Assembly: GCA_016930235.1 (NCBI GenBank)
Contig: JAFGHI010000038.1
Coordinates: forward strand, 34,211-98,210
Length of the DNA stretch: 64,000 nucleotides
Reading direction: 5' to 3'
From: Candidatus Omnitrophota bacterium
GTDB lineage: Bacteria > Omnitrophota > Omnitrophia > Omnitrophales > Aquincolibacteriaceae
The position numbers and the translations under genes are program-made. The stretch's first letter is position 1. Each line of letters starts with the position of its first letter. Positions 1 through 64,000 of the stretch are shown here, piece after piece. The notes under the pieces are model-generated. The model saw only the letters and a program-made list of their open reading frames with translations, had not been told where the DNA came from and did no database searches.

Positions 1-3000
1 AATCGTATTCCTGTTTCATTTGATTTAAGACATGCTCCGTCCAGAAAGAAACACCGCCCATCATGATGCTGGTCCTGAAATCCCTCTCGAGCCTGTCGAC
101 AACCTGGACAGCGGATTCCAGCTGCGCACGCAACTGATTCGCTTCGGTGCGGATTTCATCTAAGGTCGCATCCTCTCGGATGAGCCCTTCTCCAACAGCC
201 TTCGCCCGATTCGTCTGCCTTACCGCCTGATCCTTTGCAGTATCCAAAACCGAATCCAAAAGGCCCAGATCCTCACGCCAATCAAGGACATCCAGCATGG
301 ATTGACCGAGCATCGCAAAACCTTCTCTCTCGGCAATTTCTTCGAGAGGAATGTCATAACGACCGTTGGAATCCTTAGCCAGAAAATCACCATAGTAATT
401 TTGGATGGTTCCAGGTTCGGAAGGATTTCTCCGGCCTTCTGCAAGGACAAGATGAATAAGTTCAAGATACCCTTTATAGTCATCATAATCGAAATATTGC
501 TCGCGGCTCCTGCGGACCGAATCGTGAGCAGCAACGATATACTGCATCTCCGGTTCATCGATATGTCCGCGTTCCAAGCCCAAGGCTTCCCGGACCTGAT
601 TGACCGATTCGGTTAATTCATAAACGGCTTCTTCTCGATCCCGCGTCGATACTCCGGAATAATTCACCACCCCAACAAAAGACTGCGTCCGTACATCAAA
701 AACCATCTTTTCGACATCATTAACATTCTGAAGGAAGAAATCTTTATTGAGCCGCGGCTTGAGTTCGCCTTCAACATCCACGGAACCCGTTAACAGCCCC
801 TGAGCTAAATGGGGAATTTTCTGAAGCGCAAGCGTCGTCCAAACATACCAGTAACCGTAATAAGTCCCTTCATCCAATCGGATACCAAGGATTTGGTTTA
901 ATCGGGCAAGCTCAGCGATACTTTCAGCATCTGTCTTGCCTTCCAGTTCACTCGCAGCTTGCGCCGCTTCGAGTTGGATGGTTTCCAGCTGCTTTTGCAC
1001 AACACCTTTCGCTTCGTCGTAAACCCTCGGATATTGGATGCCTAAAACATCTCGTACTTCCGGTAAAATCTGGTCGGTTTTCTGCTCAGTGACCTGACCT
1101 TCAAAAGGAGACCCTTCCTCAAGCAAACTCATCAGTTCGCGTTCCGCGGTATCGGCCCCTTCCATTCCCGCGGAAACATCCTTCGCCATTTCATAGAGAA
1201 GTCTTCCAGGCTCCCACAAATAAGAATGGAAAAGGTTACTCTCAAATAATTTCAAGCCTAGGCTGTCTAATGGCGCCAGACTTTGGAAAGTATTTCGTCC
1301 TTCACCATATTGAAGGACATCGGTTAGATTGGCAAACGCTGTTGTCGGCGCACCGACAACAACTTTTTCTCTAATATCACTTTCACGGGCCTTTATCTCC
1401 GCAAGACGGCTTTGGCTTTCCTGCGGGAGTTCTTCGAGTGTCCGTAATGCAGGCTCGCCGATCCCCTCCGCCGTTAGCTTTCTGGAAGCCACTCGTTTCA
1501 TTTCTTTCATGAAGGGAGTTTCCTCAGCCTGACGATCACGATAAAGAGAAGGACGTAACTGTTCCGGTATTTCCACCCCCAAGGTCTCCAAACGCCTCAT
1601 GAACCGTGCATAAGCCACCAGATAATCAACCATTGCCGCACGGTAGCGGACATCAAGATCGAAGGTAGAATTGATGATGTTCTGAATATCGAAAGCGGAA
1701 ATTTTCTGGGCAAGTAATTTTTCCTGTAAGTTGTTGACCTCAGCTTCAAGATTTTCACTCACGGATCGCTGCTGGAGCGTCGTCATTCTCTGGCGGGCAT
1801 GTTTTAAATCAGCCAGCAAGGTTTCAAGTTCTGCTTGCACCTGCATCCTAACTTGCGCACCTTGAGCGTTCAGCTGTTCTTCTGTAATCCTTAAGATTCC
1901 CCTCCGTTGGTCGATCCCGTGTCCAAAAATCTGCCAAATCAGCGAAATTCCGAAGCGAACATCACCCGTAACAGGATGCGGAGCCTCGATATTCAGGTCA
2001 ATATTCGGCACCCATTTTTGATAAACAAGGGCCTCATCGGCAATCTTGATCCGGGCCAGCCGTTCCTGAATAAGCCGGGCCATTGTGTCACGGTCCCACT
2101 CGCCTTTGCCTTCCTGAACTAATCTTTCGAGCAGGTCATCTCCCAATTCAATGCTGTGGAATTCCCGAGGAACAAAAGCATTCACGTCCACGGGAAGTCC
2201 AGCCTGGCTGAGTAAATCATGTAAACCTTCCAGGGCGTTCTCCAAATCGCGCGCCGAGCGAATAAGCTCATTTTCTGCCCGGCGGAGATTCATTCGCCCA
2301 AAATAAACGCCGTCATATCCCCACTGCTGAAGCGAAGAGGCCAATTCTACCGTATCCAAAAGACTCTGAGCTTGTTGATCGCGTGTGCTCAGCAACTCAT
2401 AAACTGCCTTGGCAATTCCGTAACGGGCATAAGCAGTCAAGACCTGTTCACGATGCCCCTTAACCACAGCTTCCTGTTCAATCCCGATTTCCTGCTCCAC
2501 TTGAATCGCTTGACGTTCTGCAGTCTTAAAGAAACTGGCATTTAAAAGCGGGATCGAGAGTTTCAGCGAGGGACGGACATGTTCTCCCCTTTCCGTCAAA
2601 GCAAGCTGAGGAAGTCCGCCGCTTCTGCGCGCAAAAACTTCTGCTTCCGTGTAAGTCGAAAAAGGCAATTCCAATCCACGCTGATACCCTTCAATATTGC
2701 TGACACTTGCATGTACAATTCTTGCATGCTCATTACGTAAACGCCCTTTGACGAGCGCATAAAATCCATCGAGATCCCCCCGGGCCCTGGCGGCGTTGAC
2801 ACTGTCACGAGGCTGAAAATCACGTTCAACCCGCTGTTCAAGATCCAAACTTGATTCCATTCCTAATTTGGCCATCCGGGCCTTTAAGAATGCCAACCGG
2901 TAACCGCTAGCCGCCATATCATCCAGTGTTTGAAGGACAGCATTCTTGGCCCGCGTAACGTCTGCCGTCCTAACGGATCCAAGGACAAAAAGATCCTCGA

Positions 3001-6000
3001 GACGATCCACTTCATCTTGCTGAACTCCCAGAAACTCTTCGGCCAATCGATACTGTGCATAGGTCGTCTCATAGAGATTCTGAATAAGACGCTGCTGTTG
3101 ATGTTGCACGGCCCGCTGACGATCAAGTTGAAGGAAAAACTGATCAACCTCATTTTCAAGGAGCCGGATTTGATTTCTCCTGTCTTGGAGATACCGGTTG
3201 GCCCCGCTGAGTTCATTAATAAGAGGGATAAATTTAAGAATTTCCGCCTTGATATTTTCCGGAATATCAAAACCAAAAAGAAATCCCAGACCGCTTACAC
3301 CATGCATCGAACTATTCATCCAATTATCAAAGCCAAACTTGATTTTCCACGGCTCTCCGGCCTTCACTTCGGAGATCCTTGCCTGAAGCATTTGGGCTTG
3401 CAAAAGAAGCAGGTCGCTTTGCGCGAAAGGATAGACATCACCGCTTAAGATATGATTGAGTTCTTCAAAGACTTCGCGTATTTTTCTTTGTTTGGCATTA
3501 AATTTCTCACCGTCCGCTCGGGCGTATTCCTGGCGGAGGACGTCTAACGTCATCAAGAGCCTCAGAATAAAGTCGGGAGTTTTGACACCCGCTTCAAGAC
3601 TCATCACACCATCTTCTTCGGTTAACTTTCGAACATCGTCCAGCAAATCATCAACGCGAGCATCAGCATCTTCCTGAATACGATTATTGATTGCCCCAAT
3701 CTTATTACGGATCATCATCTCAAGGATTCGATCGCGAACTTGGTCGGCTTCACGATGGGAAGGATTTTTAGTAAGGACAAGGCGGGCGGTCGATAAGGCA
3801 TCTTCATATTCACCTTCCCCTTCCAGGGAACGCGCACGCTCCATCAAGGCCCCCTGCAGGGCATCACTTTGAGGATACTGCTTCAGCCCACGGCTTAAAA
3901 TTCCGACTGCGGCCTTATCTGTAGATGCTCTGGAGGCCTGATCCATAACAGCTTGTATCTCCTGTCCCGAAGCCCGTAAAGTCTCGACTTGCTCAACCGT
4001 TTTTTGGACATTCGCTATTTCTTCCTGTTCTCGCCTCTTCGCAATGAGGGAATCAACCGTAGTATCGTATCTTTTAACAGCCTTTTTGGCCGCTTCCACT
4101 TTTGCATGGTTACTAAAAGCATCGGGAATATGATCCAGCAACCTCTCGATTTGAAGCACAATCTCCCTCATTTCGGAGGGGTCGGCTTTTTTTTCTTCCA
4201 TATAAGAAAAATTTTCTTGCAGCGCCTGGATCCTGAGGATATCCGCGCGTCCACGGGCATCATCATTCACATATCGAACCTCGTTGATCACTGACAGGAC
4301 ATTCTGGAAATCTTGATCTTTCGTTAACCCGCGGGTAATCATCAATTCTGCCAGCCGCCAATGAGCTTCATTGGATATTTGGATAAAATCCCAATTCATC
4401 TCCAAATAAGGCTTGAGCCCCCCTAAAATATTACGATTGAATTTTTCAAAATCCCGCATCCGCCAATCGGAATCACTTTCCTTAAGCCGGATCACGTCAA
4501 GCGCTTGCTCAAGCCCATCCCGGGGAGTCAATCCCAGCTCGGAATAAATCTTTTCAAACATCACGTTTTCCACAACGGTCAGATTCTGTCGGGCCTTTTC
4601 CTGGGCTTCCCCCTCCGAGGCAACAAGAAGCTGTTGATAGCCACGGTAAAGCGCGCCTAAATCCTCGGCCGTCATCGATCGAAGACCCCGCCTCTGCATT
4701 TTCTCCAGGCGGTCTTCCAAAACGATGCGCTGCGCCTCGAGCGTTTCCGCCAACCCCACCTCTTCATTTTCCGATGAGACAACCATCTTGCGAAGCATCC
4801 GATAGGACTCGAGCCATCCTTCTTCCGAGCGGTTAAGCTGCAAGACCAGATCTTTGAGACCGGCCAATTCATAAAGTTGTCCCAATTGCTTTTCATCCAT
4901 GGATTCCTGAAGCTCCAAAAGATCAGATATGCTTTGCGCTTGCACTTGAAGAACCGGTTGGAGATTCTTCTCTAACTGCTGAATCCGGCTCACCGCGATT
5001 TGACGGGTATTTGCAATCACACTTTGAGCCACATTAAGATTTTCCTCGGCCGACTCGGTACGCAAATAGTCACTTCTTTTTTCGTAATCCCATTGAAAAA
5101 GGAAGTCCATGACATCCCTAAAATCAACTTTATCGCGAATTGTCACAAGGACGCGGGCCCATTCGTTCTGCATCCGCGCAAGTTCCGCTCCGACCTGCAC
5201 CTTTCCATAAGGACTATCGGCCAGCTGAAAAAGACCTCTTAATTCAACCACAGCCGACTCGTAATCCGCTGTGGACAGATAACTTCTCTCGTGGATATCC
5301 TGCAGACGTTTCTGAACGAACGCCCGGTTCATCGGCGAGAATTGCTCCGCAAGATCCGCATCAAGGCTTCTTGTGATCGAGGCTTTGGCGCGCAGGAGAT
5401 TCTCCGTTGTTCGATTCGCCTCGACTTGCAGGTAGTCAAGCCAAATATTGCCGCTTTGTTTGAATAGATCCAAGGACGCTTGAACCTCAATCGCATCATC
5501 GAGAAGCCGCAGGGCTTCAGAATAATACCCTTGCTCGGCTTGGCGGAGTCCATCGGATCGGAACCGCTTCGCTAATTCGAGCCGGGCCGTTCTTTCTTCC
5601 CGGGAATGCTGCGTCCATTGATCGAGGAATTCCTGAGCTACTTCACGGGCCTCTTCAGTCCCAATCTCAAAAAGACCTGTCACAACGAGTTTTGCCTGAT
5701 TCAAATGTTCGCGCGCCAGGTTTAATCCTTCGGGCGTTGTAAGGTTAGCGTTATAAGCAATGCCGACATGCTGCACAAATTGATGCTGGCGGATATAAAC
5801 ATTGTCGGGATACTTCTGGGCCAATAAAGCGAATTCCTGGATCTGACGGCCCTCATCCTTGATTTTCTTGATCCTCTCAACCTCCCGGTTGATTTCATAA
5901 ATTTCAGCCGACGGCTGCTCGACAATAGCATCGCGATAGACTTTTCTCATTTGATACAGACCTTGAAGAAGATGATCTTTCTCTTCGATTGTAATGCGGC

Positions 6001-9000
6001 GGGATTTTTGGATTTGAATTTCAAGGTCTTCCAATAAGGCACCAACTCTATTCAAGGCTTCTTCGCCCTCCACCTTAAGTCCCGTTACTTCTCCAGCTTC
6101 ATTAAATTCAAAATATTGGCTGTAAGCCTGCAAAACAGTCGTGGCATCAAAAGCTAACGCCGCATCAACATCAATTTCACCGGTTGTTTCGTCGCGAGCG
6201 AATTTCGCATCCGGGTTGAGTCCGATAAATGACTTCAAATCCACTTCCATCCCTTTACGGTCCGCGATCAGCCGCTCCAACTGATATTCTTTTTCGGCAA
6301 GCGAAATCCCCAAAGATTGCCTTTCGTCCGAATCTCTTGCCGTCCGAATCTGCTCGCCAATTACATCAACATCCCGCCTGACTTGCCGAATAACATTCTG
6401 GATTTCTCCGATCCTTACAAAATGCTCAGCAATATTCAGGTTCATAAGATCATCGGCATCTTCAAAACGGAGACTAGCTTCCTCGACACCCAATCTTAAC
6501 CGCTCTACACGCGCCGGACGCGCAGGGTCATAAACCACAATACTTAAAACGAGCGACCACGTGAGAATACCCTCATCGAAGAAATGACTTAATGAGCTTT
6601 CTGTCGATTTTGTAAGATTGAACACACCCCCGATCGACGCGTCCAGCTCAATCCCTCTCAAGAAGGCATTAATGAAATTCGCCTCGTTTCGATAACGCTG
6701 CTGGGCAGTCGCAAGACGCTCATGCAAGGGCTTGAGAACATGATTGGCCTTCGCCATCGCTGAAAGACTATCGACCGTTACCTCGATAGAACCCTCTTGT
6801 CCGGCCCCCGCCGTTCGGACCTTAAGCAGGCCTTCATCCTGAGCACGTTTATAAGCCGTTTGCGTCAGTTCCCGCTGGATAATTTCGGTTTCCGTTCTGC
6901 GATAATCATCAAGAATCCGGAAATATTGATTAATAACATCCAATCTTTTCTGAGGCTGCGCAACAGGATCGCCGAGAACTTCCTCTCGCCTACTCGCAGC
7001 TTTTTCAAGGGCCGCTTCTTGTAGTTTTAAAATACCTCCCGCATCAGTCAACATACGGTCATTTTTAACCGCTTCATCTGAAAAACGTTGAATGGCCCGT
7101 TCCATTTCAATGCGCGCGGTCATCCATTCACGGATCCTGATCTGATTCTCATCATATAAACGCTTACCAATCTTTGCGCGAATAACGGGTTCCAATCGAA
7201 AAATGGTTCCATAAGTATTCATCTCCGTTAAACGCGTGATATCGACAAAGAAATCGATGACGGCTTGGAATTCAACAAGGCCTCCCAAGATGCTTCGATC
7301 CAGCCCCGCTTCAGCACGGTCAAGCCGGCGCTGGATCGTCTTAATCTCGGCCATAAGCTTTCCATCGAGTCCAGCCGCCCGCCACATGGTTTTCAATCCT
7401 TCCAACGCCGTCGCTGCTCCGTTGTCGAGGATCTTATCCAGGTCCCCATCGTAAAGCATATCCAAATGACGTCTCAAATTCTGAGCGCGGTGCTCTTGAA
7501 CCATGATCTCATCATCCAGAATTTCCAATTGCTGTCTGAAGAAATTGGCCCTCTCGCGTGAAATTCGACCCGCCAAGAGCCGGTCCAACGCTTCGTCGGT
7601 CACAGCTGCCTGATATTGTTTAAGCTGCGAATTCAAGTCTTCCCTCTTTGCTTCCAGATCTTGGATGCGCACTTTTAAAGCCTGCATTTCTCTCAGGCCG
7701 TCGATGAAATCTCGTTCAACGTTCCTTTTGACCTGCCCCAAGAGTCTTTCGATATCCTGCTGAATCTTCAGCTGCTTTTCGGTCCTGCTTTGATTCGTGT
7801 CAAAAATAAGGATCCGACCCACCAAGGCAATTTGAAGAATGGGTTCGTAAAGGACATCTTCGACATCCACGCCGTCCACCATGGATTCAGCCGCAATCGC
7901 CTGCAAGATAGCAAATTCCTTTGAATTAAAAATATTTAAACCGCTTTCGTTGGCGCGGGCACGCATGTCATTCACTTTGTCCTTGATCTTGACCATTTGA
8001 TTGACGAGGGCAATCACATTCGCCTTCGAACTTGAGACGCCCACATCACGCAGCATCTTGGCAATTTCGGCATGGTCTAGCGCCAAGGTAGTCAAAAGTC
8101 CATTGGCCTGCCGCATAAAATCCTCATCGCTCGTCAGGAAATCATAGAACTCGGTTTCACTGGAAGCACCCACAAGTTCGCGAAAACGGCTATTGAGAAG
8201 ACCATCCACAAGATTAAAGAACGTACCCGCATGAACAGCTTCACGCTCAGGAAATTTCAAATAGGTTTCATTGCCCCTTAAGACGACCGAATCGGCATAA
8301 AATAGGAGCAGACCCTGCAGTTCTTCGTTCTTGTACAAAATCGTATTGAACAACTCGTTTTCGGCAAGCGTGAGGAAAGCTTGTTCTGAAGTTAAAAAGA
8401 CTAAATTATCAATCACTTCTCTCGACGAAATCGGTTCGGCTTCCACGCCACCAACGACAACGCCCGGCCCCCTCTCAGCTCTCCGCTGTTCTAAATCCGC
8501 GATTCTTTCCTCGGTCAATCCTTCCTGAATCACCTCAGCCAATAAAGGAATCTCCATCAAACGGGAAATTCCCTCGGCATAATCACCAATCGATATCTCA
8601 CGGATGGCGTACCCCTTCTCATTCAGGATTGGGACGACTTTCTCCCCTTGTTCATTGGTCCGTACTCTTTCAGCGAGGAAAATTGTAAAATCGACAACTC
8701 TAAGGTCCGCATTCTCGAAATACTGCCGGATGGACGAATCGGATGCAGGATCAATCTGAATCCCGCCCGTAATCGGATCCACTTTAAGTCCAAGGGCATC
8801 TTGCACATCAGGATCCGAAAGAAGGGATCCGATATTCTCGAACGTTTGCATCACATTATAGGTTTCTGCAACCAAGAAACGTTCCCCGTCGCGTTCTTCG
8901 ATGTCACGGCCAACTCTCGCCTCACGAAGTCCCATACGGTTCACCAAAGTAATCATGGAGGGCACATTCTCATTTAAGAAATAAGATGCATTAGGATTCG

Positions 9001-12000
9001 AAGGATCAAACGTAGCCGTTTCCGGATCAATCCCAAGAAATTCGATGGTCCTGGGATCCTGCATCATGGCCGCAAATCCGTGGGCCGCATCCATCAAATT
9101 ATAGGTAAAACTGAGATTCCCGATCGCTTTGGTCACCAACACATCCCCATCAGCCGTCGTTTGGAGATCTCCCGTCACCATGTAGCCAAGAAGAGAACCA
9201 AACCCACCGGGAAATTCATTCAAAATCGCTTGAATCCCAACATTCGAACTTTGAAACTTTCCATTCTCGAACGTAACCCCAAGCGCATCGCGAAAATCGC
9301 CCACAAGGATTCCGACGAGGTCTGAAAGCCTTTCGGAAGCATTCACCACGGTATTCGAGGAAAACCGGATCTCACCCGTCATTTCATCAAAGGTCGAAGC
9401 TCCCGGCAACATCATATTGACGATGCTTAAAATTGAACCGTCGGAAATGATCTGATTGACCTCTTCGAGTCCCGAAACCCACTGAAGATCCTGGTCGTTG
9501 TAAGAAATTTGAAGGATATGACGAAAAGCCGGGGATTCCACAAGATCAATGAGCGATTGAACCCTCTCGGCAAGATTAATCTCATTTCCTCCGGGATAAA
9601 TAAGTCGATTTGTCTCTTTCTCATAAATTCCATTACCCGCTAAAAGGTAGCCTTCCAGAAAACCCAGGAATCCGCCTTGAAATTGGTATCCCGATGGCAA
9701 TTGCAACGTACCAATGCCAAAATCGCCGAAAATCCTTCTTAATGTCTGACTGGTGATTTCCAATTGCCCGGTCGACGGATCAAGCACAAGGCCGATGGAG
9801 GATCGAATCTGAGGGTCCTCAAAAATATCCGCTACAAGATCAGCCATATTCTGGAGCTGTTCGGTCGCATTGACAACATCTCCCCCGGAAGGCCGGAGAA
9901 TAATTTCACCGCTTGTGACATTAATCTCCAACTCGCCTTTTGAGATGTGATCGAGATAACGAATGAGCCCAGCGCTATTTCCGAAGATGGCATCCAGCGC
10001 ACGCCCATTGGGCTGAGTCGTATCAAAACCAAGATCCTGCTCGATATTGAATTGGGCCCGGAAAGCATCAAATCCGGAATTGAGTAACGTGCTGAAAACT
10101 TGGGTTTGAGCACTGGGATTAAATCGAAAGAAAACATCCCCGGTCACATCATCAAAATAAAAATCCCCGCGGCCCGAAGCGAAATAGTTCAACCACATGG
10201 AATAGACAACCGCGGGATTGCCGAGACGATAATCAGCTTTCAACTCATCCCAGAGGCGGTCCAGTTTTTCCATGTCAGCGATAAACTTCAGAACAATATC
10301 TTTGTAGACAGTTTCAAGATCGGGACGTGATGGGTTTGCGACATCCAGCATGATGGCATTTTCAATGCTATCGATAACTTCCTGCAACTCCACTTCGCCA
10401 CGATTGCCCTCGGCGTTATACCGATAAGCATGATGAACAGCGGTCCCATTTTCTCCGACTTCACTCGTCAAAACATATTCATTCGTTTGCCCTGACTCCT
10501 CGATATCAAAGGCACTTGGCCCCTGGACCTCAATTGATGCGGGATGGGTATGAATCGAGAGCGAGGCTTTTTCAAGCAATTGGCGAACGGGGCCATACGT
10601 TTCGATTTCAACCGCCGATTCATTACCGCTCGAGAAGACAAGTACTTCACCATAAAGGACTGCTATCCCGATTTCATTGGGAAGCTGTTGTAACCGTTCA
10701 AGCTCTTGAGCGGTTGGCGCTTCGGATAAAACCACCGCAAGAGGTCGGTCCAGGGCAAGCAGAATTTCTGCATCCTCAAAATTGTATCTTTCCGCTGCTA
10801 AGCCGATTTGCTTTATCATCTCCTCGGAACGATAAATTCCGAGAGACGCTTCGAGGTTTGCTTGTATTTCGTCGTATCCTTCCCCGGCATCGATCGCCTT
10901 GGCATAATCGTTTAATAAACCCCGTATTTCGTCAGAAACCGTGGGAAGACGATCGATTCTAATTTCGTACTCGGTATAGCGTCTTTGATGATCAAAAATA
11001 TCCCGCGCTTTCCGGAGTTCTTCAAGCCGCCCCGGCGTTCCGTCATAGGACTCGACCGCTTTGCGGTAGGTTTCAAAACGCTTAACCAGCTCCGTTCGGC
11101 GGGACAACAGACCTCCTTCTTTCAGCAAATCTTCAATCTTCAAAAAGGCGGCCCGCGCTTCTTCGTAATATGTAATATCGTTCTCAAACGCGACGATAAG
11201 CCCTTCCACAAGATTCAACGGGGCGGACAACTGTTTCTCATCCATGCCTCCGACAATTTGAACCTGCTCACCGATTTGACCGAGAAGCCTCTCAAGATGC
11301 CCTTGATTGATCTCAAACCCGACTTCTTTTGCCCTAAGATAAAGGACAAGAGACGGCGCCAATTGTGCGTACGCGTGGCCGGCCAAAACAACCTGATTCA
11401 CCAAACGATTAAGCCCAGTTTCATCCCCTTCACGAACTGCCTGTTGGAACCGAGTCTGAACATCCTCCATCCAAGGAACTTCCAGGCCCAACGTTTCGAA
11501 ATTCCGGTTAGCCTCTTCGATAACATTCACTAAGGCAATGGCATTTTGTATGGACGATTGGACAGCATCCGGAGAAACACCTTCGGGCCCTTCGATGCCC
11601 CCAGTATCAATGGGAGGTCCCGTCACAATTTGAATATCATTTAGAAAATCCGCAAGATATTTGCCGTGAAAAGCCGGCGGGACATCCTCCTGAACGGCCC
11701 GGCGGATTCCTACCCATTCGCCGCGCGGCGTTCGTCCCATAAACATATCCGATATCGCCCAATTAATCTGAAGTGTTAACTGGAAACGCCGCTGCAAAAC
11801 TTCTTCATATCGCAACTTGGCCTTTCCTACTTCACCTTCATAAATAATATCTTCGATCACTCTCGCCTGGCTGGTCCCCAGGGATTCCATGAATTCCTGA
11901 ACGAACGTATCATCAGGTCCTCGGGGCCGGACCATCCCTGCCCCCAAAGCGACCATACCGCCGCCTTGAATCACGCTGCGAATTTCAAAAGGCGCCTCGG

Positions 12001-15000
12001 ATTCCATCGGCTTTAGAGGCGCTATTAAAGCCGGTTGAAGAACCTCTGAACCCATGGACTGAACTTCGCGCCCTAAGGCTTCGTACCGATCCCGGTACTT
12101 TTCAATCGCACCCGGATTGTAACGCTGAATAATCTGAAGCAAACGATATTCGATTAAATCTTGATGCTCTTCGGAAATCTCCTGATGAGGGGGCAAACCC
12201 ATATTCGCCATCAATCGGCGCGTAAAAATAATCAGATTCAACTCCCGAATCGCCTTCTGTTCTTCCACCCTCTCCTCTTCATTTTTTCCAAGCGTCTGAT
12301 ACCTTTCTATCCGCTCACGCGTCACTTCATCCTGAGGCTCTGCACCGGAAGGAAAAACAATATTCCAAAGGTCATCGGCGTAGTCAGCTGCCCGTTGAGG
12401 ATCTTCGGTCAGCAGGAATTCAAACCCTTGGCTTGCCGACACAGCATAGTCCTCCAATTTCACAACGTGGGGACCTTCCTTAGGACGCCCTTCGGCAAAG
12501 TCTCTGGCGATACGCTGCCGTTCTATCTCAGCAGCATCTGGAATTAATGGCAGAGGCTTCCGGGGCATATCAGGCGTTGAAACAGGTTCTTCAGGCACCT
12601 GGGGCTCTTGGGGGGGTTGATCAACATCCGTCTGAGGACCACGAAATAGGGAATCAAGATATTCACGGAAAGTCGGCAATTGCGGTCCAGTAGGTTCGAC
12701 AGGCTCAATCTCAGGGGTTTCAGGAACAGAAGGTTCAGTAACTTTCTTCTGTAAACCGTCTATGGCATACGCCATCCCTTGAAACACCCGGCGCGCCTCT
12801 TCTCCCCGCAACGTTAGTTCAGGTCTTTGTATTTGTGCCTCGACCTGGTTAAGAGCATCCCGCAAACCGGCAACGTCGTACCCCTGGGCATCTTTCTTAT
12901 CAATTCTATATTCCGTATCAGCAACCATCAGAAGGAGCTGAAGCCGTTCATGCTCCTGATCTCGGAAGGATTGAACATCAACTTTTCCCTCCCCAATATC
13001 CGTCAGGAGACGAGCAACATCCGTCCCGTCCCAACCCTCCCACTTAGGACTTTGTTGATGCTCTGCTAGAACCCTTTGGGCATGCTGAAAATCTTGAACA
13101 TCTCTTGAACTCCAGCCCGATAATGCAAGATCCCCCGCCTGAGTATGGAGTCCAGCGACTCCCATGACACGAGCTGTCATACGCATCACGGTTCCGGACA
13201 CATCAAGTCCTGTTAGCTCCTCCGCCTTTCCTAAGAGCCAATGCCCCCAGTTCATCGCCCTGCGTTCGGCAAAGACAACAGGATGCGAAAAAAAGGTTAT
13301 ATCAACGGGTTTTTCTCTAATAAGTGAAACTGCTTTTGAAAGCCCCTTATCTATAAGTTGGGATAGCCCCATTTGTCCCGGAGCTTCTCCTCCGGCAAGC
13401 AGCGCAATTTCAGCACCAACGATCAACATCCCGCAAACACTGCTGATATAAGCCCGATAAAAAGCGAAACTGCGGAGAGATCTGAGAATACCCATAAGAG
13501 GAGCAACGATTTTTTGCTGAAACAAAGAAGGCGCTTGGATACTCGGCGGTGCCCGTGCCGGGGTTTGCTCAAGAGGCTGACTCCGCAACTTCTGCAATTC
13601 CTGTTGGAGCAGGGATTCTAAATACTCTCGCTGAGGATCCGCGGTATAACGGATATGCGGCAGAAGTGCCTCGATCTCTTGAATAAATTCGATCTTCTCA
13701 CCAGCTTCTAACGACTCGGAAGCCACAACGCCTTCAACAATTTCACGAAGGCTGACATAATCCAACGATTGGATATTTGATTTTAGCTTCGAGAGCTGAG
13801 ACACAATTGTTTGGTCAAGACGCATCTTCGTAAATCGGGCTGAAAAATTTGGGATAGTTAACATGAAAGACAACAAAGCCGTATTGCTGAAGGATGACAG
13901 CGTAAAGGCATTCACAAAAGCCGCGACTGTGATACCCAAAACCGGAACTTTCTCTGTCAATCCAAGTAAGAAAGGGGCATAACCTCCAAGCAAATTGACT
14001 CCCGCAAGACCCGCCGGCATCAAAATCGTGATGAGTCCCATTCCAATGGCGCTAAAAAGTGCCATTTTCCAGCGTTTCTGAATAAACTGAATCGTAGGAA
14101 TAAGAAAGGGTTGCAAAAGTAATTTATCCAATATCCGGTAGCTATAACCAAGCACATGCTGACCATATTGGACTTGATTTAAAACCGAAACGACAGGTTG
14201 ATGTCGCAAAAATATGTGATAAACCCCTCGCTCAACCAGTGTCCCTTGCTGCCAATCCAGAAAAGAACGCCCAAAATTAGGCTTTGTCGCAGCGATCATG
14301 GCCCCCGCCAAGGTCTCAGCAGCCAATCCACGCGGAAGTTCATCGACTTCCAAAAACCCAAAATCCCTTCCGAACAAACTCCCTTTTAGATAACGCAACC
14401 AGTGAAATTTCAACTTTCGGCGATAAAAGCTATAGAAGAATTGATCCAAAAGTTTCGGCCCAGCTAAGAGGACCCAACGCATCGGACGCCAAAAAGGACT
14501 GATAATCTTGTCAGCCCAAATACCGTACTTCTTTTCCGGCTTCCTCTGCAAATCCTGCTGAACATAATAAGCCTCACGGGCCTTTATCAGCTGATGAAGC
14601 ACATACCGCCACTGCTCGATTGAGGCATCCAAGGAAAGACCCGTCACCTGACTTAACGTCACCAAATCCGACTGATTAAATCCAAACTCCTTTTGAATCC
14701 GCTTGAAGATCTTCTTGGCGGGAACATCCACAGAAAACGATGAAACAATAGGTAAACCTGTTACTTGACTTCTTAGACGTCTGGCCAAAATCTTCCGAAT
14801 CGCACCCTGCAAAGTCATGGGGTACTGAGCCACATCTTCTTCGGACAATGGACTTTCTCTCATAGTAGGAATCTCAAAACCCTCTATGGAAAGAATCTCC
14901 TCTGGTTGAAGCTCGCTAGAAACTTCTTCAGGTTGAGGCTCGCTAGAAATTTCTTCGGGTTGCTCACGACGAACGCTAACAACTTCTAGATCCGAAAGCA

Positions 15001-17857
15001 CCAAATCGATATCTTCCCGAATCATACGAAGTGGATCTACTAAATTACTCAGTATCTTGTTCGATAAAACCGGCACTTCTTCAACTTGTCTGGCTGACAA
15101 TTTCTGACCCTGTTGAAGCATGTTGAGCTTTTGCTCGATTTCACTTAAGATCTCACCCATACGCCGCCTAATATCTCTCAAGGCGTCACCCCGAACCTCC
15201 AAACCCAGTTCTTTCGCTTCTTTAACCTCAAGCGAAATATTGATAACAAGTTCGTCTATTAACTCTGAATCCAAAAGATATTGAAAACGCCGAAACCATG
15301 ATGGTGCATCCATCCCGAAATGTTTAAGGGCAAATAAAATAGAACGCGAATCATAGAGGCGATTACCCTCCAACGTTAAACCCGTGGCCTCCCACCCAAG
15401 ATTGTTTGAAATTTTTCCCCAATGCTCTCTCATCCAATAATCGCCAAGCACCAGATCAAGGAATGCAAGTTTCTCTTCAATCGTCAAGGCATCCGGATCT
15501 TCCGTATTCTCCAAAAGCGTCATTTCCGAGATAATAAGCTTTAATTTTTTCGCTATCTTAGCCGCCGTCCCTTCAACCTGAAGCGGAGTGAAAGGTTGCC
15601 CACGTTCTGAATCTCCAGGCTTAGAATTTGGTTGCTTACGTAATTCTGAGCGGCTCACGAGCAGATTGGCATCATCGATGCTCACATGAGACAAGAACAT
15701 TTTTCCGCCGTTGATCGTGATCTCCCCCAAATCCTTGCCATACCCTAATAACTGCCGCACTTCCGAGCGGCGGGTTTCTTCCGGTGCCTCAATTGCAGCA
15801 AATCGGCTTCCGGCATTGGGACCGAAGGATGTCACAAACAATTGGCGACCATCCACAGCGGTATGACGAGCACCTTCGGCAAGAAATCTAATAAAGTTTC
15901 CGACTGGCTGCACAAAATCACGATTCGTTTCTTGGAGTCCCCAAGTTGTGCTCAAATGAGATCGGATATCCGATACCGTCTCCGCCATATTTCCATGTCG
16001 AAAAACGCTTTGAATGAATGTAAGGAGGTTAAAAAAGAAAATTTTCGACGCCACGGGGTCCTGAAGTGTCATCCTCAAAGCGGCATTCTCCTGGGTCTTC
16101 GAAAATTCGCTTAGTAATTTCATGGCTTGGCTTTCATCCACCATCATCCTCCAGGCTGTCAATTGATACCTTGGATCATTTAATTCCGTGTTGGGAGGCG
16201 GAAAATAGGACTCCACAAGGACATCTTCAATCGGCATCGGCTTTTGGCTTAAAGCATCGGCATAAAGTGTAGACTCGCGGGCTTCATCTACAGCCCCGGC
16301 AATCCTGGGAGTAATGACAATGTAGGAAATATCCTGCTCCCTCAAATACCGCTCAATTCCCGGGGTATGAAATCCGCCGGCCACCACCGCCGAAATTTTA
16401 TTATTCTCCGCTTCCATTTTTGCCACCGCTTTTTCGATCAGGATCCTATCGCGTGACAAAGCTGCGGAATAGAATCGCTCGACACGCGGCAGGTCCTGAT
16501 CGAGTTTCTCCAACTGGGACGGCAGTCCGTAGGAGAATTGGTATTTCTCTAAAAGCGGTGTTAAAAATCCACGAAATTTCTCGGCTTTAAATTCATCCTT
16601 GTAGCTGAAATAGAAATCGGCATCCTGCTTGGTCATCGTAAAATCAAACATCTTCTCATAGACGTCATAAATCCTCATCAAACGATCCAACCCGCTCTCG
16701 TCTTCTGTCTTTGTGAGTTTATCCTTGATGCCACGCTCCAGAGACTCAATCTCATCAAATATCTCGACTCCGATCGATTCATACAACTGGATATAGCGCA
16801 GGTATTGCAAAACGTTCTCAAATCGTTCTTCCTTAGGACCGTTTTTTTCTTGACCGAATCGCTGAGATACCCCCTTGATTTCGCTCTCCAGGTAACCGTA
16901 ATAGTCTCCTCGTTTCATCTTCTTCATCCGGAATTGGACTGTATTGTTGATAAATTGGGATAATCGATCGCGCGAAATAATGCTCTTTAAATCATCCACA
17001 AGATTTTCAATCTCGTTTTCTGCCTTGGAGAAATCTATCTTATTTTCCAATTCAACAAGTTCTAACAGAGCATGAGTTGAGGGGTAATCGTAGAGAGAAA
17101 GATGTTGGCCTTTTGCGAGATTGACTAAATATCGGACATAACTCGTAAGTTCACGGCCTCCTTGATTAAAAACAATTTTGCGTCGCCTGAGCTCTCGAAG
17201 ATCATCCGAAAATACAAAACGGGACAACTTGTCAAGAATTTGATGCAATTGAGATAGAATTTCTTCGTCAGCTTCCTTAAATTCAAGAGCGGCCAAATAA
17301 GCATCTCGGTTCTGGTCATAGAGATCCTTATCCTCGACACCATAAAGCTTTATTTCAGGTCGTTTCGTTATGGCCAAATATTCAGGACCCGTTAACCGTC
17401 CTTCTCTTAAAAAATAATCGGCGACATTTTTCTTTGCCACGACATCGGGATAAAAGTTGAATATTCCTGTAAATAAATCACCCGTTGCGCCCTCTAAGCT
17501 TATTGTTTTTAATTCATGATGCTCGCTAAAATACTCCAGGATATCCGCTAAATTCCGCTGCGCCTCTTCATTGACATGAGCATCCTGAAGATGAATGACA
17601 AGACGGTCACGAGTTCCCTTGAAGCTTGATTTGATCTTCCCCATGGATTCCGGCAGTTGGATAGCGTCCAGTTTAAGCCGTGAAGAATTTGAAAGGATAC
17701 TTTCTAAGTTGTAAGGCGACTTATTTTTTTGAAGGACTGAATTGAGGATATTGACATCACCCGCCCAGATAGTCGAGGTATACGTAAAAACCAGGGCAGT
17801 TAACAAGGCTACAGTGCGAAGCCACAACCTCGCGCTCGGTTTCTGCCATTCTAACAT
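1..17857 (-). CDS. Giant ORF, 5' end at the ATG at 17857 and 3' end beyond the window start, so at least 5,952 codons are in the window. The predicted protein has a signal/TM-like N-terminus (MLEWQKPSARLWLRTVALLTALVFTYTSTIWA) and internal hydrophobic islands; the rest is charged and helical with no family I recognise.
   Basis: No ORF longer than 182 aa appears in any of the six frames of the supplied track across 17.8 kb. I translated the minus strand by hand from the ATG at 17857 and found no stop down to position 1. An in-frame TAA lies just upstream at 17882-17884. The frame arithmetic is 17857-2+1=17856 nt, i.e. 5952 codons, and local frame checks at about 10030 and about 5005 agree with the same frame. 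The translation reads as protein throughout. Confidence 0.8.
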   Translation of the reverse strand, partial: MLEWQKPSARLWLRTVALLTALVFTYTSTIWAGDVNILNSVLQKNKSPYNLESILSNSSRLKLDAIQLPESMGKIKSSFKGTRDRLVIHLQDAHVNEEAQRNLADILEYFSEHHELKTISLEGATGDLFTGIFNFYPDVVAKKNVADYFLREGRLTGPEYLAITKRPEIKLYGVEDKDLYDQNRDAYLAALEFKEADEEILSQLHQILDKLSRFVFSDDLRELRRRKIVFNQGGRELTSYVRYLVNLAKGQHLSLYDYPSTHALLELVELENKIDFSKAENEIENLVDDLKSIISRDRLSQFINNTVQFRMKKMKRGDYYGYLESEIKGVSQRFGQEKNGPKEERFENVLQYLRYIQLYESIGVEIFDEIESLERGIKDKLTKTEDESGLDRLMRIYDVYEKMFDFTMTKQDADFYFSYKDEFKAEKFRGFLTPLLEKYQFSYGLPSQLEKLDQDLPRVERFYSAALSRDRILIEKAVAKMEAENNKISAVVAGGFHTPGIERYLREQDISYIVITPRIAGAVDEARESTLYADALSQKPMPIEDVLVESYFPPPNTELNDPRYQLTAWRMMVDESQAMKLLSEFSKTQENAALRMTLQDPVASKIFFFNLLTFIQSVFRHGNMAETVSDIRSHLSTTWGLQETNRDFVQPVGNFIRFLAEGARHTAVDGRQLFVTSFGPNAGSRFAAIEAPEETRRSEVRQLLGYGKDLGEITINGGKMFLSHVSIDDANLLVSRSELRKQPNSKPGDSERGQPFTPLQVEGTAAKIAKKLKLIISEMTLLENTEDPDALTIEEKLAFLDLVLGDYWMREHWGKISNNLGWEATGLTLEGNRLYDSRSILFALKHFGMDAPSWFRRFQYLLDSELIDELVINISLEVKEAKELGLEVRGDALRDIRRRMGEILSEIEQKLNMLQQGQKLSARQVEEVPVLSNKILSNLVDPLRMIREDIDLVLSDLEVVSVRREQPEEISSEPQPEEVSSELQPEEILSIEGFEIPTMRESPLSEEDVAQYPMTLQGAIRKILARRLRSQVTGLPIVSSFSVDVPAKKIFKRIQKEFGFNQSDLVTLSQVTGLSLDASIEQWRYVLHQLIKAREAYYVQQDLQRKPEKKYGIWADKIISPFWRPMRWVLLAGPKLLDQFFYSFYRRKLKFHWLRYLKGSLFGRDFGFLEVDELPRGLAAETLAGAMIAATKPNFGRSFLDWQQGTLVERGVYHIFLRHQPVVSVLNQVQYGQHVLGYSYRILDKLLLQPFLIPTIQFIQKRWKMALFSAIGMGLITILMPAGLAGVNLLGGYAPFLLGLTEKVPVLGITVAAFVNAFTLSSFSNTALLSFMLTIPNFSARFTKMRLDQTIVSQLSKLKSNIQSLDYVSLREIVEGVVASESLEAGEKIEFIQEIEALLPHIRYTADPQREYLESLLQQELQKLRSQPLEQTPARAPPSIQAPSLFQQKIVAPLMGILRSLRSFAFYRAYISSVCGMLIVGAEIALLAGGEAPGQMGLSQLIDKGLSKAVSLIREKPVDITFFSHPVVFAERRAMNWGHWLLGKAEELTGLDVSGTVMRMTARVMGVAGLHTQAGDLALSGWSSRDVQDFQHAQRVLAEHQQSPKWEGWDGTDVARLLTDIGEGKVDVQSFRDQEHERLQLLLMVADTEYRIDKKDAQGYDVAGLRDALNQVEAQIQRPELTLRGEEARRVFQGMAYAIDGLQKKVTEPSVPETPEIEPVEPTGPQLPTFREYLDSLFRGPQTDVDQPPQEPQVPEEPVSTPDMPRKPLPLIPDAAEIERQRIARDFAEGRPKEGPHVVKLEDYAVSASQGFEFLLTEDPQRAADYADDLWNIVFPSGAEPQDEVTRERIERYQTLGKNEEERVEEQKAIRELNLIIFTRRLMANMGLPPHQEISEEHQDLIEYRLLQIIQRYNPGAIEKYRDRYEALGREVQSMGSEVLQPALIAPLKPMESEAPFEIRSVIQGGGMVALGAGMVRPRGPDDTFVQEFMESLGTSQARVIEDIIYEGEVGKAKLRYEEVLQRRFQLTLQINWAISDMFMGRTPRGEWVGIRRAVQEDVPPAFHGKYLADFLNDIQIVTGPPIDTGGIEGPEGVSPDAVQSSIQNAIALVNVIEEANRNFETLGLEVPWMEDVQTRFQQAVREGDETGLNRLVNQVVLAGHAYAQLAPSLVLYLRAKEVGFEINQGHLERLLGQIGEQVQIVGGMDEKQLSAPLNLVEGLIVAFENDITYYEEARAAFLKIEDLLKEGGLLSRRTELVKRFETYRKAVESYDGTPGRLEELRKARDIFDHQRRYTEYEIRIDRLPTVSDEIRGLLNDYAKAIDAGEGYDEIQANLEASLGIYRSEEMIKQIGLAAERYNFEDAEILLALDRPLAVVLSEAPTAQELERLQQLPNEIGIAVLYGEVLVFSSGNESAVEIETYGPVRQLLEKASLSIHTHPASIEVQGPSAFDIEESGQTNEYVLTSEVGENGTAVHHAYRYNAEGNRGEVELQEVIDSIENAIMLDVANPSRPDLETVYKDIVLKFIADMEKLDRLWDELKADYRLGNPAVVYSMWLNYFASGRGDFYFDDVTGDVFFRFNPSAQTQVFSTLLNSGFDAFRAQFNIEQDLGFDTTQPNGRALDAIFGNSAGLIRYLDHISKGELEINVTSGEIILRPSGGDVVNATEQLQNMADLVADIFEDPQIRSSIGLVLDPSTGQLEITSQTLRRIFGDFGIGTLQLPSGYQFQGGFLGFLEGYLLAGNGIYEKETNRLIYPGGNEINLAERVQSLIDLVESPAFRHILQISYNDQDLQWVSGLEEVNQIISDGSILSIVNMMLPGASTFDEMTGEIRFSSNTVVNASERLSDLVGILVGDFRDALGVTFENGKFQSSNVGIQAILNEFPGGFGSLLGYMVTGDLQTTADGDVLVTKAIGNLSFTYNLMDAAHGFAAMMQDPRTIEFLGIDPETATFDPSNPNASYFLNENVPSMITLVNRMGLREARVGRDIEERDGERFLVAETYNVMQTFENIGSLLSDPDVQDALGLKVDPITGGIQIDPASDSSIRQYFENADLRVVDFTIFLAERVRTNEQGEKVVPILNEKGYAIREISIGDYAEGISRLMEIPLLAEVIQEGLTEERIADLEQRRAERGPGVVVGGVEAEPISSREVIDNLVFLTSEQAFLTLAENELFNTILYKNEELQGLLLFYADSVVLRGNETYLKFPEREAVHAGTFFNLVDGLLNSRFRELVGASSETEFYDFLTSDEDFMRQANGLLTTLALDHAEIAKMLRDVGVSSSKANVIALVNQMVKIKDKVNDMRARANESGLNIFNSKEFAILQAIAAESMVDGVDVEDVLYEPILQIALVGRILIFDTNQSRTEKQLKIQQDIERLLGQVKRNVERDFIDGLREMQALKVRIQDLEAKREDLNSQLKQYQAAVTDEALDRLLAGRISRERANFFRQQLEILDDEIMVQEHRAQNLRRHLDMLYDGDLDKILDNGAATALEGLKTMWRAAGLDGKLMAEIKTIQRRLDRAEAGLDRSILGGLVEFQAVIDFFVDITRLTEMNTYGTIFRLEPVIRAKIGKRLYDENQIRIREWMTARIEMERAIQRFSDEAVKNDRMLTDAGGILKLQEAALEKAASRREEVLGDPVAQPQKRLDVINQYFRILDDYRRTETEIIQRELTQTAYKRAQDEGLLKVRTAGAGQEGSIEVTVDSLSAMAKANHVLKPLHERLATAQQRYRNEANFINAFLRGIELDASIGGVFNLTKSTESSLSHFFDEGILTWSLVLSIVVYDPARPARVERLRLGVEEASLRFEDADDLMNLNIAEHFVRIGEIQNVIRQVRRDVDVIGEQIRTARDSDERQSLGISLAEKEYQLERLIADRKGMEVDLKSFIGLNPDAKFARDETTGEIDVDAALAFDATTVLQAYSQYFEFNEAGEVTGLKVEGEEALNRVGALLEDLEIQIQKSRRITIEEKDHLLQGLYQMRKVYRDAIVEQPSAEIYEINREVERIKKIKDEGRQIQEFALLAQKYPDNVYIRQHQFVQHVGIAYNANLTTPEGLNLAREHLNQAKLVVTGLFEIGTEEAREVAQEFLDQWTQHSREERTARLELAKRFRSDGLRQAEQGYYSEALRLLDDAIEVQASLDLFKQSGNIWLDYLQVEANRTTENLLRAKASITRSLDADLAEQFSPMNRAFVQKRLQDIHERSYLSTADYESAVVELRGLFQLADSPYGKVQVGAELARMQNEWARVLVTIRDKVDFRDVMDFLFQWDYEKRSDYLRTESAEENLNVAQSVIANTRQIAVSRIQQLEKNLQPVLQVQAQSISDLLELQESMDEKQLGQLYELAGLKDLVLQLNRSEEGWLESYRMLRKMVVSSENEEVGLAETLEAQRIVLEDRLEKMQRRGLRSMTAEDLGALYRGYQQLLVASEGEAQEKARQNLTVVENVMFEKIYSELGLTPRDGLEQALDVIRLKESDSDWRMRDFEKFNRNILGGLKPYLEMNWDFIQISNEAHWRLAELMITRGLTKDQDFQNVLSVINEVRYVNDDARGRADILRIQALQENFSYMEEKKADPSEMREIVLQIERLLDHIPDAFSNHAKVEAAKKAVKRYDTTVDSLIAKRREQEEIANVQKTVEQVETLRASGQEIQAVMDQASRASTDKAAVGILSRGLKQYPQSDALQGALMERARSLEGEGEYEDALSTARLVLTKNPSHREADQVRDRILEMMIRNKIGAINNRIQEDADARVDDLLDDVRKLTEEDGVMSLEAGVKTPDFILRLLMTLDVLRQEYARADGEKFNAKQRKIREVFEELNHILSGDVYPFAQSDLLLLQAQMLQARISEVKAGEPWKIKFGFDNWMNSSMHGVSGLGFLFGFDIPENIKAEILKFIPLINELSGANRYLQDRRNQIRLLENEVDQFFLQLDRQRAVQHQQQRLIQNLYETTYAQYRLAEEFLGVQQDEVDRLEDLFVLGSVRTADVTRAKNAVLQTLDDMAASGYRLAFLKARMAKLGMESSLDLEQRVERDFQPRDSVNAARARGDLDGFYALVKGRLRNEHARIVHASVSNIEGYQRGLELPFSTYTEAEVFARRSGGLPQLALTERGEHVRPSLKLSIPLLNASFFKTAERQAIQVEQEIGIEQEAVVKGHREQVLTAYARYGIAKAVYELLSTRDQQAQSLLDTVELASSLQQWGYDGVYFGRMNLRRAENELIRSARDLENALEGLHDLLSQAGLPVDVNAFVPREFHSIELGDDLLERLVQEGKGEWDRDTMARLIQERLARIKIADEALVYQKWVPNIDLNIEAPHPVTGDVRFGISLIWQIFGHGIDQRRGILRITEEQLNAQGAQVRMQVQAELETLLADLKHARQRMTTLQQRSVSENLEAEVNNLQEKLLAQKISAFDIQNIINSTFDLDVRYRAAMVDYLVAYARFMRRLETLGVEIPEQLRPSLYRDRQAEETPFMKEMKRVASRKLTAEGIGEPALRTLEELPQESQSRLAEIKARESDIREKVVVGAPTTAFANLTDVLQYGEGRNTFQSLAPLDSLGLKLFESNLFHSYLWEPGRLLYEMAKDVSAGMEGADTAERELMSLLEEGSPFEGQVTEQKTDQILPEVRDVLGIQYPRVYDEAKGVVQKQLETIQLEAAQAASELEGKTDAESIAELARLNQILGIRLDEGTYYGYWYVWTTLALQKIPHLAQGLLTGSVDVEGELKPRLNKDFFLQNVNDVEKMVFDVRTQSFVGVVNYSGVSTRDREEAVYELTESVNQVREALGLERGHIDEPEMQYIVAAHDSVRRSREQYFDYDDYKGYLELIHLVLAEGRRNPSEPGTIQNYYGDFLAKDSNGRYDIPLEEIAEREGFAMLGQSMLDVLDWREDLGLLDSVLDTAKDQAVRQTNRAKAVGEGLIREDATLDEIRTEANQLRAQLESAVQVVDRLERDFRTSIMMGGVSFWTEHVLNQMKQEYD
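14903..14965 (-). repeat. In-frame tandem repeat of roughly 27 nt (about 2.3 copies) inside the giant ORF. It encodes an acidic Pro/Glu/Ser-rich peptide repeat (..EEISSEPQPEEVSSELQPEEILS..).
   Basis: I see directly that ggttgaagctcgctagaaacttcttca is followed by ggttgaggctcgctagaaatttcttcg and then ggttgctcacg... Confidence 0.6.
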
Positions 17858-18272
17858 TTGAGTTTGCCGTCCCTTGGAATGTTAAAATCGAACTCTACTG
17901 CTCAGAAACAAATACGATATATTGCTTATATAATACTTTTTAAAATGTTAATAAAGTATACACTACAAGTGATATTCCGTCAATTGAAAGAGCCGGATAG
18001 ATGTGATTACATCTTCTTTGATAGCAGCATGTTACGTAGGCATCTGATAAATATTACATATTCTTATAATTGAATTCCTTTTTCTTTCAAAATGAAGCGT
18101 CTTCAGGAGTTAGATAGAAAATACCATTTTGCCTTTTCGATGTCTCTAGTGGGTTAAGACAGTGCACTGGGTCGAGCTAGTTTACGCGATTTTTTATGGG
18201 AAGTCTCTCTAGAGCGAACCATCTACCTATTTCGGGTTAACTTTGGTTCATTTTTCCCAGCGTTGGGAAAAA

Positions 18273-18346
18273 TGGAGCGGGATACGGGAATCGAACCCGT
18301 CTAACCGGCTTGGGAAGCCGGGACATTACCACTATGCTAATCCCGC
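18273..18346 (-). tRNA. tRNA-Gly (anticodon CCC), with the CCA end encoded.
   Basis: The reverse complement reads GCGGGATTAGCATAGTGGTAATGTCCCGGCTTCCCAAGCCGGTTAGACGGGTTCGATTCCCGTATCCCGCTCCA. The anticodon stem is CCGGC/GCCGG around a TTCCCAA loop, and a T-arm GGTTCGATTCC is present. Confidence 0.85.
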
Positions 18347-18494
18347 ATCAAGGCAGTTTAAAGCGATAAGCCGTAAGCTATAAGAAAAACCAGCAATTTG
18401 CAATCATAAAAACGATACATGCGAATCTCTTATTGAAGTCATTTCTTCCTTTGAACCACTATATTTTATTTTATTCTTACAGCTTATCACTGAC

Positions 18495-19463
18495 TTAAAG
18501 ACTGATCAATTTTTTGAAAAGATCAAACCTTTCATCAATCTCTTTTCGCTTGATCTTTCTTAACCGATCCAACCCAAAATCCTCAACGGCATAAGAGGCC
18601 ACAATAGAACCATATCCCAATGCTTTTTTCAGCGTTTCAAATGACGAATCTTTTGATTGGGTCAGATATCCCATCATGCCACCCGCGAAGGAATCCCCCG
18701 CCCCCGTGGGATCAAAAACGCTTTCCAGGGGGTAGGCCGGCAAGGTAAAATATTTCTGTCCATACTGCAGCAAAACTCCGTGCTCCCCTTTCTTAATGAC
18801 GACTATGCCCGGTCCCCACTCCTGAACCTTCTTCGCCGCACGGATGAGATTCGGTTCGCCCGTCAACTGCCGGGCTTCTCCGTCATTCATCACAAAGCAA
18901 TCGACCCGTTTGAGCACCTCGATGAGATCCTGTCTTTTATTTTGGATCCAATAATTCATCGTATCGCATGCCACAAACTTCAATTTGGGCTTTTCCATTT
19001 GCTTGAGGACGCTCAGCTGAAGGACCGGATCGATATTTGCTAAAAATAAAAATCCCGGTTTTTCTTCAAACTGAATTCTAGGTTGGAAATCCATGAGCAC
19101 ATTCAAATGAGTTTCCAGTGTCTGCGCCGTATTCAGATCGTGTTCATATTTCCCCTTCCAGGCGAACGTCTTACCTCCCCGGATGACCTCAAGATGACTC
19201 AAATCAACCGATTTCTCCTTTAAAATTTCTCGATACTCCTCGGGGAAATCCTCTCCAACAACAGCGACCAAGGATACCGGCGTAAAAAAACTCGCTGCAT
19301 AGGAGAAATAAGATGCCGAGCCTCCAAAGACACGGTCCCTTTGCCCGAATGGCGTTTCCACTTGATCGATTGCAACGGTTCCAACAACCGCCAGCGGCGC
19401 TGATTTTGTCCCCTTATTTTCCATAGTTTTCGATCTTGCTCCGTAATCGTTTTGTCGATTCAT
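18495..19463 (-). CDS. PfkB/ribokinase-family carbohydrate kinase. Given the neighbouring heptose genes it could be an HldA-like heptose-7-phosphate kinase.
   Basis: It carries the DPTGAGDSFAGG motif typical of PfkB kinases. The true start may be the internal M of MENKGTKSAPLAVVG (about 19424). Confidence 0.7.
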   Translation of the reverse strand: MNRQNDYGARSKTMENKGTKSAPLAVVGTVAIDQVETPFGQRDRVFGGSASYFSYAASFFTPVSLVAVVGEDFPEEYREILKEKSVDLSHLEVIRGGKTFAWKGKYEHDLNTAQTLETHLNVLMDFQPRIQFEEKPGFLFLANIDPVLQLSVLKQMEKPKLKFVACDTMNYWIQNKRQDLIEVLKRVDCFVMNDGEARQLTGEPNLIRAAKKVQEWGPGIVVIKKGEHGVLLQYGQKYFTLPAYPLESVFDPTGAGDSFAGGMMGYLTQSKDSSFETLKKALGYGSIVASYAVEDFGLDRLRKIKRKEIDERFDLFKKLISL

Positions 19464-20073
19464 AAACCTCCCCCGATGAGAAAATGGCTCTTACAACCGC
19501 TACCTTCTTTGCACCAGCTTCTAAAACCTCTTCCACATTCGACTCATCAATACCCCCGATCGCGACAAATGGGATTTGAACTGCTCTTGCAACCTCTTGA
19601 ACGAGCTTGAGTCCAATCGCTTTGACCCGTGGTTTCGTCGGCGTTTGAAAGACAGGGCCAATACCGATATAATCCGCTCCTTCTTTTTCTGCTCGGGTTG
19701 CTTCCGGAAGCGAATGGGTCGAGCGGCCGATCCATATTGTTCTTCCATTCTCCCGAGCTAAACCGCGAATCACACCGATCGGTAAATCGTTTTGCCCCGT
19801 ATGAACACCGTCGGCCTTGCAGGCAAAAGCCAAATCGACACGGTCGTTCACAAAGAAAAGTTTGCGATGCCGGCCTGCTAAATCCCGGATCTTCAAACCT
19901 ATTTGATAAAAAAAAGAATCCGACGCTCTCTTCGATCTTAACTGAAGGATGTCCGCCCCGCCTTGGTAAGCTTGATCAGCCTTCTCAAGGATGGCAGCGT
20001 CGCCATCTTCAAAATCCGTCACCGCCATGAGCTTAAAATTATGCAAAAGATCTTTTTTCCAGCTCATAAACAC
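19414..20073 (-). CDS. thiE: Thiamine-phosphate synthase.
   Basis: The TIM-barrel ThiE pattern is present (LMAVTD..., GADYIGIGPVFQTPTK, VAIGGI). The start is possibly the internal M at about 20028. Confidence 0.8.
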   Translation of the reverse strand: MFMSWKKDLLHNFKLMAVTDFEDGDAAILEKADQAYQGGADILQLRSKRASDSFFYQIGLKIRDLAGRHRKLFFVNDRVDLAFACKADGVHTGQNDLPIGVIRGLARENGRTIWIGRSTHSLPEATRAEKEGADYIGIGPVFQTPTKPRVKAIGLKLVQEVARAVQIPFVAIGGIDESNVEEVLEAGAKKVAVVRAIFSSGEVYESTKRLRSKIENYGK

Positions 20074-20461
20074 GGAATCTCAACCGTTGGAACTTCGGAC
20101 TTTGGCGGGGCATAACAGATTTGGTTACTTCTTCCAAAACTCGCAGGGCCTCTTGAGATCGTTTAAGATTGGAGGTCATTAAATCTTGCCATTCCGGATT
20201 CTTTTTTCCGTCCTGAATCCAGCCATCTCGACCCACATCTTTCTCGGAATCCCTCACATCGAGCATCTTTCGGTAGGTAATCGGTAACTCCAGGATCAGT
20301 TCCGTCAGGTCGTGACGGCATTTTTTAAAAGAGGCCGTCAACTTTTCGTCCTTGAGTGCAAAACGCGCAAAATCTTCCGAAACCCTCAAGGCCTCTTTTG
20401 CCCGATTAAAGTTAGCATCGATGATCCGGATAAAAATATCGAGCCTTGATAGATCGGACAT
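20039..20461 (-). CDS. Hypothetical helical protein of 140 aa.
   Basis: It is an ORF in the same operon orientation between hldE-II and thiE. I recognise no motifs. Confidence 0.45.
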   Translation of the reverse strand: MSDLSRLDIFIRIIDANFNRAKEALRVSEDFARFALKDEKLTASFKKCRHDLTELILELPITYRKMLDVRDSEKDVGRDGWIQDGKKNPEWQDLMTSNLKRSQEALRVLEEVTKSVMPRQSPKFQRLRFRVYELEKRSFA

Positions 20462-20463
20462 AT

Positions 20464-21015
20464 CTAGGACAGATGCTTTATCTTTTTGATGATTTGCGTG
20501 GTTGAATGACCTTTGACGAGCGGAATTCTTTTAACCTGGCCTCTCCAAGACTCAACCTCCTTGGCTCCCGCAATCTGGCTCTTTTTCCAATCCGCACCTT
20601 TCACAAGGACATGCGGCCTTAAATCCTGTATCAAACAAATGGGGGTCGGGTCACTGAAGAGCGTTACGTAATCAACACACGACAGAGCCGCCAAGACATC
20701 GAGACGATCCTTCTCAGGATTAAGGGGCCTCCCGGGACTCTTGTAGGACCTCACCGAAGCATCTGAATTGACGCCGACAATCAGAATATCCCCGTAGCAT
20801 TTAGCCTTTTCCAAGTAAGTCACATGTCCAAGGTGGAGAAGATCGAAAGTCCCGTTGGTGAAAACAATTCTCTTCTTCTTGGTCCGCAATGCCTTGCCGA
20901 GTGATTTTAACTTAGATTTTTTGATGATTTTATATCGATTCATGACGTCTTTCCTTGAAAAAATGGCGGGCACATGTTGAAGAGGCTTGCCCTCCCCGTT
21001 TCTGTGCCCAAACAC
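20464..21015 (-). CDS. D-glycero-beta-D-manno-heptose 1-phosphate adenylyltransferase (HldE domain II / RfaE2-like cytidylyltransferase).
   Basis: It has the FTNGTFDLLHLGHVTYLEKAK nucleotidyltransferase motif (HxGH). The likely start is the internal MNRYKII at about 20943. Confidence 0.75.
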   Translation of the reverse strand: MFGHRNGEGKPLQHVPAIFSRKDVMNRYKIIKKSKLKSLGKALRTKKKRIVFTNGTFDLLHLGHVTYLEKAKCYGDILIVGVNSDASVRSYKSPGRPLNPEKDRLDVLAALSCVDYVTLFSDPTPICLIQDLRPHVLVKGADWKKSQIAGAKEVESWRGQVKRIPLVKGHSTTQIIKKIKHLS

Positions 21016-21023
21016 TAACCATT

Positions 21024-21608
21024 CTATATATTTGCGAGCGTTTCTTCAGCAAGACCGCAGATAGCGTGAAGAGCTGACATATGGACTTCCTGAACAATGG
21101 CTGTTCTCTTGGCTTGGGCACAAAAGCAAAGATCAACCATTCCACCCAAAGCGCCTCCAGACTCTCCCGAAAACCCGACAACGAACATGCCTTTTTTACG
21201 CGCAACCTTGACAGCTTCAATCACATTTTTCGAATTCCCGCTTGTGGAAAGCGCAATCAAGATATCGCCTTCTTGCCCTAATCCCTCAACTTGACGGCTA
21301 AATACTTTGTCGTAACCATAATCATTCGCTACCGCAGTAAGAATCGAGGTATCGGTTGTGAGTGCTATTGCAGGCAGGCTTTGGCGGTCCTTCTCAAAAC
21401 GGCCCACAAACTCAGCAGCGATATGCTGACAGTCCGAAGCACTTCCGCCATTTCCACAAAGCACGATTTTACGGCCCCTCTGAATCGCCTCGATAATCTT
21501 TTGTCCGATCTTGATCAGGCCCTCGAGTTGATCCGAAGCAAAACTCTCTGAAATGGCTTTTTCGTGCTCGCGGATGAAGTTTTGGATCTTGATTTTCATA
21601 TCAACCAA
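21024..21608 (-). CDS. gmhA: Phosphoheptose isomerase (SIS domain).
   Basis: Matches GmhA through motifs such as LCGNGGSASDCQHIAAEF. Confidence 0.8.
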   Translation of the reverse strand: MVDMKIKIQNFIREHEKAISESFASDQLEGLIKIGQKIIEAIQRGRKIVLCGNGGSASDCQHIAAEFVGRFEKDRQSLPAIALTTDTSILTAVANDYGYDKVFSRQVEGLGQEGDILIALSTSGNSKNVIEAVKVARKKGMFVVGFSGESGGALGGMVDLCFCAQAKRTAIVQEVHMSALHAICGLAEETLANI

Positions 21609-22626
21609 AGAATGCGTTAGCCAGCTTATAATATTCGGGCGGCACCGTCTTCAACGTCCCGACAGCAACATCCAGCGGAACAGATTCAATATTGCGTCCA
21701 CGCAAACAAACCATATAACCGAACTTTTCTTCTTTGACAAGTTCAACGGCATGCGAGCCAAACCGCGTTCCCAGAACACGGTCAAAAGCCGTTGGAGAAC
21801 CTCCCCGTTGAATATGCCCGAGCACCGTAACACGCGTTTCAAAACCTGTCATTTTCTCGATAAGTTCCGCAACACGCTGGCCAATCCCTCCCAAACGCAC
21901 ATGACCGAACTCATCCAATTTTTGATCCTGTGTCTCGAAACCATCTTTAAACGTGGCTCCTTCAGCAACAGCAATGATACTGAAGGTTTTTCCCCGAGCG
22001 TGCCTTCTTTTAATCAATTCGCAGACTTCATTGATGTCAAAAGGAACTTCCGGAATCAAAATTGCGTCAGCTCCGCCGGCCAATCCTGATTCAAGGGCAA
22101 TCCATCCAGCATGCCGCCCCATAATCTCTGCAACCATCACACGGTTATGAGATTCGGCGGTGCTATGCAAACGGTCAATACATTCCATCGCAATGTTGAG
22201 TGCTGTGTCATAACCAAAGGTGTAGTCCGTTCCATTCAAGTCATTATCAATCGTCTTGGGGACTCCCACGATTCTCAATCCCTCTTTAGCCAGCTTGCTC
22301 GCAACACCCAGAGTATCTTCGCCGCCAATAGCGATAAAACCAAAAAGATCATTCGTCTTAAAGGTATCTTTAACCTTTTGGACATGCTCAGGCTTCTTGT
22401 AGGGATTCGTCCTCGACGTGCCTAGAATCGTTCCCCCTTTTGGAAGAATACCGGACACTGTGGAAAGATTAAGTTCAAACGAATCATTTTCAATGACTCC
22501 GCGCCAACCATTACGGAAACCAAGGATCTGATACCCTTCTTGCGTGCCGCGCCGAACGATCGCGCGAATCACTGAATTCAACCCCGGGCAATCACCACCG
22601 CCTGTCAAAATTCCAATTTTCTTCAT
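21601..22626 (-). CDS. pfk: 6-phosphofructokinase, probably the pyrophosphate-dependent type.
   Basis: The MKKIGILTGGGDCPGLN start and PFK fold are present. Where ATP-PFKs have GGDGS it reads GGEDT, and where they have PGTIDND it reads PKTIDND; these are the Asp104/Lys124 signature of PPi-PFKs. Confidence 0.8.
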   Translation of the reverse strand: MKKIGILTGGGDCPGLNSVIRAIVRRGTQEGYQILGFRNGWRGVIENDSFELNLSTVSGILPKGGTILGTSRTNPYKKPEHVQKVKDTFKTNDLFGFIAIGGEDTLGVASKLAKEGLRIVGVPKTIDNDLNGTDYTFGYDTALNIAMECIDRLHSTAESHNRVMVAEIMGRHAGWIALESGLAGGADAILIPEVPFDINEVCELIKRRHARGKTFSIIAVAEGATFKDGFETQDQKLDEFGHVRLGGIGQRVAELIEKMTGFETRVTVLGHIQRGGSPTAFDRVLGTRFGSHAVELVKEEKFGYMVCLRGRNIESVPLDVAVGTLKTVPPEYYKLANAFFG

Positions 22627-22706
22627 ACTGCCTAACTCTCCTTTTCTGAACTTCCCATTTTTAGGGTTAAGATTAACCCCATAAGTGCTTGATATCCAAT
22701 GATGGC

Positions 22707-23282
22707 TTAGACCGTAACCGACTGATTTTCATCAAGCGAAGGGACATCGACCCCGTGATCTTCGATTTTTTGAACATCACAGATCACCTCGAGTTTATTC
22801 TCATCGCTTAACAGCTTGCTAACCCGGGCATGAATTTCCGACTGGATCTCGGTTAAAAGATCCTGAACCTTGGCTCCGGTCCACAAGACGATCCTAATCT
22901 TGATTTCGACGTCCTTGGTATGGATCAAAGTCTTAATCTTCCAGTCTTTGACTAAATGGTACTTTTTTAAAACCCGCTTAACGGCATCTTCTATCGCCGA
23001 AACAGAAACGACAACAGGGCCAAGTTCGCTTTGATAAATAATGGCTTCGGATTCCCGGCCTTTTTTGACTAACATCTTCGCAAAGTATAAACCGACCGTG
23101 ATAAAAAGAAGTCCGATAAACCCAGATTGCGTTGAACGCCAGGGACTGTCATAGAGTTCGCGGATTTTGATCATGGCATCGTTCAGAGACAGGATATGAA
23201 AAGCCACGATGATCAAAAAACTTCCTATGGTCAGGAATGCAAAAATAGCAAATATTTGTGCAAAAAAGTTAAAAACCTTCAT
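22707..23282 (-). CDS. Membrane protein with an Asp23/alkaline-shock-like C-terminal region (AmaP-like).
   Basis: It has two N-terminal TM helices followed by a soluble domain, and its start overlaps accC by 4 nt. Confidence 0.45.
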
Positions 23283-24670
23283 GATTGATCTTTCCCTTCA
23301 CCGGTCTTCTCCGTAGGCTCTATTTTACCCGGAAGGATGTGGGTATCAATGAAATTTGTTGCCACAGCTCCCTGCCTGAATCTCGGCCGGTCCAATATCT
23401 TGATATGAAGCGGGATGGTTGTTTTGATCGGATCAATTATCGTTTCCCTCAACGCCCTCAGCATAATGGAAATGGCGTCCTGCCGATCTTTCCCGTGAGC
23501 AATAATTTTCGCAATCATCGAATCATAAAAGGGCGGGATCACATAACCCGCATACCCCTGACTATCAACACGAACATTCGGGCCTCCCGGAATGATCCAA
23601 GTGGCAATCTTACCCGGCGACGGACGGAATTCGTTATCAGGATCTTCGGCATTGACACGACATTCGATGGCATGCCCCTCAAAAACAACCTTATCTTGAG
23701 TGATCTTTAATTTTTCACCCGCAGCGATTTGAATCTGTTGTTTGACCAAATCAATGTCCGTCACCATTTCGGTCACGGGGTGTTCAACCTGCAATCTCGT
23801 ATTCATTTCTAAGAAATAAAAATTTTGATCTTCATCAACGAGAAACTCGATGGTCCCCGCGCTTGCATACTTAAACGCCTTGGCCGCTTTAATGGCTGCT
23901 TCCCCCAGTCTTCGCCGTAATTTCTGATTGATTCCGGGCGCCGGCGATTCCTCAATGAGTTTTTGATGACGCCTCTGGACAGAACAGTCACGCTCACCCA
24001 AATGAATGATATTGCCCCTTTCATCAGCCAGGATTTGGACTTCGATATGGCGAGGTTCTTTGATATATTTTTCAACATAGACAGACCGGTTGCCAAAAGC
24101 CGCCTCGGCTTCCGCTTGAGCAGTCAAAAAAGCACTAATGAGTTTCCCGTCATTATGTGCGACTTTAATTCCTTTACCGCCCCCTCCGGCAGCAGCTTTA
24201 ATGGCAACGGGATAACCGAATTTTTTGGCTAAACGAAGCGCCTCTTCTTGATTCTTGACGGATCCCTTACTTCCTGGGACAACGGGGATGCCTACTTTTT
24301 GGACGGTCTGTCGCGCAACGGACTTGTCCCCCGCCAACCGGATACTTTCCGGCTTCGGTCCGATGAATTTGATTTGACATGATTCACAGATCTCAGCGAA
24401 ATGAGCGTTCTCGGCCAAGAATCCATACCCGGGGTGGATGGCCTCCACATCGGCTATCTCGGCAGCGGAAATCAATGCGGGTATATTTAAATAGCTTTCT
24501 GAAGAGGGCGATTCTCCTATGCAAATCGCATCATCTGCAAGCTTCACATGTAACGACTCCCGATCCGCCTTGGAAAAAACAGCCACGGATTGAATCCCCA
24601 TTTCACGGCATGCACGAATCACACGTACGGCAATTTCACCACGGTTGGCAATCAGGATTTTACTAAACAT
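23279..24670 (-). CDS. accC: Acetyl-CoA carboxylase biotin carboxylase subunit.
   Basis: The sequence [21 protein letters not shown]... shows the ATP-grasp biotin carboxylase pattern. Confidence 0.9.
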
Positions 24671-24776
24671 ATTTTTTTGTAGGCCCTATAAAGTAATGAG
24701 CAACGGGGAAAAACGCTGAGTCAAGGATGATGAAACCTTCTCTCACCGTTTCAGCCTCATTGCTCAATAGGCTCAA

Positions 24777-25247
24777 TTAACCTTTCTTAATTTTAAAGAG
24801 GGGTTGATCAAACTCGACGGATTGGCCGTTGGTCACTAAAATTTCCGCAATCGCTCCATTCGCTTCACACTTGATTTCGTTCATAAGCTTCATGGCCTCA
24901 ATAATACAAAGGACATCCCCTTCAGCTACCTTCTGCCCCATCGTCACATAGGGTGGCTGATCCGGAGCTGGTGCCGAGTAGAAGGTTCCAACCATGGGCG
25001 AGCGTACAATAACGATACTAGTATCCTCCTGGAGTGGTGTCTCCGGTAGAGCACCCACAGGAGCGGAGGTAGGCATATGCACAGCTGCAGGCATCATCAT
25101 TCGAGACTGCATCATCTCTTCAGAGATAATGCGTCCATCAGGCCCTTTTCGCATCTTGATCTTTGTCCCGTCCTTTTCGATCTCGATTTCATTCAACTGG
25201 TGCTCTTCCATCAGCTGCAAAAGCTCTTTAATCTCTTTTAGATTCAT
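24777..25247 (-). CDS. accB: Biotin carboxyl carrier protein.
   Basis: The EAMKLMNEI biotinylation motif is in the C-terminal domain. Confidence 0.9.
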   Translation of the reverse strand: MNLKEIKELLQLMEEHQLNEIEIEKDGTKIKMRKGPDGRIISEEMMQSRMMMPAAVHMPTSAPVGALPETPLQEDTSIVIVRSPMVGTFYSAPAPDQPPYVTMGQKVAEGDVLCIIEAMKLMNEIKCEANGAIAEILVTNGQSVEFDQPLFKIKKG

Positions 25248-25343
25248 CTTTGTATCCCCTCAGGCATCCCACTATTAAACTCGAAACCAATTTCATTGTC
25301 AATGTTACTAACAGATATCCGAAAACGCTGTTACATCCCTAAT

Positions 25344-25847
25344 TTAGCTCATTTTATTGTCTTTTAGGGAGGTAATAAGCCCTTGAAAGCCCAAGATATA
25401 GCTTTCCATCCCAAAACCAGAAACCTGGCCCAGGCATGCCGGCGCGGTAAGAGATTGCTGGCGAAAGCTCTCCCTCTTGTAAATATTGGAGAGATGGACT
25501 TCAACCGTTGGGAGTGACGAAGCAAGAATAGCGTCCCGAATCGCAACGCTTGTATGCGTGTAGGCAGCAGGATTGATCAAGATCCCGTCGTATTTCTTAC
25601 GTGCCTTGCCGATCAAATCTACAATTTCGCCCTCATGATTGGACTGATGTATGGTAACTTCTACCTTACTGGTCTTGGCCTCTTTCTTGATCGCCTCATT
25701 AATCTCTTTAATCGTCACCTTACCGTAGATATCAAGTTCCCGTTCCCCCAGCAAATTCAGATTAGGTCCATGTATCACCAATATTCGTTTCATAATCACT
25801 TTCCTCATTCTTGACACGGCTCTGTTACGGCTTTTCGGCTTCTTCAA
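25344..25847 (-). CDS. aroQ: Type II 3-dehydroquinate dehydratase.
   Basis: Matches through [16 protein letters not shown]...HLSNI. The probable start is the internal MKRILVIHG at about 25793, which avoids overlap with the Trm112-like ORF. Confidence 0.85.
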
Positions 25848-25992
25848 TGAGCATCACCGGAATTCCATCACGAATCGGGTATTTCAAACCGCAACCTGCC
25901 CCTGTACAGATAATTTGGTTGTTCTCTTCTCGTACTGCCGCTTTACATGACGGACAAGCCAATATCTCCAAAAACTCTTTCTCTAGACTCAT
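25825..25992 (-). CDS. Trm112/YcaR-like small zinc-ribbon protein of 55 aa ([55 protein letters not shown]).
   Basis: It is below the 60-aa cutoff of the ORF track. Its ATG overlaps the TGA stop of the upstream gene (ATGA), and it has the CPxC...C.GC pattern typical of Trm112-like proteins. Confidence 0.65.
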
Positions 25993-26969
25993 TGCAATTC
26001 CTCCATTTCGTGAATCACTTGTGCTCGCAATCCACCACGAAAAGAATAGATAACTCCGGCCGTTAAACTAAATCCATAGATGACCATATCAACGAGAATG
26101 GAAAGAACCAGAGCTCTTTCTGACGGCACAAAGCGACTGAAGAGATAAATCAGTCCGGCCTCGCGCACGCCTAAACCGCCTAGTGATGGCGCCATGCTAA
26201 CAATCGCTACAACGGGAACTAAAACAAAGAAAAGCCATAACGGCATATCAATTCCCAAACCCAAGGCTAACCAATAATGCAGCACGATAAACATGCAATG
26301 GGCGGCCACCGAAATAAGGATTAAAAAACTCATTAGGAGTTTATGATTTTTATAGTTATAAATCGCATAATACACATCGGTTAAACGCTTTTTCCACTTT
26401 TCTGACTTCACCCACCCTGTTACAAATTTAAATAGACGCGCAAAGCGCCGGCTCGCGAAGAAAAAAACCACCAAAAGCATCACTGCCAAAAAACTATAAA
26501 CTACCTGGTTGATATGAGGATCACTTATTTCCTTACTAAAGACCATGATGGCGCCAACAGCCATTAACATCAAAGCAATAAACCCCAAGAGCCGGTCCAG
26601 CACAACCGATGTCATCGATTCAATTTTCTTTCCGGAATGTTTGTAAACATAGAAAGCTTTTCCAACGTCTCCCCCAACAGCCGAAGGAAAAAAGAGATTA
26701 AAAAAGAGTCCAATATAGCTTAAGTAAAAAGACTCCGAATATTTTAAGATTATATTTTGAATTTTAAGAACATGTTGGATTCGAACAGCCTGAATTAAGA
26801 GAGCGCAAAGATACGTCAGGGCAGCAAGGAAAAACCATCCCCAGGCAACTTCGGTCTTGAGAATCTGTATCGCTTCCCCCAACTTATCCCGAAGCGAATA
26901 AAGAATAAGCCCAATCGCACCAAAGCTGATGCCTATTCGGAACAGAGTCCCCTTAATGCCTTGTTTCAT
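25989..26969 (-). CDS. Polytopic membrane protein of the flippase-like/lysylphosphatidylglycerol-synthase transmembrane-region type (UPF0104-like).
   Basis: It has about 8 predicted TM helices and a GGLGVRE-type motif. Confidence 0.55.
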   Translation of the reverse strand: MKQGIKGTLFRIGISFGAIGLILYSLRDKLGEAIQILKTEVAWGWFFLAALTYLCALLIQAVRIQHVLKIQNIILKYSESFYLSYIGLFFNLFFPSAVGGDVGKAFYVYKHSGKKIESMTSVVLDRLLGFIALMLMAVGAIMVFSKEISDPHINQVVYSFLAVMLLVVFFFASRRFARLFKFVTGWVKSEKWKKRLTDVYYAIYNYKNHKLLMSFLILISVAAHCMFIVLHYWLALGLGIDMPLWLFFVLVPVVAIVSMAPSLGGLGVREAGLIYLFSRFVPSERALVLSILVDMVIYGFSLTAGVIYSFRGGLRAQVIHEMEELQ

Positions 26970-27346
26970 ACTTTCTCTGAAAATTTCATTTGGAGTTCCG
27001 TGAGAAGTTGCGTCATCACTTCTGATTCCTCCCGGCTCCGGTTACCTTCTGATTTTTCTTTCAGCATCGATAAGATATTAATAACCTCTCGAGCGGCCTG
27101 AAGATTGACCTCCCTCTCTTGGGTCTCTGGATTTGGAATCTCCCCCAAATGAAACATGGCTTGGACCCCTAAAGAAGAAAGGAGATTCATAAATGCCTTA
27201 GAGGTGGTCACTTGGTTTTGCGACGCATGCGAGGGCGCCTGAGCCTGAGGCTCCGGCGTTTTCCATAACGGCCGTTCTTTCTGGGCCGATTCTTTCCAAC
27301 TTTGATCTACCTTTTTATCAGAAAATCGAATGTCTTTTTCCATCAT
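26966..27346 (-). CDS. DUF1844-family small protein.
   Basis: The motif FMNLLSSLGVQAMFHLGEIPNP resembles the conserved DUF1844 core. Confidence 0.5.
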   Translation of the reverse strand: MMEKDIRFSDKKVDQSWKESAQKERPLWKTPEPQAQAPSHASQNQVTTSKAFMNLLSSLGVQAMFHLGEIPNPETQEREVNLQAAREVINILSMLKEKSEGNRSREESEVMTQLLTELQMKFSEKV

Positions 27347-27447
27347 TCAAAAACCCTGTAAAATAAAAATCGCCATTTCTTGTCACCACTTTAGGTGCAC
27401 TTCTTAACTTGCGCAAACAACACGTCAGTCTTCTATTTGAACTTTCT

Positions 27448-27476
27448 ATTTTACCTAAACCGTTGGGTCTACACAA
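27448..27476 (-). promoter_or_regulatory. Candidate sigma70-type promoter (TTGTGT-17-TAAAAT) reading toward the DUF1844 operon.
   Basis: Seen on the minus strand. It sits directly downstream of an intrinsic terminator and about 100 nt upstream of the ATG at 27346. Confidence 0.35.
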
Positions 27477-27496
27477 ACAATTGATATGACGATACA

Positions 27497-27545
27497 TAAA
27501 AAAGAGGCTCTCGGCCTAGTGGGGATGTGTGGCGGCCGAAAGCCT
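27497..27545 (-). terminator. Intrinsic terminator: a 13-bp GC-rich stem (one G-U pair), 17-nt loop and U-run for minus-strand transcription.
   Basis: The minus-strand RNA is gaggcuuucggcc-gccacacauccccacua-ggccgagagccuc-uuuuuu. Confidence 0.65.
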
Positions 27546-27703
27546 CTGAAGGTGAGTAGAGACCCGTAAGTCTCTGGTTATTATTACTAGCACGGGTTCT
27601 AGTAGCTGTCAACGGGGATTTTAGAAAGTGGAGAAGCGGCGATACTGGGGAGCTCTTCGATAAATCACTCCGCAAGGCCTTTTGACCTAACTATCAATGA
27701 TGC

Positions 27704-28438
27704 TTAGCCTTCCAGAAACTCCACCGCAATACCGAGCTGCTTTTTGACCAACTGCTTACGGCTGACCTTCCCCTTGAGGCTGTATTCCTCAGGGAAATTG
27801 GCATTCGGGTAAATGCGAATCTCCGTCTTGATCCCTCTAAGCGGCTCCAAACGGTCAATCTTTCTTGCCGCCTCTAAGTCCAAATATTCCGCAAAAAGTC
27901 CCCCCTCACTGATATTCGTCGCAATTGCATGCGTTTCAATGGGTTCATGTCCATCCGGGAATATTTTGAGATCAATCGGAATCGCCACATGCATCCGTTT
28001 GCTTCGTCGTCTTTCGAGGTTATATCCCATCGATTGCTGATCAAGGATCTTTCCTTCAGATCCAATCTGCTTCTCGGAATCCTTCTCTAAAAGAAAGGGT
28101 CCCAAATCCTCAGCAACCTCCTTTTCGGTTTGGCAAATCCTTACGTTTCTCGGCAAATAGGTCCCTTCGAGATAGTGGGCAATCACGTTTGAAGCCCCAT
28201 AAATGAGACTTCGTTGAGGCCGAATACATGCCGCCAACAAACTCCTCATCCCTAAAGGTTCGAGAAACGGTAAGAATTGTAGGTTGATAATCACCCTCTG
28301 GAGACGATGCCGTCGGATATTACGCTGAATCTTCCAGGCTATTTCTTGAAGAGTTTCCTGAGTCGGACTCCCCTCAAGATCGAACACCTTGACAGTTCCA
28401 ATTTCACGCGTACTGACTTTCAGCTTACTCATGGCCAT
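27704..28438 (-). CDS. STAS (anti-sigma-factor-antagonist-like) plus PilZ fusion protein, a putative c-di-GMP receptor.
   Basis: The N-terminal SpoIIAA-like pattern is present (GTVKVFDLEG...VIINL...LIYGAS...EVAEDL). The C-terminal PilZ motifs are RRRSKRMHV (RxxxR) and ATNISEGGLFA (D/NxSxxG). Confidence 0.65.
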   Translation of the reverse strand: MAMSKLKVSTREIGTVKVFDLEGSPTQETLQEIAWKIQRNIRRHRLQRVIINLQFLPFLEPLGMRSLLAACIRPQRSLIYGASNVIAHYLEGTYLPRNVRICQTEKEVAEDLGPFLLEKDSEKQIGSEGKILDQQSMGYNLERRRSKRMHVAIPIDLKIFPDGHEPIETHAIATNISEGGLFAEYLDLEAARKIDRLEPLRGIKTEIRIYPNANFPEEYSLKGKVSRKQLVKKQLGIAVEFLEG

Positions 28439-28573
28439 CGTTTCCTCTTCTTGCGTTCTTGATCGAGTCGCCGGAGATTCGCATGCATGGCAGGCCGGAT
28501 ATAGCCTGTTAGCATCATCGATAGGTCTACCTCCGACAACCGAAGAGGTCCCCCCTTCATGTTTTTTCTACCG

Positions 28574-29362
28574 TTAAAAATTCCATTGACCATTTGTCCC
28601 ACCCGTTTCATTCAAATTAAGAAGATAAATCCATTGATTGAGACACACCATCTCGTTGGGCCCCAATTCATAGAATTCAATACCGATGCCGCCTAGATCA
28701 CCGTCGTAGCGAATCATTTTCCCTTTCAAGGCAATCGACTCCATCGGTGAAAAAAATAGATTCATGTGCAATAGTTTCAAATCATAGGGGTTGAGATTCT
28801 CAATCAATAACCGCTCTGATCCTGATTCGATAAATCGCGCATAAAGACCCGTCTCGCTAAGATTCGTTACAACCCCAAAAAAGAATAACTCTTTACTGTC
28901 ATCCATTTCACAATGAAAGTGAAGTGGCAATACAAGAGGAAGCCTGTCAGCCTTTCGCTTCTCGTCAAATCCTTTTCCTTTATTGTCCAGGGCCATTTCT
29001 CTTGCAAAGAAGAACGTAGCATCGTCTTCATCCTGAAAGATCGATAACCTCTTTCGGACGGAGAAATCTTCAAGGACCGCCATCACTGCCGGATCTTTGG
29101 CAATCACAGCGCTCTTAGGAACTTTTTCCATAGACCGGATAATTGATTGGGCCATTCGGTGACTCAAATCATTAACTGATTGCGTGTGGAAAAGAAGGGC
29201 TTTTGTGCCCTTCTCTCCACAAAGGTGATCAATCTTCCCTGCCACGGCAGATCCCTTTTCTCCCTGGGTGTCCGATATCAGCTCAAGGATTTTGACATCC
29301 CCGATATTCTTTTTAATAACTTTTATATTCATCTTGCCTCTGTAAGCAAAGATACACCACAA
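28574..29362 (-). CDS. Second STAS plus PilZ fusion protein, a paralogue of the adjacent gene.
   Basis: The N-terminus is STAS-like (IGDVKILEL...ALLFH...AVIAKDPAVMAVLEDFSVRKRL). The PilZ motifs are RKADRLPLV and VTNLSETGLYA. The likely start is MNIKV at about 29332. Confidence 0.6.
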   Translation of the reverse strand: MWCIFAYRGKMNIKVIKKNIGDVKILELISDTQGEKGSAVAGKIDHLCGEKGTKALLFHTQSVNDLSHRMAQSIIRSMEKVPKSAVIAKDPAVMAVLEDFSVRKRLSIFQDEDDATFFFAREMALDNKGKGFDEKRKADRLPLVLPLHFHCEMDDSKELFFFGVVTNLSETGLYARFIESGSERLLIENLNPYDLKLLHMNLFFSPMESIALKGKMIRYDGDLGGIGIEFYELGPNEMVCLNQWIYLLNLNETGGTNGQWNF

Positions 29363-29570
29363 TATAAGGAAAGTCCAATCAACAAGGCATTATTTTTATC
29401 TCCTATGATTATAATATGTTAGAAATTACTAAGAACGTTATATTAGTTATATTATAGATCAATTTCTAGCATTATAAATCATTTAATAACATATTGTGGT
29501 GCATTTTGCTATGTTTTGTTATACGAACCGATATTTCCAGCTGATGGGTTTTATTCGGAAGGCACGCAAA

Positions 29571-30953
29571 CTAACTTCTTTTCCCTAAGCGCTCTTGGAG
29601 TGTCTTTTCAAAACCGCTATCTTTAGGTAGGTAATACCTTTTTTTTCTGCTCCAGTATTGCTGGGCAGCCGCCTTATTGGGATCCTTGGCATCATGAGTA
29701 TAAATATAACCTTCTCCGTGCCCCATGCGTTTTGCACCGGAATAGCTTCTGTCTCGAAGATGGTTTGGCACTTCTTCGGATTTTTTCTTCTCGATATCGT
29801 CTAACGCCTCGCTGATGGCCTGGTAACTGGCATTACTTTTCGGCGCCATCGCCATATAAGTAACCAACTGCGCCAGGATAATCCTCCCCTCAGGCATTCC
29901 CACAAATTCAATAGCTTGCATCCCTGCGGAAGCTAAAATCAACGCCTGGGGATCAGCATTGCCAATATCCTCACTGGCCAGGATCAAAATTCGTCGAACA
30001 ATAAATCTTGGATCCTCACCCGCATAAAGCATTTTAGCCAGCCAATAAATCGACGCATCGGGGTCAGACCCTCGCATGCTTTTAATGAAGGCACTTGCGG
30101 TATCATAATGATAATCTTCATTCGCATCATAATAGACGACTCTCCTCTGACACGATTCCGCAGCAACCTGTATATCAAATCGAACAACACCCTCCGAATC
30201 CGGTTGTGTCGTCAGGACCCCCAACTCCAATGCATTTAAAGCACGACGGGCATCACCTGAGGCAGATTTGGCCATATGTTCAAGCGCTTCTTTTGTGATA
30301 TCTATCTTCAATTGTCCCAATCCCCTTTCAGGATCCTTGAGGGCCTTTTCCATAATCTGAACAAGGTCTTTTTCTTCAAGCGGACGCAGCTCAAAAATAG
30401 TGGAACGGGACAGCAAAGGCCCATTGATCGAAAAAGAAGGATTATGCGTTGTTGCCCCGACCAGGACAATATGGCCCCTTTCGACGTCGGGCATCAGCAC
30501 GTCCTGTTGAGCCTTATTGAATCGATGGATCTCATCAATAAAAAGAATGCTCCGTTTCCCCTGCAAACGCTTCAATTGATGGGCCTCATGAATGACCTTG
30601 CGGATTTCAGCAACATTGGATGTTACAGCGTTTAATCGTACAAAATGGGATTGGGTGACGCGTGAAATAATCTGCGCCAGCGTGGTTTTTCCGCTCCCCG
30701 GCGGGCCATAAAAAATCATCGAAGTCCACCGGTCAGACTGGATAGTTCGCCTAAGAAGCTTTCCTTCAGCAAGGAGGTGCTTCTGGCCTACAATTTCCTC
30801 TAAGTTCCTCGGCCGCATTCGAACAGCCAGCGGGGCTTGGCTGGACTTCTCATCCTCATGCGGAGCCATAGTCTCTCCCTGAAAAGATTCAAATAATTCT
30901 GACGTCTTTTCTGGAGTCAATCTCTTTTGTCCGAGCCCTTTGGTGTGTTTCAC
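29571..30953 (-). CDS. rarA: Recombination factor RarA/MgsA (AAA+ ATPase).
   Basis: It has the Walker A GPPGSGKTTLA, an RMRP motif and a C-terminal MgsA helical domain. The start may be the internal MAPHEDEK at about 30869. Confidence 0.85.
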   Translation of the reverse strand: MKHTKGLGQKRLTPEKTSELFESFQGETMAPHEDEKSSQAPLAVRMRPRNLEEIVGQKHLLAEGKLLRRTIQSDRWTSMIFYGPPGSGKTTLAQIISRVTQSHFVRLNAVTSNVAEIRKVIHEAHQLKRLQGKRSILFIDEIHRFNKAQQDVLMPDVERGHIVLVGATTHNPSFSINGPLLSRSTIFELRPLEEKDLVQIMEKALKDPERGLGQLKIDITKEALEHMAKSASGDARRALNALELGVLTTQPDSEGVVRFDIQVAAESCQRRVVYYDANEDYHYDTASAFIKSMRGSDPDASIYWLAKMLYAGEDPRFIVRRILILASEDIGNADPQALILASAGMQAIEFVGMPEGRIILAQLVTYMAMAPKSNASYQAISEALDDIEKKKSEEVPNHLRDRSYSGAKRMGHGEGYIYTHDAKDPNKAAAQQYWSRKKRYYLPKDSGFEKTLQERLGKRS

Positions 30954-31002
30954 TACTATTTCGTCAACCTTCCTATGAGAAGGCCATTGCGAGAGGGAAA
31001 AA

Positions 31003-33069
31003 CTAGGATTTACCGTCTTGAAAAGTCGCTTGAAACTTATTGACGATCTTCTCGGCGATCCCCATATGCAGTTCTTGAATTTCCTCAGAGATCAAGGTAC
31101 GTTCCGGCGATTGATAGGTTACCCGATAAGCCAAGTTCTTGCATCCCTTGGGCACCCTTCCTCCCCGGAAGAGATCAAAAAGTTCCACGCGGCAAATCAA
31201 TCCTTGGCCATGCGACCAGATTTCACTTTCGATGTCTCCGGATTTACATGTTTCCCGGACGGTGATCGAAAAATCCCTTTCGATTGCCGGGTAACGCGGC
31301 AATTCTTTAACGGGACGAATCCATCGTACAAATTTAAAGATTCTTTCCAAGGACAACTCCGCCACAAAAACAGGGCGATCAAGATCCCAAAGGTTCCTTA
31401 TCTTCTCATTAATTTCTCCCAAAAAACCTATTTTTCCCCCGTCGATCAAAACCTGTTCAGCCATCGAATCTTTCAAGAACGATTTACGTGCCGGAACATA
31501 GGAAATTGGTTCAATTCCCAAGACATTTAAATAAGCCGTTATCATCCCTTTCAAATCATGAAACGTTATTTCCCGTTGGGCATCCAGCCAGCTTTTTTCA
31601 CGCCACGTTCCGCACACAGCCAATCCGAGGGTCTTCTCCTCGCACGGATGATTGGCTCCCTTAGGCACGGCATATAAATTCGCAATCTCATAGATTGCGA
31701 TCCTGCGGGCACCTAGATGATCATTTTTGCGGATGACCGTCAAAAGGCTTGGAGCCATCACCGGCCTCATCCAGCACAATTCCTGATGTTGCGGATTAAT
31801 AATCGATACTGCCTGATTCAAATCCTCTTGGGCATCCAGACCCTGCTCGGAAATCAAACTGAAGGTCACTGTTTCCGAAAACCCATTGCCGGTAAAAAAA
31901 GCCCGGGTCTTTTCCTGGACCTTCAGCCTTGGATTTTCACTTGCATGCAAGGCTTCGCGTGCCGGCAACGTTTCGGGAATCTGGTCATACCCGTAAATCC
32001 TCGCGACTTCTTCAATCAAATCAATAGGACGGCTAAGATCCGAACGAAAAGAAGGGATCTTAACATTCCATTTGTCCTGCGAATCCTTTTTGACATCAAG
32101 ACCGAGCCGTGTCAAGGAAGAGGCCACCTGATGTGACTTCAGTGTCATCCCTAAGCAGCTTTCAATTTGTGCAAGCGACAGATGAATGCGCGATTTTGAA
32201 ACCGTTGGCCTTTGTCCCGCTTTTAAGACTCCGCTAATAAACCGAGGCTTGGCATACTGCTTAATTAAATCAAGCGCCCGTTCCCGACCATAATCAACAC
32301 CTTCCGGGTCGACACCTCTTTCAAAACGATATGAGGATTCGCTCGTAAGTCCGTACCGAAGTGAAGTCTGGCGTACCCATCTCGGATGAAAATAGGCTGA
32401 TTCCAAAATAATGTTACGCGTCCTTTCATTAACTTCCGTATCCAACCCTCCCATCACACCCGCAAGCGCTATGGTTTTCTCACCGTCCGCAATCACTAAA
32501 TCCTGTTGTTTTAAAATGATCGCGGATCCATTTATCGCCGTAAAATTTTCTTCCACTTTAGCGCGGCGTATCTGAATTTCTTTACCCTTGAGGAGATCCG
32601 CATCAAAAGCATGAAGTGGCTGTCCAGTTTCGAGGAGCACATAATTCGTAATATCAACAAGAAGACTGATCGATCTCAATCCGCAAGCCATCAACCTTTC
32701 CTTCATAAATGGCGGCGTCTGGACACCCTCGATTCCTTCGATATAAACACCCGTATAATAGGGGCACCCTTCGGCTTCTTTTAACGATAATTTCCAACCG
32801 GCGGGCATGGCACGATTACTCGGCAATTGGATATCCGGAATATTCAGCGATAAATTCTCGACCGCAGCAATCTCGCGTCCGACCCCAATATGGGACAACC
32901 AATCGGGGCGGTTGGTCGTGACCTCCACCTCAAAGATGGTGTCTTTCAGGTCGTCGATTTTTTCGACCTTCTTCACCTCAAGTCCCGCCATGGTCAGCCG
33001 TTCGGCAATCCGCTCAAGTGGCGGCGTTAGCTTGACAAAATCTTTTAACCACTGTGTGCTGACTTTCAT
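31003..33069 (-). CDS. pheT: Phenylalanine-tRNA ligase beta subunit (bacterial, short form).
   Basis: B3/B4 and B5 domains are present, and its position downstream of pheS gives a conserved operon. Confidence 0.85.
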   Translation of the reverse strand: MKVSTQWLKDFVKLTPPLERIAERLTMAGLEVKKVEKIDDLKDTIFEVEVTTNRPDWLSHIGVGREIAAVENLSLNIPDIQLPSNRAMPAGWKLSLKEAEGCPYYTGVYIEGIEGVQTPPFMKERLMACGLRSISLLVDITNYVLLETGQPLHAFDADLLKGKEIQIRRAKVEENFTAINGSAIILKQQDLVIADGEKTIALAGVMGGLDTEVNERTRNIILESAYFHPRWVRQTSLRYGLTSESSYRFERGVDPEGVDYGRERALDLIKQYAKPRFISGVLKAGQRPTVSKSRIHLSLAQIESCLGMTLKSHQVASSLTRLGLDVKKDSQDKWNVKIPSFRSDLSRPIDLIEEVARIYGYDQIPETLPAREALHASENPRLKVQEKTRAFFTGNGFSETVTFSLISEQGLDAQEDLNQAVSIINPQHQELCWMRPVMAPSLLTVIRKNDHLGARRIAIYEIANLYAVPKGANHPCEEKTLGLAVCGTWREKSWLDAQREITFHDLKGMITAYLNVLGIEPISYVPARKSFLKDSMAEQVLIDGGKIGFLGEINEKIRNLWDLDRPVFVAELSLERIFKFVRWIRPVKELPRYPAIERDFSITVRETCKSGDIESEIWSHGQGLICRVELFDLFRGGRVPKGCKNLAYRVTYQSPERTLISEEIQELHMGIAEKIVNKFQATFQDGKS

Positions 33070-34043
33070 CGGAATTGCCTCAAAAATCTTAAATCGTTCT
33101 CATAAAATAAACGGATATCGGGAATGCCATGTCGAAGCATCGCAATGCGTTCAACCCCCAAACCAAAGGCAAAACCTTGAACCTTTTTTGAGTCATAGCC
33201 GACCGCGTCAAAAACATTGGGATCCACCATCCCTGCGCCCAAGATTTCAAGCCATCCCTTTTTGCCCCAGCGAATGTCGACTTCAACGCTCGGCTCCGTA
33301 AACGGGAAAAAATGCGGTCGAAACCTGATTTTGGTCTCTTTGCCAAAAAACTCCCGGAAAAATAAATGTAAAACACCCTTTAAATCGCTAAAGGTCGTTT
33401 TGTCATCCACCATCAACCCTTCAATTTGATGAAACATAAACGAATGGCTCGCATCCACTGTGTCGGGACGGTAGACCCTCCCCGGCGCGATGAGGCGCAG
33501 AGGCGGCTTACGATCCTGCATGATGCGAATCTGAACTGTGGAAGTTTGGGATCGAAGAAGCTGTTTACCGGCAGTATAAAAAGTGTCGAAAGAATCCCTG
33601 GACGGATGATCTAGAGGGATATTCAAGGCGGTAAAATTGTGAAACTCCGTTTCAATTTCAGGCCCGTCGACTATTTCGAAACCCAGCTTCTCAAACACTT
33701 TGATGATTTCTAAAATAGTTTCATTAATCGGGTGGAGCGTTCCCACGGACGGAATAATACCGGGCAAGGTTTCATCAAAAGATTCCTTCTCGCCAGATTG
33801 CCCCTCAAAACGGCCTTTTAAATTCTGAACGGACTCTTCAAGAAATTTTTTGAGTTGATTGACTTCGCGGCCGAATTCTTTCTTACCTTCACCCTCCAAC
33901 GTCTTAATCTGCATCATCAACGCTTGGAGTTTTCCCTTGCGGCCTAGGTAGAGAACGCGGAAACCTTCTAAATCCTCCGCCGACTGAATCTGGCCGAGTT
34001 TCTCTTGTGCTTCCCGCTCAATTTCTTTTACGGTTGAAATCAT
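33066..34043 (-). CDS. pheS: Phenylalanine-tRNA ligase alpha subunit.
   Basis: Class II aaRS motifs are present (FPFTEPS, GAGMVDPNV), with a 4-nt overlap with pheT. Confidence 0.9.
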   Translation of the reverse strand: MISTVKEIEREAQEKLGQIQSAEDLEGFRVLYLGRKGKLQALMMQIKTLEGEGKKEFGREVNQLKKFLEESVQNLKGRFEGQSGEKESFDETLPGIIPSVGTLHPINETILEIIKVFEKLGFEIVDGPEIETEFHNFTALNIPLDHPSRDSFDTFYTAGKQLLRSQTSTVQIRIMQDRKPPLRLIAPGRVYRPDTVDASHSFMFHQIEGLMVDDKTTFSDLKGVLHLFFREFFGKETKIRFRPHFFPFTEPSVEVDIRWGKKGWLEILGAGMVDPNVFDAVGYDSKKVQGFAFGLGVERIAMLRHGIPDIRLFYENDLRFLRQFR

Positions 34044-34090
34044 GCCACACTCACTACCCTCTTGGCCGCCATTTATGATGGCGTAAAAAA

Positions 34091-34462
34091 CTAGGCTTTC
34101 GTTGTTTTCTTTTCGGATTGACTCACGAGCTTCACAATCTCTTGAAAAGCAGATTCGTCTCGCACTGCAATCTCAGCCAATGATTTGCGGTCAAGCGTTA
34201 CATTCGCGCGCTTTAAGTCCGCCATAAACCGTGAATAGGTCGTATGGGCCCGCCGGCATGCCGCATTGATGCGGGCATTCCATAAACGACGGAACTGCCG
34301 CTTCCTTTGCTTCCTATCGCGGGTTGCAAAAGCCATCGCCCGAATCACTGTTTCTTTGGCCGTCCGGTAGAGCTTTCTCCGTCCGCTAAAAAAACCTTTT
34401 GCCCTTTTGAAAATTTTCTTACGCCGCTGTTTTGACGCTGGCGTATTGGTTACTCTCGGCAT
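34091..34462 (-). CDS. rplT: 50S ribosomal protein L20.
   Basis: The N-terminus is basic (MPRVTNTPASKQRRKKIFKRAKGF). Confidence 0.9.
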   Translation of the reverse strand: MPRVTNTPASKQRRKKIFKRAKGFFSGRRKLYRTAKETVIRAMAFATRDRKQRKRQFRRLWNARINAACRRAHTTYSRFMADLKRANVTLDRKSLAEIAVRDESAFQEIVKLVSQSEKKTTKA

Positions 34463-34536
34463 ATCTCACTCCTTTTCCTTCCTAATAAATTCGTATTAAA
34501 AACATTCCGCAAAATCACGACCGCGAACAAACCTGT

Positions 34537-34737
34537 CTACCGGTTGTAAGGCAGAAGCATCGCAATATGCTTGCGGTTCGAATCGCCTATTTTCAGACTC
34601 CGTCGTGACTGTCTTTTCTTCTTCGGCGAACGATCCACCATCATATGGCGGCGTAGTGAACGTTTCGCGAGAACTTTTCCCTTCTTGGTAATCCTGAATC
34701 TCTTTTTTACTGCTTTATTCGTTTTCATCTTTGGCAT
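34537..34737 (-). CDS. rpmI: 50S ribosomal protein L35.
   Basis: The sequence begins MPKMKTNKAVKKRFRITKKGKV. Confidence 0.9.
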   Translation of the reverse strand: MPKMKTNKAVKKRFRITKKGKVLAKRSLRRHMMVDRSPKKKRQSRRSLKIGDSNRKHIAMLLPYNR

Positions 34738-34848
34738 ATTTATCTTCCTTATTTCGTCATTAATCGATTGCCCGACATTCCTTCCAACCGAGACACAAAT
34801 GGCCCTTTCGGGCCATCCGTAATCTTAACACTTCAACTTCGATGCCCT

Positions 34849-35391
34849 TTATTTCTTCGGCTTGCTTTGCGGCATCAAAAAAAGATGTATGGCATTCCCT
34901 TCAAGACCCTGATTGCGTTCGACAGTTCCCACATCCGAGATATCTTCCAGAAACCGATCGATCAGCTTCTTTCCAATATCAGCATGAGTTATCTCCCGGC
35001 CACGGAAGAATAGAGTCAACTTCACTTTATCTCCCCGTTCAAGGAACTTACGCGCATTTCTTAATTTCGTTTGATAATCGTGCTCCTCGATCTTCGGGGT
35101 CATTTTAACTTCCTTGACCACAATCAGTTTTTGTTTTTTTCTCGATTCCTTCTCCTTCTTGCTAAGCGTATAAAGGTACTTTCCCAAATCCATGATGCGA
35201 CAAACCGGCGGATTCGCTTCCGGCGCAACTTCCACAAGATCCAAACCCGCTTCTTGCGCAAGTCTTAAACCTTCCCGAGGGGTAACAACTCCAACTTGCT
35301 GACCATCACCGCTGATTAACCTGATCTGAGGTACCCTTATTCCCTCGTTAGCTCTCACCTTTTTCGCTAAACTATTTTTATCGTACGCCAA
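34849..35391 (-). CDS. infC: Translation initiation factor IF-3.
   Basis: The segment IRVPQIRLISGDGQQVGV is present. The start is TTG (the track's M) with an AAGGAGG Shine-Dalgarno 4 nt upstream, and an in-frame TAA lies just upstream. A non-AUG start is typical for infC. Confidence 0.85.
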   Translation of the reverse strand: MAYDKNSLAKKVRANEGIRVPQIRLISGDGQQVGVVTPREGLRLAQEAGLDLVEVAPEANPPVCRIMDLGKYLYTLSKKEKESRKKQKLIVVKEVKMTPKIEEHDYQTKLRNARKFLERGDKVKLTLFFRGREITHADIGKKLIDRFLEDISDVGTVERNQGLEGNAIHLFLMPQSKPKK

Positions 35392-35424
35392 TGAACCTCC
35401 TTTTGCTTCCAGGCAACATCTGCT

Positions 35425-37158
35425 TTATTGTTTACGTTGATCTTCTTCTTGAAGACGCTTGATGATGCTCTCAAGCGGTTGACTGCCTAAATCCTTGCGG
35501 CCCCGCTGGCGCACGGCAACCTGTCCCGATTCAGCTTCCCGGTCACCCACCACAAAAACATAGGGTATCTTCTGTAATTCCGCCTGACGGATCTTATATC
35601 CGATTTTTTCGTTTGAGAAATCCCTCTCCAGTCTCAAGCCTGATTTTTCAATCTCGAGCGCGTATTTCTCTGCCGCCGCCACATGCTTTTCAGAGATCGT
35701 CAATAATCGAACCTGCACGGGCGCCAGCCATAACGGAAATGCCCCCGCATAGTGTTCGATCAAAATTCCGTAGAATCGTTCAATCGATCCGAAGACGGCC
35801 CGATGAACCATGACAGGGCGCTTCTCTTGATTGTCCGGCCCGATATAGCTTAAACCAAAACGTTCGGGCATCTGAAAATCTAATTGAATCGTCCCGCATT
35901 GCCATTCACGGCCGATCGAATCGGTAATTTCAAAATCAATCTTGGGTCCGTAAAAAGCACCGCCGCCTTCATTGACCCCATATTCAATTTTATTATGATC
36001 TAAAGCCGCTTTTAAGCTGGAAATGGCTTTCGTCCAGATCTCGTCACTTCCCATCGATTCTTTGGGTTTTGTGGAAAGCCCGATTTTGATTTCCTGAAAC
36101 CCAAAAGTTCGGTAAATCCTTAAAACTAACGCAATACACTTGGAGATCTCCCCCTCGATTTGATCTTCCGTACAGAAGATGTGAGCGTCATCAATCGTAA
36201 AGGCATTGACCCGGAATAAACCGTGCAAAACACCGGAGCGTTCACGACGGTGCACCATCCCAAGCTCCGCTAACTTCAACGGTAAATCTCGATATGATTT
36301 TTGGGAACTCCGATAAACCAGGGTGCACCCGGGACAGTTCATGGGTTTTACCGCAAAAGTTCCTTCATCGACCTCCGAAAAGAACATGTTCTCTTTATAA
36401 TGATCATAATGGCCGCTTTGTTTCCAAAGATCATCCTTCAGCATCGTTGGCGTGCGAATCTCCAAATACCCCTCCGCCTCATGCTCATCACGCCAATAGC
36501 GGATCAAATTATCGTAGAGGATTCTTCCCTTGGGATGATAAAAAGGCATTCCGGGGGCTTCAATGTGAAAACTGAAAAGGTCTAATTGCTTACCCAGCTT
36601 ACGGTGATCCCTCTTTTTGGCTTCTTCCAGCCTCGTCAAATAGGCATCCAGTTCCTTTTCGGAATAGAAGGCGGTCCCGTAAATCCGCTGCAGCATCTTA
36701 TTATTTTCATTCCCCCGCCAATAAGCTCCCGCAACGGAAAGCAGCTTGACTGCCTTCACATCACTCGTCTTCTCAACGTGATTACCCCGACAAAGATCAA
36801 TAAATGAACCGTGTTGCACCAGGCTGATTTGCTGGTCCGCGAAACTTTCGATCAGTTCCAGCTTATAAGGCTGATTTCTTTCCCGAAAATATGCCGAAGC
36901 TTCTTCGCGCGCCACGAAACGCTGTTCAAACTTATGGCCCTCAGCAATGATTTGCTTCATGCGAGCTTCTATCCTCGCTAAATCCTCATCCGTAAATGCC
37001 TCTTCCCGTTCAAAATCATAATAGAAACCATCCTTGATCGGAGGGCCTATTGCAAAGTTTGTTCCCGGGAAAAGTTCAAGAACGGCATGGGCCAAGATGT
37101 GAGCAGCCGAATGACGAAGGCGATGAAGCGCCTCAGGACTGGACTTAACCATTACCAT
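35425..37158 (-). CDS. thrS: Threonine-tRNA ligase, N-terminally short (577 aa). It begins at the HxxxH editing-domain motif and has no TGS domain.
   Basis: The N-terminus is HRLRHSAAHILAHAV, and the class II catalytic core and anticodon-binding domain are present. It heads the thrS-infC-rpmI-rplT-pheST cluster. Confidence 0.85.
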   Translation of the reverse strand: MVMVKSSPEALHRLRHSAAHILAHAVLELFPGTNFAIGPPIKDGFYYDFEREEAFTDEDLARIEARMKQIIAEGHKFEQRFVAREEASAYFRERNQPYKLELIESFADQQISLVQHGSFIDLCRGNHVEKTSDVKAVKLLSVAGAYWRGNENNKMLQRIYGTAFYSEKELDAYLTRLEEAKKRDHRKLGKQLDLFSFHIEAPGMPFYHPKGRILYDNLIRYWRDEHEAEGYLEIRTPTMLKDDLWKQSGHYDHYKENMFFSEVDEGTFAVKPMNCPGCTLVYRSSQKSYRDLPLKLAELGMVHRRERSGVLHGLFRVNAFTIDDAHIFCTEDQIEGEISKCIALVLRIYRTFGFQEIKIGLSTKPKESMGSDEIWTKAISSLKAALDHNKIEYGVNEGGGAFYGPKIDFEITDSIGREWQCGTIQLDFQMPERFGLSYIGPDNQEKRPVMVHRAVFGSIERFYGILIEHYAGAFPLWLAPVQVRLLTISEKHVAAAEKYALEIEKSGLRLERDFSNEKIGYKIRQAELQKIPYVFVVGDREAESGQVAVRQRGRKDLGSQPLESIIKRLQEEDQRKQ

Positions 37159-37508
37159 ACTACGAAACGATCCATTTGCATTAAATCTTTCCCACCTAAC
37201 CTTAGTAGCCGCGTATTGTACAATCTCTTCACTCTCGACGCAACCTTTTTCAAGGGGATGAGTTAGAGCAAAGCCCTTAAAGAATTAGATTTCTATTTTA
37301 TCGCGGATGCTTGCGCATATCTCTTCGGTCAGATGGCTATGTATCATGGCACACATAAGGTGTGCAAGTTCGACACATAGGAAACAATCATACATAATTC
37401 GCAAATTACGTATCCCATTGTCATCCATAGTGTTACGAAAACAGAAAAGTTGGCATATTTAATGAATTATTTTGAATTGGATAACAAAAAATTAAGGAGG
37501 AAAAAGCC

Positions 37509-37967
37509 ATGAACCTGATGCGAAGAAACAACAAAAATGAATGGTTAGACCCTTTCAGCTTCCTGACCTCACTGCACGACGACCTTGATCGATTTTTTGC
37601 AGTACCGGTTTTACGATCAAGGGGAGAAATCACTCCGCTCGTCCCGCAGATTGATGTTGAGGAAGATGCCAATAACTACGTTTTGCGTGCCGATATTCCC
37701 GGAATTAAGAAAGAAGAGCTCGATATTTCGGTTCAGGGAAATCGCCTCACACTAAGAGGTGAGCGAAAGCACGAAAGGGAAACCAAAAAGGACAAAAACT
37801 ATTACCACTGCGAAAGATATTATGGGAATTTTGAGCGGACCTTCGAATTCCCTGAAGATATCAATCCAAGCGTTATCAAGGCCAATTACAAAGACGGCGT
37901 TTTGGAAATCGCAGTGCCGAAAAGCGAGGAGAAGAAACCAAAGCAAATTAAGGTCGACATCAATTAA
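37509..37967 (+). CDS. Small heat-shock protein (Hsp20/alpha-crystallin).
   Basis: An alpha-crystallin domain is present (..ADIPGIKKEELDISV..GVLEIAVPK), with a strong AAGGAGG Shine-Dalgarno upstream. Confidence 0.85.
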   Translation: MNLMRRNNKNEWLDPFSFLTSLHDDLDRFFAVPVLRSRGEITPLVPQIDVEEDANNYVLRADIPGIKKEELDISVQGNRLTLRGERKHERETKKDKNYYHCERYYGNFERTFEFPEDINPSVIKANYKDGVLEIAVPKSEEKKPKQIKVDIN

Positions 37968-37976
37968 ATGAGCATT

Positions 37977-38042
37977 GGGGATATCTTCTTCGTCGGATTT
38001 GACAAGATCATCAAAATCGATTGTATTATCGAAGATATCCCC
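37977..38042 (+). promoter_or_regulatory. Perfect 12-bp inverted repeat GGGGATATCTTC...GAAGATATCCCC. It encloses a sigma70-like motif (TTGACA then about 17 nt then TATTAT-like) between the two Hsp20 genes.
   Basis: Read directly in the sequence. This is a candidate operator or thermoregulatory hairpin for the downstream hsp20. Confidence 0.4.
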
Positions 38043-38112
38043 GGCTGCATTGAAAAACCCTCGCCCCATCCCCCATCAATGTCCAAAACAGTTTCTCGAT
38101 TGAAAAGGAGGG

Positions 38113-38820
38113 ATGAACATGACAACCGAACATTCCGATAAAAAAATGAAGACGCTTTACGGAGTCATCGTGCTCCTGCTTCTGGCCATTGTTGTTGAAA
38201 CAGGCATTTTAATCCAACAGCAACGGACAGGATCCGAAGCAAAGTCGGATCAGCAAGTATCCGTGGAACGCGGGCTTGAGCCATCTCGAACACCCGTTTC
38301 GCATCCGGCAAATTCCAAAAGGCAAAATTATTCACCTATGCAACGTTTTTACCAACGCTCAGGGGATCCTTACTGGGACGATCCGTTTGCGATTGCCAAA
38401 CAAATGCAAAGCCGGATGGACCAGCTCATGAGCTCGCTCATGACCTACCGTCCATCGTTTGGAACAAGCCTCGATGACACGTTTGACTTTTCTCTCGCCA
38501 TCGACCTTGAAGATACAAAGGATGCCTATATTATCCGAAGCGATATACCCGGCCTTGAAAAAGACAAGATCAATATCACCGTTCAAGACAATCTTTTGAC
38601 GATTCAAGGAATCCGGGAAAGTGTATCGCAAACGGAAAATGATCAAAGCGGGTATTTCGCTCAAGAAAGAAGCTATGGGTCTTTCTCAAGGAGCATCAAT
38701 CTTCCGGGCCCAGTGGATGACACAAACATCAACGCGAAGTATGAAAACGGTGTGCTTGTAATAACATTGCCCAAAGCAGATCGGGAGGATACTCGCATGA
38801 AAAAAGTGAGCATCCAATAA
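38113..38820 (+). CDS. Membrane-anchored Hsp20-family protein: an N-terminal TM helix, a linker, then a C-terminal alpha-crystallin domain.
   Basis: A hydrophobic stretch LYGVIVLLLLAIVVETGILI is followed by ..SDIPGLEKDKINITV..GVLVITLPK. The start is probably the second ATG at 38119. Confidence 0.75.
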   Translation: MNMTTEHSDKKMKTLYGVIVLLLLAIVVETGILIQQQRTGSEAKSDQQVSVERGLEPSRTPVSHPANSKRQNYSPMQRFYQRSGDPYWDDPFAIAKQMQSRMDQLMSSLMTYRPSFGTSLDDTFDFSLAIDLEDTKDAYIIRSDIPGLEKDKINITVQDNLLTIQGIRESVSQTENDQSGYFAQERSYGSFSRSINLPGPVDDTNINAKYENGVLVITLPKADREDTRMKKVSIQ

Positions 38821-38838
38821 CAATAAATGATTGAAATC

Positions 38839-38876
38839 GGCCCCCATCCGGTTTAAGATGGGGGCCTTCTTTTTCC
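38839..38876 (+). terminator. Intrinsic terminator after the hsp20 pair.
   Basis: The structure is ggcccccatc-cggtttaa-gatgggggcc followed by ttcttttt. Confidence 0.8.
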
Positions 38877-38887
38877 AGAAATTCCAC

Positions 38888-38964
38888 GGGCGGTTAGTTC
38901 AGCTGGTTAGAACGCTTCCTTGACATGGAAGAGGTCAGAGGTTCGAGTCCTCTACCGCCCACCA
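38888..38964 (+). tRNA. tRNA-Val (anticodon GAC), with CCA encoded.
   Basis: The 5' half GGGCGGTTAGTTCAGCTGGTTAGAACGC is followed by anticodon arm CTTCC-TTGACAT-GGAAG, T-arm GGTTCGAGTCC and acceptor CCGCCC-A-CCA. Confidence 0.85.
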
Positions 38965-39069
38965 CCACTGAAATAGTTTCACACCTTCAAAACCACATAT
39001 CCATGACGCAATACCCGTACCTTGAGGACTCGAAGGGAGCCGCTGATCCACCAGTGACTTTGTTTGAAT

Positions 39070-39696
39070 TCAGACATTTCCGCAATTAGATTTTAAAAGA
39101 TATTTTTCTAATAGCTCTCTTGTCTTTTTGAGGGCTTTAGCGCGATGCGATACCTTGTGTTTTAATTCGGCCGGAACCTCGCCGAAAGTCTTTCCATAAG
39201 GCGGATAGTAGAAAATAGGATCATAACCAAACCCATGGGACCCAGCCGCACATGAATGAACATACCCATGAACTTCTCCCGAAACAATACCAATCAGGCC
39301 ACCGGGCTCAGCGATGGCTACAGCCGATTTAAAATAGGCCCCTCGTTTATCATTGGGAACGTCTCGAAGAAGATCCAGGACTTTTTGATTGTTTTCAGCA
39401 TCATTCTTAGCTGGACCTGCAAACCGAGCGGAATAGACCCCTGGGGCCCCCTTCAAGGCTTTGCAACAGAAACCGGAATCCTCACCCAGCGTCAGAAGCC
39501 CCGTTTGTTTGGCATAACCTAGGGCCTTCATTTCTGCATTTTCCTCAAAAGTTTCACCATTCTCTTCGGCTTCCTCGTAAGAAGGAAGATCCCCCAGACA
39601 AACGAGTCTGAGATCGAGCGAAGACAAAAGCGTCTCAAGCTCTCTGAGCTTTTTCTTGTTCGTCGTCGCAACGAGAAGTTTTCGGGCAGGACTCAT
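39070..39696 (-). CDS. rdgB: Non-canonical purine NTP pyrophosphatase (Ham1/RdgB).
   Basis: Matches through the motifs [10 protein letters not shown] and SHRAKAL. Confidence 0.85.
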
Positions 39697-40415
39697 GACG
39701 GTAAACGGACATATTTTTTCTGAATCACGATAAGTTCATCAATCCCTTTTTTCGCTAAAGTCAGCATGCCGTCCAACTCCTTCTTCGAAAAAGGATTATT
39801 TTCGGCCGTCCCCTGGATTTCGATGAATTCACCTGATCCGGTCATCACAACATTCATATCCACTTCGGCATTCATATCTTCCGCATAACAAAGATCCAGC
39901 ATCGGTTTTCCGTTAACCATCCCAACGCTTACCGCCGCGACATAATCCATGATTGGCGAAGCCGCCAAACGGTCGCATTTGATGGCCTTGTTCACGGCAT
40001 CGGCTAATGCAACAAATCCGCCTGTAATGGCCGCTGTTCTTGTCCCGCCATCTCCTTGAATGACATCGGCATCGATCCAAAAGGCCCGCTCACCGATTTT
40101 GTCAAAATTCACAACGGCTCGGAGGCTTCTTCCGATAAGCCGCTGAATTTCATGGGTTCTTCCTGAAGGTCTTCCCTTGGAAGCTTCCCTCGGAACCCTT
40201 TCGGTACAAGAAGCCGGCAACATCCCATATTCCGCCGTGAGCCAGCCCTTCCCCTTGCCCCTTAAAAACTGAGGCACCCTTTCTTCCAAACTGGCCGTAC
40301 AAAGAACTTTGGTCTCTCCCATTTCAATCAAGCAGGAACCCAACGCATTCTTAAGATACCCCTTTCGAATCACGACTTTTCTCAGATCATTGCTTTTTCG
40401 CTTGTCCGCTCGCAA
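39693..40415 (-). CDS. rph: Ribonuclease PH.
   Basis: The sequence runs [14 protein letters not shown]...[17 protein letters not shown], and the gene overlaps rdgB by 4 nt. Confidence 0.9.
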
Positions 40416-40425
40416 AGTAACCCTC

Positions 40426-41235
40426 CTATCTAATTTTTAGAATTCGATGAAGTCGGGGAACCACACGGATATCCCGTATCCATTTCGCACCGAAACTCTG
40501 CAAAGATTGTAACATCGACATCAACTCCGGGTCTTCATGCCCTTCCGAGCCGGACGTGGAAACCGGTTGCAGAATCACAGGAACTTGTATTTCCGCTACG
40601 GCTATCATTCGAATTAGCCTTTCATAATTTTCGAACTGAAGATCCCGAGAAATAGCCAGTTTAATCAAAACGTTTTTGGCGCGCGCAACCTCAAGAAACC
40701 GCTTATGTTCCACCATCCAATCTTCTGTGCCCGAAACACAGCTCAACTTCATATCCATCGCAATGCAATCGCAATCTTGAATAATTTGCGCGAGTGCTTG
40801 CCATAAAACACCATTGGTCTCCAAATAAATCTTATGTCCCCGTTCTTTAAGTTCAGGAATAAGCCTTTTCAAAAATTCAAGCTCGCAAAGAGGCTCACCG
40901 CCGGTAAGACTCACATAAGCATGCGGCCCGCTTGCTGATTCGAGTCTCTCAACTTCCTCCAAAACTTCTTGAAGCGTCCACTCTCGCCCCTTCTTATTCT
41001 TCTCATCGCAATAAACACAGTCAAGATGACAGCCTTCAAAACGGATGAACAGATGCCGCTGCCCAACGTAGACACCCTCACCCTGAAGTGAGGAAAAGAT
41101 TTCCGATATTCTAGTCTTAAGATAAGATTCTTGCGCTAACATCACTGATCTGAGGATCTTCCAATCCTGCACCCCCAAAGCCTTTTTGTCGCAACCGGCA
41201 AGAGTCACAAACCCCGCAAGGCCTCTCTTTGCCAA
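40426..41235 (-). CDS. queE: 7-carboxy-7-deazaguanine synthase (radical SAM).
   Basis: It has [10 protein letters not shown] and the CxxxCxxC cluster [13 protein letters not shown]. The likely start is MLAQESY at about 41142, which still overlaps the queC 3' end. Confidence 0.8.
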
Positions 41236-41809
41236 GATAGCAGGACCATGTTTTTTCCAGGGGCACCTTTAAGGATTGAGCCAAAAGGACGATTTCTTTT
41301 TTCGTCATTCGAAGCAACGGGGCCTCGATTTGAATCGGCCGCCCTTCGGCACCGGATCTTGTTCCCCGTTTTAAAGTTTCCGTAAAACTCTCAAAATATT
41401 CCGGCCGGCAGTCAGGATAACCGCTGTAATCCAACGCATTCGCCCCAATGACGATGACCTCAGCCCCAATCGCTTCACTGTACGATGCTGCCAGTGACAA
41501 AAAGACTGTATTCCTCGCAGGAACATAAGTCGCCGGAATATCCTGGCCCATTTGAGCAGCGTCGCGATCGATAGGAATAGGAATATCCTTGTCTAACAAA
41601 GCGCTTCCCCCCCAAGGCATCGGAACGCTGATAATTTGGTGTGGAATTTCTAACCCCCGGCAAATCGTTTTTGCCGCCTCGATTTCACATTCATGCAATT
41701 GGCCGTAGTGAATCGTCAAAGCGGAAACATCGCAGCCTTGCGATTTTGTCCAATAAAGGGCCGTCGTTGAATCCAACCCGCCCGAGAGCAAACAAACTGC
41801 CTTTTTCAT
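41117..41809 (-). CDS. queC: 7-cyano-7-deazaguanine synthase.
   Basis: It has the PP-loop AVCLLSGGLDS and a C-terminal Zn-binding Cys cluster. Confidence 0.85.
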   Translation of the reverse strand: MKKAVCLLSGGLDSTTALYWTKSQGCDVSALTIHYGQLHECEIEAAKTICRGLEIPHQIISVPMPWGGSALLDKDIPIPIDRDAAQMGQDIPATYVPARNTVFLSLAASYSEAIGAEVIVIGANALDYSGYPDCRPEYFESFTETLKRGTRSGAEGRPIQIEAPLLRMTKKEIVLLAQSLKVPLEKTWSCYLGKERPCGVCDSCRLRQKGFGGAGLEDPQISDVSARILS

Positions 41810-42636
41810 TTCTGTCTCACAACCTCAACGAAATTCATCTTCTCACCCAGGAAAGATTCCCCCACCTTCACAAAATTTCCGGGTTTATCGCTCACGTAAA
41901 TTTTAAGCAGACCTTTCTGTTTTTTTGCCGCATGAAGATCTCTGCGATCAAACAGTTGCGCAAGCTGCTGAACCGTCGGCGCCATCGAATCGACTAACCG
42001 AACACGCGAACCCATTACCTTTTGAATGGATTTCTTCAGTAACGGATAATGCGTGCATCCTAAAATAAGAACGTCGATCTTCTTCTTCTTCAATTTTCTG
42101 AGATAAGCGTCAAGCACATCATGCGTAATTTTACCTTCCAGCCACCCCTCCTCAACGAGAGGAACAAATAACGGGCAGGCCTCACCAAAAACCTTGACCT
42201 TCGGATTTCTCTTCTTGAGGGCCTTTTCATAAACACGGCTGCCGATCGTCGCCGACGTCGCTATGACGCCAATTCTCCCCGAACGGGTGGACCGACAAGC
42301 GACCTCCGCGGCCGGTTGGACCACATCGACAATCGGGACATTAAAGTGACGTCTTAGGAAATTGGCCGCTGCACTTGTCGATGAATTACAGGCAATGACA
42401 AGGGCCTTCACTTTATGTTTAAGAAGAAAAAGCGTATTCTGGATGGAAAATCTTAAGATCTGCTCAGGTGACTTCGTCCCATAAGGCAGGCGGGCCACAT
42501 CTCCGTAATAAACAATCGTTTCATGCGGCAGTCTCCGCCTGATTTCCCGGACCACAGTAAGACCGCCCAATCCGGAATCAAAAACTCCGATTGGGCGGTG
42601 TCCTTTGGAATGCCTGCTAACTCTTTTTGAAGTCAC
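41806..42636 (-). CDS. murI: Glutamate racemase.
   Basis: Matches through GVFDSGLGGLTV and ILGCTHYPLL. Confidence 0.9.
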   Translation of the reverse strand: MTSKRVSRHSKGHRPIGVFDSGLGGLTVVREIRRRLPHETIVYYGDVARLPYGTKSPEQILRFSIQNTLFLLKHKVKALVIACNSSTSAAANFLRRHFNVPIVDVVQPAAEVACRSTRSGRIGVIATSATIGSRVYEKALKKRNPKVKVFGEACPLFVPLVEEGWLEGKITHDVLDAYLRKLKKKKIDVLILGCTHYPLLKKSIQKVMGSRVRLVDSMAPTVQQLAQLFDRRDLHAAKKQKGLLKIYVSDKPGNFVKVGESFLGEKMNFVEVVRQK

Positions 42637-42638
42637 CC

Positions 42639-43829
42639 TTAAACCTTCATTTCTAGAAAACCTTTGATGCGTTTAAGTGCACGCTCCATTTCTGGTTCAC
42701 TCCGGACAAGGGCAAATCGGACATAACCTTCACCGCATTCACCAAATCCCGTCCCCGGAGAAACTGCCACGCCGGTTTCCCGTAACAACAGCTCGGTAAA
42801 ATCCATGGAAGAATGGGCATGATAAACTTCCGGAATTTTCGCCCAAACATAAAAGGTTGCTTCGGGCTTCCTAACCGCCCACCCCATTTTATTGAGCGCA
42901 TCGACAAAGTAATCCACCCGTTTCTTGTAGATTTTAGTTATCTTCTTCACATATCCTTGCGGTCCGGTTAACGCCGCCGTCGCCGCCATCTGGACTGCGC
43001 GGAACAATCCAAAATCCACATAACTTTTCGTTTTATTGAGACTTGCTAAAATCTCTTTATTTCCGACTGCAAACCCCACTCGCCATCCCGGCATGCTGTA
43101 AGATTTCGATAACGTATGGAATTCAACGCAAAATTTCTTGGCACCCTTCACCTCAAGGATACTCGGTGCACGCTTGTCCCCAAAAACGATATCGGAGTAC
43201 GCAAGATCGTGGGCCACAATCATATTCTTATCTTTCGCCCAATGAACGACCTTGTTAAAAAACTCGATATCACAAACGGCCGCTGTAGGGTTATGGGGAT
43301 AACTCAAAAACATGATCTTCGACAAACGTGTCGTCTCGCGAGGGATATGCTGAAGATCCGGCAAATACCCGTTTTCTTCTTTCAGAGGAATATTGTAGAG
43401 AATCCCTCCAGCCATAATGACCCCGTTGAAATGCACCGGATAAGCCGGCGATGGAACAAGGGCCAAATCATCATTGTTCAGGAAGGCAAGAGACAAATGA
43501 GCCACCCCTTCCTTCGACCCAATCAAAGGCAAAATTTCTTTATCGGGATCAAAATCAATTCCGAAACGGCCTTGATACCATTTACCGATAGCCCTACGAA
43601 AATTGACTTCGACCTCTTCATCCGGTTTCGAGTACCGGTGAATATGTTTGATTTTGAGAGCCCGGCGCATTTCAGTTACGACATGAGGCGGTGGATCGAA
43701 ATCCGGATTCCCCATACTGAAATCAATCACTTCCTTCCCCGACTCACGTACCTCGCGTTTGAGACTGTCGACAACGGTAAACAAATACGGTGGTAACCGC
43801 AACATGCGGTTGGCTTCATGCATTGGCAT
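42639..43829 (-). CDS. Class I/II pyridoxal-phosphate aminotransferase (alanine/aspartate/LL-DAP aminotransferase-like).
   Basis: The PLP-lysine region HTLSKSYSMPGWRVGFAVGN is present. Confidence 0.75.
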   Translation of the reverse strand: MPMHEANRMLRLPPYLFTVVDSLKREVRESGKEVIDFSMGNPDFDPPPHVVTEMRRALKIKHIHRYSKPDEEVEVNFRRAIGKWYQGRFGIDFDPDKEILPLIGSKEGVAHLSLAFLNNDDLALVPSPAYPVHFNGVIMAGGILYNIPLKEENGYLPDLQHIPRETTRLSKIMFLSYPHNPTAAVCDIEFFNKVVHWAKDKNMIVAHDLAYSDIVFGDKRAPSILEVKGAKKFCVEFHTLSKSYSMPGWRVGFAVGNKEILASLNKTKSYVDFGLFRAVQMAATAALTGPQGYVKKITKIYKKRVDYFVDALNKMGWAVRKPEATFYVWAKIPEVYHAHSSMDFTELLLRETGVAVSPGTGFGECGEGYVRFALVRSEPEMERALKRIKGFLEMKV

Positions 43830-43898
43830 TTTCTCTTGAGTCCTTTCTAAGCAGCCTCGGGCCGCTCCTTCACTTCATCGAAATATCAAAAAAAACGA

Positions 43899-44171
43899 TT
43901 AGGCTTCGTCTCCGCCGGCTTCATCGATCTCCGGATCGGAGTCATCAATACTGCACAGAACTTCGTCTCTCGCAACAACTTCTCCTTCATCGTAATAAAC
44001 CTCCGCTAAAACCCCCGATGCGGGAGCCTGAACGGTCAGGGTCCCATCCTCAGTGGAAAGCTCCACCAAATCATCGCCTTCCTGAACTGAATCTCCTTCT
44101 TCATAAAACCAGTTACGAACCGTCGCTTCATCCAAATGAGAGGCTAAGTTATGTAAAAGCACTTCGACCAT
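43899..44171 (-). CDS. Small lipoyl/biotinyl-attachment-domain-like protein of 90 aa that lacks the modifiable lysine.
   Basis: The sequence VQEGDDLVELSTEDGTLTVQAPASGVL aligns to the lipoyl hairpin ..E(I/V)ETDKA..V.AP..G.L, with ETDK replaced by STED. The C-terminus is an acidic tail. Confidence 0.55.
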   Translation of the reverse strand: MVEVLLHNLASHLDEATVRNWFYEEGDSVQEGDDLVELSTEDGTLTVQAPASGVLAEVYYDEGEVVARDEVLCSIDDSDPEIDEAGGDEA

Positions 44172-44222
44172 TTTAGCTCGTCCTCCTATTGAAATTTAAA
44201 TAATTTTATGGCGTTTCGCTTT

Positions 44223-45212
44223 TCAAATTTGATGTAAGCCTTCAAAAGTTTCACCTGCGTGATAGGAACTCCTCACATAAGGCCCCGAAAAAACATTCCG
44301 GAAACCCATGGCTTTAAATTCATCGGCCAACTCTCGGAAAACTTCCGGCCGAACATATTCTTTCACGCAAACCGCCTGAGGTCCTGGGGGCAAATACTGC
44401 CCAAGCGTCAGGAGATCACAGCCGACGCGCCGAAGATCTTCCGCGGTCTTATAGACTTCATCCTGCGACTCCCCCAATCCCAACATAAGACCACTCTTGG
44501 TCATAAGCGACGGACCGTATTGTTTCGCTAATTGAAGCACTTCGAGTGAACGGCTGTAACTTGCCTCGGGCCGGATATCAGACTGCAAGCTTCGGACAGT
44601 CTCCAAATTATGATTGAACACCTGAGGTCCCGCATCGACAACTTCTCGAATAAGGTCGGAACGCGCATGAAAGTCCGGCACAAGAACTTCCACGCGGACA
44701 TCCGGCATAAGCCGGCGAATCGCCTCTAAAGTCTCGCGGTATTGACCGGCACCCTCATCCGGCAAGTCATCCCGCGTGACCGAAGTAATCACCACATAGT
44801 TGAGTCCAAGTGTCTGAACAGCTTTGGCAACTCGATCCGGTTCGCTTGAATCCAGCATTTCGGGTTTGCCACTTTTAACAGCACAAAAACCGCAATTCCG
44901 GGTGCAAGTATCTCCCAAAATCATGAATGTCGCAGTACCTTTAGCAAAGCATTCACTTTGATTCGGACACGCTGCCGATTCACAAACCGTGTGGAGTCCG
45001 TATCGTTCCAACACTTGATGTGTTCCCGTTGTCGCACAAACTGGCAAAGAGCGTCGTAACCAACTTGGTAATCTTTCCCGAATAACAGGAGCCATCGTCT
45101 CCTCATCCAGCCCCACTCTTATGAGACCAAACAAAAAATATATCCGCCAAAAAGACAGATAAAAAAAGCCTTTGTATGCCCTAAATTTTGCTATGACGGG
45201 GATTTGTATCAA
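44223..45212 (-). CDS. lipA: Lipoyl synthase.
   Basis: It has CTRNCGFCAV (radical SAM) and the auxiliary cluster CESAACPNQSEC. The start is probably the internal MAPVIRER at about 45095. Confidence 0.9.
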   Translation of the reverse strand: MIQIPVIAKFRAYKGFFYLSFWRIYFLFGLIRVGLDEETMAPVIRERLPSWLRRSLPVCATTGTHQVLERYGLHTVCESAACPNQSECFAKGTATFMILGDTCTRNCGFCAVKSGKPEMLDSSEPDRVAKAVQTLGLNYVVITSVTRDDLPDEGAGQYRETLEAIRRLMPDVRVEVLVPDFHARSDLIREVVDAGPQVFNHNLETVRSLQSDIRPEASYSRSLEVLQLAKQYGPSLMTKSGLMLGLGESQDEVYKTAEDLRRVGCDLLTLGQYLPPGPQAVCVKEYVRPEVFRELADEFKAMGFRNVFSGPYVRSSYHAGETFEGLHQI

Positions 45213-45267
45213 AAAGGGGGTTGAGTGTCAAGCACCATTCATGAGAAGGGAAAAACGCTATATCCTG

Positions 45268-45933
45268 CTATAAAATCTGCTTGGGAAGACCTATATCCAC
45301 AACACAAACACGGCCGGCATAACGCGGCCCTTCACCCTGAAAAAGGCCGTGCTTGGGCAACCCCAACGTTGCCGTCAAAGTCGCTTTCATAGCACACCCA
45401 AGGACTTCACCCGTATCCGCATCAAGCCCTGACGGGATATCCACAGCCACCACCGACTTTGCAATCTCATTGGCCAGCTTGACACCCATTTCAAAAATTC
45501 CGGTAAGCGGTTGACTCAGCCCCACGCCAAAAAGGGCATCGACGACGACATCGCTGCGCTCAAAATACCCCCGCAACCAAGCATGATCCGTCTTTTCAGT
45601 AACAACCTCGCAAGGGATCATCATCTTCGAAACAATTCCATAATTCACAGCAGGATCAGGATTTAACTTTTCCGGATCCGCAAACAGGAGAACAAGGACT
45701 TGAAAATCATGATTCCATAAATGCCGCGCGACTACCAAACCGTCTCCCCCGTTATTGCCTTTCCCCACAAGGATACAAATCCGCTTCCCATGATAATTAC
45801 GGTGAATGACTTCCGAAATCCCGCGACCAGCATTTTCCATGAGAAGAAGACTCGGAATGCCGAATTCCTCAATCGCCCTGCGATCAAGCTCACGCATCTC
45901 TGCTGCAGAAACGGATTTACTCATCTTGAGCAT
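45268..45933 (-). CDS. nnrE: NAD(P)H-hydrate epimerase (YjeF N-terminal domain).
   Basis: It has the motif GKGNNGGDGLVVARHL. Confidence 0.8.
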   Translation of the reverse strand: MLKMSKSVSAAEMRELDRRAIEEFGIPSLLLMENAGRGISEVIHRNYHGKRICILVGKGNNGGDGLVVARHLWNHDFQVLVLLFADPEKLNPDPAVNYGIVSKMMIPCEVVTEKTDHAWLRGYFERSDVVVDALFGVGLSQPLTGIFEMGVKLANEIAKSVVAVDIPSGLDADTGEVLGCAMKATLTATLGLPKHGLFQGEGPRYAGRVCVVDIGLPKQIL

Positions 45934-45954
45934 TCCAAAAGTGGAGACCTAAGT

Positions 45955-47451
45955 TTAGACAAGCTTCCCGACCAAGGTGTTGGATTTCAATTTCTCAATT
46001 TTAACGGTTTGAAAGCTCCCGATCAGGGTCTCTTGACCAGGAAAAACAACTTTCTTTTCATCAAGAGTACGGCCCAATAACTGGGAGCGATCTTTAACAC
46101 TAACTTCTTCGACGAAGACCTCAACGGTTCTCCCAACCCACTCCTCGTGGATTTCTTGGGTTATCTTCTTTTGAAGATCCAAGAGTTCCTGGTTCCGTCC
46201 TTCTTTTACTTTTATCGGCACATCATCGGGGAGTTTTGATGCCGGAGTGCCCGGCCGCACTGAATATTTATAGATAAAAGCGCTTTCGAACCGGATCTCT
46301 TCGAGGGCACGCATCGTATCCGCATGATCCTGATCACTCTCTCCTGAGAAACCCGTCATGATATCCGTTGTGATAATCACATCCGGAACAAGTTCCCGCA
46401 AGCGGTCAATCTTGGCTTTAAAATCGCCGTACGTATGCATGCGTTTCATTCGTTTCAGCATTTTGTCAGATCCGGACTGGAGAGGCAAATGAAAACGCCG
46501 GGAAATCTTTGGATTCCTTGCGATCACTTGAAAGAGTTCTTCGGTGGCATCCTGGGGATGGGATGTCGTAAAGGAAATCCTCTCAAGCCCATCCATCTGG
46601 CATAACATCTCTAAGAGCTTGGGAAATGACACGGATTGTTTTGATGAATTCGAATATCGAATATCGAAATCCGAAACAATTTCAAAATTCGAACTTTCAA
46701 ATTTTAAATCTTTCGGATTTCGGATTTCCTTCGGATTTCGAATTTCGGATTTTGGATTCCCCTTATAGCTATTGACGTTTTGTCCCAATAATGTGATCCA
46801 TTTCACACCATCTGAGACAAGGCGCTCGGCTTCACGGTAAACCTCGCGGGCCGGCATCGAAACTTCACGCCCTCTTGTGATCGGAACAATGCAAAACGTA
46901 CAGACCTTATCGCACCCCGTCATAATCGGAAGCCAGGCATGAAACCGTCCCCGTCGCTTGATGAGATCGGTATACTCGATTGAAATCCCGTCCTGCTTAA
47001 TCTTGGCGACCTGTTCGCGTTTCTTGACCACTTGGGAAATCAAAGACGGCAATTCGAGAATATTTCTTGTCCCCGCCATAAAATCCAGTTGGGGAAAACG
47101 CTTGAAAAGCCTTTCGCCATGCTCTTCCGGCATGCACCCCATCAAGCCCACAATCAAATTGGGTTTCTTTTTTTTCAGCTTCCCCAACATCCCCAAACGC
47201 CCAAAGACCCGGTCCTCAGCATGCTCGCGAACCGAACACGTATTCATGAGAACAATATCGACCCCCTGCGAAATATCGATCTTGCGACCGTTATCATCCG
47301 CGTTCTCATCTTCGATTTTATCAGAAACGATCTCGTAGCCGGCATCCTCCAGGATCCCTTCAGCCACTTCGGTATCATACATATTCATCTGACAGCCGAA
47401 AGTCCTGATAGCAATTTTTAGTTTTCGAATTTCATTTTCATCGAGTGACAT
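45955..47451 (-). CDS. miaB: tRNA-i6A37 methylthiotransferase MiaB (MTTase N-domain, radical SAM, TRAM), carrying an in-frame insertion of about 30 aa.
   Basis: It has FGCQMNMYDTE, CDKVCTFCIVP and a C-terminal TRAM domain. An extra low-complexity segment KGNPKSEIRNPKEIRNPKDLKFESSNFEIVSDFDIRYSNSS follows QNVNSY. Confidence 0.85.
   Translation of the reverse strand: MSLDENEIRKLKIAIRTFGCQMNMYDTEVAEGILEDAGYEIVSDKIEDENADDNGRKIDISQGVDIVLMNTCSVREHAEDRVFGRLGMLGKLKKKKPNLIVGLMGCMPEEHGERLFKRFPQLDFMAGTRNILELPSLISQVVKKREQVAKIKQDGISIEYTDLIKRRGRFHAWLPIMTGCDKVCTFCIVPITRGREVSMPAREVYREAERLVSDGVKWITLLGQNVNSYKGNPKSEIRNPKEIRNPKDLKFESSNFEIVSDFDIRYSNSSKQSVSFPKLLEMLCQMDGLERISFTTSHPQDATEELFQVIARNPKISRRFHLPLQSGSDKMLKRMKRMHTYGDFKAKIDRLRELVPDVIITTDIMTGFSGESDQDHADTMRALEEIRFESAFIYKYSVRPGTPASKLPDDVPIKVKEGRNQELLDLQKKITQEIHEEWVGRTVEVFVEEVSVKDRSQLLGRTLDEKKVVFPGQETLIGSFQTVKIEKLKSNTLVGKLV
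46640..46775. repeat. Imperfect palindromic, short-tandem-repeat DNA element built on the cgaaatccgaaa/tttcggatttcg motif, inserted in frame within miaB.
   Basis: The sequence ttcgaatatcgaatatcgaaatccgaaacaatttcaaaattcgaactttcaaattttaaatctttcggatttcggatttccttcggatttcgaatttcggattttgg has arms that are near reverse complements of each other. Confidence 0.6.
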
Positions 47452-47665
47452 AAAAAATCTTAAGAGAGTGTCCTTACTTTCAGGAATACTGAGTAAGAGT
47501 ATACTACGGATGATTTAATTTCGTGAAATGCAAATGCTTCTTTGAGTTATAACGCTATCAACCTAGCGATCCGTCGGATGAAACTTGATGGGACTCTTTT
47601 TCCACGGAGTTTGAATCTCCCTCCGAGGGCTCGATATTCCCCGGTTCGGTGAAAAATCCGTGCGT

Positions 47666-49306
47666 CTAGACAATCGAGGTAGACTCGCTAATTTCCTCTA
47701 ACTCAGGGATAAGTTCTTCTTCAAGAACTTCCGAGACCGGGAAAATGGCGGGACGTATAAAAGGCGGTTTTTTCGGATCGACCCCTTCGGGGAATCCGTG
47801 GGTTTCGATAACATACTTCCGAAATGCGCGGTAAGTGGCAATCCAACGAAAATATTCCAGCCACTTCCCTACCGAGAACGGGCTTCCTGTGGCAACGCGC
47901 CAGAAGCTGCTTGTGAAGAATTTGATGCGTTTGGGGTCAAAATTGAAAAGATAATACCCGATCACTTTAAAAAGTAAGCTCATGAATTTCAGATCAAGAG
48001 GTGCACGAAGATGCTCTTTATTTCGGTTTTGAAAACGATTGAGTGCCGTCACCAGGCGATCCGAATAAGTATCATACCGGTAGAGACATCTGATAAGCCA
48101 GTTGTAGCCTTGATGCAACTCTTCAAATGACATCTGCTTGGGAGTAAAATTGCAGTCTGCAGCGCCATGGCCGTTGAGTTCAGCCCATGAGGTATCAAGC
48201 AGCCGGCCTTCTGCCTCGAGCCTTTTAAGAAGAGGCGTATTCGGAAGCGCCATCAAAGTTCCGCACGTTGTGAACGCTACACCGAGCGCGGTCAGATACT
48301 CAAACTGTTCCTGGAAAATATATTTATCATCCGAGTCAAAACCCACAATGATTCCGGCCATGACCGAAATATGGTAGGAATGGATCCTCGCAATATCTTC
48401 GAACATACTCCTTCGAGTATTCTGAGCTTTCTTACACTCCACCAGGCTGGCGGCCCTCGGCGATTCGATTCCGATAAAAACACTGTAGAAGTTCGCTTCC
48501 TGCATCAGCTCGAGCAAATCATCATAGTGCGCGACATTGATCGTAAGCTCGCAGCATAACTCCACAGGATAATGATTGGCCTTCTGATATTCCGCAAGGG
48601 CCTTGAGAAGTTTTCGTGCATAAGGAATGTTTCCGATAAAATTGGCGTCACCAAAAAGAATATAATGAGACCCCTGCTTCACACAGTGATCCACTTCGGC
48701 CAGGACCTGCTCGACAGTTTTGGTGCGAGGCACACGCCCATCCATGATGATAATATCGCAAAACTCGCAAGAGAAAGGACAGCCGCGGCTTGTCTGAAGT
48801 GTGAGCAAATTATAAGCATCCGTCTTAATAAGATCGTAGCGCGGGATGGGGCTCTTGGTCAGGTCTGCCTTTTTATCGACGGCTGAATAAAAACCTTTCG
48901 CTTTCCCCGCCTCAAAATCCCGCAAAAATTCAGGCCAAATAAACTCCGCCTCGCCTTGAAGCCGGTAGTCACACTTTCCTTCATAGGCTTCAGGGAATAG
49001 ACTGCAATAAGGGCCTCCGACGGCCACCGGTATCCCTCGGGAACGAAACTTCTCGGCAATTTCCAAACTTCGCTGGTACTGTACATTGAAGGCCGTAATA
49101 CCGATCAAATCGGCTTGAGCATTATAATCAATTACATCGTCGATGTTTTCATCAACGATCTGGATATCCCAATGCTTGGGTGTCAATGCCGCTACGGTAG
49201 CCAAACCCAAAGGCGGAGATAAAAACTTTGTGCCTGTAAAGGGTTGAAGTCCTTCAAAGGACCAAAGAGTTGGTTCAAACCGAGGATTGATTAAATAGAC
49301 CCTCAA
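47666..49306 (-). CDS. B12-binding-domain radical SAM protein with a DUF4070-type C-terminus (class B radical SAM).
   Basis: It has an N-terminal cobalamin-binding-like region, the radical SAM cluster CPFSCEFC (CxxxCxxC) and a long C-terminal extension. Confidence 0.7.
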   Translation of the reverse strand: MRVYLINPRFEPTLWSFEGLQPFTGTKFLSPPLGLATVAALTPKHWDIQIVDENIDDVIDYNAQADLIGITAFNVQYQRSLEIAEKFRSRGIPVAVGGPYCSLFPEAYEGKCDYRLQGEAEFIWPEFLRDFEAGKAKGFYSAVDKKADLTKSPIPRYDLIKTDAYNLLTLQTSRGCPFSCEFCDIIIMDGRVPRTKTVEQVLAEVDHCVKQGSHYILFGDANFIGNIPYARKLLKALAEYQKANHYPVELCCELTINVAHYDDLLELMQEANFYSVFIGIESPRAASLVECKKAQNTRRSMFEDIARIHSYHISVMAGIIVGFDSDDKYIFQEQFEYLTALGVAFTTCGTLMALPNTPLLKRLEAEGRLLDTSWAELNGHGAADCNFTPKQMSFEELHQGYNWLIRCLYRYDTYSDRLVTALNRFQNRNKEHLRAPLDLKFMSLLFKVIGYYLFNFDPKRIKFFTSSFWRVATGSPFSVGKWLEYFRWIATYRAFRKYVIETHGFPEGVDPKKPPFIRPAIFPVSEVLEEELIPELEEISESTSIV

Positions 49307-49653
49307 AACGACCTCTTTTCATTTTACGGAAAGAATTAGTAAGTTTGTTAGTGTAACATGGCCTCTTAACCCGGTCTATCTCTATTTGGCATCTCTAGTT
49401 GGACATCATGAGAAACCATTGAAATTCCCTCTGCAATTACGTCAATCGAACCGAAAATTCATAGGAAGGCCGTTCGTAATCTTCCGTAACCCCGCACCCT
49501 TCTTTAGAATTCATTGTGATTATACCCGACCTACGCCTTTTCCTCTCGGGTCCTCCAAAAACGGAAAAAATATTCTACGAGATGACTTTCTCTATTGCGC
49601 CATTATCCACAGGGGTTAATTACGGATTGTTGAATTGATTTTTTATACAATCT

Positions 49654-50541
49654 CTATTCGCATTCGAAGATGCCAATCCAATACCATTGATGATGGGCAC
49701 ATACGATATCCTCAAAAAAGCGTTTGACCTTCAATATATTTCTCCAATCAATCTTAGGGCCGGGATGTGTATAGCGTTCGGTTATTTTCCATTTTGACGT
49801 ATCAAACAAGATCGCTGATGACTTTTTTGAAAAATAGTGAAGGTGGCCAAACGGCCTCACCATGTCCCATTTTTCCTTTCTGACTTTCGCCACCCAGGAA
49901 TCCTTATTGGGAAAGCTACAATAAATCCTGGCGCCTTGATTCGAAAGGTTCTTGCACCGCTGCATCATGCCGAGCGGATCTTCAAGATGTTCAAGAATAT
50001 CATGGAGTACGATCACGTCAAATTTCAACCCCGAGGGCAGTTTTGTTATATCCGTAACGATGGTAGGTTCGTCAAACCAATTCCCGGGCTCCACTCCATA
50101 GCAAACTTTAGCTCTTTCGCGGAACCTTGAGAACAATTTTCCGTCGCCGCACCCGATTTCTAAGTAATTAAATTCTTTCCCGGAATCAAGCTCGCGACAA
50201 GGCCTTGGATCATCCATGGGAGGCAGGCCGCTTGCATTTGTTTGATATTGACTCAAATCAATCTTCCCTACTTTTTTTATCATCTCGATGACTTCAACCC
50301 CTAAAACAAATTTAGAATGCCCAGTATACAACGATGACAGATATTGCTGCACCGGCATTGGATTATGCCACCAATGTTGACAATTTTGACACTCCCTCAA
50401 TTCAACTTTAAGATCTGACCCCTCATGGATGGTTAAAACAGAATCGCTTAAAATAGTGTTCCGTTGCCCCGAACAGATTGGACACTGTGTCTGCCTTTTA
50501 AGGCAACTCCAATCGATATTTAAGGTCTCCCTGGCTGCCAC
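49654..50541 (-). CDS. Class I SAM-dependent methyltransferase with an N-terminal Cys4 zinc ribbon.
   Basis: The zinc ribbon is CPICSG...CQNCQHW and SAM motif I is LEIGCGDG. Confidence 0.65.
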   Translation of the reverse strand: MAARETLNIDWSCLKRQTQCPICSGQRNTILSDSVLTIHEGSDLKVELRECQNCQHWWHNPMPVQQYLSSLYTGHSKFVLGVEVIEMIKKVGKIDLSQYQTNASGLPPMDDPRPCRELDSGKEFNYLEIGCGDGKLFSRFRERAKVCYGVEPGNWFDEPTIVTDITKLPSGLKFDVIVLHDILEHLEDPLGMMQRCKNLSNQGARIYCSFPNKDSWVAKVRKEKWDMVRPFGHLHYFSKKSSAILFDTSKWKITERYTHPGPKIDWRNILKVKRFFEDIVCAHHQWYWIGIFECE

Positions 50542-50676
50542 GCAAACCCTCCGGAAATCAAAAGCTAAGTGGACAATCTTACATCATCCCCTTTTACCCT
50601 ACCACACCAACCGCCGCTAGCATTCTCTCAAAAATATATAAGCTCAGATCAAATCTTTGTGATATTTGCCCATCGA

Positions 50677-52689
50677 TTAAATCTCACCTTCGTGAAACAA
50701 CTCCACTATCTTATCAACAATATAAGGATCAAACTGTGCCCCCTTCGATTTCCGCAACTCTTCGACCGCTTCGGATTTGGTTAAGGCCTCCCGGTAAGGG
50801 CGGTCCGTCGTCATCGCATCAAACGCATCGGCTACACGGATAATTCGTGCGAAAAAATGGATCTCCTCACCCTGCTGGTGAGACGGATAACCCGAACCGT
50901 CAAAGTTTTCATGATGATGCTCCACCCCAGCACAAATATCGTCATTCAGCCAGCCCCGCATCGGCTCCAGGATCTTCAAGCCATCCACGGTATGCCGCTT
51001 AACGATCTCCCATTCCTCTTCGCTCAACTTCGTTTGCTTATGCAGGATCCCATCAGGAACTCCGATCTTTCCCAAATCATGCAGCTGAGCCGCCCAATTC
51101 AGGTTAGCCACGCCATGACGAAAAAGGCGGAGTTCCTTCTCCAGCTTCTTGCCAATAAGCCCCGCATAATGAGCGACCCGGTTACTATGCCCGCACGTGT
51201 AGGGATCTTTGGCTTCAATCACCGTAATCAAGATATGCTGGCTTGCGACAATGAGCTCGATCTTCTCCTGCTTCAGCATGAAATCATGGATCGCTCGAGC
51301 CACGTTATTCGACAGCGACGAAAAAAGTTCCAGGTCCTCCTTATGGATCACCTCTTCGGGTTCCAACTTCTGACCGATATTCACAATCGCCAAAAGCTTC
51401 CCCTCACAAAAACATGGGATACTGATGCTTGCCCCTAAACGTTCCATGTCATCAATGATTTCAGCGGTAAAAGACCGGTCCTCAAAGTATCCTATTTGCG
51501 TATCCAGATAATATTTTAGCTCCTGACGAACCCGCAGATTCCTTTTCCGCAAGAGCTCCACGACAAGAGCGCTATCCATCGAAAACACTAAGCCTTTCGG
51601 GACCTTCTGTCTTGATTTCGAGCGTGTATGGCTAGCCATCAAAACAAATTCCTTATGGTGATGATCCAACACCATGATTCCGACGTAGTCTAATCTCACC
51701 CAACTGCTCAAATCCCGCACAAGATAAACCAGGAACTCATCAATATTTTTGACGGCCGCTATCCGTTCGGCGGTCTTTTTAAGGATGGGGCGATAATCTG
51801 CCCTCCTAGAGAACTCGAGGACCTCCATTTGCTTGACAAAATCAATGAGCCGGAACAACCCAATACCGAACATAAAAGCAATCGACACCGGAAAAAAAAT
51901 CCAATTTGCACCAAAGAGATTATAAAGATAGGGCTGGATATAATACGAAGTAATATGAATTCCAATCGCAGCCACCACGCATAAAGACGTAATGATTGAT
52001 GCCTTCCGGATAATAATATTGACCGTCAAAAGGCGGTACTGAACAATCGAATACGTCGTCCCCACCATCAGCAGAATCAAGAAAATAAATCCCATGGGAT
52101 AAGAAACAGACCCGCCGTAATTAGGGATATAATCGACCACCCCAAAACAACCGATACAAAAACAAAGCAGAATGAACCTTCGGCGACGGCGCTCAAAACC
52201 GGCTTTTTCAGATCGATACCCGATATAAAGATTTAAAAAAGCCAGAATCATGGGAATCAGCCAAAGAAATAAGAAAACCGTGTGCGGCACGCCGACAAGA
52301 ACATGCCAGCCCCAAGGCATCCGGCAATAGCCCGATATAAAACTTGGATGAAAGACAAGGATCAAAAGTAAAGTACAAAACAAGTAAACCAAAGGAACCC
52401 GGACCCTTTGTTTTTGTAAGTTCGTAAATTCAACGGAAAAATGATAGGTCGCCGCCGGGAGAAAAGCGACTCCGAGATAAAGCAAACGAATCGATAAATC
52501 CCGCAAAACCCTGTCTTCAAGAGCCCATGAAATGGCATTTCCAAATTGCCAAACCGTAATACAAAAAAAGAGCAGAGACACACTGCGATTGAGCGGGGCG
52601 ATTTTATTTTTCGACAGGACAAATAAACTCAGCGTTAAGGCGCATAAGCCTGCCAGAAAAGGCGGTAGGAGATAGAGAGTCAGGATCAA
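50677..52689 (-). CDS. Membrane-associated HD-GYP phosphodiesterase: an N-terminal multi-TM (7TM-receptor-like) domain, a GAF-like region and HD-GYP.
   Basis: There are about 7 N-terminal TM helices. The HD domain has HSNRVAHYA...HDLGKIGVPD, and the HHENFDGSGYP motif (GYP) is present. Confidence 0.75.
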   Translation of the reverse strand: MILTLYLLPPFLAGLCALTLSLFVLSKNKIAPLNRSVSLLFFCITVWQFGNAISWALEDRVLRDLSIRLLYLGVAFLPAATYHFSVEFTNLQKQRVRVPLVYLFCTLLLILVFHPSFISGYCRMPWGWHVLVGVPHTVFLFLWLIPMILAFLNLYIGYRSEKAGFERRRRRFILLCFCIGCFGVVDYIPNYGGSVSYPMGFIFLILLMVGTTYSIVQYRLLTVNIIIRKASIITSLCVVAAIGIHITSYYIQPYLYNLFGANWIFFPVSIAFMFGIGLFRLIDFVKQMEVLEFSRRADYRPILKKTAERIAAVKNIDEFLVYLVRDLSSWVRLDYVGIMVLDHHHKEFVLMASHTRSKSRQKVPKGLVFSMDSALVVELLRKRNLRVRQELKYYLDTQIGYFEDRSFTAEIIDDMERLGASISIPCFCEGKLLAIVNIGQKLEPEEVIHKEDLELFSSLSNNVARAIHDFMLKQEKIELIVASQHILITVIEAKDPYTCGHSNRVAHYAGLIGKKLEKELRLFRHGVANLNWAAQLHDLGKIGVPDGILHKQTKLSEEEWEIVKRHTVDGLKILEPMRGWLNDDICAGVEHHHENFDGSGYPSHQQGEEIHFFARIIRVADAFDAMTTDRPYREALTKSEAVEELRKSKGAQFDPYIVDKIVELFHEGEI

Positions 52690-52881
52690 AGGAGCAACCT
52701 CATTTCAACAATTCTTTTGTCTTATATTTTATCACTTCCGATACCTTTCCAAGTCCTCTTTCTTCATCTGCATCAGGTAGCTATAAATATCATCGGCCAT
52801 CGCTCGATTGCCCTCGACATTCGGATGAGGGTCATAACGGGCCGTCTGGTAAGGAATCGTATTCTCAATAAAACCAATGCC

Positions 52882-54099
52882 TTACTCGGCCAAGACAGAC
52901 CTCATCATCGGAATGTGGCTCAAATAATTCATCTTAGAAAGGCTGTCATCGCTGATCCGAAACCAATATCGGCCAAACTCATAAGACCCTAATTCCGATT
53001 TATTAAAAACAACCACATCCGATCCGATGGGATCCGCCTGTTTTTTGATTTCAGCAATCAACGCGAAATATAACCGCCACGGATAAGACCCGCGATCCGC
53101 TTCCTCGGGATAATACTCTTTCGGGTTCCAAAACTGATGAAACCATCTGTCTTCAACAATTCTTAAGACCGCCCGCCTGACTTCCCCGTCAAAACCCGAT
53201 GCGTCCATGATCCGATTTAGGTTATTCAAGGAAAGCTGTTCGTTGCGATGCTCATCCAAGTACTGATAAAGAGGCGAATCTTCCTTGAGATTGATCGTCA
53301 GCTTTAACTGTTCAAGCTGCTTGCGGTTTTTGACGCGATATTTTGTCTGTTGATCCGATGGCTCACGATATTGCAGATAAATATAAAAAGCATAAAAACG
53401 CTTCAGGACTTCCGAAGCATCTAGGATACTTTTCAAGCGGATTCTTAAGGCATCCGATCTCTTGCGAAAGTATGGATTCTCCCTTCGCTGCAACCTTCCT
53501 TCACCATCCAACTCATAGTAAAAAGGTTTCCACCCCTTCTTATTTGAGGCCCCATTATGAAAATAGGTATTGTCCCCAAGATCATTCATATTGAACTGCA
53601 CGATAACAAGATTCGGCCGGTACTTAATTCCTTCTCGCAGAAAGGCCTCCAGTTCCTGATCGGTCCCCCATTTTCCGTAGCCCATATTGATGACTTCAAC
53701 GTGATAGCCCTCGCGGATTAATTTATCTTCGAGAACACGTGTATAAACCTTTTTTGCCGGAACAATCACTCCGAAGGTGGAAGAATCTCCAAGGACAAGG
53801 ATCCGGTAAGCACCGCTCGCATTATGATAGGATCGGTCCAGGTCCCGCCAGCCACCCTGATTGGCACGATCGTTATAGACTTCACCCGTATCGGGATTTC
53901 TGACCCGTATCATTTCGTAAGGAGAATATCCCCAGCCGTACCTTTGTGCGTTCTTTGAATATCGATGTCCGATCGTCGCAACATGGTAAGTTCCGGTTAA
54001 TCTTAAAAAAACCTCGGCTAGAAGAAACAGCAGAATTAAACACACAAGGGTGGTGAAAAACAAAATGATATGAGGATGTCTCTTAAAAATGGATTTCAT
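52882..54099 (-). CDS. SGNH/GDSL-family hydrolase with an N-terminal TM anchor. As annotated it is truncated by an in-frame TAA.
   Basis: Block I ILVLGDSSTFG is present. The same frame continues past the TAA at 52882-52884 for 49 more codons to 52735 and encodes the SGNH block V (YDPHPNVEGNRAMADDIYSYL) that contains the catalytic Asp/His. Confidence 0.65.
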   Translation of the reverse strand: MKSIFKRHPHIILFFTTLVCLILLFLLAEVFLRLTGTYHVATIGHRYSKNAQRYGWGYSPYEMIRVRNPDTGEVYNDRANQGGWRDLDRSYHNASGAYRILVLGDSSTFGVIVPAKKVYTRVLEDKLIREGYHVEVINMGYGKWGTDQELEAFLREGIKYRPNLVIVQFNMNDLGDNTYFHNGASNKKGWKPFYYELDGEGRLQRRENPYFRKRSDALRIRLKSILDASEVLKRFYAFYIYLQYREPSDQQTKYRVKNRKQLEQLKLTINLKEDSPLYQYLDEHRNEQLSLNNLNRIMDASGFDGEVRRAVLRIVEDRWFHQFWNPKEYYPEEADRGSYPWRLYFALIAEIKKQADPIGSDVVVFNKSELGSYEFGRYWFRISDDSLSKMNYLSHIPMMRSVLAE

Positions 54100-54138
54100 G
54101 GGTTTTTGATGAAAATTTAACCGAGGTCCACACCAGGG

Positions 54139-54852
54139 CTAAAGCCCCAAAAAGGTCATGGCCCCGCCACAGGCAAAAATCGCAAAACCCGCGAGGGCAT
54201 GTGAAAACCGCTCAAGCCCCCCCATGGGTAATCTGGCCAGCCCTAATGATGAGGCAGCCACCAAAGTCATCATCGTCCCAATCGTCGCCAATGCGAAAAC
54301 TCCGGCAACCAGGGTCACAGGAAAAAGACTGCCGTTTGTCATCGCAGGATACATCAGAATAGGGATTAGGGGCTCACAAGGGCCAAAAACAAAGATCGTG
54401 AATAAAACCCACGGCGTAATACTCTTCGCCCCTTCATCATGAACATGGGCATGAGCTTGGGCATGAGCATGATTATGAGCGTGGGTTATTCCGTCATCGT
54501 GAATATGGAAATGCGTATGAGGACGATTACGAAGGGCCTGATGGATGCCCCAAACAAAATAGGTAAACCCGAAAATAAGAAGAAGCCACCCTGCCCACTC
54601 TCCGCGAACCGATTCGATGGCCTCAAGCCGAATAACAGCGACCCCCAGGACAATTCCAAGAAAACCGAGAATGACCGAACTGAGAATATGCCCCATCCCG
54701 CAAAGAAAAGTAATTATCATGGTTTTGGGAAATGCCCACTGCCGGGCTTTTGACATGGCAATAAAGGGCACATAATGATCCGGCCCAAATAGTGTATGGA
54801 CAAAACCTAGGGTGGCAGCTGTCATCATTAAAGCTATCATCTCACTCGACAT
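54139..54852 (-). CDS. NicO/RcnA-like nickel/cobalt transporter-family membrane protein with a His-rich loop.
   Basis: It has six TM segments, a GPDH motif in an early TM and a HIHDDGITHAHNHAHAQAHAHVHDEG loop. Confidence 0.55.
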   Translation of the reverse strand: MSSEMIALMMTAATLGFVHTLFGPDHYVPFIAMSKARQWAFPKTMIITFLCGMGHILSSVILGFLGIVLGVAVIRLEAIESVRGEWAGWLLLIFGFTYFVWGIHQALRNRPHTHFHIHDDGITHAHNHAHAQAHAHVHDEGAKSITPWVLFTIFVFGPCEPLIPILMYPAMTNGSLFPVTLVAGVFALATIGTMMTLVAASSLGLARLPMGGLERFSHALAGFAIFACGGAMTFLGL

Positions 54853-54901
54853 TTAATTCTCCCCAAATCTCTGCCTTCATTCACAATTATCGCTTTACCC
54901 G

Positions 54902-55711
54902 TTATGGTTTGGCAGCAGCAATTTTCATGCTGATGACGGTCGTGTTAATCGTACGGATCTCTTCTTGGCTAAGTTCTGAAACAAGGTCCGCAAGGACTTT
55001 GTCCGAACCAAGATAATCCGTCACCTGAACGGGTGTTTCTTCCATGACACGAATATCTTGAAATCCAGCTTTCGCAATGCATCCGATGTAATCATCTTTG
55101 AGCAAAGCCCCGCCAATACATCCGGCATACATGGCTTCCGAACTTCGAATGGCATCCGGTAAATGACGCAGCAAAACCATATCGGAAACCATTAACCGGC
55201 CGCCGGGCTTAAGGACCCGGAAAGATTCAAAAAAAACTTTTTGTTTATCCTCGGCTAAATTAATCACACAATTGCTGATGACACAATCGGCGAGATTATC
55301 CTCGAGCGGGATCTTTTCAATGTCTCCCAGCTTAAATTCAACATTCGAAAAACCTCCTTTTTGGGCATTTGCCGTTGCCTTTCGGACCATATCCTCAGTC
55401 ATATCAACGCCAATGGCCCTGCCTCGGGGCCCAACCTTTTTTGCGGCGAGAAAAACATCGATGCCGCCTCCCGCTCCCAAATCCACTACCACTTCGCCTT
55501 CCCGAAGCGATGCCAACGCGACCGGATTTCCGCAACCTAGCCCCATGTTGGCACCCGCCGGCAAATGAGCCAATTCATCCTGAGAATACCCCATCTCCAC
55601 TGAAATCGCGGAGCCCTTTTTCTTGTTTTGACAACTGCAGCAAGATTTCTCACCCCCCGTACTTTTTTCCCTAGCAATGTTCCCGTATATTTTTTTCACA
55701 ATCTCTTTCAT
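54902..55711 (-). CDS. arsM: Arsenite S-adenosylmethionine methyltransferase-like (ArsM/UbiE family).
   Basis: It has the motifs LGCGNPVALASL and VVDLGAGGGID, and paired cysteines (SCCSC) near the N-terminus. Confidence 0.65.
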   Translation of the reverse strand: MKEIVKKIYGNIAREKSTGGEKSCCSCQNKKKGSAISVEMGYSQDELAHLPAGANMGLGCGNPVALASLREGEVVVDLGAGGGIDVFLAAKKVGPRGRAIGVDMTEDMVRKATANAQKGGFSNVEFKLGDIEKIPLEDNLADCVISNCVINLAEDKQKVFFESFRVLKPGGRLMVSDMVLLRHLPDAIRSSEAMYAGCIGGALLKDDYIGCIAKAGFQDIRVMEETPVQVTDYLGSDKVLADLVSELSQEEIRTINTTVISMKIAAAKP

Positions 55712-55722
55712 TCATTTCTCCT

Positions 55723-56262
55723 TTATTTTCGGTCAAAAAATGGGCTCTTCGAGGTCGCGCTCAAAGGGATCCCGTACGCAATCTTCACGTCTTCACCCAG
55801 CCACTTCATATCCATCACAGCTTGCCCGACGGAATACATAATTCGATTATCCACGCGGTGATCCATAGCAACACTGACAGCCGAACCGATAGCAATGCCT
55901 AAGTCCCCTGTATTAAAAACGCACGGAATTTCAGGATGTTGGTTTTTGGTATCGCAATCTTTGAAACCGCACATCCCACATTTCTTCAGCCCGAGGGCCT
56001 TGATTTTAGATCCCAGCAGGATCATCACCGGCGCTTCAAGGATATTGGCCGCATCCCGCACAAATCCAGGAGCTCCAAGAGACTCCCCCATCTCCTTGAG
56101 CCTTTTGGCAATCGCCGTAATTTCATCCCCTTCGACAATCGCTAGGACCGTCATATCCTCGCCCCGGCCTTTGGGAGCGGTCCTTGCAGCCAAAAGCATC
56201 TTTTCGGCTACGTCTCTTAAGACATCCTTCGGATTCGGTTCAACCAATTTTATTTTTCTCAT
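55723..56262 (-). CDS. DUF2148-type ferredoxin-like-domain protein.
   Basis: It has a Cys-rich core CGMCGFKDCD and a typical length of 179 aa. Confidence 0.5.
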   Translation of the reverse strand: MRKIKLVEPNPKDVLRDVAEKMLLAARTAPKGRGEDMTVLAIVEGDEITAIAKRLKEMGESLGAPGFVRDAANILEAPVMILLGSKIKALGLKKCGMCGFKDCDTKNQHPEIPCVFNTGDLGIAIGSAVSVAMDHRVDNRIMYSVGQAVMDMKWLGEDVKIAYGIPLSATSKSPFFDRK

Positions 56263-56345
56263 CTTTCATCTCTCTCGTTCGCTGTGCGTAAGAAAACAAT
56301 CTCCTACGGCCTTTTTGTCTATATCATAAGCCTGTTCTGGTAACG

Positions 56346-56579
56346 CTAAGATAGTTGATCGAAGATTTTTTTACGAATATCCGGGGGCAATTTGGAGCTG
56401 TTCATCTTTTCTTTAAGCTGATCGCGCAATTCCTTTTCCATTTGAAAATGTTTCGCGCATTTTTGATATTCCTTAAGAAAGGCTTCCAGCTCCTCAGCTT
56501 TGGCGTTCGATAAGTCCCTGTCGAGATACTGGTGAAACAGTTTATGCACATCGCATTGGTCACAAGGTTTTTTGTCCAT
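56346..56579 (-). CDS. Small zf-HC2-like (anti-sigma-factor-type zinc finger) protein of 77 aa.
   Basis: It has the CDQCDVHKLFHQYLD...C.KH pattern and a helical C-terminus. Confidence 0.45.
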   Translation of the reverse strand: MDKKPCDQCDVHKLFHQYLDRDLSNAKAEELEAFLKEYQKCAKHFQMEKELRDQLKEKMNSSKLPPDIRKKIFDQLS

Positions 56580-56671
56580 GGGGATATGTTACCATTAAAG
56601 GAAAGATGACCGCAAGCCCCATAGCGCTCACATCCAATGAGAAGTCCTCAGGCTAAAAGACTCAAGGCAAT

Positions 56672-57274
56672 CTATTTTGACTTGAATGCCGCCACATGGA
56701 CAATTGTGCCCGCATGGTTCGATTGTTTAACTTGAGAATTGTGAGGAAGGATCTGGAGAGATTGATTCTTAAGGAGGGCCTTTTCCAAGGCCTCGAGCTC
56801 AGAGCGAAAAACATCCACGGTCTTCTCCCTCCTGCCGTCCGGGAGGATAATCTCATAGGGTCTACCTGTTTTATTGGAACGGACAGCCACCCGATTGACA
56901 AAATCATCAGCCGTGCGTATGGGCGAATTCCGGTATTGTTTATGCAACATCTTCCACCTCAGGAATTTGGCCGCCGAAGAGCCGTCATATTGGTTGCCGT
57001 TTCGAACAAATTTGGCCCCCGAAATCCGGGTTGAAGAAAGCAGGTAATCAATCTTATCCTGTTCGGTGAAACGGGTATGCCTCTTTAAAAACTGATCCAA
57101 CCGCTCTTGATGCCTACTGATATTATCCAGAAAAAGGGGCTGATAGTATCGGGCCCCGAAAGATGAACTGGATGAAGAGACTGGGGTTCTTTGTTTATTT
57201 TCCAGAGTCGAACACGCTGAAAAAATAATACTGAAGAAAAGACAATAGAATATAAACGGTATTTTAGACTTCAA
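56672..57274 (-). CDS. Lipoprotein of unknown function (DUF5329-like).
   Basis: It has a signal peptide with a lipobox (IIFSAC). Confidence 0.5.
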   Translation of the reverse strand: MKSKIPFIFYCLFFSIIFSACSTLENKQRTPVSSSSSSFGARYYQPLFLDNISRHQERLDQFLKRHTRFTEQDKIDYLLSSTRISGAKFVRNGNQYDGSSAAKFLRWKMLHKQYRNSPIRTADDFVNRVAVRSNKTGRPYEIILPDGRREKTVDVFRSELEALEKALLKNQSLQILPHNSQVKQSNHAGTIVHVAAFKSK

Positions 57275-57469
57275 CGGCTTTCTTAGCCTCGCTGCCCATA
57301 TAGTAGTATATCGACAATTCCCAAAGATCTGTAGAAATATATTTCCAAAAAGAGCTCACGCATCGAAGCCATGATGACGCTCTCTTATCCGGAAGAGATT
57401 TGCTTCGTGTCCAATCTATGTCGGTTTTTTTGGAAAAGACGGGAGCGTAATGTTCGGAGAAGCTGTATT

Positions 57470-58408
57470 TTATATCTTGTGACCGGATTGAACCCATTGG
57501 ACCGCATGGCGGATTAATTCCATATTGTCCTTAAGATTCAATTTCGACTTGATATTGGCCCGGTAGGTCTCCACCGTTTTAACGCTCAAATGCAGGTTCT
57601 TAGCTATCGCCGAGGTCGAAAGTCCCTCTCCAATCGATTGAAAAACCTCGATTTCCCGGTCGCTTAACGTGTTAATCGGGGATGTCTCTTCAAAGGATGC
57701 GCCGCTTTGCTTCTCAAGCATCTTTTCCGTCATGGTATTGCTGAGATAGATCTTCCCATCCAAAACCCGTCGAATGGCCGTCATAACATGCTCTCGTGCG
57801 GATTCCTTGGCGATATAACCCCGGGCACCGGCCCTGAGAACCCTCTCGGCAAATAGCGATTCATCATGCATCGAGAGCACCAAAATAGGGGTTCCGTCCC
57901 CTTGGGCCCTGAGCCACTTGATCAAATCCATGCCATGGCTGTCTTTCAGCGTTAAATCCAAAATAATCAAATCGGGACGAACCTTTTCAATATCCGCGAT
58001 GGCATGATCAACCTTCTCAGCAAAACCGCAAACCTCCAAATCTTTCTCACAATTGATAAATTGCGCCAACCCCTCTCGGTAGAGAGGATGATCATCGACA
58101 AGGTAAACCTTTTTTTTCTCATTGCCATTCGATTTCGCTTCTTTGCGAGCTGGCATATTACACCCCAGCGTTTGACGGATTTGCCCCCTGAAATCTTCCA
58201 AGGCATTGTCATCAGACGATTTTTGGTCCGACGGCTGTATTGTATCCACCTTTTGATCTCCTGCCAAGTTAAGATATTCGTTTCGAATGGGCTTCTTCTT
58301 CAAACTTCTCAGGAATGAGGCTGAATCTCCAAGGGCACATCCTGGCGAATCATCATCCACTGAATAATTGCGATCAAGTTCTCCTGGGAAATTGTTTTTC
58401 GAAGGCAC
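57470..58408 (-). CDS. NarL/FixJ-type response regulator (REC plus LuxR HTH).
   Basis: The REC domain shows VYLVDDHPLYREG...ILDLTL, and the HTH is LSDREIEVFQSIGEGLSTSAIAKNLHLSVKTVETYRANI. The 5' 100 nt overlap the upstream CheY gene, so the true start is probably the internal MPARKEAK at about 58156. Confidence 0.75.
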   Translation of the reverse strand: MPSKNNFPGELDRNYSVDDDSPGCALGDSASFLRSLKKKPIRNEYLNLAGDQKVDTIQPSDQKSSDDNALEDFRGQIRQTLGCNMPARKEAKSNGNEKKKVYLVDDHPLYREGLAQFINCEKDLEVCGFAEKVDHAIADIEKVRPDLIILDLTLKDSHGMDLIKWLRAQGDGTPILVLSMHDESLFAERVLRAGARGYIAKESAREHVMTAIRRVLDGKIYLSNTMTEKMLEKQSGASFEETSPINTLSDREIEVFQSIGEGLSTSAIAKNLHLSVKTVETYRANIKSKLNLKDNMELIRHAVQWVQSGHKI

Positions 58409-58704
58409 AATTCCGCTCCCCGGGCGAGGATTTCCCCTCGGATTTCCATATCGTCATAGCCGGTTAAAACAATAATCGGGGGTTTTTCAAACTGCTCCAG
58501 ATGATTTAAAAAATCAATCCCTGTCATATCCTGAAGGAAATAATCTAAGAGGACTACATTGATTGACAGGTCTTTCTGTTGGAGAAATTTGATGCCGGAT
58601 TTCCCTGAACCCGCTTCCAAAACGCTGTAACCTTTTTTAACAAGTACACGGCTCAGAACATCGCGGTACCACTCATCATCATCAACCAATAAAATAGTTT
58701 TCAT
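58309..58704 (-). CDS. Single-domain response regulator (CheY-like).
   Basis: Matches through ILLVDDDEWYRDVL...VLLDYFLQDMTG. Confidence 0.8.
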   Translation of the reverse strand: MKTILLVDDDEWYRDVLSRVLVKKGYSVLEAGSGKSGIKFLQQKDLSINVVLLDYFLQDMTGIDFLNHLEQFEKPPIIVLTGYDDMEIRGEILARGAELCLRKTISQENLIAIIQWMMIRQDVPLEIQPHS

Positions 58705-59990
58705 TACGCTACCCTCGAGACAGCAGAGTTGATCAATTTTTCATCGCCCTTTTCAAACGGCAGTTCCACCCGAAACTCGGCTCCTCCAGCTTCATGATTG
58801 CGGCAGGTAATCCTGCCGCCGCACTTCTCGACAATCCCCCGTGAAATCGACAAGCCGATTCCCGACCCTTCTGTTTTCTTCGTTGAAAAAAAGGGCTCGA
58901 ATAAACGCTCCTGGATTTCAGGAGGAATTCCCCTTCCGGAATCCCTGATCAGAACAACGGCCTTCTGCGCGTGAAGGATAACCCCAACATTGAGAGTGCC
59001 TTGGCCTTCCATGGCTTGCACTGCATTCCGGAATAAATTACGGAACACAATGATAAGCCCACAATCGAGAACGGATATGGGCCGGAGATAAAACGTCTTT
59101 TGGATTTGGACACCATTCGCAGACGCATCCGGAAAAACCAAACTCAGGCCTTCCTCAATCAGTTCATGTAATTCTCGAACCTTACGGACAGGCCTTGAAC
59201 CGTCCACGGCATACCGCAACAAACCCCGAATCACATGAATACTCCTGCGAATGCCTTCTTTTGCTTTTAAGAGATATTCCCGCGCAAGAGAATCTTCGGG
59301 GACTTGATCCAAAGCAAGATTCATGTAACGCCGAATAGCATCAAGAGGATTTCCCAATTCGTGCGCCAAATTGGCCGATAGCTTCCCCACATTGACATAA
59401 TGTTCCTGAGAGCATAATTCGCCCTCCAAGGCATGTATTTTTTTTTCAGATTTAAGATTTTTTTCTTCCACGCGCAGTCTTAATTTGAGATTCTCATACG
59501 CAACAGCAATCCACCGGCATATCATTTTTGAGCGACTGAAATCTTCTTCTGAAAAAGGTCCGAGATTCTTTTTCTCGGTGATATTCACGACACCTAAAAG
59601 TTTATTTCCCACCACAAGGGGAATGGCCATAAAAGAATCGGTCCGATAAACACCCGGCCTCTGGATATGCCGAACGCGTTCATCAAAGAGGCGGTCCTTC
59701 ACAAGAACCGACCTTCCCTCTTCACAGACCCACCCCAAAATCCCGCGCCGCAAGGGAACCCGAATATTCTGAAGACCGGAAAGATAAGGTCCGCGTGAAG
59801 ACACCAAAACCAAGGCTTTACTGGTTTCGTCCCAGATAAATAAAGATCCGGCATGGGCCCTGGCAACATGGAGAACGCTTTCTAGACCTTTTTGCACAAG
59901 TTGGACCGGCTCCTCAAAATCCCAGGAAGAAAAAAAAGATGGGTGAGACCGAATGGATGAAGAGCGAAATGCCTCTAACATTTTTCTCAT
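58704..59990 (-). CDS. GAF-domain sensor histidine kinase (HisKA plus HATPase_c).
   Basis: The H-box is HELGNPLDAI and the G-box is GSGIGLSISRGIVEKCGG. Confidence 0.75.
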   Translation of the reverse strand: MRKMLEAFRSSSIRSHPSFFSSWDFEEPVQLVQKGLESVLHVARAHAGSLFIWDETSKALVLVSSRGPYLSGLQNIRVPLRRGILGWVCEEGRSVLVKDRLFDERVRHIQRPGVYRTDSFMAIPLVVGNKLLGVVNITEKKNLGPFSEEDFSRSKMICRWIAVAYENLKLRLRVEEKNLKSEKKIHALEGELCSQEHYVNVGKLSANLAHELGNPLDAIRRYMNLALDQVPEDSLAREYLLKAKEGIRRSIHVIRGLLRYAVDGSRPVRKVRELHELIEEGLSLVFPDASANGVQIQKTFYLRPISVLDCGLIIVFRNLFRNAVQAMEGQGTLNVGVILHAQKAVVLIRDSGRGIPPEIQERLFEPFFSTKKTEGSGIGLSISRGIVEKCGGRITCRNHEAGGAEFRVELPFEKGDEKLINSAVSRVA

Positions 59991-60140
59991 CAGATGCCTC
60001 CGGCCTGCCGAGAAAATAGATTTTTGAAGGGGGTAAGATCATATAAAAAAGGAAGGCGGAGTGGCAATCAGGCAACTGCTTAAGAGCCCCTCCGATAAAC
60101 ACCTAATGGCTTATCAGATAAACCCTGAGTTTTTGGCTTT

Positions 60141-62879
60141 TTACTTGGAAGAACCTTGCGGAAGAATGTCCTGACAGGCAACAATGACGAGCGTCTCATT
60201 ATTCTCGCGAAAGATATCGAACGAACCGTCAATCATACTGGTTCGATACCTCATAATGCGAAGCCCCATCCCCTTTTTATCCTCGAAATCTTTGGGGAAT
60301 CCGACACCATTATCGGTGACCCTCAAAAAAATAACATTCTGATCACGGCTGAGTGAGATTTTAACCTTTTGGGCCGTTCCATGGCGAATGGCATTATGCA
60401 CAGCTTCTTGAGCAATCCGGTAAAGATGCGTCGCTGTTTCGTGGTTATACACAAGAATCGGCTTTTCGGACCCAAAAACACAGGCAACATGAAAGATCCT
60501 CTCGGTATCTCTTGCCAATTCCTGCAGCGCTGCCATCAACCCATTGTCCTCCAACTCAACAGGGTGAAGCCCGCGTGCCAAGGCCTTTGCCTGTGCCATC
60601 GCATCCTTCAGCAACTCTCCGATTTTAGAAACTTCTCCAGCTTCAGAATTTTTTTTCTCTTTCAGCCGTTGTTCAAGAACCGCGCACATGAACATCAATC
60701 CCGCTAAATGCTGCCCAAGACCGTCATGTAAATCCTGTCCAATACGGTGCTGTTCCCGGCTGCTGATTTCCAAGATATCTTTTTCCGTTTGCTTGCTTTC
60801 CGTAATATCCTGCAGAACTCCGATCATCCAAACGGGCTTACCTTCAACGTCAAAAGTCACTTCAGCCTGAGCATGCACAATCCGAACCGTCTCATCGGGT
60901 TGAACAGCACGATAATCAATTGCATAAGGTTTTCCCTCATAACAAGCCTCGTGAACGGCTCGCTTGACCAGCAACCGGTCATCGGGATGTACATGCGATA
61001 AGAAGGATTCAAAGCTCGCTTTGAATTCCTGAGGTTTGACTCCAAAAATTCTATAGATTTCGTCTGACCAGAAGATCTTATCTGACTGAATATCCCACGT
61101 CCAATTCCCGATATGAGCAATTCTCTGAGCATCGGCCAGGCGCGCTTCACTTTGACGCAAGTCTTCTTCGGCCTCTTTTCTTTCCTGGATCTCTTGATTC
61201 AATTGCTTGTTCACCTCAACCAATTCGGCAGTCCTTTCGGCAACATCCGACTCCAACTTGTCATGTGCCTTTTTCAGCTCCAACTCCATCTTCTTTCGCT
61301 CGGTAATATCGCGAAAAATCTCGAGTTTTGACACGGTCCCGTCCGGATTTTTTAAGGGCGTATCGATCAGGTCATACGTCTTCCCCGTTTTGGGTGACTG
61401 CCATTCCCAACGCACGGTTTGGCCCCTAAAAATCTCGGGCTGCTTACACCATGGACATGAGCTTTCACGGCCTTGAAAATACTCATAGCACTTCTTGCCT
61501 TGAATCTCACCATATTCGTTCTGAATCACGGGATTGGTATATTCCAAAGTGTAATCGGCATTTGCAATATAAACACCGTCCTGCACCGAATCGAGGATAT
61601 TGATCAAACGTTCTCTCTCTCGTGAAATCAATTCCTCTGCCTTTCTTCGTTCTGTAATGTCCACCGCAAAACCGATCACCCCTATAATATTACCCTCGCT
61701 GTCCCAGCAAGGCACTTTCGTGGTCTCGATCCAATTAACGCCATGAGCAGTCCGAAGCTTCTCAACAATATTGCGTTTGGGTTGTCCCGTCTTCATGACC
61801 TCTTTATCATCTCTCCAATAATCGGCCGCCTGTTCGGGCCAAAGCTCCGAGCAATTCTTCCCTTCAATCTGATCCTTTAACATCCCCATGTGTTCACCAA
61901 AATTTTTATTCACACGCAACATATTATTCTTGCAATCTTTATAAAAAATCATTGCGGGCACAGTATCAAGGATAAGCTCCTGCTCTTGCTGTTGACGCAA
62001 CAAATCAGCCTCGACACGTTTTTGTGCCGAAATGTCCGTTATGATACCCTGAATTGCTTTGTCCCCCTCGTAGTCCACCAATTTTGTTGCGATGAGCACA
62101 TCGATTTTCTTGCGTTTTTTCGTAACAATCGTGTACTCATAGGGTTCTACTTCGCGACCACTCAGGTGCTGACGGAAGCTCTTTTCAATCTTAGAACGAG
62201 ATTCGGGAGCAATCAGCCGCCGAAAATCAAAACGAGGGGAACAAAGCTGCCTAATGGAATACCCCATCACCTCTACGCACTTCTTATTGGCGTAAACAAT
62301 TATCCCGGCCTTGTTAATAAAAACCATATTGGGAAGCTGGTCCGCCAAGACCCTGAATTTTTCTTCACTTTCCTTTAAAGCCTCAACAGCTCTTTTTTGG
62401 GCTGTAACTTCTCTCCCAACCCCCTGGATCTCAACCAATCTCCCCTGCTTATCAAAAATACCCCTGTTGGCCCATTGTTCCCACCGGATATCTCCCTTCG
62501 CCGTCAAGATCCGCTGCTCATGAATGGCAACTGGATTTTTTCGACTCAACTTCGCGAGACGCTTTTTAACCTTCTGGCGGTCCTCTTCTAAGATATAGGG
62601 GAAAAAACTTTTTCCTACAACCTCCCTTGGTTTTTTCTTGATCGATTCACAGCAAGCCTTATTGACAAAGGTAATAATCCCTCCGGGTTTGAAGCGGCAA
62701 ACCATTTCGACCTGGCTATCCACAATCGCACGGTACCGGGCCTCGGAAGCGGCAAGTGCATCCTCAGCTCGCTTTTGGGATTCTCGTAGGACAGAGTACT
62801 CCTTAAGCTTTCTTTGAAGCGATTGGACTTTTCTCAACAACGGTGTATGTGCCTTCTTGGGCTGTCTCTTGGTTGCCAA
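60141..62879 (-). CDS. Cytoplasmic multi-PAS/PAC sensor histidine kinase with HisKA_3 (NarX/LiaS-type) and HATPase_c.
   Basis: There are about four PAS/PAC repeats. The sequence has HDGLGQHLAGL (HisKA_3) and a C-terminal ATPase region, and no TM segments. Confidence 0.75.
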   Translation of the reverse strand: MATKRQPKKAHTPLLRKVQSLQRKLKEYSVLRESQKRAEDALAASEARYRAIVDSQVEMVCRFKPGGIITFVNKACCESIKKKPREVVGKSFFPYILEEDRQKVKKRLAKLSRKNPVAIHEQRILTAKGDIRWEQWANRGIFDKQGRLVEIQGVGREVTAQKRAVEALKESEEKFRVLADQLPNMVFINKAGIIVYANKKCVEVMGYSIRQLCSPRFDFRRLIAPESRSKIEKSFRQHLSGREVEPYEYTIVTKKRKKIDVLIATKLVDYEGDKAIQGIITDISAQKRVEADLLRQQQEQELILDTVPAMIFYKDCKNNMLRVNKNFGEHMGMLKDQIEGKNCSELWPEQAADYWRDDKEVMKTGQPKRNIVEKLRTAHGVNWIETTKVPCWDSEGNIIGVIGFAVDITERRKAEELISRERERLINILDSVQDGVYIANADYTLEYTNPVIQNEYGEIQGKKCYEYFQGRESSCPWCKQPEIFRGQTVRWEWQSPKTGKTYDLIDTPLKNPDGTVSKLEIFRDITERKKMELELKKAHDKLESDVAERTAELVEVNKQLNQEIQERKEAEEDLRQSEARLADAQRIAHIGNWTWDIQSDKIFWSDEIYRIFGVKPQEFKASFESFLSHVHPDDRLLVKRAVHEACYEGKPYAIDYRAVQPDETVRIVHAQAEVTFDVEGKPVWMIGVLQDITESKQTEKDILEISSREQHRIGQDLHDGLGQHLAGLMFMCAVLEQRLKEKKNSEAGEVSKIGELLKDAMAQAKALARGLHPVELEDNGLMAALQELARDTERIFHVACVFGSEKPILVYNHETATHLYRIAQEAVHNAIRHGTAQKVKISLSRDQNVIFLRVTDNGVGFPKDFEDKKGMGLRIMRYRTSMIDGSFDIFRENNETLVIVACQDILPQGSSK

Positions 62880-62985
62880 TTTGATTCTCCTTTGAGGAGG
62901 CGGTAGTAATTATTATACCAAACAACAAATTATCTGTCTCAGGGGCTTTTTGAACTCAGATTGGAAGGATGACAAATTCCAGGGG

Positions 62986-63384
62986 TTATTCCCCCAAGAT
63001 AGGCTTGATATATCTCGAAATAAGAGTATCCAACGCAACGGGCTTGGTTAGATATTCGCAGGCACCGTATTCAATCGCCCGCTTCGCGATTTCGATATCG
63101 TGAAAACCCGTCATGACGACAATCACAAGATTGGGAAAACGGCTGACAACCTCTCTCATCACTTCAATACCGTCTTTACCCGGCATTCGGATATCCAAGA
63201 GGACCAAATGAGGAATAATCCTTTCGATCATTTCAAGACCGGCCTTGCCATCCAGCGCAAAGTAGGACTTGTATCCGGCTTCACGCAGACAATGACACAT
63301 AGACTCGCAAAGCTCAGGTTCGTCATCGATAATCAGGATCTTTTTGGACATCGTTCTCACCCTTTTTTGAGCACAAGAATACAC
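62986..63384 (-). CDS. Single-domain response regulator (CheY-like).
   Basis: Matches through ILIIDDEPELCESM...VLLDIRMPGKDG. Confidence 0.8.
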   Translation of the reverse strand: MYSCAQKRVRTMSKKILIIDDEPELCESMCHCLREAGYKSYFALDGKAGLEMIERIIPHLVLLDIRMPGKDGIEVMREVVSRFPNLVIVVMTGFHDIEIAKRAIEYGACEYLTKPVALDTLISRYIKPILGE

Positions 63385-63458
63385 CTACTATATCGGCGCA
63401 ATCTTGAAAAATCCTGAGCTACAAGAAGGAGGAAATGTTTGTCCTAAGAATAGGTTTT

Positions 63459-64000
63459 CTAGCCCTCTCCCAGGCAGGGGCAGGCCTTGGTCGGAGTTCC
63501 CCCGCAAGCGATCATTTTCTCAACCGCCCTCTCAGCCTTTACACGAATTTCGGGTGGAACCTTAACCACGTATTTCAATTCCCTCAAAGCATTGAGGACC
63601 TTGCCAAGGGTGGTCTTTTTCATATTATCGCAAATCGCATGTTCCGAAGCCGGCCAAAATTTCTTTTTGGGGTTATCCTTTTTTAACTTATGGAGCAGTC
63701 CCGTTTCAGTACCAATAATCATTTCATCAACCGAGCATCGCGCAGCAAAACGCAGCATCCCGCTTGTAGACGCCACTTCGTCCGCAAGCTCAATCACGTC
63801 CGGTAAACATTCGGGATGAACGATCACAACAGCTTTTGGGTGTTTCTCTTTTTGTTTTTTAAGATCCTCCGCACGAATCAGCGTATGCACATAGCAGTGC
63901 CCCTTCCAAAAAATCATTTCCCGACCCGTCATCTTCGAGGCATACCGACCCAAATTCATATCCGGCACAAAGATGGGGGGTCTATCCCCTTTCAGCGAAT
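63459..64000 (-). CDS. nadA: Quinolinate synthase, C-terminal part. The gene continues beyond the right window edge.
   Basis: The segment ..IFVPDMNLGRYASKMTGREMIFWKGHCYVH.. and a C-terminal Cys cluster are present. The frame is open upstream of the track's M at 63968. Confidence 0.8.
   Translation of the reverse strand, partial: SLKGDRPPIFVPDMNLGRYASKMTGREMIFWKGHCYVHTLIRAEDLKKQKEKHPKAVVIVHPECLPDVIELADEVASTSGMLRFAARCSVDEMIIGTETGLLHKLKKDNPKKKFWPASEHAICDNMKKTTLGKVLNALRELKYVVKVPPEIRVKAERAVEKMIACGGTPTKACPCLGEG

Follow-up and report, generated by a model that had tools for sequence, protein, structure and literature searches.

Giant ORFs are common in the Omnitrophota and have already been published for this phylum (PMC10066038; bioRxiv 10.1101/2023.11.21.568195; 10.64898/2026.06.07.730766). 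According to work that cites it, Kizina 2022 also described Omnitrophota giant ORFs, among which are the 'Archaeovorins'. In published studies these proteins are membrane-anchored and poorly conserved, and a role in adhesion or predation has been proposed for them. The size classes in use are an ORF of >20 kb (Seymour 2023, PMC10066038), a product of ≥10,000 aa (Nielsen & Lui 2026, bioRxiv 10.64898/2026.06.07.730766) and a product of >30,000 aa (West-Roberts 2023, bioRxiv 10.1101/2023.11.21.568195). Giant genes make up a notable share of the small Omnitrophota genomes and are thought to underlie a host-dependent or predatory lifestyle. So far, next to nothing in them has been conserved or assignable, so that they have offered no obvious experimental entry point.

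We analysed a window of 64,000 nucleotides, the whole stretch of DNA considered here, for which a preliminary description had reported a giant uninterrupted minus-strand frame running from an ATG at 17857 to the window edge. Retranslation from this ATG to position 2 (2..17857, minus strand) gave 5,952 codons with zero stops, the 3' end lying past window position 1. In the other two frames of the minus strand the same region holds 269 and 405 stops, and the open frame is therefore far past chance expectation. As had been noted, it was missed by the ORF track, because the lister omits frames open at the edge of the source; the longest ORF listed in 1-17857 has 182 aa. The codon statistics are of the coding type throughout, with GC1>GC3>GC2 in each 1,000-codon block, an RSCU that correlates with that of the neighbouring genes (r=0.84), and a GC content and GC skew like those of the remainder of the window. 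The neighbouring proteins are identical to the MAG proteins MBN1688481-MBN1688497 of NCBI 'Candidatus Omnitrophica bacterium', encoded by a contig of 109,455 bp, and nearly all relatives of the giant protein were found in Omnitrophota MAGs; the lineage is a candidate phylum known for giant genes, as the preliminary description had suggested. The frame is a real gene, carried on the chromosome of an uncultured member of the Omnitrophota.

The visible product has a mass of 675.7 kDa, where at least about 650 kDa had been estimated, with a pI of 4.9 and a net charge of -260; most of it looks helical, in agreement with the charged, helical sequence described before. The giant protein has at least 5,952 aa, exceeds 676 kDa and is predicted to be membrane-anchored. 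Its full-length close relatives count 7,100-7,900 aa, i.e. 21-24 kb, and the complete gene probably passes the 20-kb line and not the larger size thresholds. A longer product is possible, since we obtained no self-match from the protein database, in which the longest match had 7,941 aa.

We then considered the region upstream of the gene. The preceding in-frame stop was correctly placed, a TAA at 17882-17884, 9 codons upstream of the ATG. Translation starts at the ATG at 17857, since the homologs can be aligned with the protein from its first residue on and a conserved promoter and a conserved motif precede this codon. The promoter-like site (17955..17983, minus strand) has the form TTGACG-17 nt-TATACT, its -10 box being preceded by a TG, and reaches 10/12 in a consensus scan; its blocks TTGAC and TGTATACTT are kept in the alignment with loci L014, L025 and L064, and partly in L021. 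The AAGGGACGGCAAAC motif just upstream of the ATG (17862..17875, minus strand), a probable ribosome-binding region as read from the sequence, is kept in four of the five syntenic loci. The start is separated from a tRNA-Gly(ccc) gene by an AT-rich leader or intergenic region of 415 bp (17858..18272, minus strand; 35% GC vs 47% for the window), in which no Rfam family was matched. This tRNA gene (18273..18346, minus strand; ARAGORN and Rfam) lies on the same strand as the giant gene, 416 bp upstream, an arrangement that had also been described correctly and that recurs in 4/4 syntenic loci (L014, L021, L025 and L064). A tie between the tRNA and codon use was rejected, GGG representing 26% of the Gly codons in the giant gene vs 30% in its neighbours.

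Further upstream, the order flippase-aroQ-accBC-amaP-pfk-gmhA-rfaE2-thiD2-thiE-pfkB-tRNA-Gly-giant is common to the same four loci, with aroQ not detected in L021, and L025 and L064 being short contigs that carry the proximal genes only. This shared order supports vertical inheritance of the giant gene, which appears to have its own promoter. The upstream genes are housekeeping genes, and no secretion or pilus gene was found in the 46 kb upstream within the window. For two full-length relatives outside the orthologous group (P0004 and P0012), conserved synteny was not found. Omnitrophota genomes carry several paralogous giant genes.

The protein begins with a hydrophobic segment at aa 11-35 (17753..17827, minus strand), identified by hydropathy as a signal anchor or signal peptide and accompanied by K6, R10 and R14, as the preliminary description had proposed for this N-terminus. 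Residues 11-44 were modelled as a helix, and the hydrophobic peak is present in 234 of the 276 relatives. A second TM helix after the head (aa 601-620) was also considered and rejected, as family conservation is absent; the threshold was reached in 16/276 relatives only.

The anchor is followed by a conserved module of about 500 aa, hereafter the head (aa ~60-570; 16148..17680, minus strand), with a TIKI/TraB/ChaN/Ere-like alpha/beta core. In the model this core is a parallel beta-sheet with flanking helices, as in the TIKI fold, and is split by a helical insertion of ~300 aa (aa 177-483). The preliminary description had recognised no catalytic motif; the head nevertheless carries a putative catalytic set, D92-x-H94, E122, R469 and H497. 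Of the 287 sequences compared, 277 have D92, 286 have H94 and all have E122, R469 and H497, and the head is under strict purifying selection. The residue spacings equal those for RRSP and Bcr135 (PMC6254334), the correspondence of residues being drawn from their order and spacing. On these grounds the head looks like a highly diverged member of the TIKI/TraB/ChaN/erythromycin-esterase superfamily. Direct searches gave no such link: Pfam and NCBIfam returned nothing for aa 1-1000 at E≤0.1, the head-family profile found no TIKI member among PDB sequences, and a Foldseek search of the head against the PDB was not significant, the best hit being EreC with E=0.2. From its residues and the anchor before it, we infer that the head may be an active hydrolase, peptidase or esterase, placed at the outer face of the inner membrane.

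Behind the head lies a linker with the sole DNA tandem repeat of the giant gene, a 27-nt unit in 2.2 copies (14904..14962, minus strand; TRF) that encodes the acidic repeat PEE(I/V)SSE(P/L)Q at aa ~966-985. It is followed by a membrane module (aa ~1000-1740; 12638..14860, minus strand), delimited by BLAST/phmmer, hydropathy and charge, which alone in the protein has a net positive charge. Mid-protein hydrophobic islands had been noticed previously, and this module contains hydrophobic segments, seen by hydropathy only, at aa 1262-1336 and 1466-1494. These may form three to five hydrophobic helices, the number in aa 1262-1336 being uncertain, and Lys/Arg clusters lie on both flanks of the latter cluster. 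The module matches no Pfam family, and its conservation is limited to the closest subfamily, about ten relatives, with BLAST/phmmer matches in P0001-P0005, P0017, P0110, L016 and L021. Relatives P0004, P0012 and P0013 carry a C-terminal TM cluster.

The rest of the visible protein is a tail of more than 4,200 aa (aa ~1740-5952), acidic, mostly helical and without cysteine. Indeed, the 5,952 aa include a single Cys, which sits in a membrane helix of the membrane module, vs 1.45% in the neighbours (P=2e-36), and the close relatives are equally Cys-poor. Neither 5.8 billion proteins nor 310 relatives gave a match beyond aa ~1740. A search with aa 1-4999 returned matches to the head and the membrane module only, and tiles of 400 aa compared with 99 and then 310 relatives gave nothing past aa ~1740. 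Likewise, we found no homolog of aa 4801-5952 at E≤1e-3 nor of aa 4860-5460 at E≤10, nothing for aa 570-5569 among PDB sequences, and no relative of the last 500 visible residues in genome and metagenome collections. Even the positional ortholog L014, whose flanking genes are 52-82% identical to those of the window, aligns over aa 3-568 only. At the level of sequence comparison, the tail has diverged past recognition even among positional orthologs. Such divergence beside well-conserved flanking genes is the pattern expected of a surface molecule under diversifying selection.

Few features could be assigned in the tail. Following the suggestion to scan the protein in tiles, Pfam and NCBIfam searches of six tiles matched OEP and one TPR only. 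The latter is a single TPR-like unit at aa ~4670-4704 (3746..3850, minus strand; Pfam TPR_14, E=8e-6, 26.5 bits vs a cutoff of 23.5). Cryptic internal repeats had also been suspected: strong ones were not found by self-BLAST, but a comparison of tile against tile with phmmer revealed weak units of ~85-130 aa at aa ~2560-3040 (8738..10180, minus strand; E 1e-4 to 1e-3), a region richer in Gly/Asn/Ser/Thr. A regular expression picked up a JAMM/MPN-like motif, HTHPASIEVQGPSAFD, at aa 2436-2451 (10505..10552, minus strand), which is an unsupported lead: it occurs once in the giant protein, while the relatives, 947,000 residues in all, gave 6 loose matches, and a Pfam scan of the surrounding tile gave no JAB family. 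RTX, LPXTG, HExxH and Walker A motifs were not found in the visible 5,952 aa, nor was GGxGxD or any RTX Pfam match.

The tail further contains, as an addition to the preliminary description, a TolC-like segment at aa ~4893-5421 (1595..3181, minus strand) matching Pfam OEP (PF02321, E=3e-12, 47 bits vs a cutoff of 22). The match comes from the second OEP repeat, aa 5277-5421 (45-47 bits; model positions 30-184 of 187). A weaker OEP match lies ~380 aa upstream of the strong one and fits the two-repeat layout of TolC; in a split scan this candidate first repeat (aa ~4893-4998) is sub-threshold, with 11 bits and E=0.27. The strength of the OEP match holds after HMMER composition correction (45-47 bits, E~1e-12). 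No NCBIfam TolC model matches the giant protein, no OEP match is on record in the relatives, and an AF2 single-sequence model of the segment shows long helices with a pLDDT of 43.8, which is not reliable.

Taken together, these features lead us to favour, with some reserve, an envelope-spanning giant surface protein made of an anchored hydrolase-like head, a membrane module and a fast-evolving interaction tail with a TolC-like segment. The N-terminal signal anchor would hold the conserved head, acting as a hydrolase, at the outer face of the inner membrane, and would be followed by the membrane module common to close relatives only. The tail would lie outside the cytoplasm, because Cys is near-absent, the protein is acidic and the OEP match is above the Pfam cutoff; it would run across the periplasm to the outer membrane or the cell surface. 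There it could mediate fast-evolving interactions with other cells, the role proposed in the published Omnitrophota work, and the head might serve to mature or trim the tail or a partner, or to set it free. Topology, enzymatic activity and a role at the surface or in host interaction are predictions of this model. Several observations speak against this model. The head has no significant Foldseek match, the membrane topology is ambiguous, one of the two OEP repeats only is above threshold, relatives have no OEP match on record, and the genes upstream in the window include none for secretion or pili. Moreover, distant family members contain cytoplasm-type enzyme domains (PGM, PPDK, kinases, radical SAM), so that tails are possibly intracellular in parts of the family.

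Some of these observations feed the best of the alternatives, an intracellular scaffold tethered to the membrane, which we regard as unlikely. With Lys/Arg clusters on both sides of aa 1262-1336 and an uncertain helix count, the tail could be returned to the cytoplasm; distant members' tails carry ATP- or SAM-dependent enzyme domains; the NCBIfam TolC models are unmatched and OEP repeat 1 is sub-threshold. In addition, Nielsen & Lui found 46% of giants to be TM-only, with their bulk predicted cytoplasmic (10.64898/2026.06.07.730766). A scaffold in the cytoplasm is, however, difficult to reconcile with the near-total absence of Cys and the strong acidity, both unlike the cytoplasmic neighbours, or with the OEP match, and K6, R10 and R14 around the N-terminal anchor orient it with the head on the non-cytoplasmic side.

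A self-processing polyprotein, or toxin-like delivery, in which the TIKI-type head would be a cis-acting protease that cuts the precursor or frees the variable tail, appears to us rather improbable. The arrangement itself is suggestive: the head never occupies any position but the N-terminus, and its catalytic residues stay the same whatever the cargo, which is reminiscent of the conserved head and hypervariable tail of polymorphic toxins. True endopeptidases exist in the TIKI superfamily (Tiki, RRSP), such a head would resemble the MARTX processing domains and the C39/S8 peptidases proposed for larger Omnitrophota giants, and West-Roberts et al. proposed that N-terminal peptidase domains cleave giants (10.1101/2023.11.21.568195). 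Yet the superfamily also holds esterases and a haem-binding protein, no cleavage site or processed product is known, and no toxin or immunity gene was seen in the window. Head-bearing proteins range from ~500 to at least ~7,900 aa in the collections searched. Standalone head-only proteins of 470-630 aa exist, so that a tail is not required as substrate of the head.

It is very improbable that the open frame arose by misassembly, is a chimera joining paralogous giant genes, or belongs to a decaying pseudogene that has stayed open. In favour of such an artefact, the contig comes from a MAG, only the upstream genes and not the giant gene are confirmed by independent Logan assemblies of SRR13394437, and Omnitrophota genomes hold several paralogs, but the stop-free codons, the uniform and host-like codon statistics, the synteny, promoter and start conserved across five genomes, the purifying selection on the head and the full-length relatives lying within long contigs all stand against it.

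The envelope-spanning reading can be carried further, to a proposal that we consider doubtful but worth stating. The head would be a previously unrecognised and very large branch of the TIKI superfamily (>8,000 clusters at 50% identity). Large and giant proteins across Omnitrophota and neighbouring phyla would all use it as their membrane-anchored 'launcher', an active peptidase or esterase that processes, tethers or releases a hypervariable, often enormous tail at the cell envelope; here the tail would have captured a TolC-like module, one polypeptide then reaching from the inner to the outer membrane. If so, it would be the first conserved, experimentally tractable handle on how Omnitrophota giant proteins are deployed. 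A large subset of these giants has one strictly conserved, enzyme-like N-terminal module that is small enough to express and assay, and this family comprises thousands of large proteins whose fold and catalytic residues can be predicted. Should the TolC-like insert prove real, a giant protein anchored in the inner membrane would contain an outer-membrane-factor module, an unusual combination.

Comparison with known systems places these elements as follows. Like polymorphic toxins, MARTX and giant RTX adhesins, the protein is very large, acidic and Cys-poor, with one conserved terminal module and a fast-diversifying remainder. Unlike them, it has no RTX GGxGxD, TPS domain, LPXTG, CPD or known toxin domain in its visible part and no T1SS gene nearby, and its conserved module is an enzyme-like head and not a secretion signal. 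With TolC and the outer membrane factors it shares a nearly complete match to the OEP repeat model; however, TolC is a protein of ~450-500 aa with its own signal peptide whereas the segment here lies ~4,900 aa deep in a giant, and MFP, ABC or RND partner genes are absent from the window.

The head was compared with the TIKI superfamily taken as Tiki, TraB/PrgY/GumN, EreA/B/C, Bcr135/136, ChaN, HopBA1 and the RRSP of MARTX toxins. Besides the alpha/beta core, the likeness consists of the acid-x-His, a Glu ~28 residues later, a second His and the Arg needed in RRSP. In contrast to these proteins, an Asp replaces the first Glu of the 2His/2Glu motif, the core is interrupted by the long helical insertion, very large proteins carry the module at their extreme N-terminus and nowhere else, and similarity is undetectable by sequence profile and not significant by Foldseek.

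The Omnitrophota giants and Archaeovorins are the closest systems. Like them, the protein comes from this phylum, starts with a signal or anchor, has TM helices at intervals and very few domains that can be recognised, and is very poorly conserved in sequence. PGM/PMM, HEAT, PPDK, radical SAM, kinase and methyltransferase domains, all typical of Archaeovorins, occur in distant relatives that share the head. SecA-DEAD, glycosyltransferase, HEAT, dockerin and C39/S8 domains are absent from the visible 5,952 aa, and in the Pfam and NCBIfam scans that part gave no member of the Archaeovorin domain set (glycosyltransferases, methyltransferases, GH, peptidases, NUDIX, HEAT, SecA-DEAD). The protein is also smaller than the ≥10,000 and >30,000 aa classes, judging by its relatives, and has housekeeping genes upstream, not T2SS or pilus genes. 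The preliminary description had called it probably the most unusual object in the window, which is too strong, since the gene is of a kind already described in Omnitrophota. What is new is the assignment of the head and the divergence of the tail: in the published papers N-terminal regions are generally without identifiable domains, whereas in the present protein only the N-terminal module is both conserved and assignable.

Minus-strand retranslation from the ATG at 17857 down to position 2, where the frame runs off the window edge, gave 5,952 codons with no in-frame stop between 2 and 17857, which bears out the uninterrupted frame of more than 17.8 kb claimed in a preliminary description. The preceding in-frame stop that it placed at 17882-17884 is indeed a TAA, nine codons 5' of the ATG. 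Over the same stretch, the remaining two minus-strand frames contain 269 and 405 stops. The six-frame ORF list, said to have missed this giant gene, leaves out ORFs running off the source and for this reason shows nothing longer than 182 aa here. Each 1,000-codon block of the gene has the GC1>GC3>GC2 coding pattern, its synonymous codon usage correlates with that of 12 neighbouring genes (r=0.84), and its GC content and GC skew are like those of the rest of the window. The visible product (5,952 aa) has a pI of 4.9 and a mass of 675.7 kDa, in agreement with the earlier estimate of at least about 650 kDa.

The giant gene is preceded by a leader of 415 bp with 35% GC and by a tRNA-Gly(ccc) gene on the same strand, 416 bp upstream (18273-18346), so the tRNA-Gly and AT-rich leader described before are both present. 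Alignment of the leaders of positional orthologs brings out two conserved elements, a near-consensus promoter at 17955-17983, TTGAC(G)-17 nt-TG-n-TATACT, also recovered by consensus scan, and the motif AAGGGACGGCAAAC (17862-17875) directly 5' of the ATG. Since homologs of the giant protein align starting at residue 1, these three observations together fix the start codon. We argue from these sequence signals that the gene would be transcribed from a predicted promoter of its own.

The 46 kb upstream are occupied by housekeeping genes, almost all of them in the orientation of the giant gene (among them pfkB-type kinase, thiE, rfaE domain II, gmhA, pfk, accBC, aroQ, pheST, thrS, radical SAM enzymes and two-component regulators). 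Four neighbouring proteins (ThrRS, PheT, AccC and PFK) are identical to NCBI entries in the series MBN1688481-MBN1688497, annotated as Candidatus Omnitrophica/Omnitrophota MAG proteins, and Logan assemblies of run SRR13394437 contain fragments identical to sequence of this neighbourhood. The heptose/LPS genes rfaE domain II and gmhA imply a diderm envelope; no secretion, pilus or efflux genes were found in these 46 kb. Four loci from relatives (L014, L021, L025 and L064) have in common the order flippase-aroQ-accB-accC-amaP-pfk-gmhA-rfaE2-thiD2-thiE-pfkB-tRNA-Gly(ccc)-giant gene, with aroQ not detected in L021 and only proximal genes covered by the short contigs L025 and L064. Their flanking proteins are 44-82% identical to the window counterparts, and the giant gene is thus a vertically inherited positional ortholog and no recent insertion.

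In a second group of close relatives, of the 7,700-7,900-aa type (L006, L007, L010, L013, L017, L019, L028), a tRNA-Ala(cgc) gene precedes the giant gene in the same orientation, at a distance of 290-1,170 bp, and tRNA-Leu(gag) lies upstream of two genes limited to the N-terminal module (L060 and L081). Codon demand was rejected as the reason for this recurrent tRNA adjacency. Thiamine phosphate synthase is encoded by two overlapping ORFs, a ThiD2-like N-terminal part (20039-20461) and a ThiE catalytic part (19414-20073), which jointly cover NCBIfam model PRK02615 and keep this split order in the syntenic loci. The sole plus-strand cluster (37509-38964) consists of two HSP20 genes in tandem (37509-37967, 38113-38820) and, after them, tRNA-Val(gac) (38888-38964). 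With all other annotated genes on the minus strand and a negative GC skew throughout, the window is likely to fall inside a single replichore. Two adjoining function-unassigned proteins with C-terminal PilZ (c-di-GMP-binding) domains are encoded at 27704-29362, near genes for an HD-GYP/response-regulator-type c-di-GMP phosphodiesterase (50677-52689) and a multi-PAS histidine kinase (60141-62879).

A search with aa 1-4999 retrieved 99 proteins of 2,777-7,941 aa; Omnitrophota MAGs are the source of most, and a few carry the labels Chlamydiota, Elusimicrobiota or Auribacterota. The query's own protein was absent and the longest match had 7,941 aa, which suggests that this database has an upper length bound of ~8,000 aa; if so, the full giant protein may exceed 8,000 aa, or its absence may have some other cause. 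The sole region common to all matches is aa ~1-570, always at the match's own N-terminus; aa ~1000-1700 are additionally common to about seven closest matches, and the membrane module there (aa ~1000-1740) is subfamily-specific. Exhaustive phmmer searching of 1.84 billion cluster representatives with aa 1-590 gave 8,106 proteins at E <=1e-3, 6,793 at E <=1e-10 and 2,523 at E <=1e-30, the match being N-terminal in all of the best 150 of the 8,106. At least 547 stretches of the genome collection encode relatives (547/600 among the pattern matches listed). Among 80 loci kept, those with a named phylum come almost without exception from Omnitrophota MAGs, and two copies are found on some contigs. 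In 46 of the 80, the frame behind the N-terminal module reaches the end of the locus without a stop, so that up to ~3,900 aa can be read; the proteins of other loci have 1,200-3,700 aa. Nine loci (L041, L048, L049, L056, L060, L069, L072, L079, L081), from Omnitrophota and PVC-group MAGs, encode proteins of ~470-630 aa with the conserved N-terminal module (aa ~60-570, the head) and no giant tail; barring frameshifts in these loci, the head would therefore be an autonomous unit. Complete close relatives have 7,100-7,900 aa and a second TM cluster near the C-terminus.

Alignments of the head show the conserved blocks HIQDAH..EAQ, EGAxG, GxEY, GVEDxxLYxxN, FYxxALxRD and LVTGGFHTxGI. An AlphaFold2 model from a 26-sequence alignment (pLDDT 83.3, pTM 0.72) has an N-terminal helix (aa 11-44), a short disordered linker and an alpha/beta core interrupted by a ~300-aa all-helical insertion (aa 177-483). 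Its structural matches were 2rad_A (Bcr135, rank 1, score 10.0), 8bqs_DQ (TraB family, rank 2, 9.8), 5t09_A (HopBA1, rank 3, 9.6), 2qgm_A (Bcr136, rank 4, 9.2), 2g5g_X (ChaN, rank 5, 8.9), 6xcq_A (EreC, rank 6, 8.9) and 5w6l_A (RRSP, rank 9, 7.9), all on the TIKI superfamily list of PMC6254334. With Foldseek the best match was likewise EreC, at a non-significant E=0.2, and the head family profile found none of the PDB sequences. RRSP has a 2His/2Glu catalytic signature (E3900-x-H3902, E3930, H4030) plus the essential R4001, and Bcr135 has the pair His85/Glu113 (PMC6254334). The candidate catalytic residues of the head are D92-x-H94, E122, R469 and H497; the H-to-E spacing of 28 residues (H94-E122) is the same in RRSP and Bcr135, and the R469-H497 spacing is 28 versus 29 in RRSP. 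Among 287 non-identical family members, with identities down to ~21%, E122, R469 and H497 are kept in 287, H94 and Q100 in 286 and D92 in 277. The earlier description recognised no catalytic motif in the protein, but this conserved set is a candidate one; aa 1-1000 match no Pfam or NCBIfam model. From the model, with residues matched by spacing, we assign the head to the TIKI superfamily as a very divergent domain whose putative active site is intact and which probably works as a hydrolase. Its substrate cannot be deduced from this membership, because known members range from peptidases (Tiki, RRSP) and esterases (Ere) to a haem-binding protein (ChaN).

The linker between head and membrane module contains an acidic PEE(I/V)SSE(P/L)Q repeat, encoded by a 27-nt tandem repeat (14904-14962; 2.2 copies, 90% matches). 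By hydropathy, hydrophobic segments occur at aa 11-35, 1262-1336 and 1466-1494, and an N-terminal peak is found in 234 of 276 relatives, in line with the signal peptide or TM anchor and the mid-protein hydrophobic islands first proposed. A moderately hydrophobic stretch behind the head (aa 601-620) was rejected as a family feature, not being conserved among the 276. K6, R10 and R14 lie before the anchor, a placement that favours N-in insertion and thus an extracytoplasmic head. The part at aa 1001-1500 is the only net-positive one of the protein, with Lys/Arg clusters on both sides of aa 1262-1336 and before the aa 1466-1494 helix, which holds the protein's only Cys (C1475). There is room for two to four helices in aa 1262-1336: three would put the tail (aa ~1740-5952) outside the cytoplasm, two or four inside. 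This ambiguity speaks for the main rival reading, a membrane-tethered cytoplasmic tail, as do enzyme domains of cytoplasmic type found in the tails of distantly related members of the family; we consider this reading rather unlikely.

Beyond aa ~1740 no homologs were found in 5.8 billion proteins, among 310 relatives searched tile by tile, or in the PDB. The L014 ortholog shows 55% identity over aa 3-568, and none of its other ~3,300 visible residues can be aligned with the giant protein; the L021 ortholog is alignable over aa 1-744 and 1038-1598 only. The family thus combines a conserved head with a tail hypervariable even among orthologs. A small gene (L004, 36254-36643) ~2.4 kb downstream of a 7,941-aa relative (P0012) has 23S_rRNA_IVP and weak bAvd-like Pfam matches; bAvd-type proteins go with diversity-generating retroelements, and this gene could be relevant to tail hypervariability. 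The tail has a net charge of -260 and is rich in Leu, Glu, Ala, Arg and Gln, much as first described, except for a Gly/Asn/Ser/Thr-richer part (aa ~2500-3000) with weak ~85-130-aa repeats. It lacks Cys, and the whole protein has 1 in 5,952 aa versus 1.45% in neighbouring proteins (binomial P=2e-36), a depletion equal in close relatives. Only two Pfam matches fall in the tail, a TPR unit (aa ~4670) and OEP of the TolC family (aa 5277-5421; model positions 31-184 of 187, 45-47 bits, cutoff 22, E~1e-12); a further weak OEP match (11 bits) lies at aa ~4893-4998, and a structure model of the OEP segment built without homologs is unreliable (pLDDT 44). RTX, LPXTG, HExxH and Walker A motifs are absent from the tail. 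The JAMM/MPN metalloprotease signature is HxHx(7-9)Sx2D; a JAMM-like HTHP..PS..D motif, HTHPASIEVQGPSAFD (10505-10552, aa 2436-2451), occurs once here and has no Pfam or profile support; 947,000 residues of relatives gave only 6 loose matches.

Cys depletion, acidity, the OEP module and the published envelope or surface view of giant proteins all argue for an extracytoplasmic tail. We slightly favour a composite arrangement in which the head would act as a hydrolase on the periplasmic side of the inner membrane, and the tail would stretch outward, in the direction of the outer membrane or cell surface, and mediate fast-evolving interactions with cells of a host or of prey. Maturation, trimming or release of the tail, or of a partner, may be the task of the head; the sharper form of this protease idea, a self-processing polyprotein or toxin-like system, appears improbable. 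An assembly artefact is very unlikely. As a tentative suggestion, the head may serve hypervariable giant envelope proteins as a widespread TIKI-type "launcher" enzyme. We have high confidence in the statements on gene, lineage and family alone: the gene is real, has a predicted promoter and is of Omnitrophota origin. The preliminary observation is confirmed and its interpretation supported.

Published work already treats giant ORFs as a hallmark of Omnitrophota, as anticipated for candidate phyla; most Omnitrophota classes have ORFs >20 kb, which are poorly conserved and contain few domains (PMC10066038). The present protein is among the smaller of these giants. Lengths above 30,000 aa are reached by "Archaeovorins" and dockerin-type giants (bioRxiv 10.1101/2023.11.21.568195), and the visible part of this protein differs from the former in lacking their domain set. 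A TM helix or signal peptide is present in 94% of 916 catalogued proteins >=10,000 aa (bioRxiv 10.64898/2026.06.07.730766), and N-terminal regions "generally lack identifiable domains" according to West-Roberts et al. (bioRxiv 10.1101/2023.11.21.568195). In the searchable literature we found neither a conserved N-terminal module with TIKI-type assignment, nor a demonstration of tail turnover between syntenic orthologs, nor a TolC-like segment in Omnitrophota giant proteins. These three predicted features would set the giant gene above a routine giant ORF.

Follow-up and report, generated by a model that had tools for sequence, protein, structure and literature searches.

Adjacent STAS-PilZ fusion proteins with both c-di-GMP-binding motifs in Omnitrophota

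Known STAS and PilZ switches and the Omnitrophota gene pair

PilZ and STAS domains are among the most widespread bacterial signalling modules, PilZ having been studied with ligand binding as its input and STAS with phosphorylation. The STAS proteins SpoIIAA, RsbV and RsbS consist of a single domain, whereas the two proteins described here, T1 and T2, carry a C-terminal PilZ domain fused to the STAS domain. The alpha/beta fold is common to SpoIIAA/RsbV/RsbS and the N-domains of T1 and T2 (target TM-score about 0.7-0.78), and T1 retains the conserved Asp and Gly around the switch loop; however, the phosphorylatable Ser/Thr is missing from T1 and from the T2 of the window (the whole 64-kb stretch of DNA that was analysed), with no cognate kinase or phosphatase gene nearby. 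On the PilZ side, YcgR, MotI/DgrA, PlzD (VCA0042), PlzA and MrkH are alike in size (~230-250 aa), and their PilZ halves match those of T1 and T2. YcgR-type receptors have a canonical PilZ domain at the C terminus, with the RxxxR motif at the interdomain linker where c-di-GMP clamps the domains, and T1 and T2 show the same layout. Their N-domain is a PilZ-derived beta-barrel, in contrast to the STAS alpha/beta domain of T1 and T2, and the Foldseek alignments to YcgR, VCA0042, MotI and MrkH extend over ~100 residues, covering the PilZ half alone. Assignment to the YcgR-like class was ruled out, since the N-domain of T1 and T2 is no beta-barrel.

A non-phosphorylation input coupled to a STAS output, as here, is found in YtvA (LOV-STAS), a structure of which (2mwg) is among the structural matches of T1; its sensor is an N-terminal LOV domain, whereas that of T1 and T2 is the C-terminal PilZ domain. 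Mycobacterial RsfA is a STAS antagonist under redox control via a disulfide, differing in this input from the c-di-GMP input predicted to act through PilZ in T1 and T2. Around the T1 and T2 genes there is no visible stressosome or RsbW context. As proposed for T1 and T2, c-di-GMP is linked to partner-switching-type components in described systems: in Streptomyces it controls the sigma/anti-sigma pair RsiG-sigma(WhiG) (for context, PMC13232838), and STAS proteins act upstream of c-di-GMP synthesis in HsbA-HsbD (PMC5085249) and in the stressosome-cyclase module of Moorella (PDB 3ztb). Unlike T1 and T2, however, RsiG is neither a STAS nor a PilZ protein, and in HsbA-HsbD and the Moorella module STAS controls c-di-GMP production, the direction opposite to that of a PilZ-STAS receptor. 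The survey of xPilZ-PilZ proteins names no STAS partner domain (Galperin & Chou, 10.1101/814665), and the PilZ surveys searched make no mention of STAS. Consistent with the earlier note, which knew of no such fusion, a STAS-PilZ protein was not found described in targeted searches of the literature (as distinct from the InterPro/Pfam architecture tables, which lay outside their scope).

T1 and T2 are encoded by two adjacent minus-strand ORFs within positions 27704-29362 of DNA from an uncultivated Omnitrophota bacterium:

27704..28432, minus strand, T1, conserved STAS-PilZ protein of 242 aa (ORF; 100% match to P0001)
28574..29332, minus strand, T2, fast-evolving STAS-PilZ paralogue of 252 aa (ORF; identical to P0121)

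The Omnitrophota, for which genetics is lacking, are ultra-small and may be predatory or host-dependent; the pair offers a first entry point to the c-di-GMP signalling of this phylum. Both start codons are those of the matching database proteins. T1 and T2 are paralogues from end to end (22% identity, E 5e-11); a database sequence search retrieved 311 relatives of T1 at E<=1e-3, and a word-indexed search just 7 of T2. Matches to the STAS-PilZ family numbered 87 among 1.84 billion representative proteins, and its named sources are Omnitrophota without exception. The reach of the finding is accordingly limited by the narrowness of the family (87 representative clusters), by the decaying appearance of the second copy in the window and by a function that is predicted from sequence. 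The T1 product is named 'PilZ domain-containing protein' at NCBI, and two family members carry the JGI label 'anti-anti-sigma factor'. Matches to promoter and terminator consensus sequences were no more frequent around the pair than in shuffled sequence.

Domain architecture of T1 and T2

The domains and motifs were placed as follows:

28091..28426, minus strand, T1 STAS domain, residues 3-114 (Foldseek and family-level Pfam)
28250..28264, minus strand, T1 switch segment LEPLG, residues 57-61 (HMM alignment to SpoIIAA 1auz)
27995..28009, minus strand, T1 RxxxR motif RRSKR, residues 142-146, with R141 before it, at the linker-PilZ junction
27713..28015, minus strand, T1 PilZ beta-barrel, residues 140-240 (model secondary structure and Foldseek)
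27899..27916, minus strand, T1 [D/N]xSxxG motif NISEGG, residues 173-178
28991..29329, minus strand, T2 STAS domain with degenerate switch region, residues 2-114 (Foldseek; no Pfam STAS hit)
29156..29170, minus strand, T2 switch segment DLSHR, residues 55-59 (D-x-x-G signature gone; column counts)
28943..28957, minus strand, T2 RxxxR motif RKADR, residues 126-130
28610..28963, minus strand, T2 canonical PilZ domain with C-terminal helix, residues 124-241 (model, Foldseek and Pfam)
28847..28864, minus strand, T2 [D/N]xSxxG motif NLSETG, residues 157-162

Scans of the single sequences against Pfam and NCBIfam gave too little signal to decide the STAS assignment, with T1 reaching 16.1 bits, under the 22.6 cut-off of Pfam STAS, and T2 giving no STAS hit; they were replaced by family-level scans and structure prediction. 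At the family level, Pfam STAS (PF01740) was detected at E<=0.01 in 38 of the 56 T1 relatives (best E 3e-8). The N-domains of both models are alpha/beta with four to five helices, and their Foldseek matches include RsbV and further anti-sigma antagonists: T1 matched SpoIIAA (1til/1tid), RsbS (6jhk), TM1442 and 4hyl with target TM-scores of 0.74-0.78, and T2 matched the anti-sigma antagonist 4qtp (0.76), 1vc1 and RsfB (8ih8) within a range of 0.69-0.76, as well as TM1442 and RsbS. These family-level and structural matches bear out the earlier reading of the N-domain as STAS rather than a generic alpha/beta fold. A profile search of PDB sequences gave a marginal SpoIIAA hit (E 0.18), and the SpoIIAA profile match (1auz) served to align the phospho-site, not as proof of STAS. 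Within T1, conservation is highest in STAS, at 64% pairwise identity versus 55% for PilZ, and the arginines R9, R41, R43, R46, R63 and R71 are invariant.

In the C-terminal half, the residues invariant among 56 T1 sequences are R142, R143 and R146 together with N173, E176, G177 and G178, and those invariant in the T2 alignment (A2) are R126, R130, N157, S159 and G162. Both PilZ motifs occur together in 41 of 44 T1 orthologues, in 18 of 20 T2 orthologues and in nearly all full-length family representatives; three T1 orthologues have the motif Ser replaced by Gly or Ala. One of the T2 orthologues without the combined motif is a truncated 89-aa fragment. Against the Pfam PilZ (PF07238) cut-off of 22.5 bits, T2 scored above (27.6) and T1 just below (21.3), and the domain was found in 53 of 56 T1 relatives at E<=0.01. 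Foldseek matched the C-domains of both proteins to PilZ structures solved with c-di-GMP, namely VCA0042 (2rde), MotI (5vx6) and BcsA (5ej1/4p00) for T1, and Alg44 (4rt0), the PA structure 4xrn, YcgR (5y6g) and MapZ (5xly) for T2, so that both have the six-stranded beta-barrel fold of PilZ. The definition of a canonical PilZ domain includes an alpha-helix following the barrel (Galperin & Chou, 10.1101/814665); this helix is present in the T2 model (residues 225-241), and T1 stops after the last strand without it.

The AlphaFold2 models were of high confidence (pLDDT 85.8 and pTM 0.83 for T1; pLDDT 86.5 and pTM 0.84 for T2), with pLDDT falling to 57-62 in the linker (residues 121-150), RxxxR included, a pattern consistent with compact packing of the two domains and flexibility at the junction, the predicted ligand-binding site. 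[quoted passage not shown] The motifs and the fold predict that both proteins bind c-di-GMP.

Switch motif, divergence and gene neighbourhood

The LEPLG segment of T1 aligns to M-D-S58-S-G of SpoIIAA, in which the phosphorylatable S58 follows the conserved Asp where helix 2 begins; T1 has Pro at this phospho-site position. Among 44 T1 sequences this column is occupied by Ala (16), Pro (14), Glu (6), Gln (3), Tyr (2), Asp (1) and two others; Ser/Thr occurs in none of them, nor in the T1 sequences of a sister clade. At the switch columns of T2, Asp is kept in 17 and Gly in 15 of the 20 orthologues, in contrast to Ser and Met in the T2 of the window, in which the Asp, the phospho-site residue and the Gly are all lost. 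The phosphorylatable residue for which a search had been advised is thus absent from 44/44 T1 proteins and from the window T2. Sister-clade T2 retains D-[S/T]-L-[G/A] in 6/6 loci, and a Ser/Thr directly after the conserved Asp is also kept in the T2 of loci L046 and L022.

T1 and T2 each form a monophyletic orthologue group in the tree, and the duplication is old. The earlier note took the adjacent pair to suggest a specialised c-di-GMP-responsive switch; a recent, specialised local duplication is at odds with this tree and with the unequal fates of the copies, T1 being constrained and T2 fast-evolving and often lost. Over the same 19 genomes, T1 sequences share a mean pairwise identity of 0.57 and T2 sequences one of 0.30, T2 being lower in 170 of 171 pairs. 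Mean identity to the window protein is 60.6% for T1, 62.6% for rarA and 53.7% for pheT; judged by these values, T1 is under housekeeping-grade constraint, about as conserved as rarA. The window T2 shares 26% identity on average with its orthologues. Of 41 assessable GTDB species, 18 have T2 upstream of T1 and the other 23 lack it. By its sequence, the T2 of the window looks like a decaying remnant.

The genes relevant to the context of the pair are listed below:

29571..30953, minus strand, rarA/mgsA, 460 aa, upstream neighbour (Pfam RuvB_N/AAA/MgsA_C in orthologous loci)
26966..27346, minus strand, DUF1844 gene, the usual downstream neighbour
25989-26969, LPG_synthase_TM gene (flippase-like), overlapping the DUF1844 gene by 4 nt
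50677..52689, minus strand, 7TM-GAF-HD-GYP protein, candidate c-di-GMP phosphodiesterase (Pfam HisKA_7TM, GAF, HD_5)

In every assessable core-family locus, rarA lies upstream of the STAS-PilZ genes on the same strand, with a gap of 238 nt to T2 in the window. The DUF1844 gene follows downstream in most loci (357 nt from T1 in the window) and is missing in L010, L022, L030, L031, L032, L036 and L038. The membrane HD-GYP protein described earlier was confirmed (HD, residue 537; GYP, residue 600), and as a candidate phosphodiesterase it suggests that the genome has c-di-GMP turnover. Also upheld was the statement that neither a GGDEF protein nor an anti-sigma kinase is visible in the window: the scanned ORFs, including a giant ORF, yielded no GGDEF, PP2C, sigma factor or stand-alone RsbW-type kinase, and the ~6,000 residues of the giant ORF that were looked through contained no GGDEF, just an OEP-like stretch. 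The co-occurring RsbW/SpoIIAB-like kinase or PP2C phosphatase that the earlier note proposed to look for was found at none of ~55 related loci, and the called genes of ~12 annotated related loci included no RsbW-type kinase, PP2C/SpoIIE phosphatase or sigma factor.

The gene order in the sister clade is rarA, a sensor-less sigma54-activator-like AAA+ regulator, T2 and T1. The regulator (~330 aa, Sigma54_activat/HTH_8) has no N-terminal sensory domain, and a STAS-PilZ gene stands directly downstream of it in 7/7 loci that have it. Sensor-less sigma54 activators are known to be controlled by trans-acting regulators, as in PspA-PspF, HrpV/HrpG-HrpS and FleN-FleQ, and the AAA+/T2-T1 layout is as expected for regulation in trans. 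The sister-clade activator differs from those of PspA-PspF-type systems, however, in that GSFAGA replaces GAFTGA (in 31 of 40 orthologues), which makes its link to sigma54 uncertain, and in that its gene is absent from the window and from 42 core-clade GTDB loci, none of which has a Sigma54_activat/HTH_8 gene upstream of T2. A homology search, a weak test in this case, matched no orthologue elsewhere on the core-clade contigs. Scans for sigma54 -24/-12 elements gave good matches in two of the seven regulator loci (L048 and L050), and the five others and the window had no such match; a general role of the STAS-PilZ genes as sigma54-dependent targets of the regulator was dropped, the promoter matches being confined to L048 and L050. 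Where the regulator is present, the ratio of T2 to T1 identity is 0.85, and where it is absent, 0.54; just six of the genomes compared bear the regulator, and phylogenetically these are not independent of one another. The AAA+ regulator is a better candidate partner than an RsbW-type kinase; the tie in gene order between it and T2 could nevertheless reflect the shared descent of one syntenic block, not function.

Predicted mechanism and alternatives

We slightly favor the interpretation that T1 and T2 serve in the cytoplasm as small receptors of c-di-GMP, with output via a non-phosphorylatable STAS domain, in which ligand binding replaces phosphorylation. In the predicted mechanism, c-di-GMP would bind at the interdomain junction, in T1 probably as an intercalated dimer because its motif has the RRxxxR form. 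By analogy to YcgR, PlzA and MrkH-type receptors, the bound ligand would lock the N-domain onto the PilZ barrel, and the partner-binding face of STAS may thereby be exposed or hidden, so that c-di-GMP binding would assume the switching role of Ser phosphorylation in SpoIIAA/RsbV. A fusion without the STAS phospho-site and with a predicted c-di-GMP site at the junction would establish that second messengers are able to drive the STAS switch. As for the partners, the ancestral cluster is presumed to have consisted of rarA, the AAA+ regulator, T2 and T1, as kept in the sister clade; since the regulator stands beside T2 in this cluster, T2 is probably its trans-acting regulator. In the clade of the window this regulator is lost and T2 appears to be under relaxation (fast-evolving, with its switch motif gone here and absent from 23/41 species), and T1 may act without the regulator, on some clade-conserved partner. 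The fuller proposal, that c-di-GMP and not Ser phosphorylation toggles STAS between partners, with the T2 type controlling the AAA+ regulator and its unusual GSFAGA loop in trans and the T1 type a conserved, housekeeping-linked target in Omnitrophota, is offered only tentatively.

It is rather unlikely that T1 and T2 operate by classical partner switching, in which STAS would antagonise an RsbW/SpoIIAB-type anti-sigma kinase encoded elsewhere in the genome and c-di-GMP would be a second input atop phosphorylation. The best structural matches of the N-domains are true anti-sigma antagonists, several of them in kinase complexes (1til/1tid/1th8 SpoIIAA-SpoIIAB, 6m36 RsbV-RsbW and 8ih8 RsfB-UsfX), the Ser/Thr after the conserved Asp in the T2 of the sister clade (6/6), L046 and L022 would suit a kinase, and the JGI label of two members agrees with such a role. 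On the other hand, the phospho-site of the 44 T1 proteins and of sister-clade T1 has no Ser/Thr, the motif of the window T2 is lost, and neither the 64-kb window nor the ~12 annotated loci contain a HATPase_c_2-only kinase, a PP2C/SpoIIE phosphatase or a sigma factor.

STAS domains also regulate transporters, as MlaB does with MlaF and as in SLC26, and T1 might dock on a membrane protein and make it c-di-GMP-responsive, the candidate being the DUF1844 and LPG_synthase_TM pair; we regard this envelope role as less likely again. In most loci, the distant L051, L053 and L055-L057 among them, these two genes directly follow T1 on the same strand, and the invariant arginines of T1 would match a ligand or surface of negative charge. 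However, T1 is still conserved in the loci from which the DUF1844 adjacency has gone, 357 nt separate the two genes in the window, and the top Foldseek matches are of the antagonist type, not transporter STAS domains. Moreover, the region from pheST to pfk is one syntenic housekeeping block, so that adjacency of DUF1844/LPG_synthase_TM says little.

Least probable is the reading of the window T2 as a non-functional relic and of T1 as an ordinary PilZ adaptor whose N-domain is a mere scaffold: the degenerate STAS switch of T2, its 26% mean identity and its loss from 23/41 species would fit a relic, but its frame of 252 codons is intact, with a confident fold and both PilZ motifs, these being kept in 18/20 orthologues, and the conservation of STAS above PilZ in T1 argues against a passive scaffold. 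For the receptor interpretation that we favor, the sister-clade AAA+ activator encoded beside T2-T1 provides a directly testable protein pair.

Domain architecture of the paired genes

The interval 27704-29362 holds two adjacent ORFs, both on the minus strand, with starts taken from the matching database proteins:

27704-28432, minus strand: T1, 242 aa, identical to database protein P0001
28574-29332, minus strand: T2, 252 aa, identical to database protein P0121

NCBI names both "PilZ domain-containing protein" (Candidatus Omnitrophica MAG). They align over their full length (22% identity, E 5e-11) and are therefore paralogues, separated from rarA by 238 nt (rarA-T2), from each other by 141 nt and from the following DUF1844 gene by 357 nt (T1-DUF1844). 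Taken as single sequences, they give thin domain evidence: Pfam scans gave T1 21.3 bits for PilZ and 16.1 bits for STAS, both under the cut-offs (22.5 and 22.6, respectively), and gave T2 27.6 bits for PilZ, above the cut-off, with no STAS match; an NCBIfam scan of the two added nothing significant. The picture from the family as a whole is clear, PilZ being matched in 53 of 56 T1 relatives and STAS in 38 of the 56 (best E 3e-8). AlphaFold2 models made from the family alignments are confident for T1 (pLDDT 85.8, pTM 0.83) and T2 (pLDDT 86.5, pTM 0.84). In Foldseek searches of the PDB, the T1 N-domain matched SpoIIAA, RsbS, RsbV, TM1442 and other anti-sigma antagonists with target TM-scores of 0.74-0.78, several of the SpoIIAA entries being complexes with SpoIIAB, and its C-domain matched VCA0042, MotI/DgrA and the PilZ domain of BcsA; T2 matched the PilZ domains of Alg44, YcgR, MapZ and CeSA and also the anti-sigma antagonists 4qtp, 1vc1, 8ih8 and 6jhk. 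Both c-di-GMP motifs are present in T1 (RRSKR, residues 142-146, with an extra Arg just before; NISEGG, 173-178) and in T2 (RKADR, 126-130; NLSETG, 157-162), and are kept in 41/44 T1 and 18/20 T2 orthologues. The models differ in that T2 has the C-terminal helix of canonical PilZ domains, whereas T1 stops directly past the last strand.

Thus, the earlier note's reading of both genes as an N-terminal STAS domain joined to a C-terminal PilZ domain is borne out by the family-level Pfam matches, the modelled folds and the motifs, by which T1 and T2 are predicted to be PilZ-domain receptors. The N-domain is no beta-barrel, which rules out a YcgR-like identity. The note's further remark that no STAS-PilZ fusion had been described also stands: STAS is absent from a structural survey of PilZ domains (10.1101/814665) and from a large-scale PilZ similarity-network study (10.1101/2020.02.11.943704), and targeted literature searches found no description. 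Some members already carry both Pfam tags in databases, so that the architecture was detectable, though not described; JGI labels two members "anti-anti-sigma factor". STAS-PilZ genuinely joins two familiar signalling modules in a combination not described before.

The T1 STAS domain also contains two cysteines, C100, which is invariant, and C69, which at least 90% of sequences keep, and six invariant arginines (R9, R41, R43, R46, R63 and R71), a pattern that recalls, by analogy, either RsfA, a redox-controlled STAS antagonist, or an anionic-ligand site.

Distribution and unequal evolution of T1 and T2

The family is restricted to some members of a single uncultivated phylum. In a 5.8-billion-protein collection, T1 had 311 relatives at E<=1e-3, with source names that are all Omnitrophica/Omnitrophota or uninformative, and T2 only 7. 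When 1.84 billion representatives clustered at 50% identity were searched exhaustively with a profile, only 87 matched at E<=1e-3, mostly two-domain proteins of 220-270 aa with both motifs; the fast divergence of T2 explains why most of these clusters are T2-like. Among GTDB species representatives, full-length relatives are encoded at 42 loci, all from Omnitrophota or unnamed MAGs, and one weak N-domain-only match is a stand-alone STAS protein of an Aminicenantes genome.

T1 and T2 are each monophyletic, the nearest neighbour being of the same type for 50/50 sequences, and the duplication is therefore old. All assessable core loci have the order rarA, T2 (if present), T1; of 41 assessable GTDB loci, 18 have T2 immediately upstream of T1 and 23 lack it. 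Across the 19 genomes with both, pairwise identity averages 0.57 in T1 and 0.30 in T2, T2 being the less identical in 170/171 genome pairs; the domains diverge unequally as well (STAS 64% vs PilZ 55% in T1; STAS 26% vs PilZ 39% in T2). With a mean identity to the window protein of 60.6%, T1 is conserved at the level of rarA (62.6%) and above accB (57%) and pheT (53.7%).

The STAS phospho-site and the sister-clade regulator

In the profile alignment, M-D-S58-S-G of SpoIIAA lies above L-D-P-L-G of T1. Ser58, the phosphorylated residue of SpoIIAA, was located by residue count along the aligned chain and corresponds in T1 to the position just past the conserved Asp. Among 44 T1 sequences this column holds Ala (16), Pro (14), Glu (6), Gln (3), Tyr (2) and Asp (1), with no Ser or Thr in any of the 44, the two remaining residues included, and the next column is hydrophobic; T1 of the sister clade has Glu, Ala or Asp. 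The corresponding segment of window T2 reads N-D-L-S-H-R-M, having lost the Asp and Gly kept by most T2 orthologues. With no Ser/Thr in T1 and no Asp/Gly in window T2, the phosphorylatable residue that marks partner-switching STAS domains is therefore lacking from both, which speaks against classical partner switching by the window pair. T1 and T2 share the STAS fold of anti-sigma antagonists but, with neither a phospho-site nor a kinase in the loci seen, fall outside their functional definition.

The sister clade was reached by two routes, through divergent members from the representative search and, independently, through the neighbouring gene. Both gave the order rarA, AAA+ regulator (~330 aa), T2, T1, DUF1844, LPG_synthase_TM. 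The regulator (members of 307-335 aa) has Sigma54_activat and HTH_8 domains without an N-terminal sensory domain:

L053, 2988-3977: AAA+ regulator gene
L055, 6001-6963: AAA+ regulator gene
L056, 6001-6987: AAA+ regulator gene
L057, 6001-7008: AAA+ regulator gene
L048, 2410-3411: AAA+ regulator gene
L051, 3166-4170: AAA+ regulator gene

It forms a separate orthologue group of ~40 clusters, whose named sources are all Omnitrophica, and is absent from the window and from all 42 core loci. In 7/7 regulator-bearing loci, despite a differing outer context in L050, L051 and L057, it is followed on the same strand, directly or after one gene, by a STAS-PilZ gene. T2 of this clade keeps D-[S/T]-L-[G/A], and with it the phospho-site residue, in 6/6 loci; in the clade that lacks the regulator, T2 has varied and often acidic residues at this position. 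Regulator-bearing genomes, which are few (n=6) and non-independent, give a T2/T1 identity ratio of 0.85, against 0.54 for those without. In one search, the sigma54-contacting loop was GSFAGA in 31/40 regulator orthologues vs GAFTGA in 59/80 generic bEBPs, and just 2/7 regulator-bearing loci have -24/-12 elements of sigma54 type ahead of the STAS-PilZ genes, a position at which the window has none; the regulators may be atypical or sigma54-independent.

Starting from the observed architecture, motifs, missing phospho-site, paralogue asymmetry and sister-clade linkage, we somewhat favour a c-di-GMP-gated STAS output, acting through T2 on the AAA+ regulator and through T1 on another partner. Binding of c-di-GMP is itself likely, probably at the linker-PilZ junction (residues 121-150), the low-confidence segment in otherwise rigid, high-pTM models. 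By analogy with receptors of the YcgR, PlzA and MrkH type, a plausible mechanism is that binding would lock the N-domain in place against PilZ, thereby gating the STAS interaction surface, with the ligand replacing phosphorylation. T2 would probably have been a trans-acting regulator of the adjacent sensor-less AAA+ protein, a tentative choice of partner; loss of the AAA+ gene in the window's clade would then have relaxed the constraint on T2, and the T1 partner would be a different protein, conserved across the clade.

The fold matches to anti-sigma antagonists and the Ser/Thr retained in sister-clade T2 agree with classical partner switching through an RsbW-type kinase located at a distance, but this is unlikely given the missing phospho-site and the lack of a kinase or phosphatase in any locus seen. 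Somewhat less probable is an MlaB-type, membrane-linked STAS role acting on the downstream LPG_synthase_TM and DUF1844 proteins; synteny is the sole basis of this link, and the block, usual downstream, is gone in seven core lineages. Least probable is a defunct T2 together with a T1 STAS domain that serves as a passive scaffold, since the motifs and fold of T2 are intact and STAS is the best-conserved part of T1.

Several single loci deserve mention. The regulator gene is translationally coupled to rarA; in L055-L057 its start and the rarA stop overlap by 4 nt. In L050 (3432-4431) it is split into two ORFs of 148 and 188 aa, possibly through a frameshift, decay to a pseudogene or faulty assembly. 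Its neighbours there are a DDE_3 transposase and one STAS-PilZ gene, and position 4736 holds a sigma54 -24/-12 element, TGGCATGAGTATTGCT, close to consensus. In L048 alone, a CT398_CC/Zn_ribbon_9 protein (7690-8412) directly follows a divergent STAS-PilZ gene; the CT398/HP0958 family are RpoN binders. In one divergent lineage (L051, 999-3155), MshEN-domain proteins, including an MshEN-T2SSE secretion or pilus ATPase, directly precede the regulator and STAS-PilZ genes; MshEN is a c-di-GMP receptor class different from PilZ.

Surroundings in the window

By Pfam, the other window ORFs include housekeeping genes (thrS, infC, rplT, pheST, rarA, aroQ, accBC, pfk and thiamine genes), two HSP20 genes, radical-SAM enzymes and two-component systems. 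They also include a 7TM-GAF-HD-GYP protein with HD and GYP motifs; the scans found no GGDEF protein, PP2C/SpoIIE phosphatase, stand-alone RsbW-type kinase or sigma factor among them, in agreement with the earlier remark that an HD-GYP protein occurs here without GGDEF or anti-sigma kinase. Further features are:

2-17881, minus strand: giant stop-free frame of at least 5,960 codons, running past the window start
37509-37967, plus strand: first of two tandem HSP20/alpha-crystallin genes
38113-38820, plus strand: second HSP20/alpha-crystallin gene
57470-63384, minus strand: dense two-component cluster of kinases, receivers and a regulator
57470-58408, minus strand: REC-GerE regulator of the cluster
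58309-58704, minus strand: stand-alone receiver protein of the cluster
58704-59990, minus strand: GAF-HisKA kinase of the cluster
60141-62879, minus strand: multi-PAS HisKA_3 kinase of the cluster
62986-63384, minus strand: second stand-alone receiver protein of the cluster

In the giant frame, the sole Pfam match is a stretch resembling OEP (outer membrane efflux protein), around residues 2385-2529 of the distal half; a GGDEF domain was not found. Giant genes of Omnitrophota have been described, with small pilZ genes close downstream of many of them (10.1101/2023.11.21.568195); the equivalent position here is off-window. The HSP20 pair lies on the strand opposite to almost all other window genes, and its second member has an N-terminal extension of ~130 aa.
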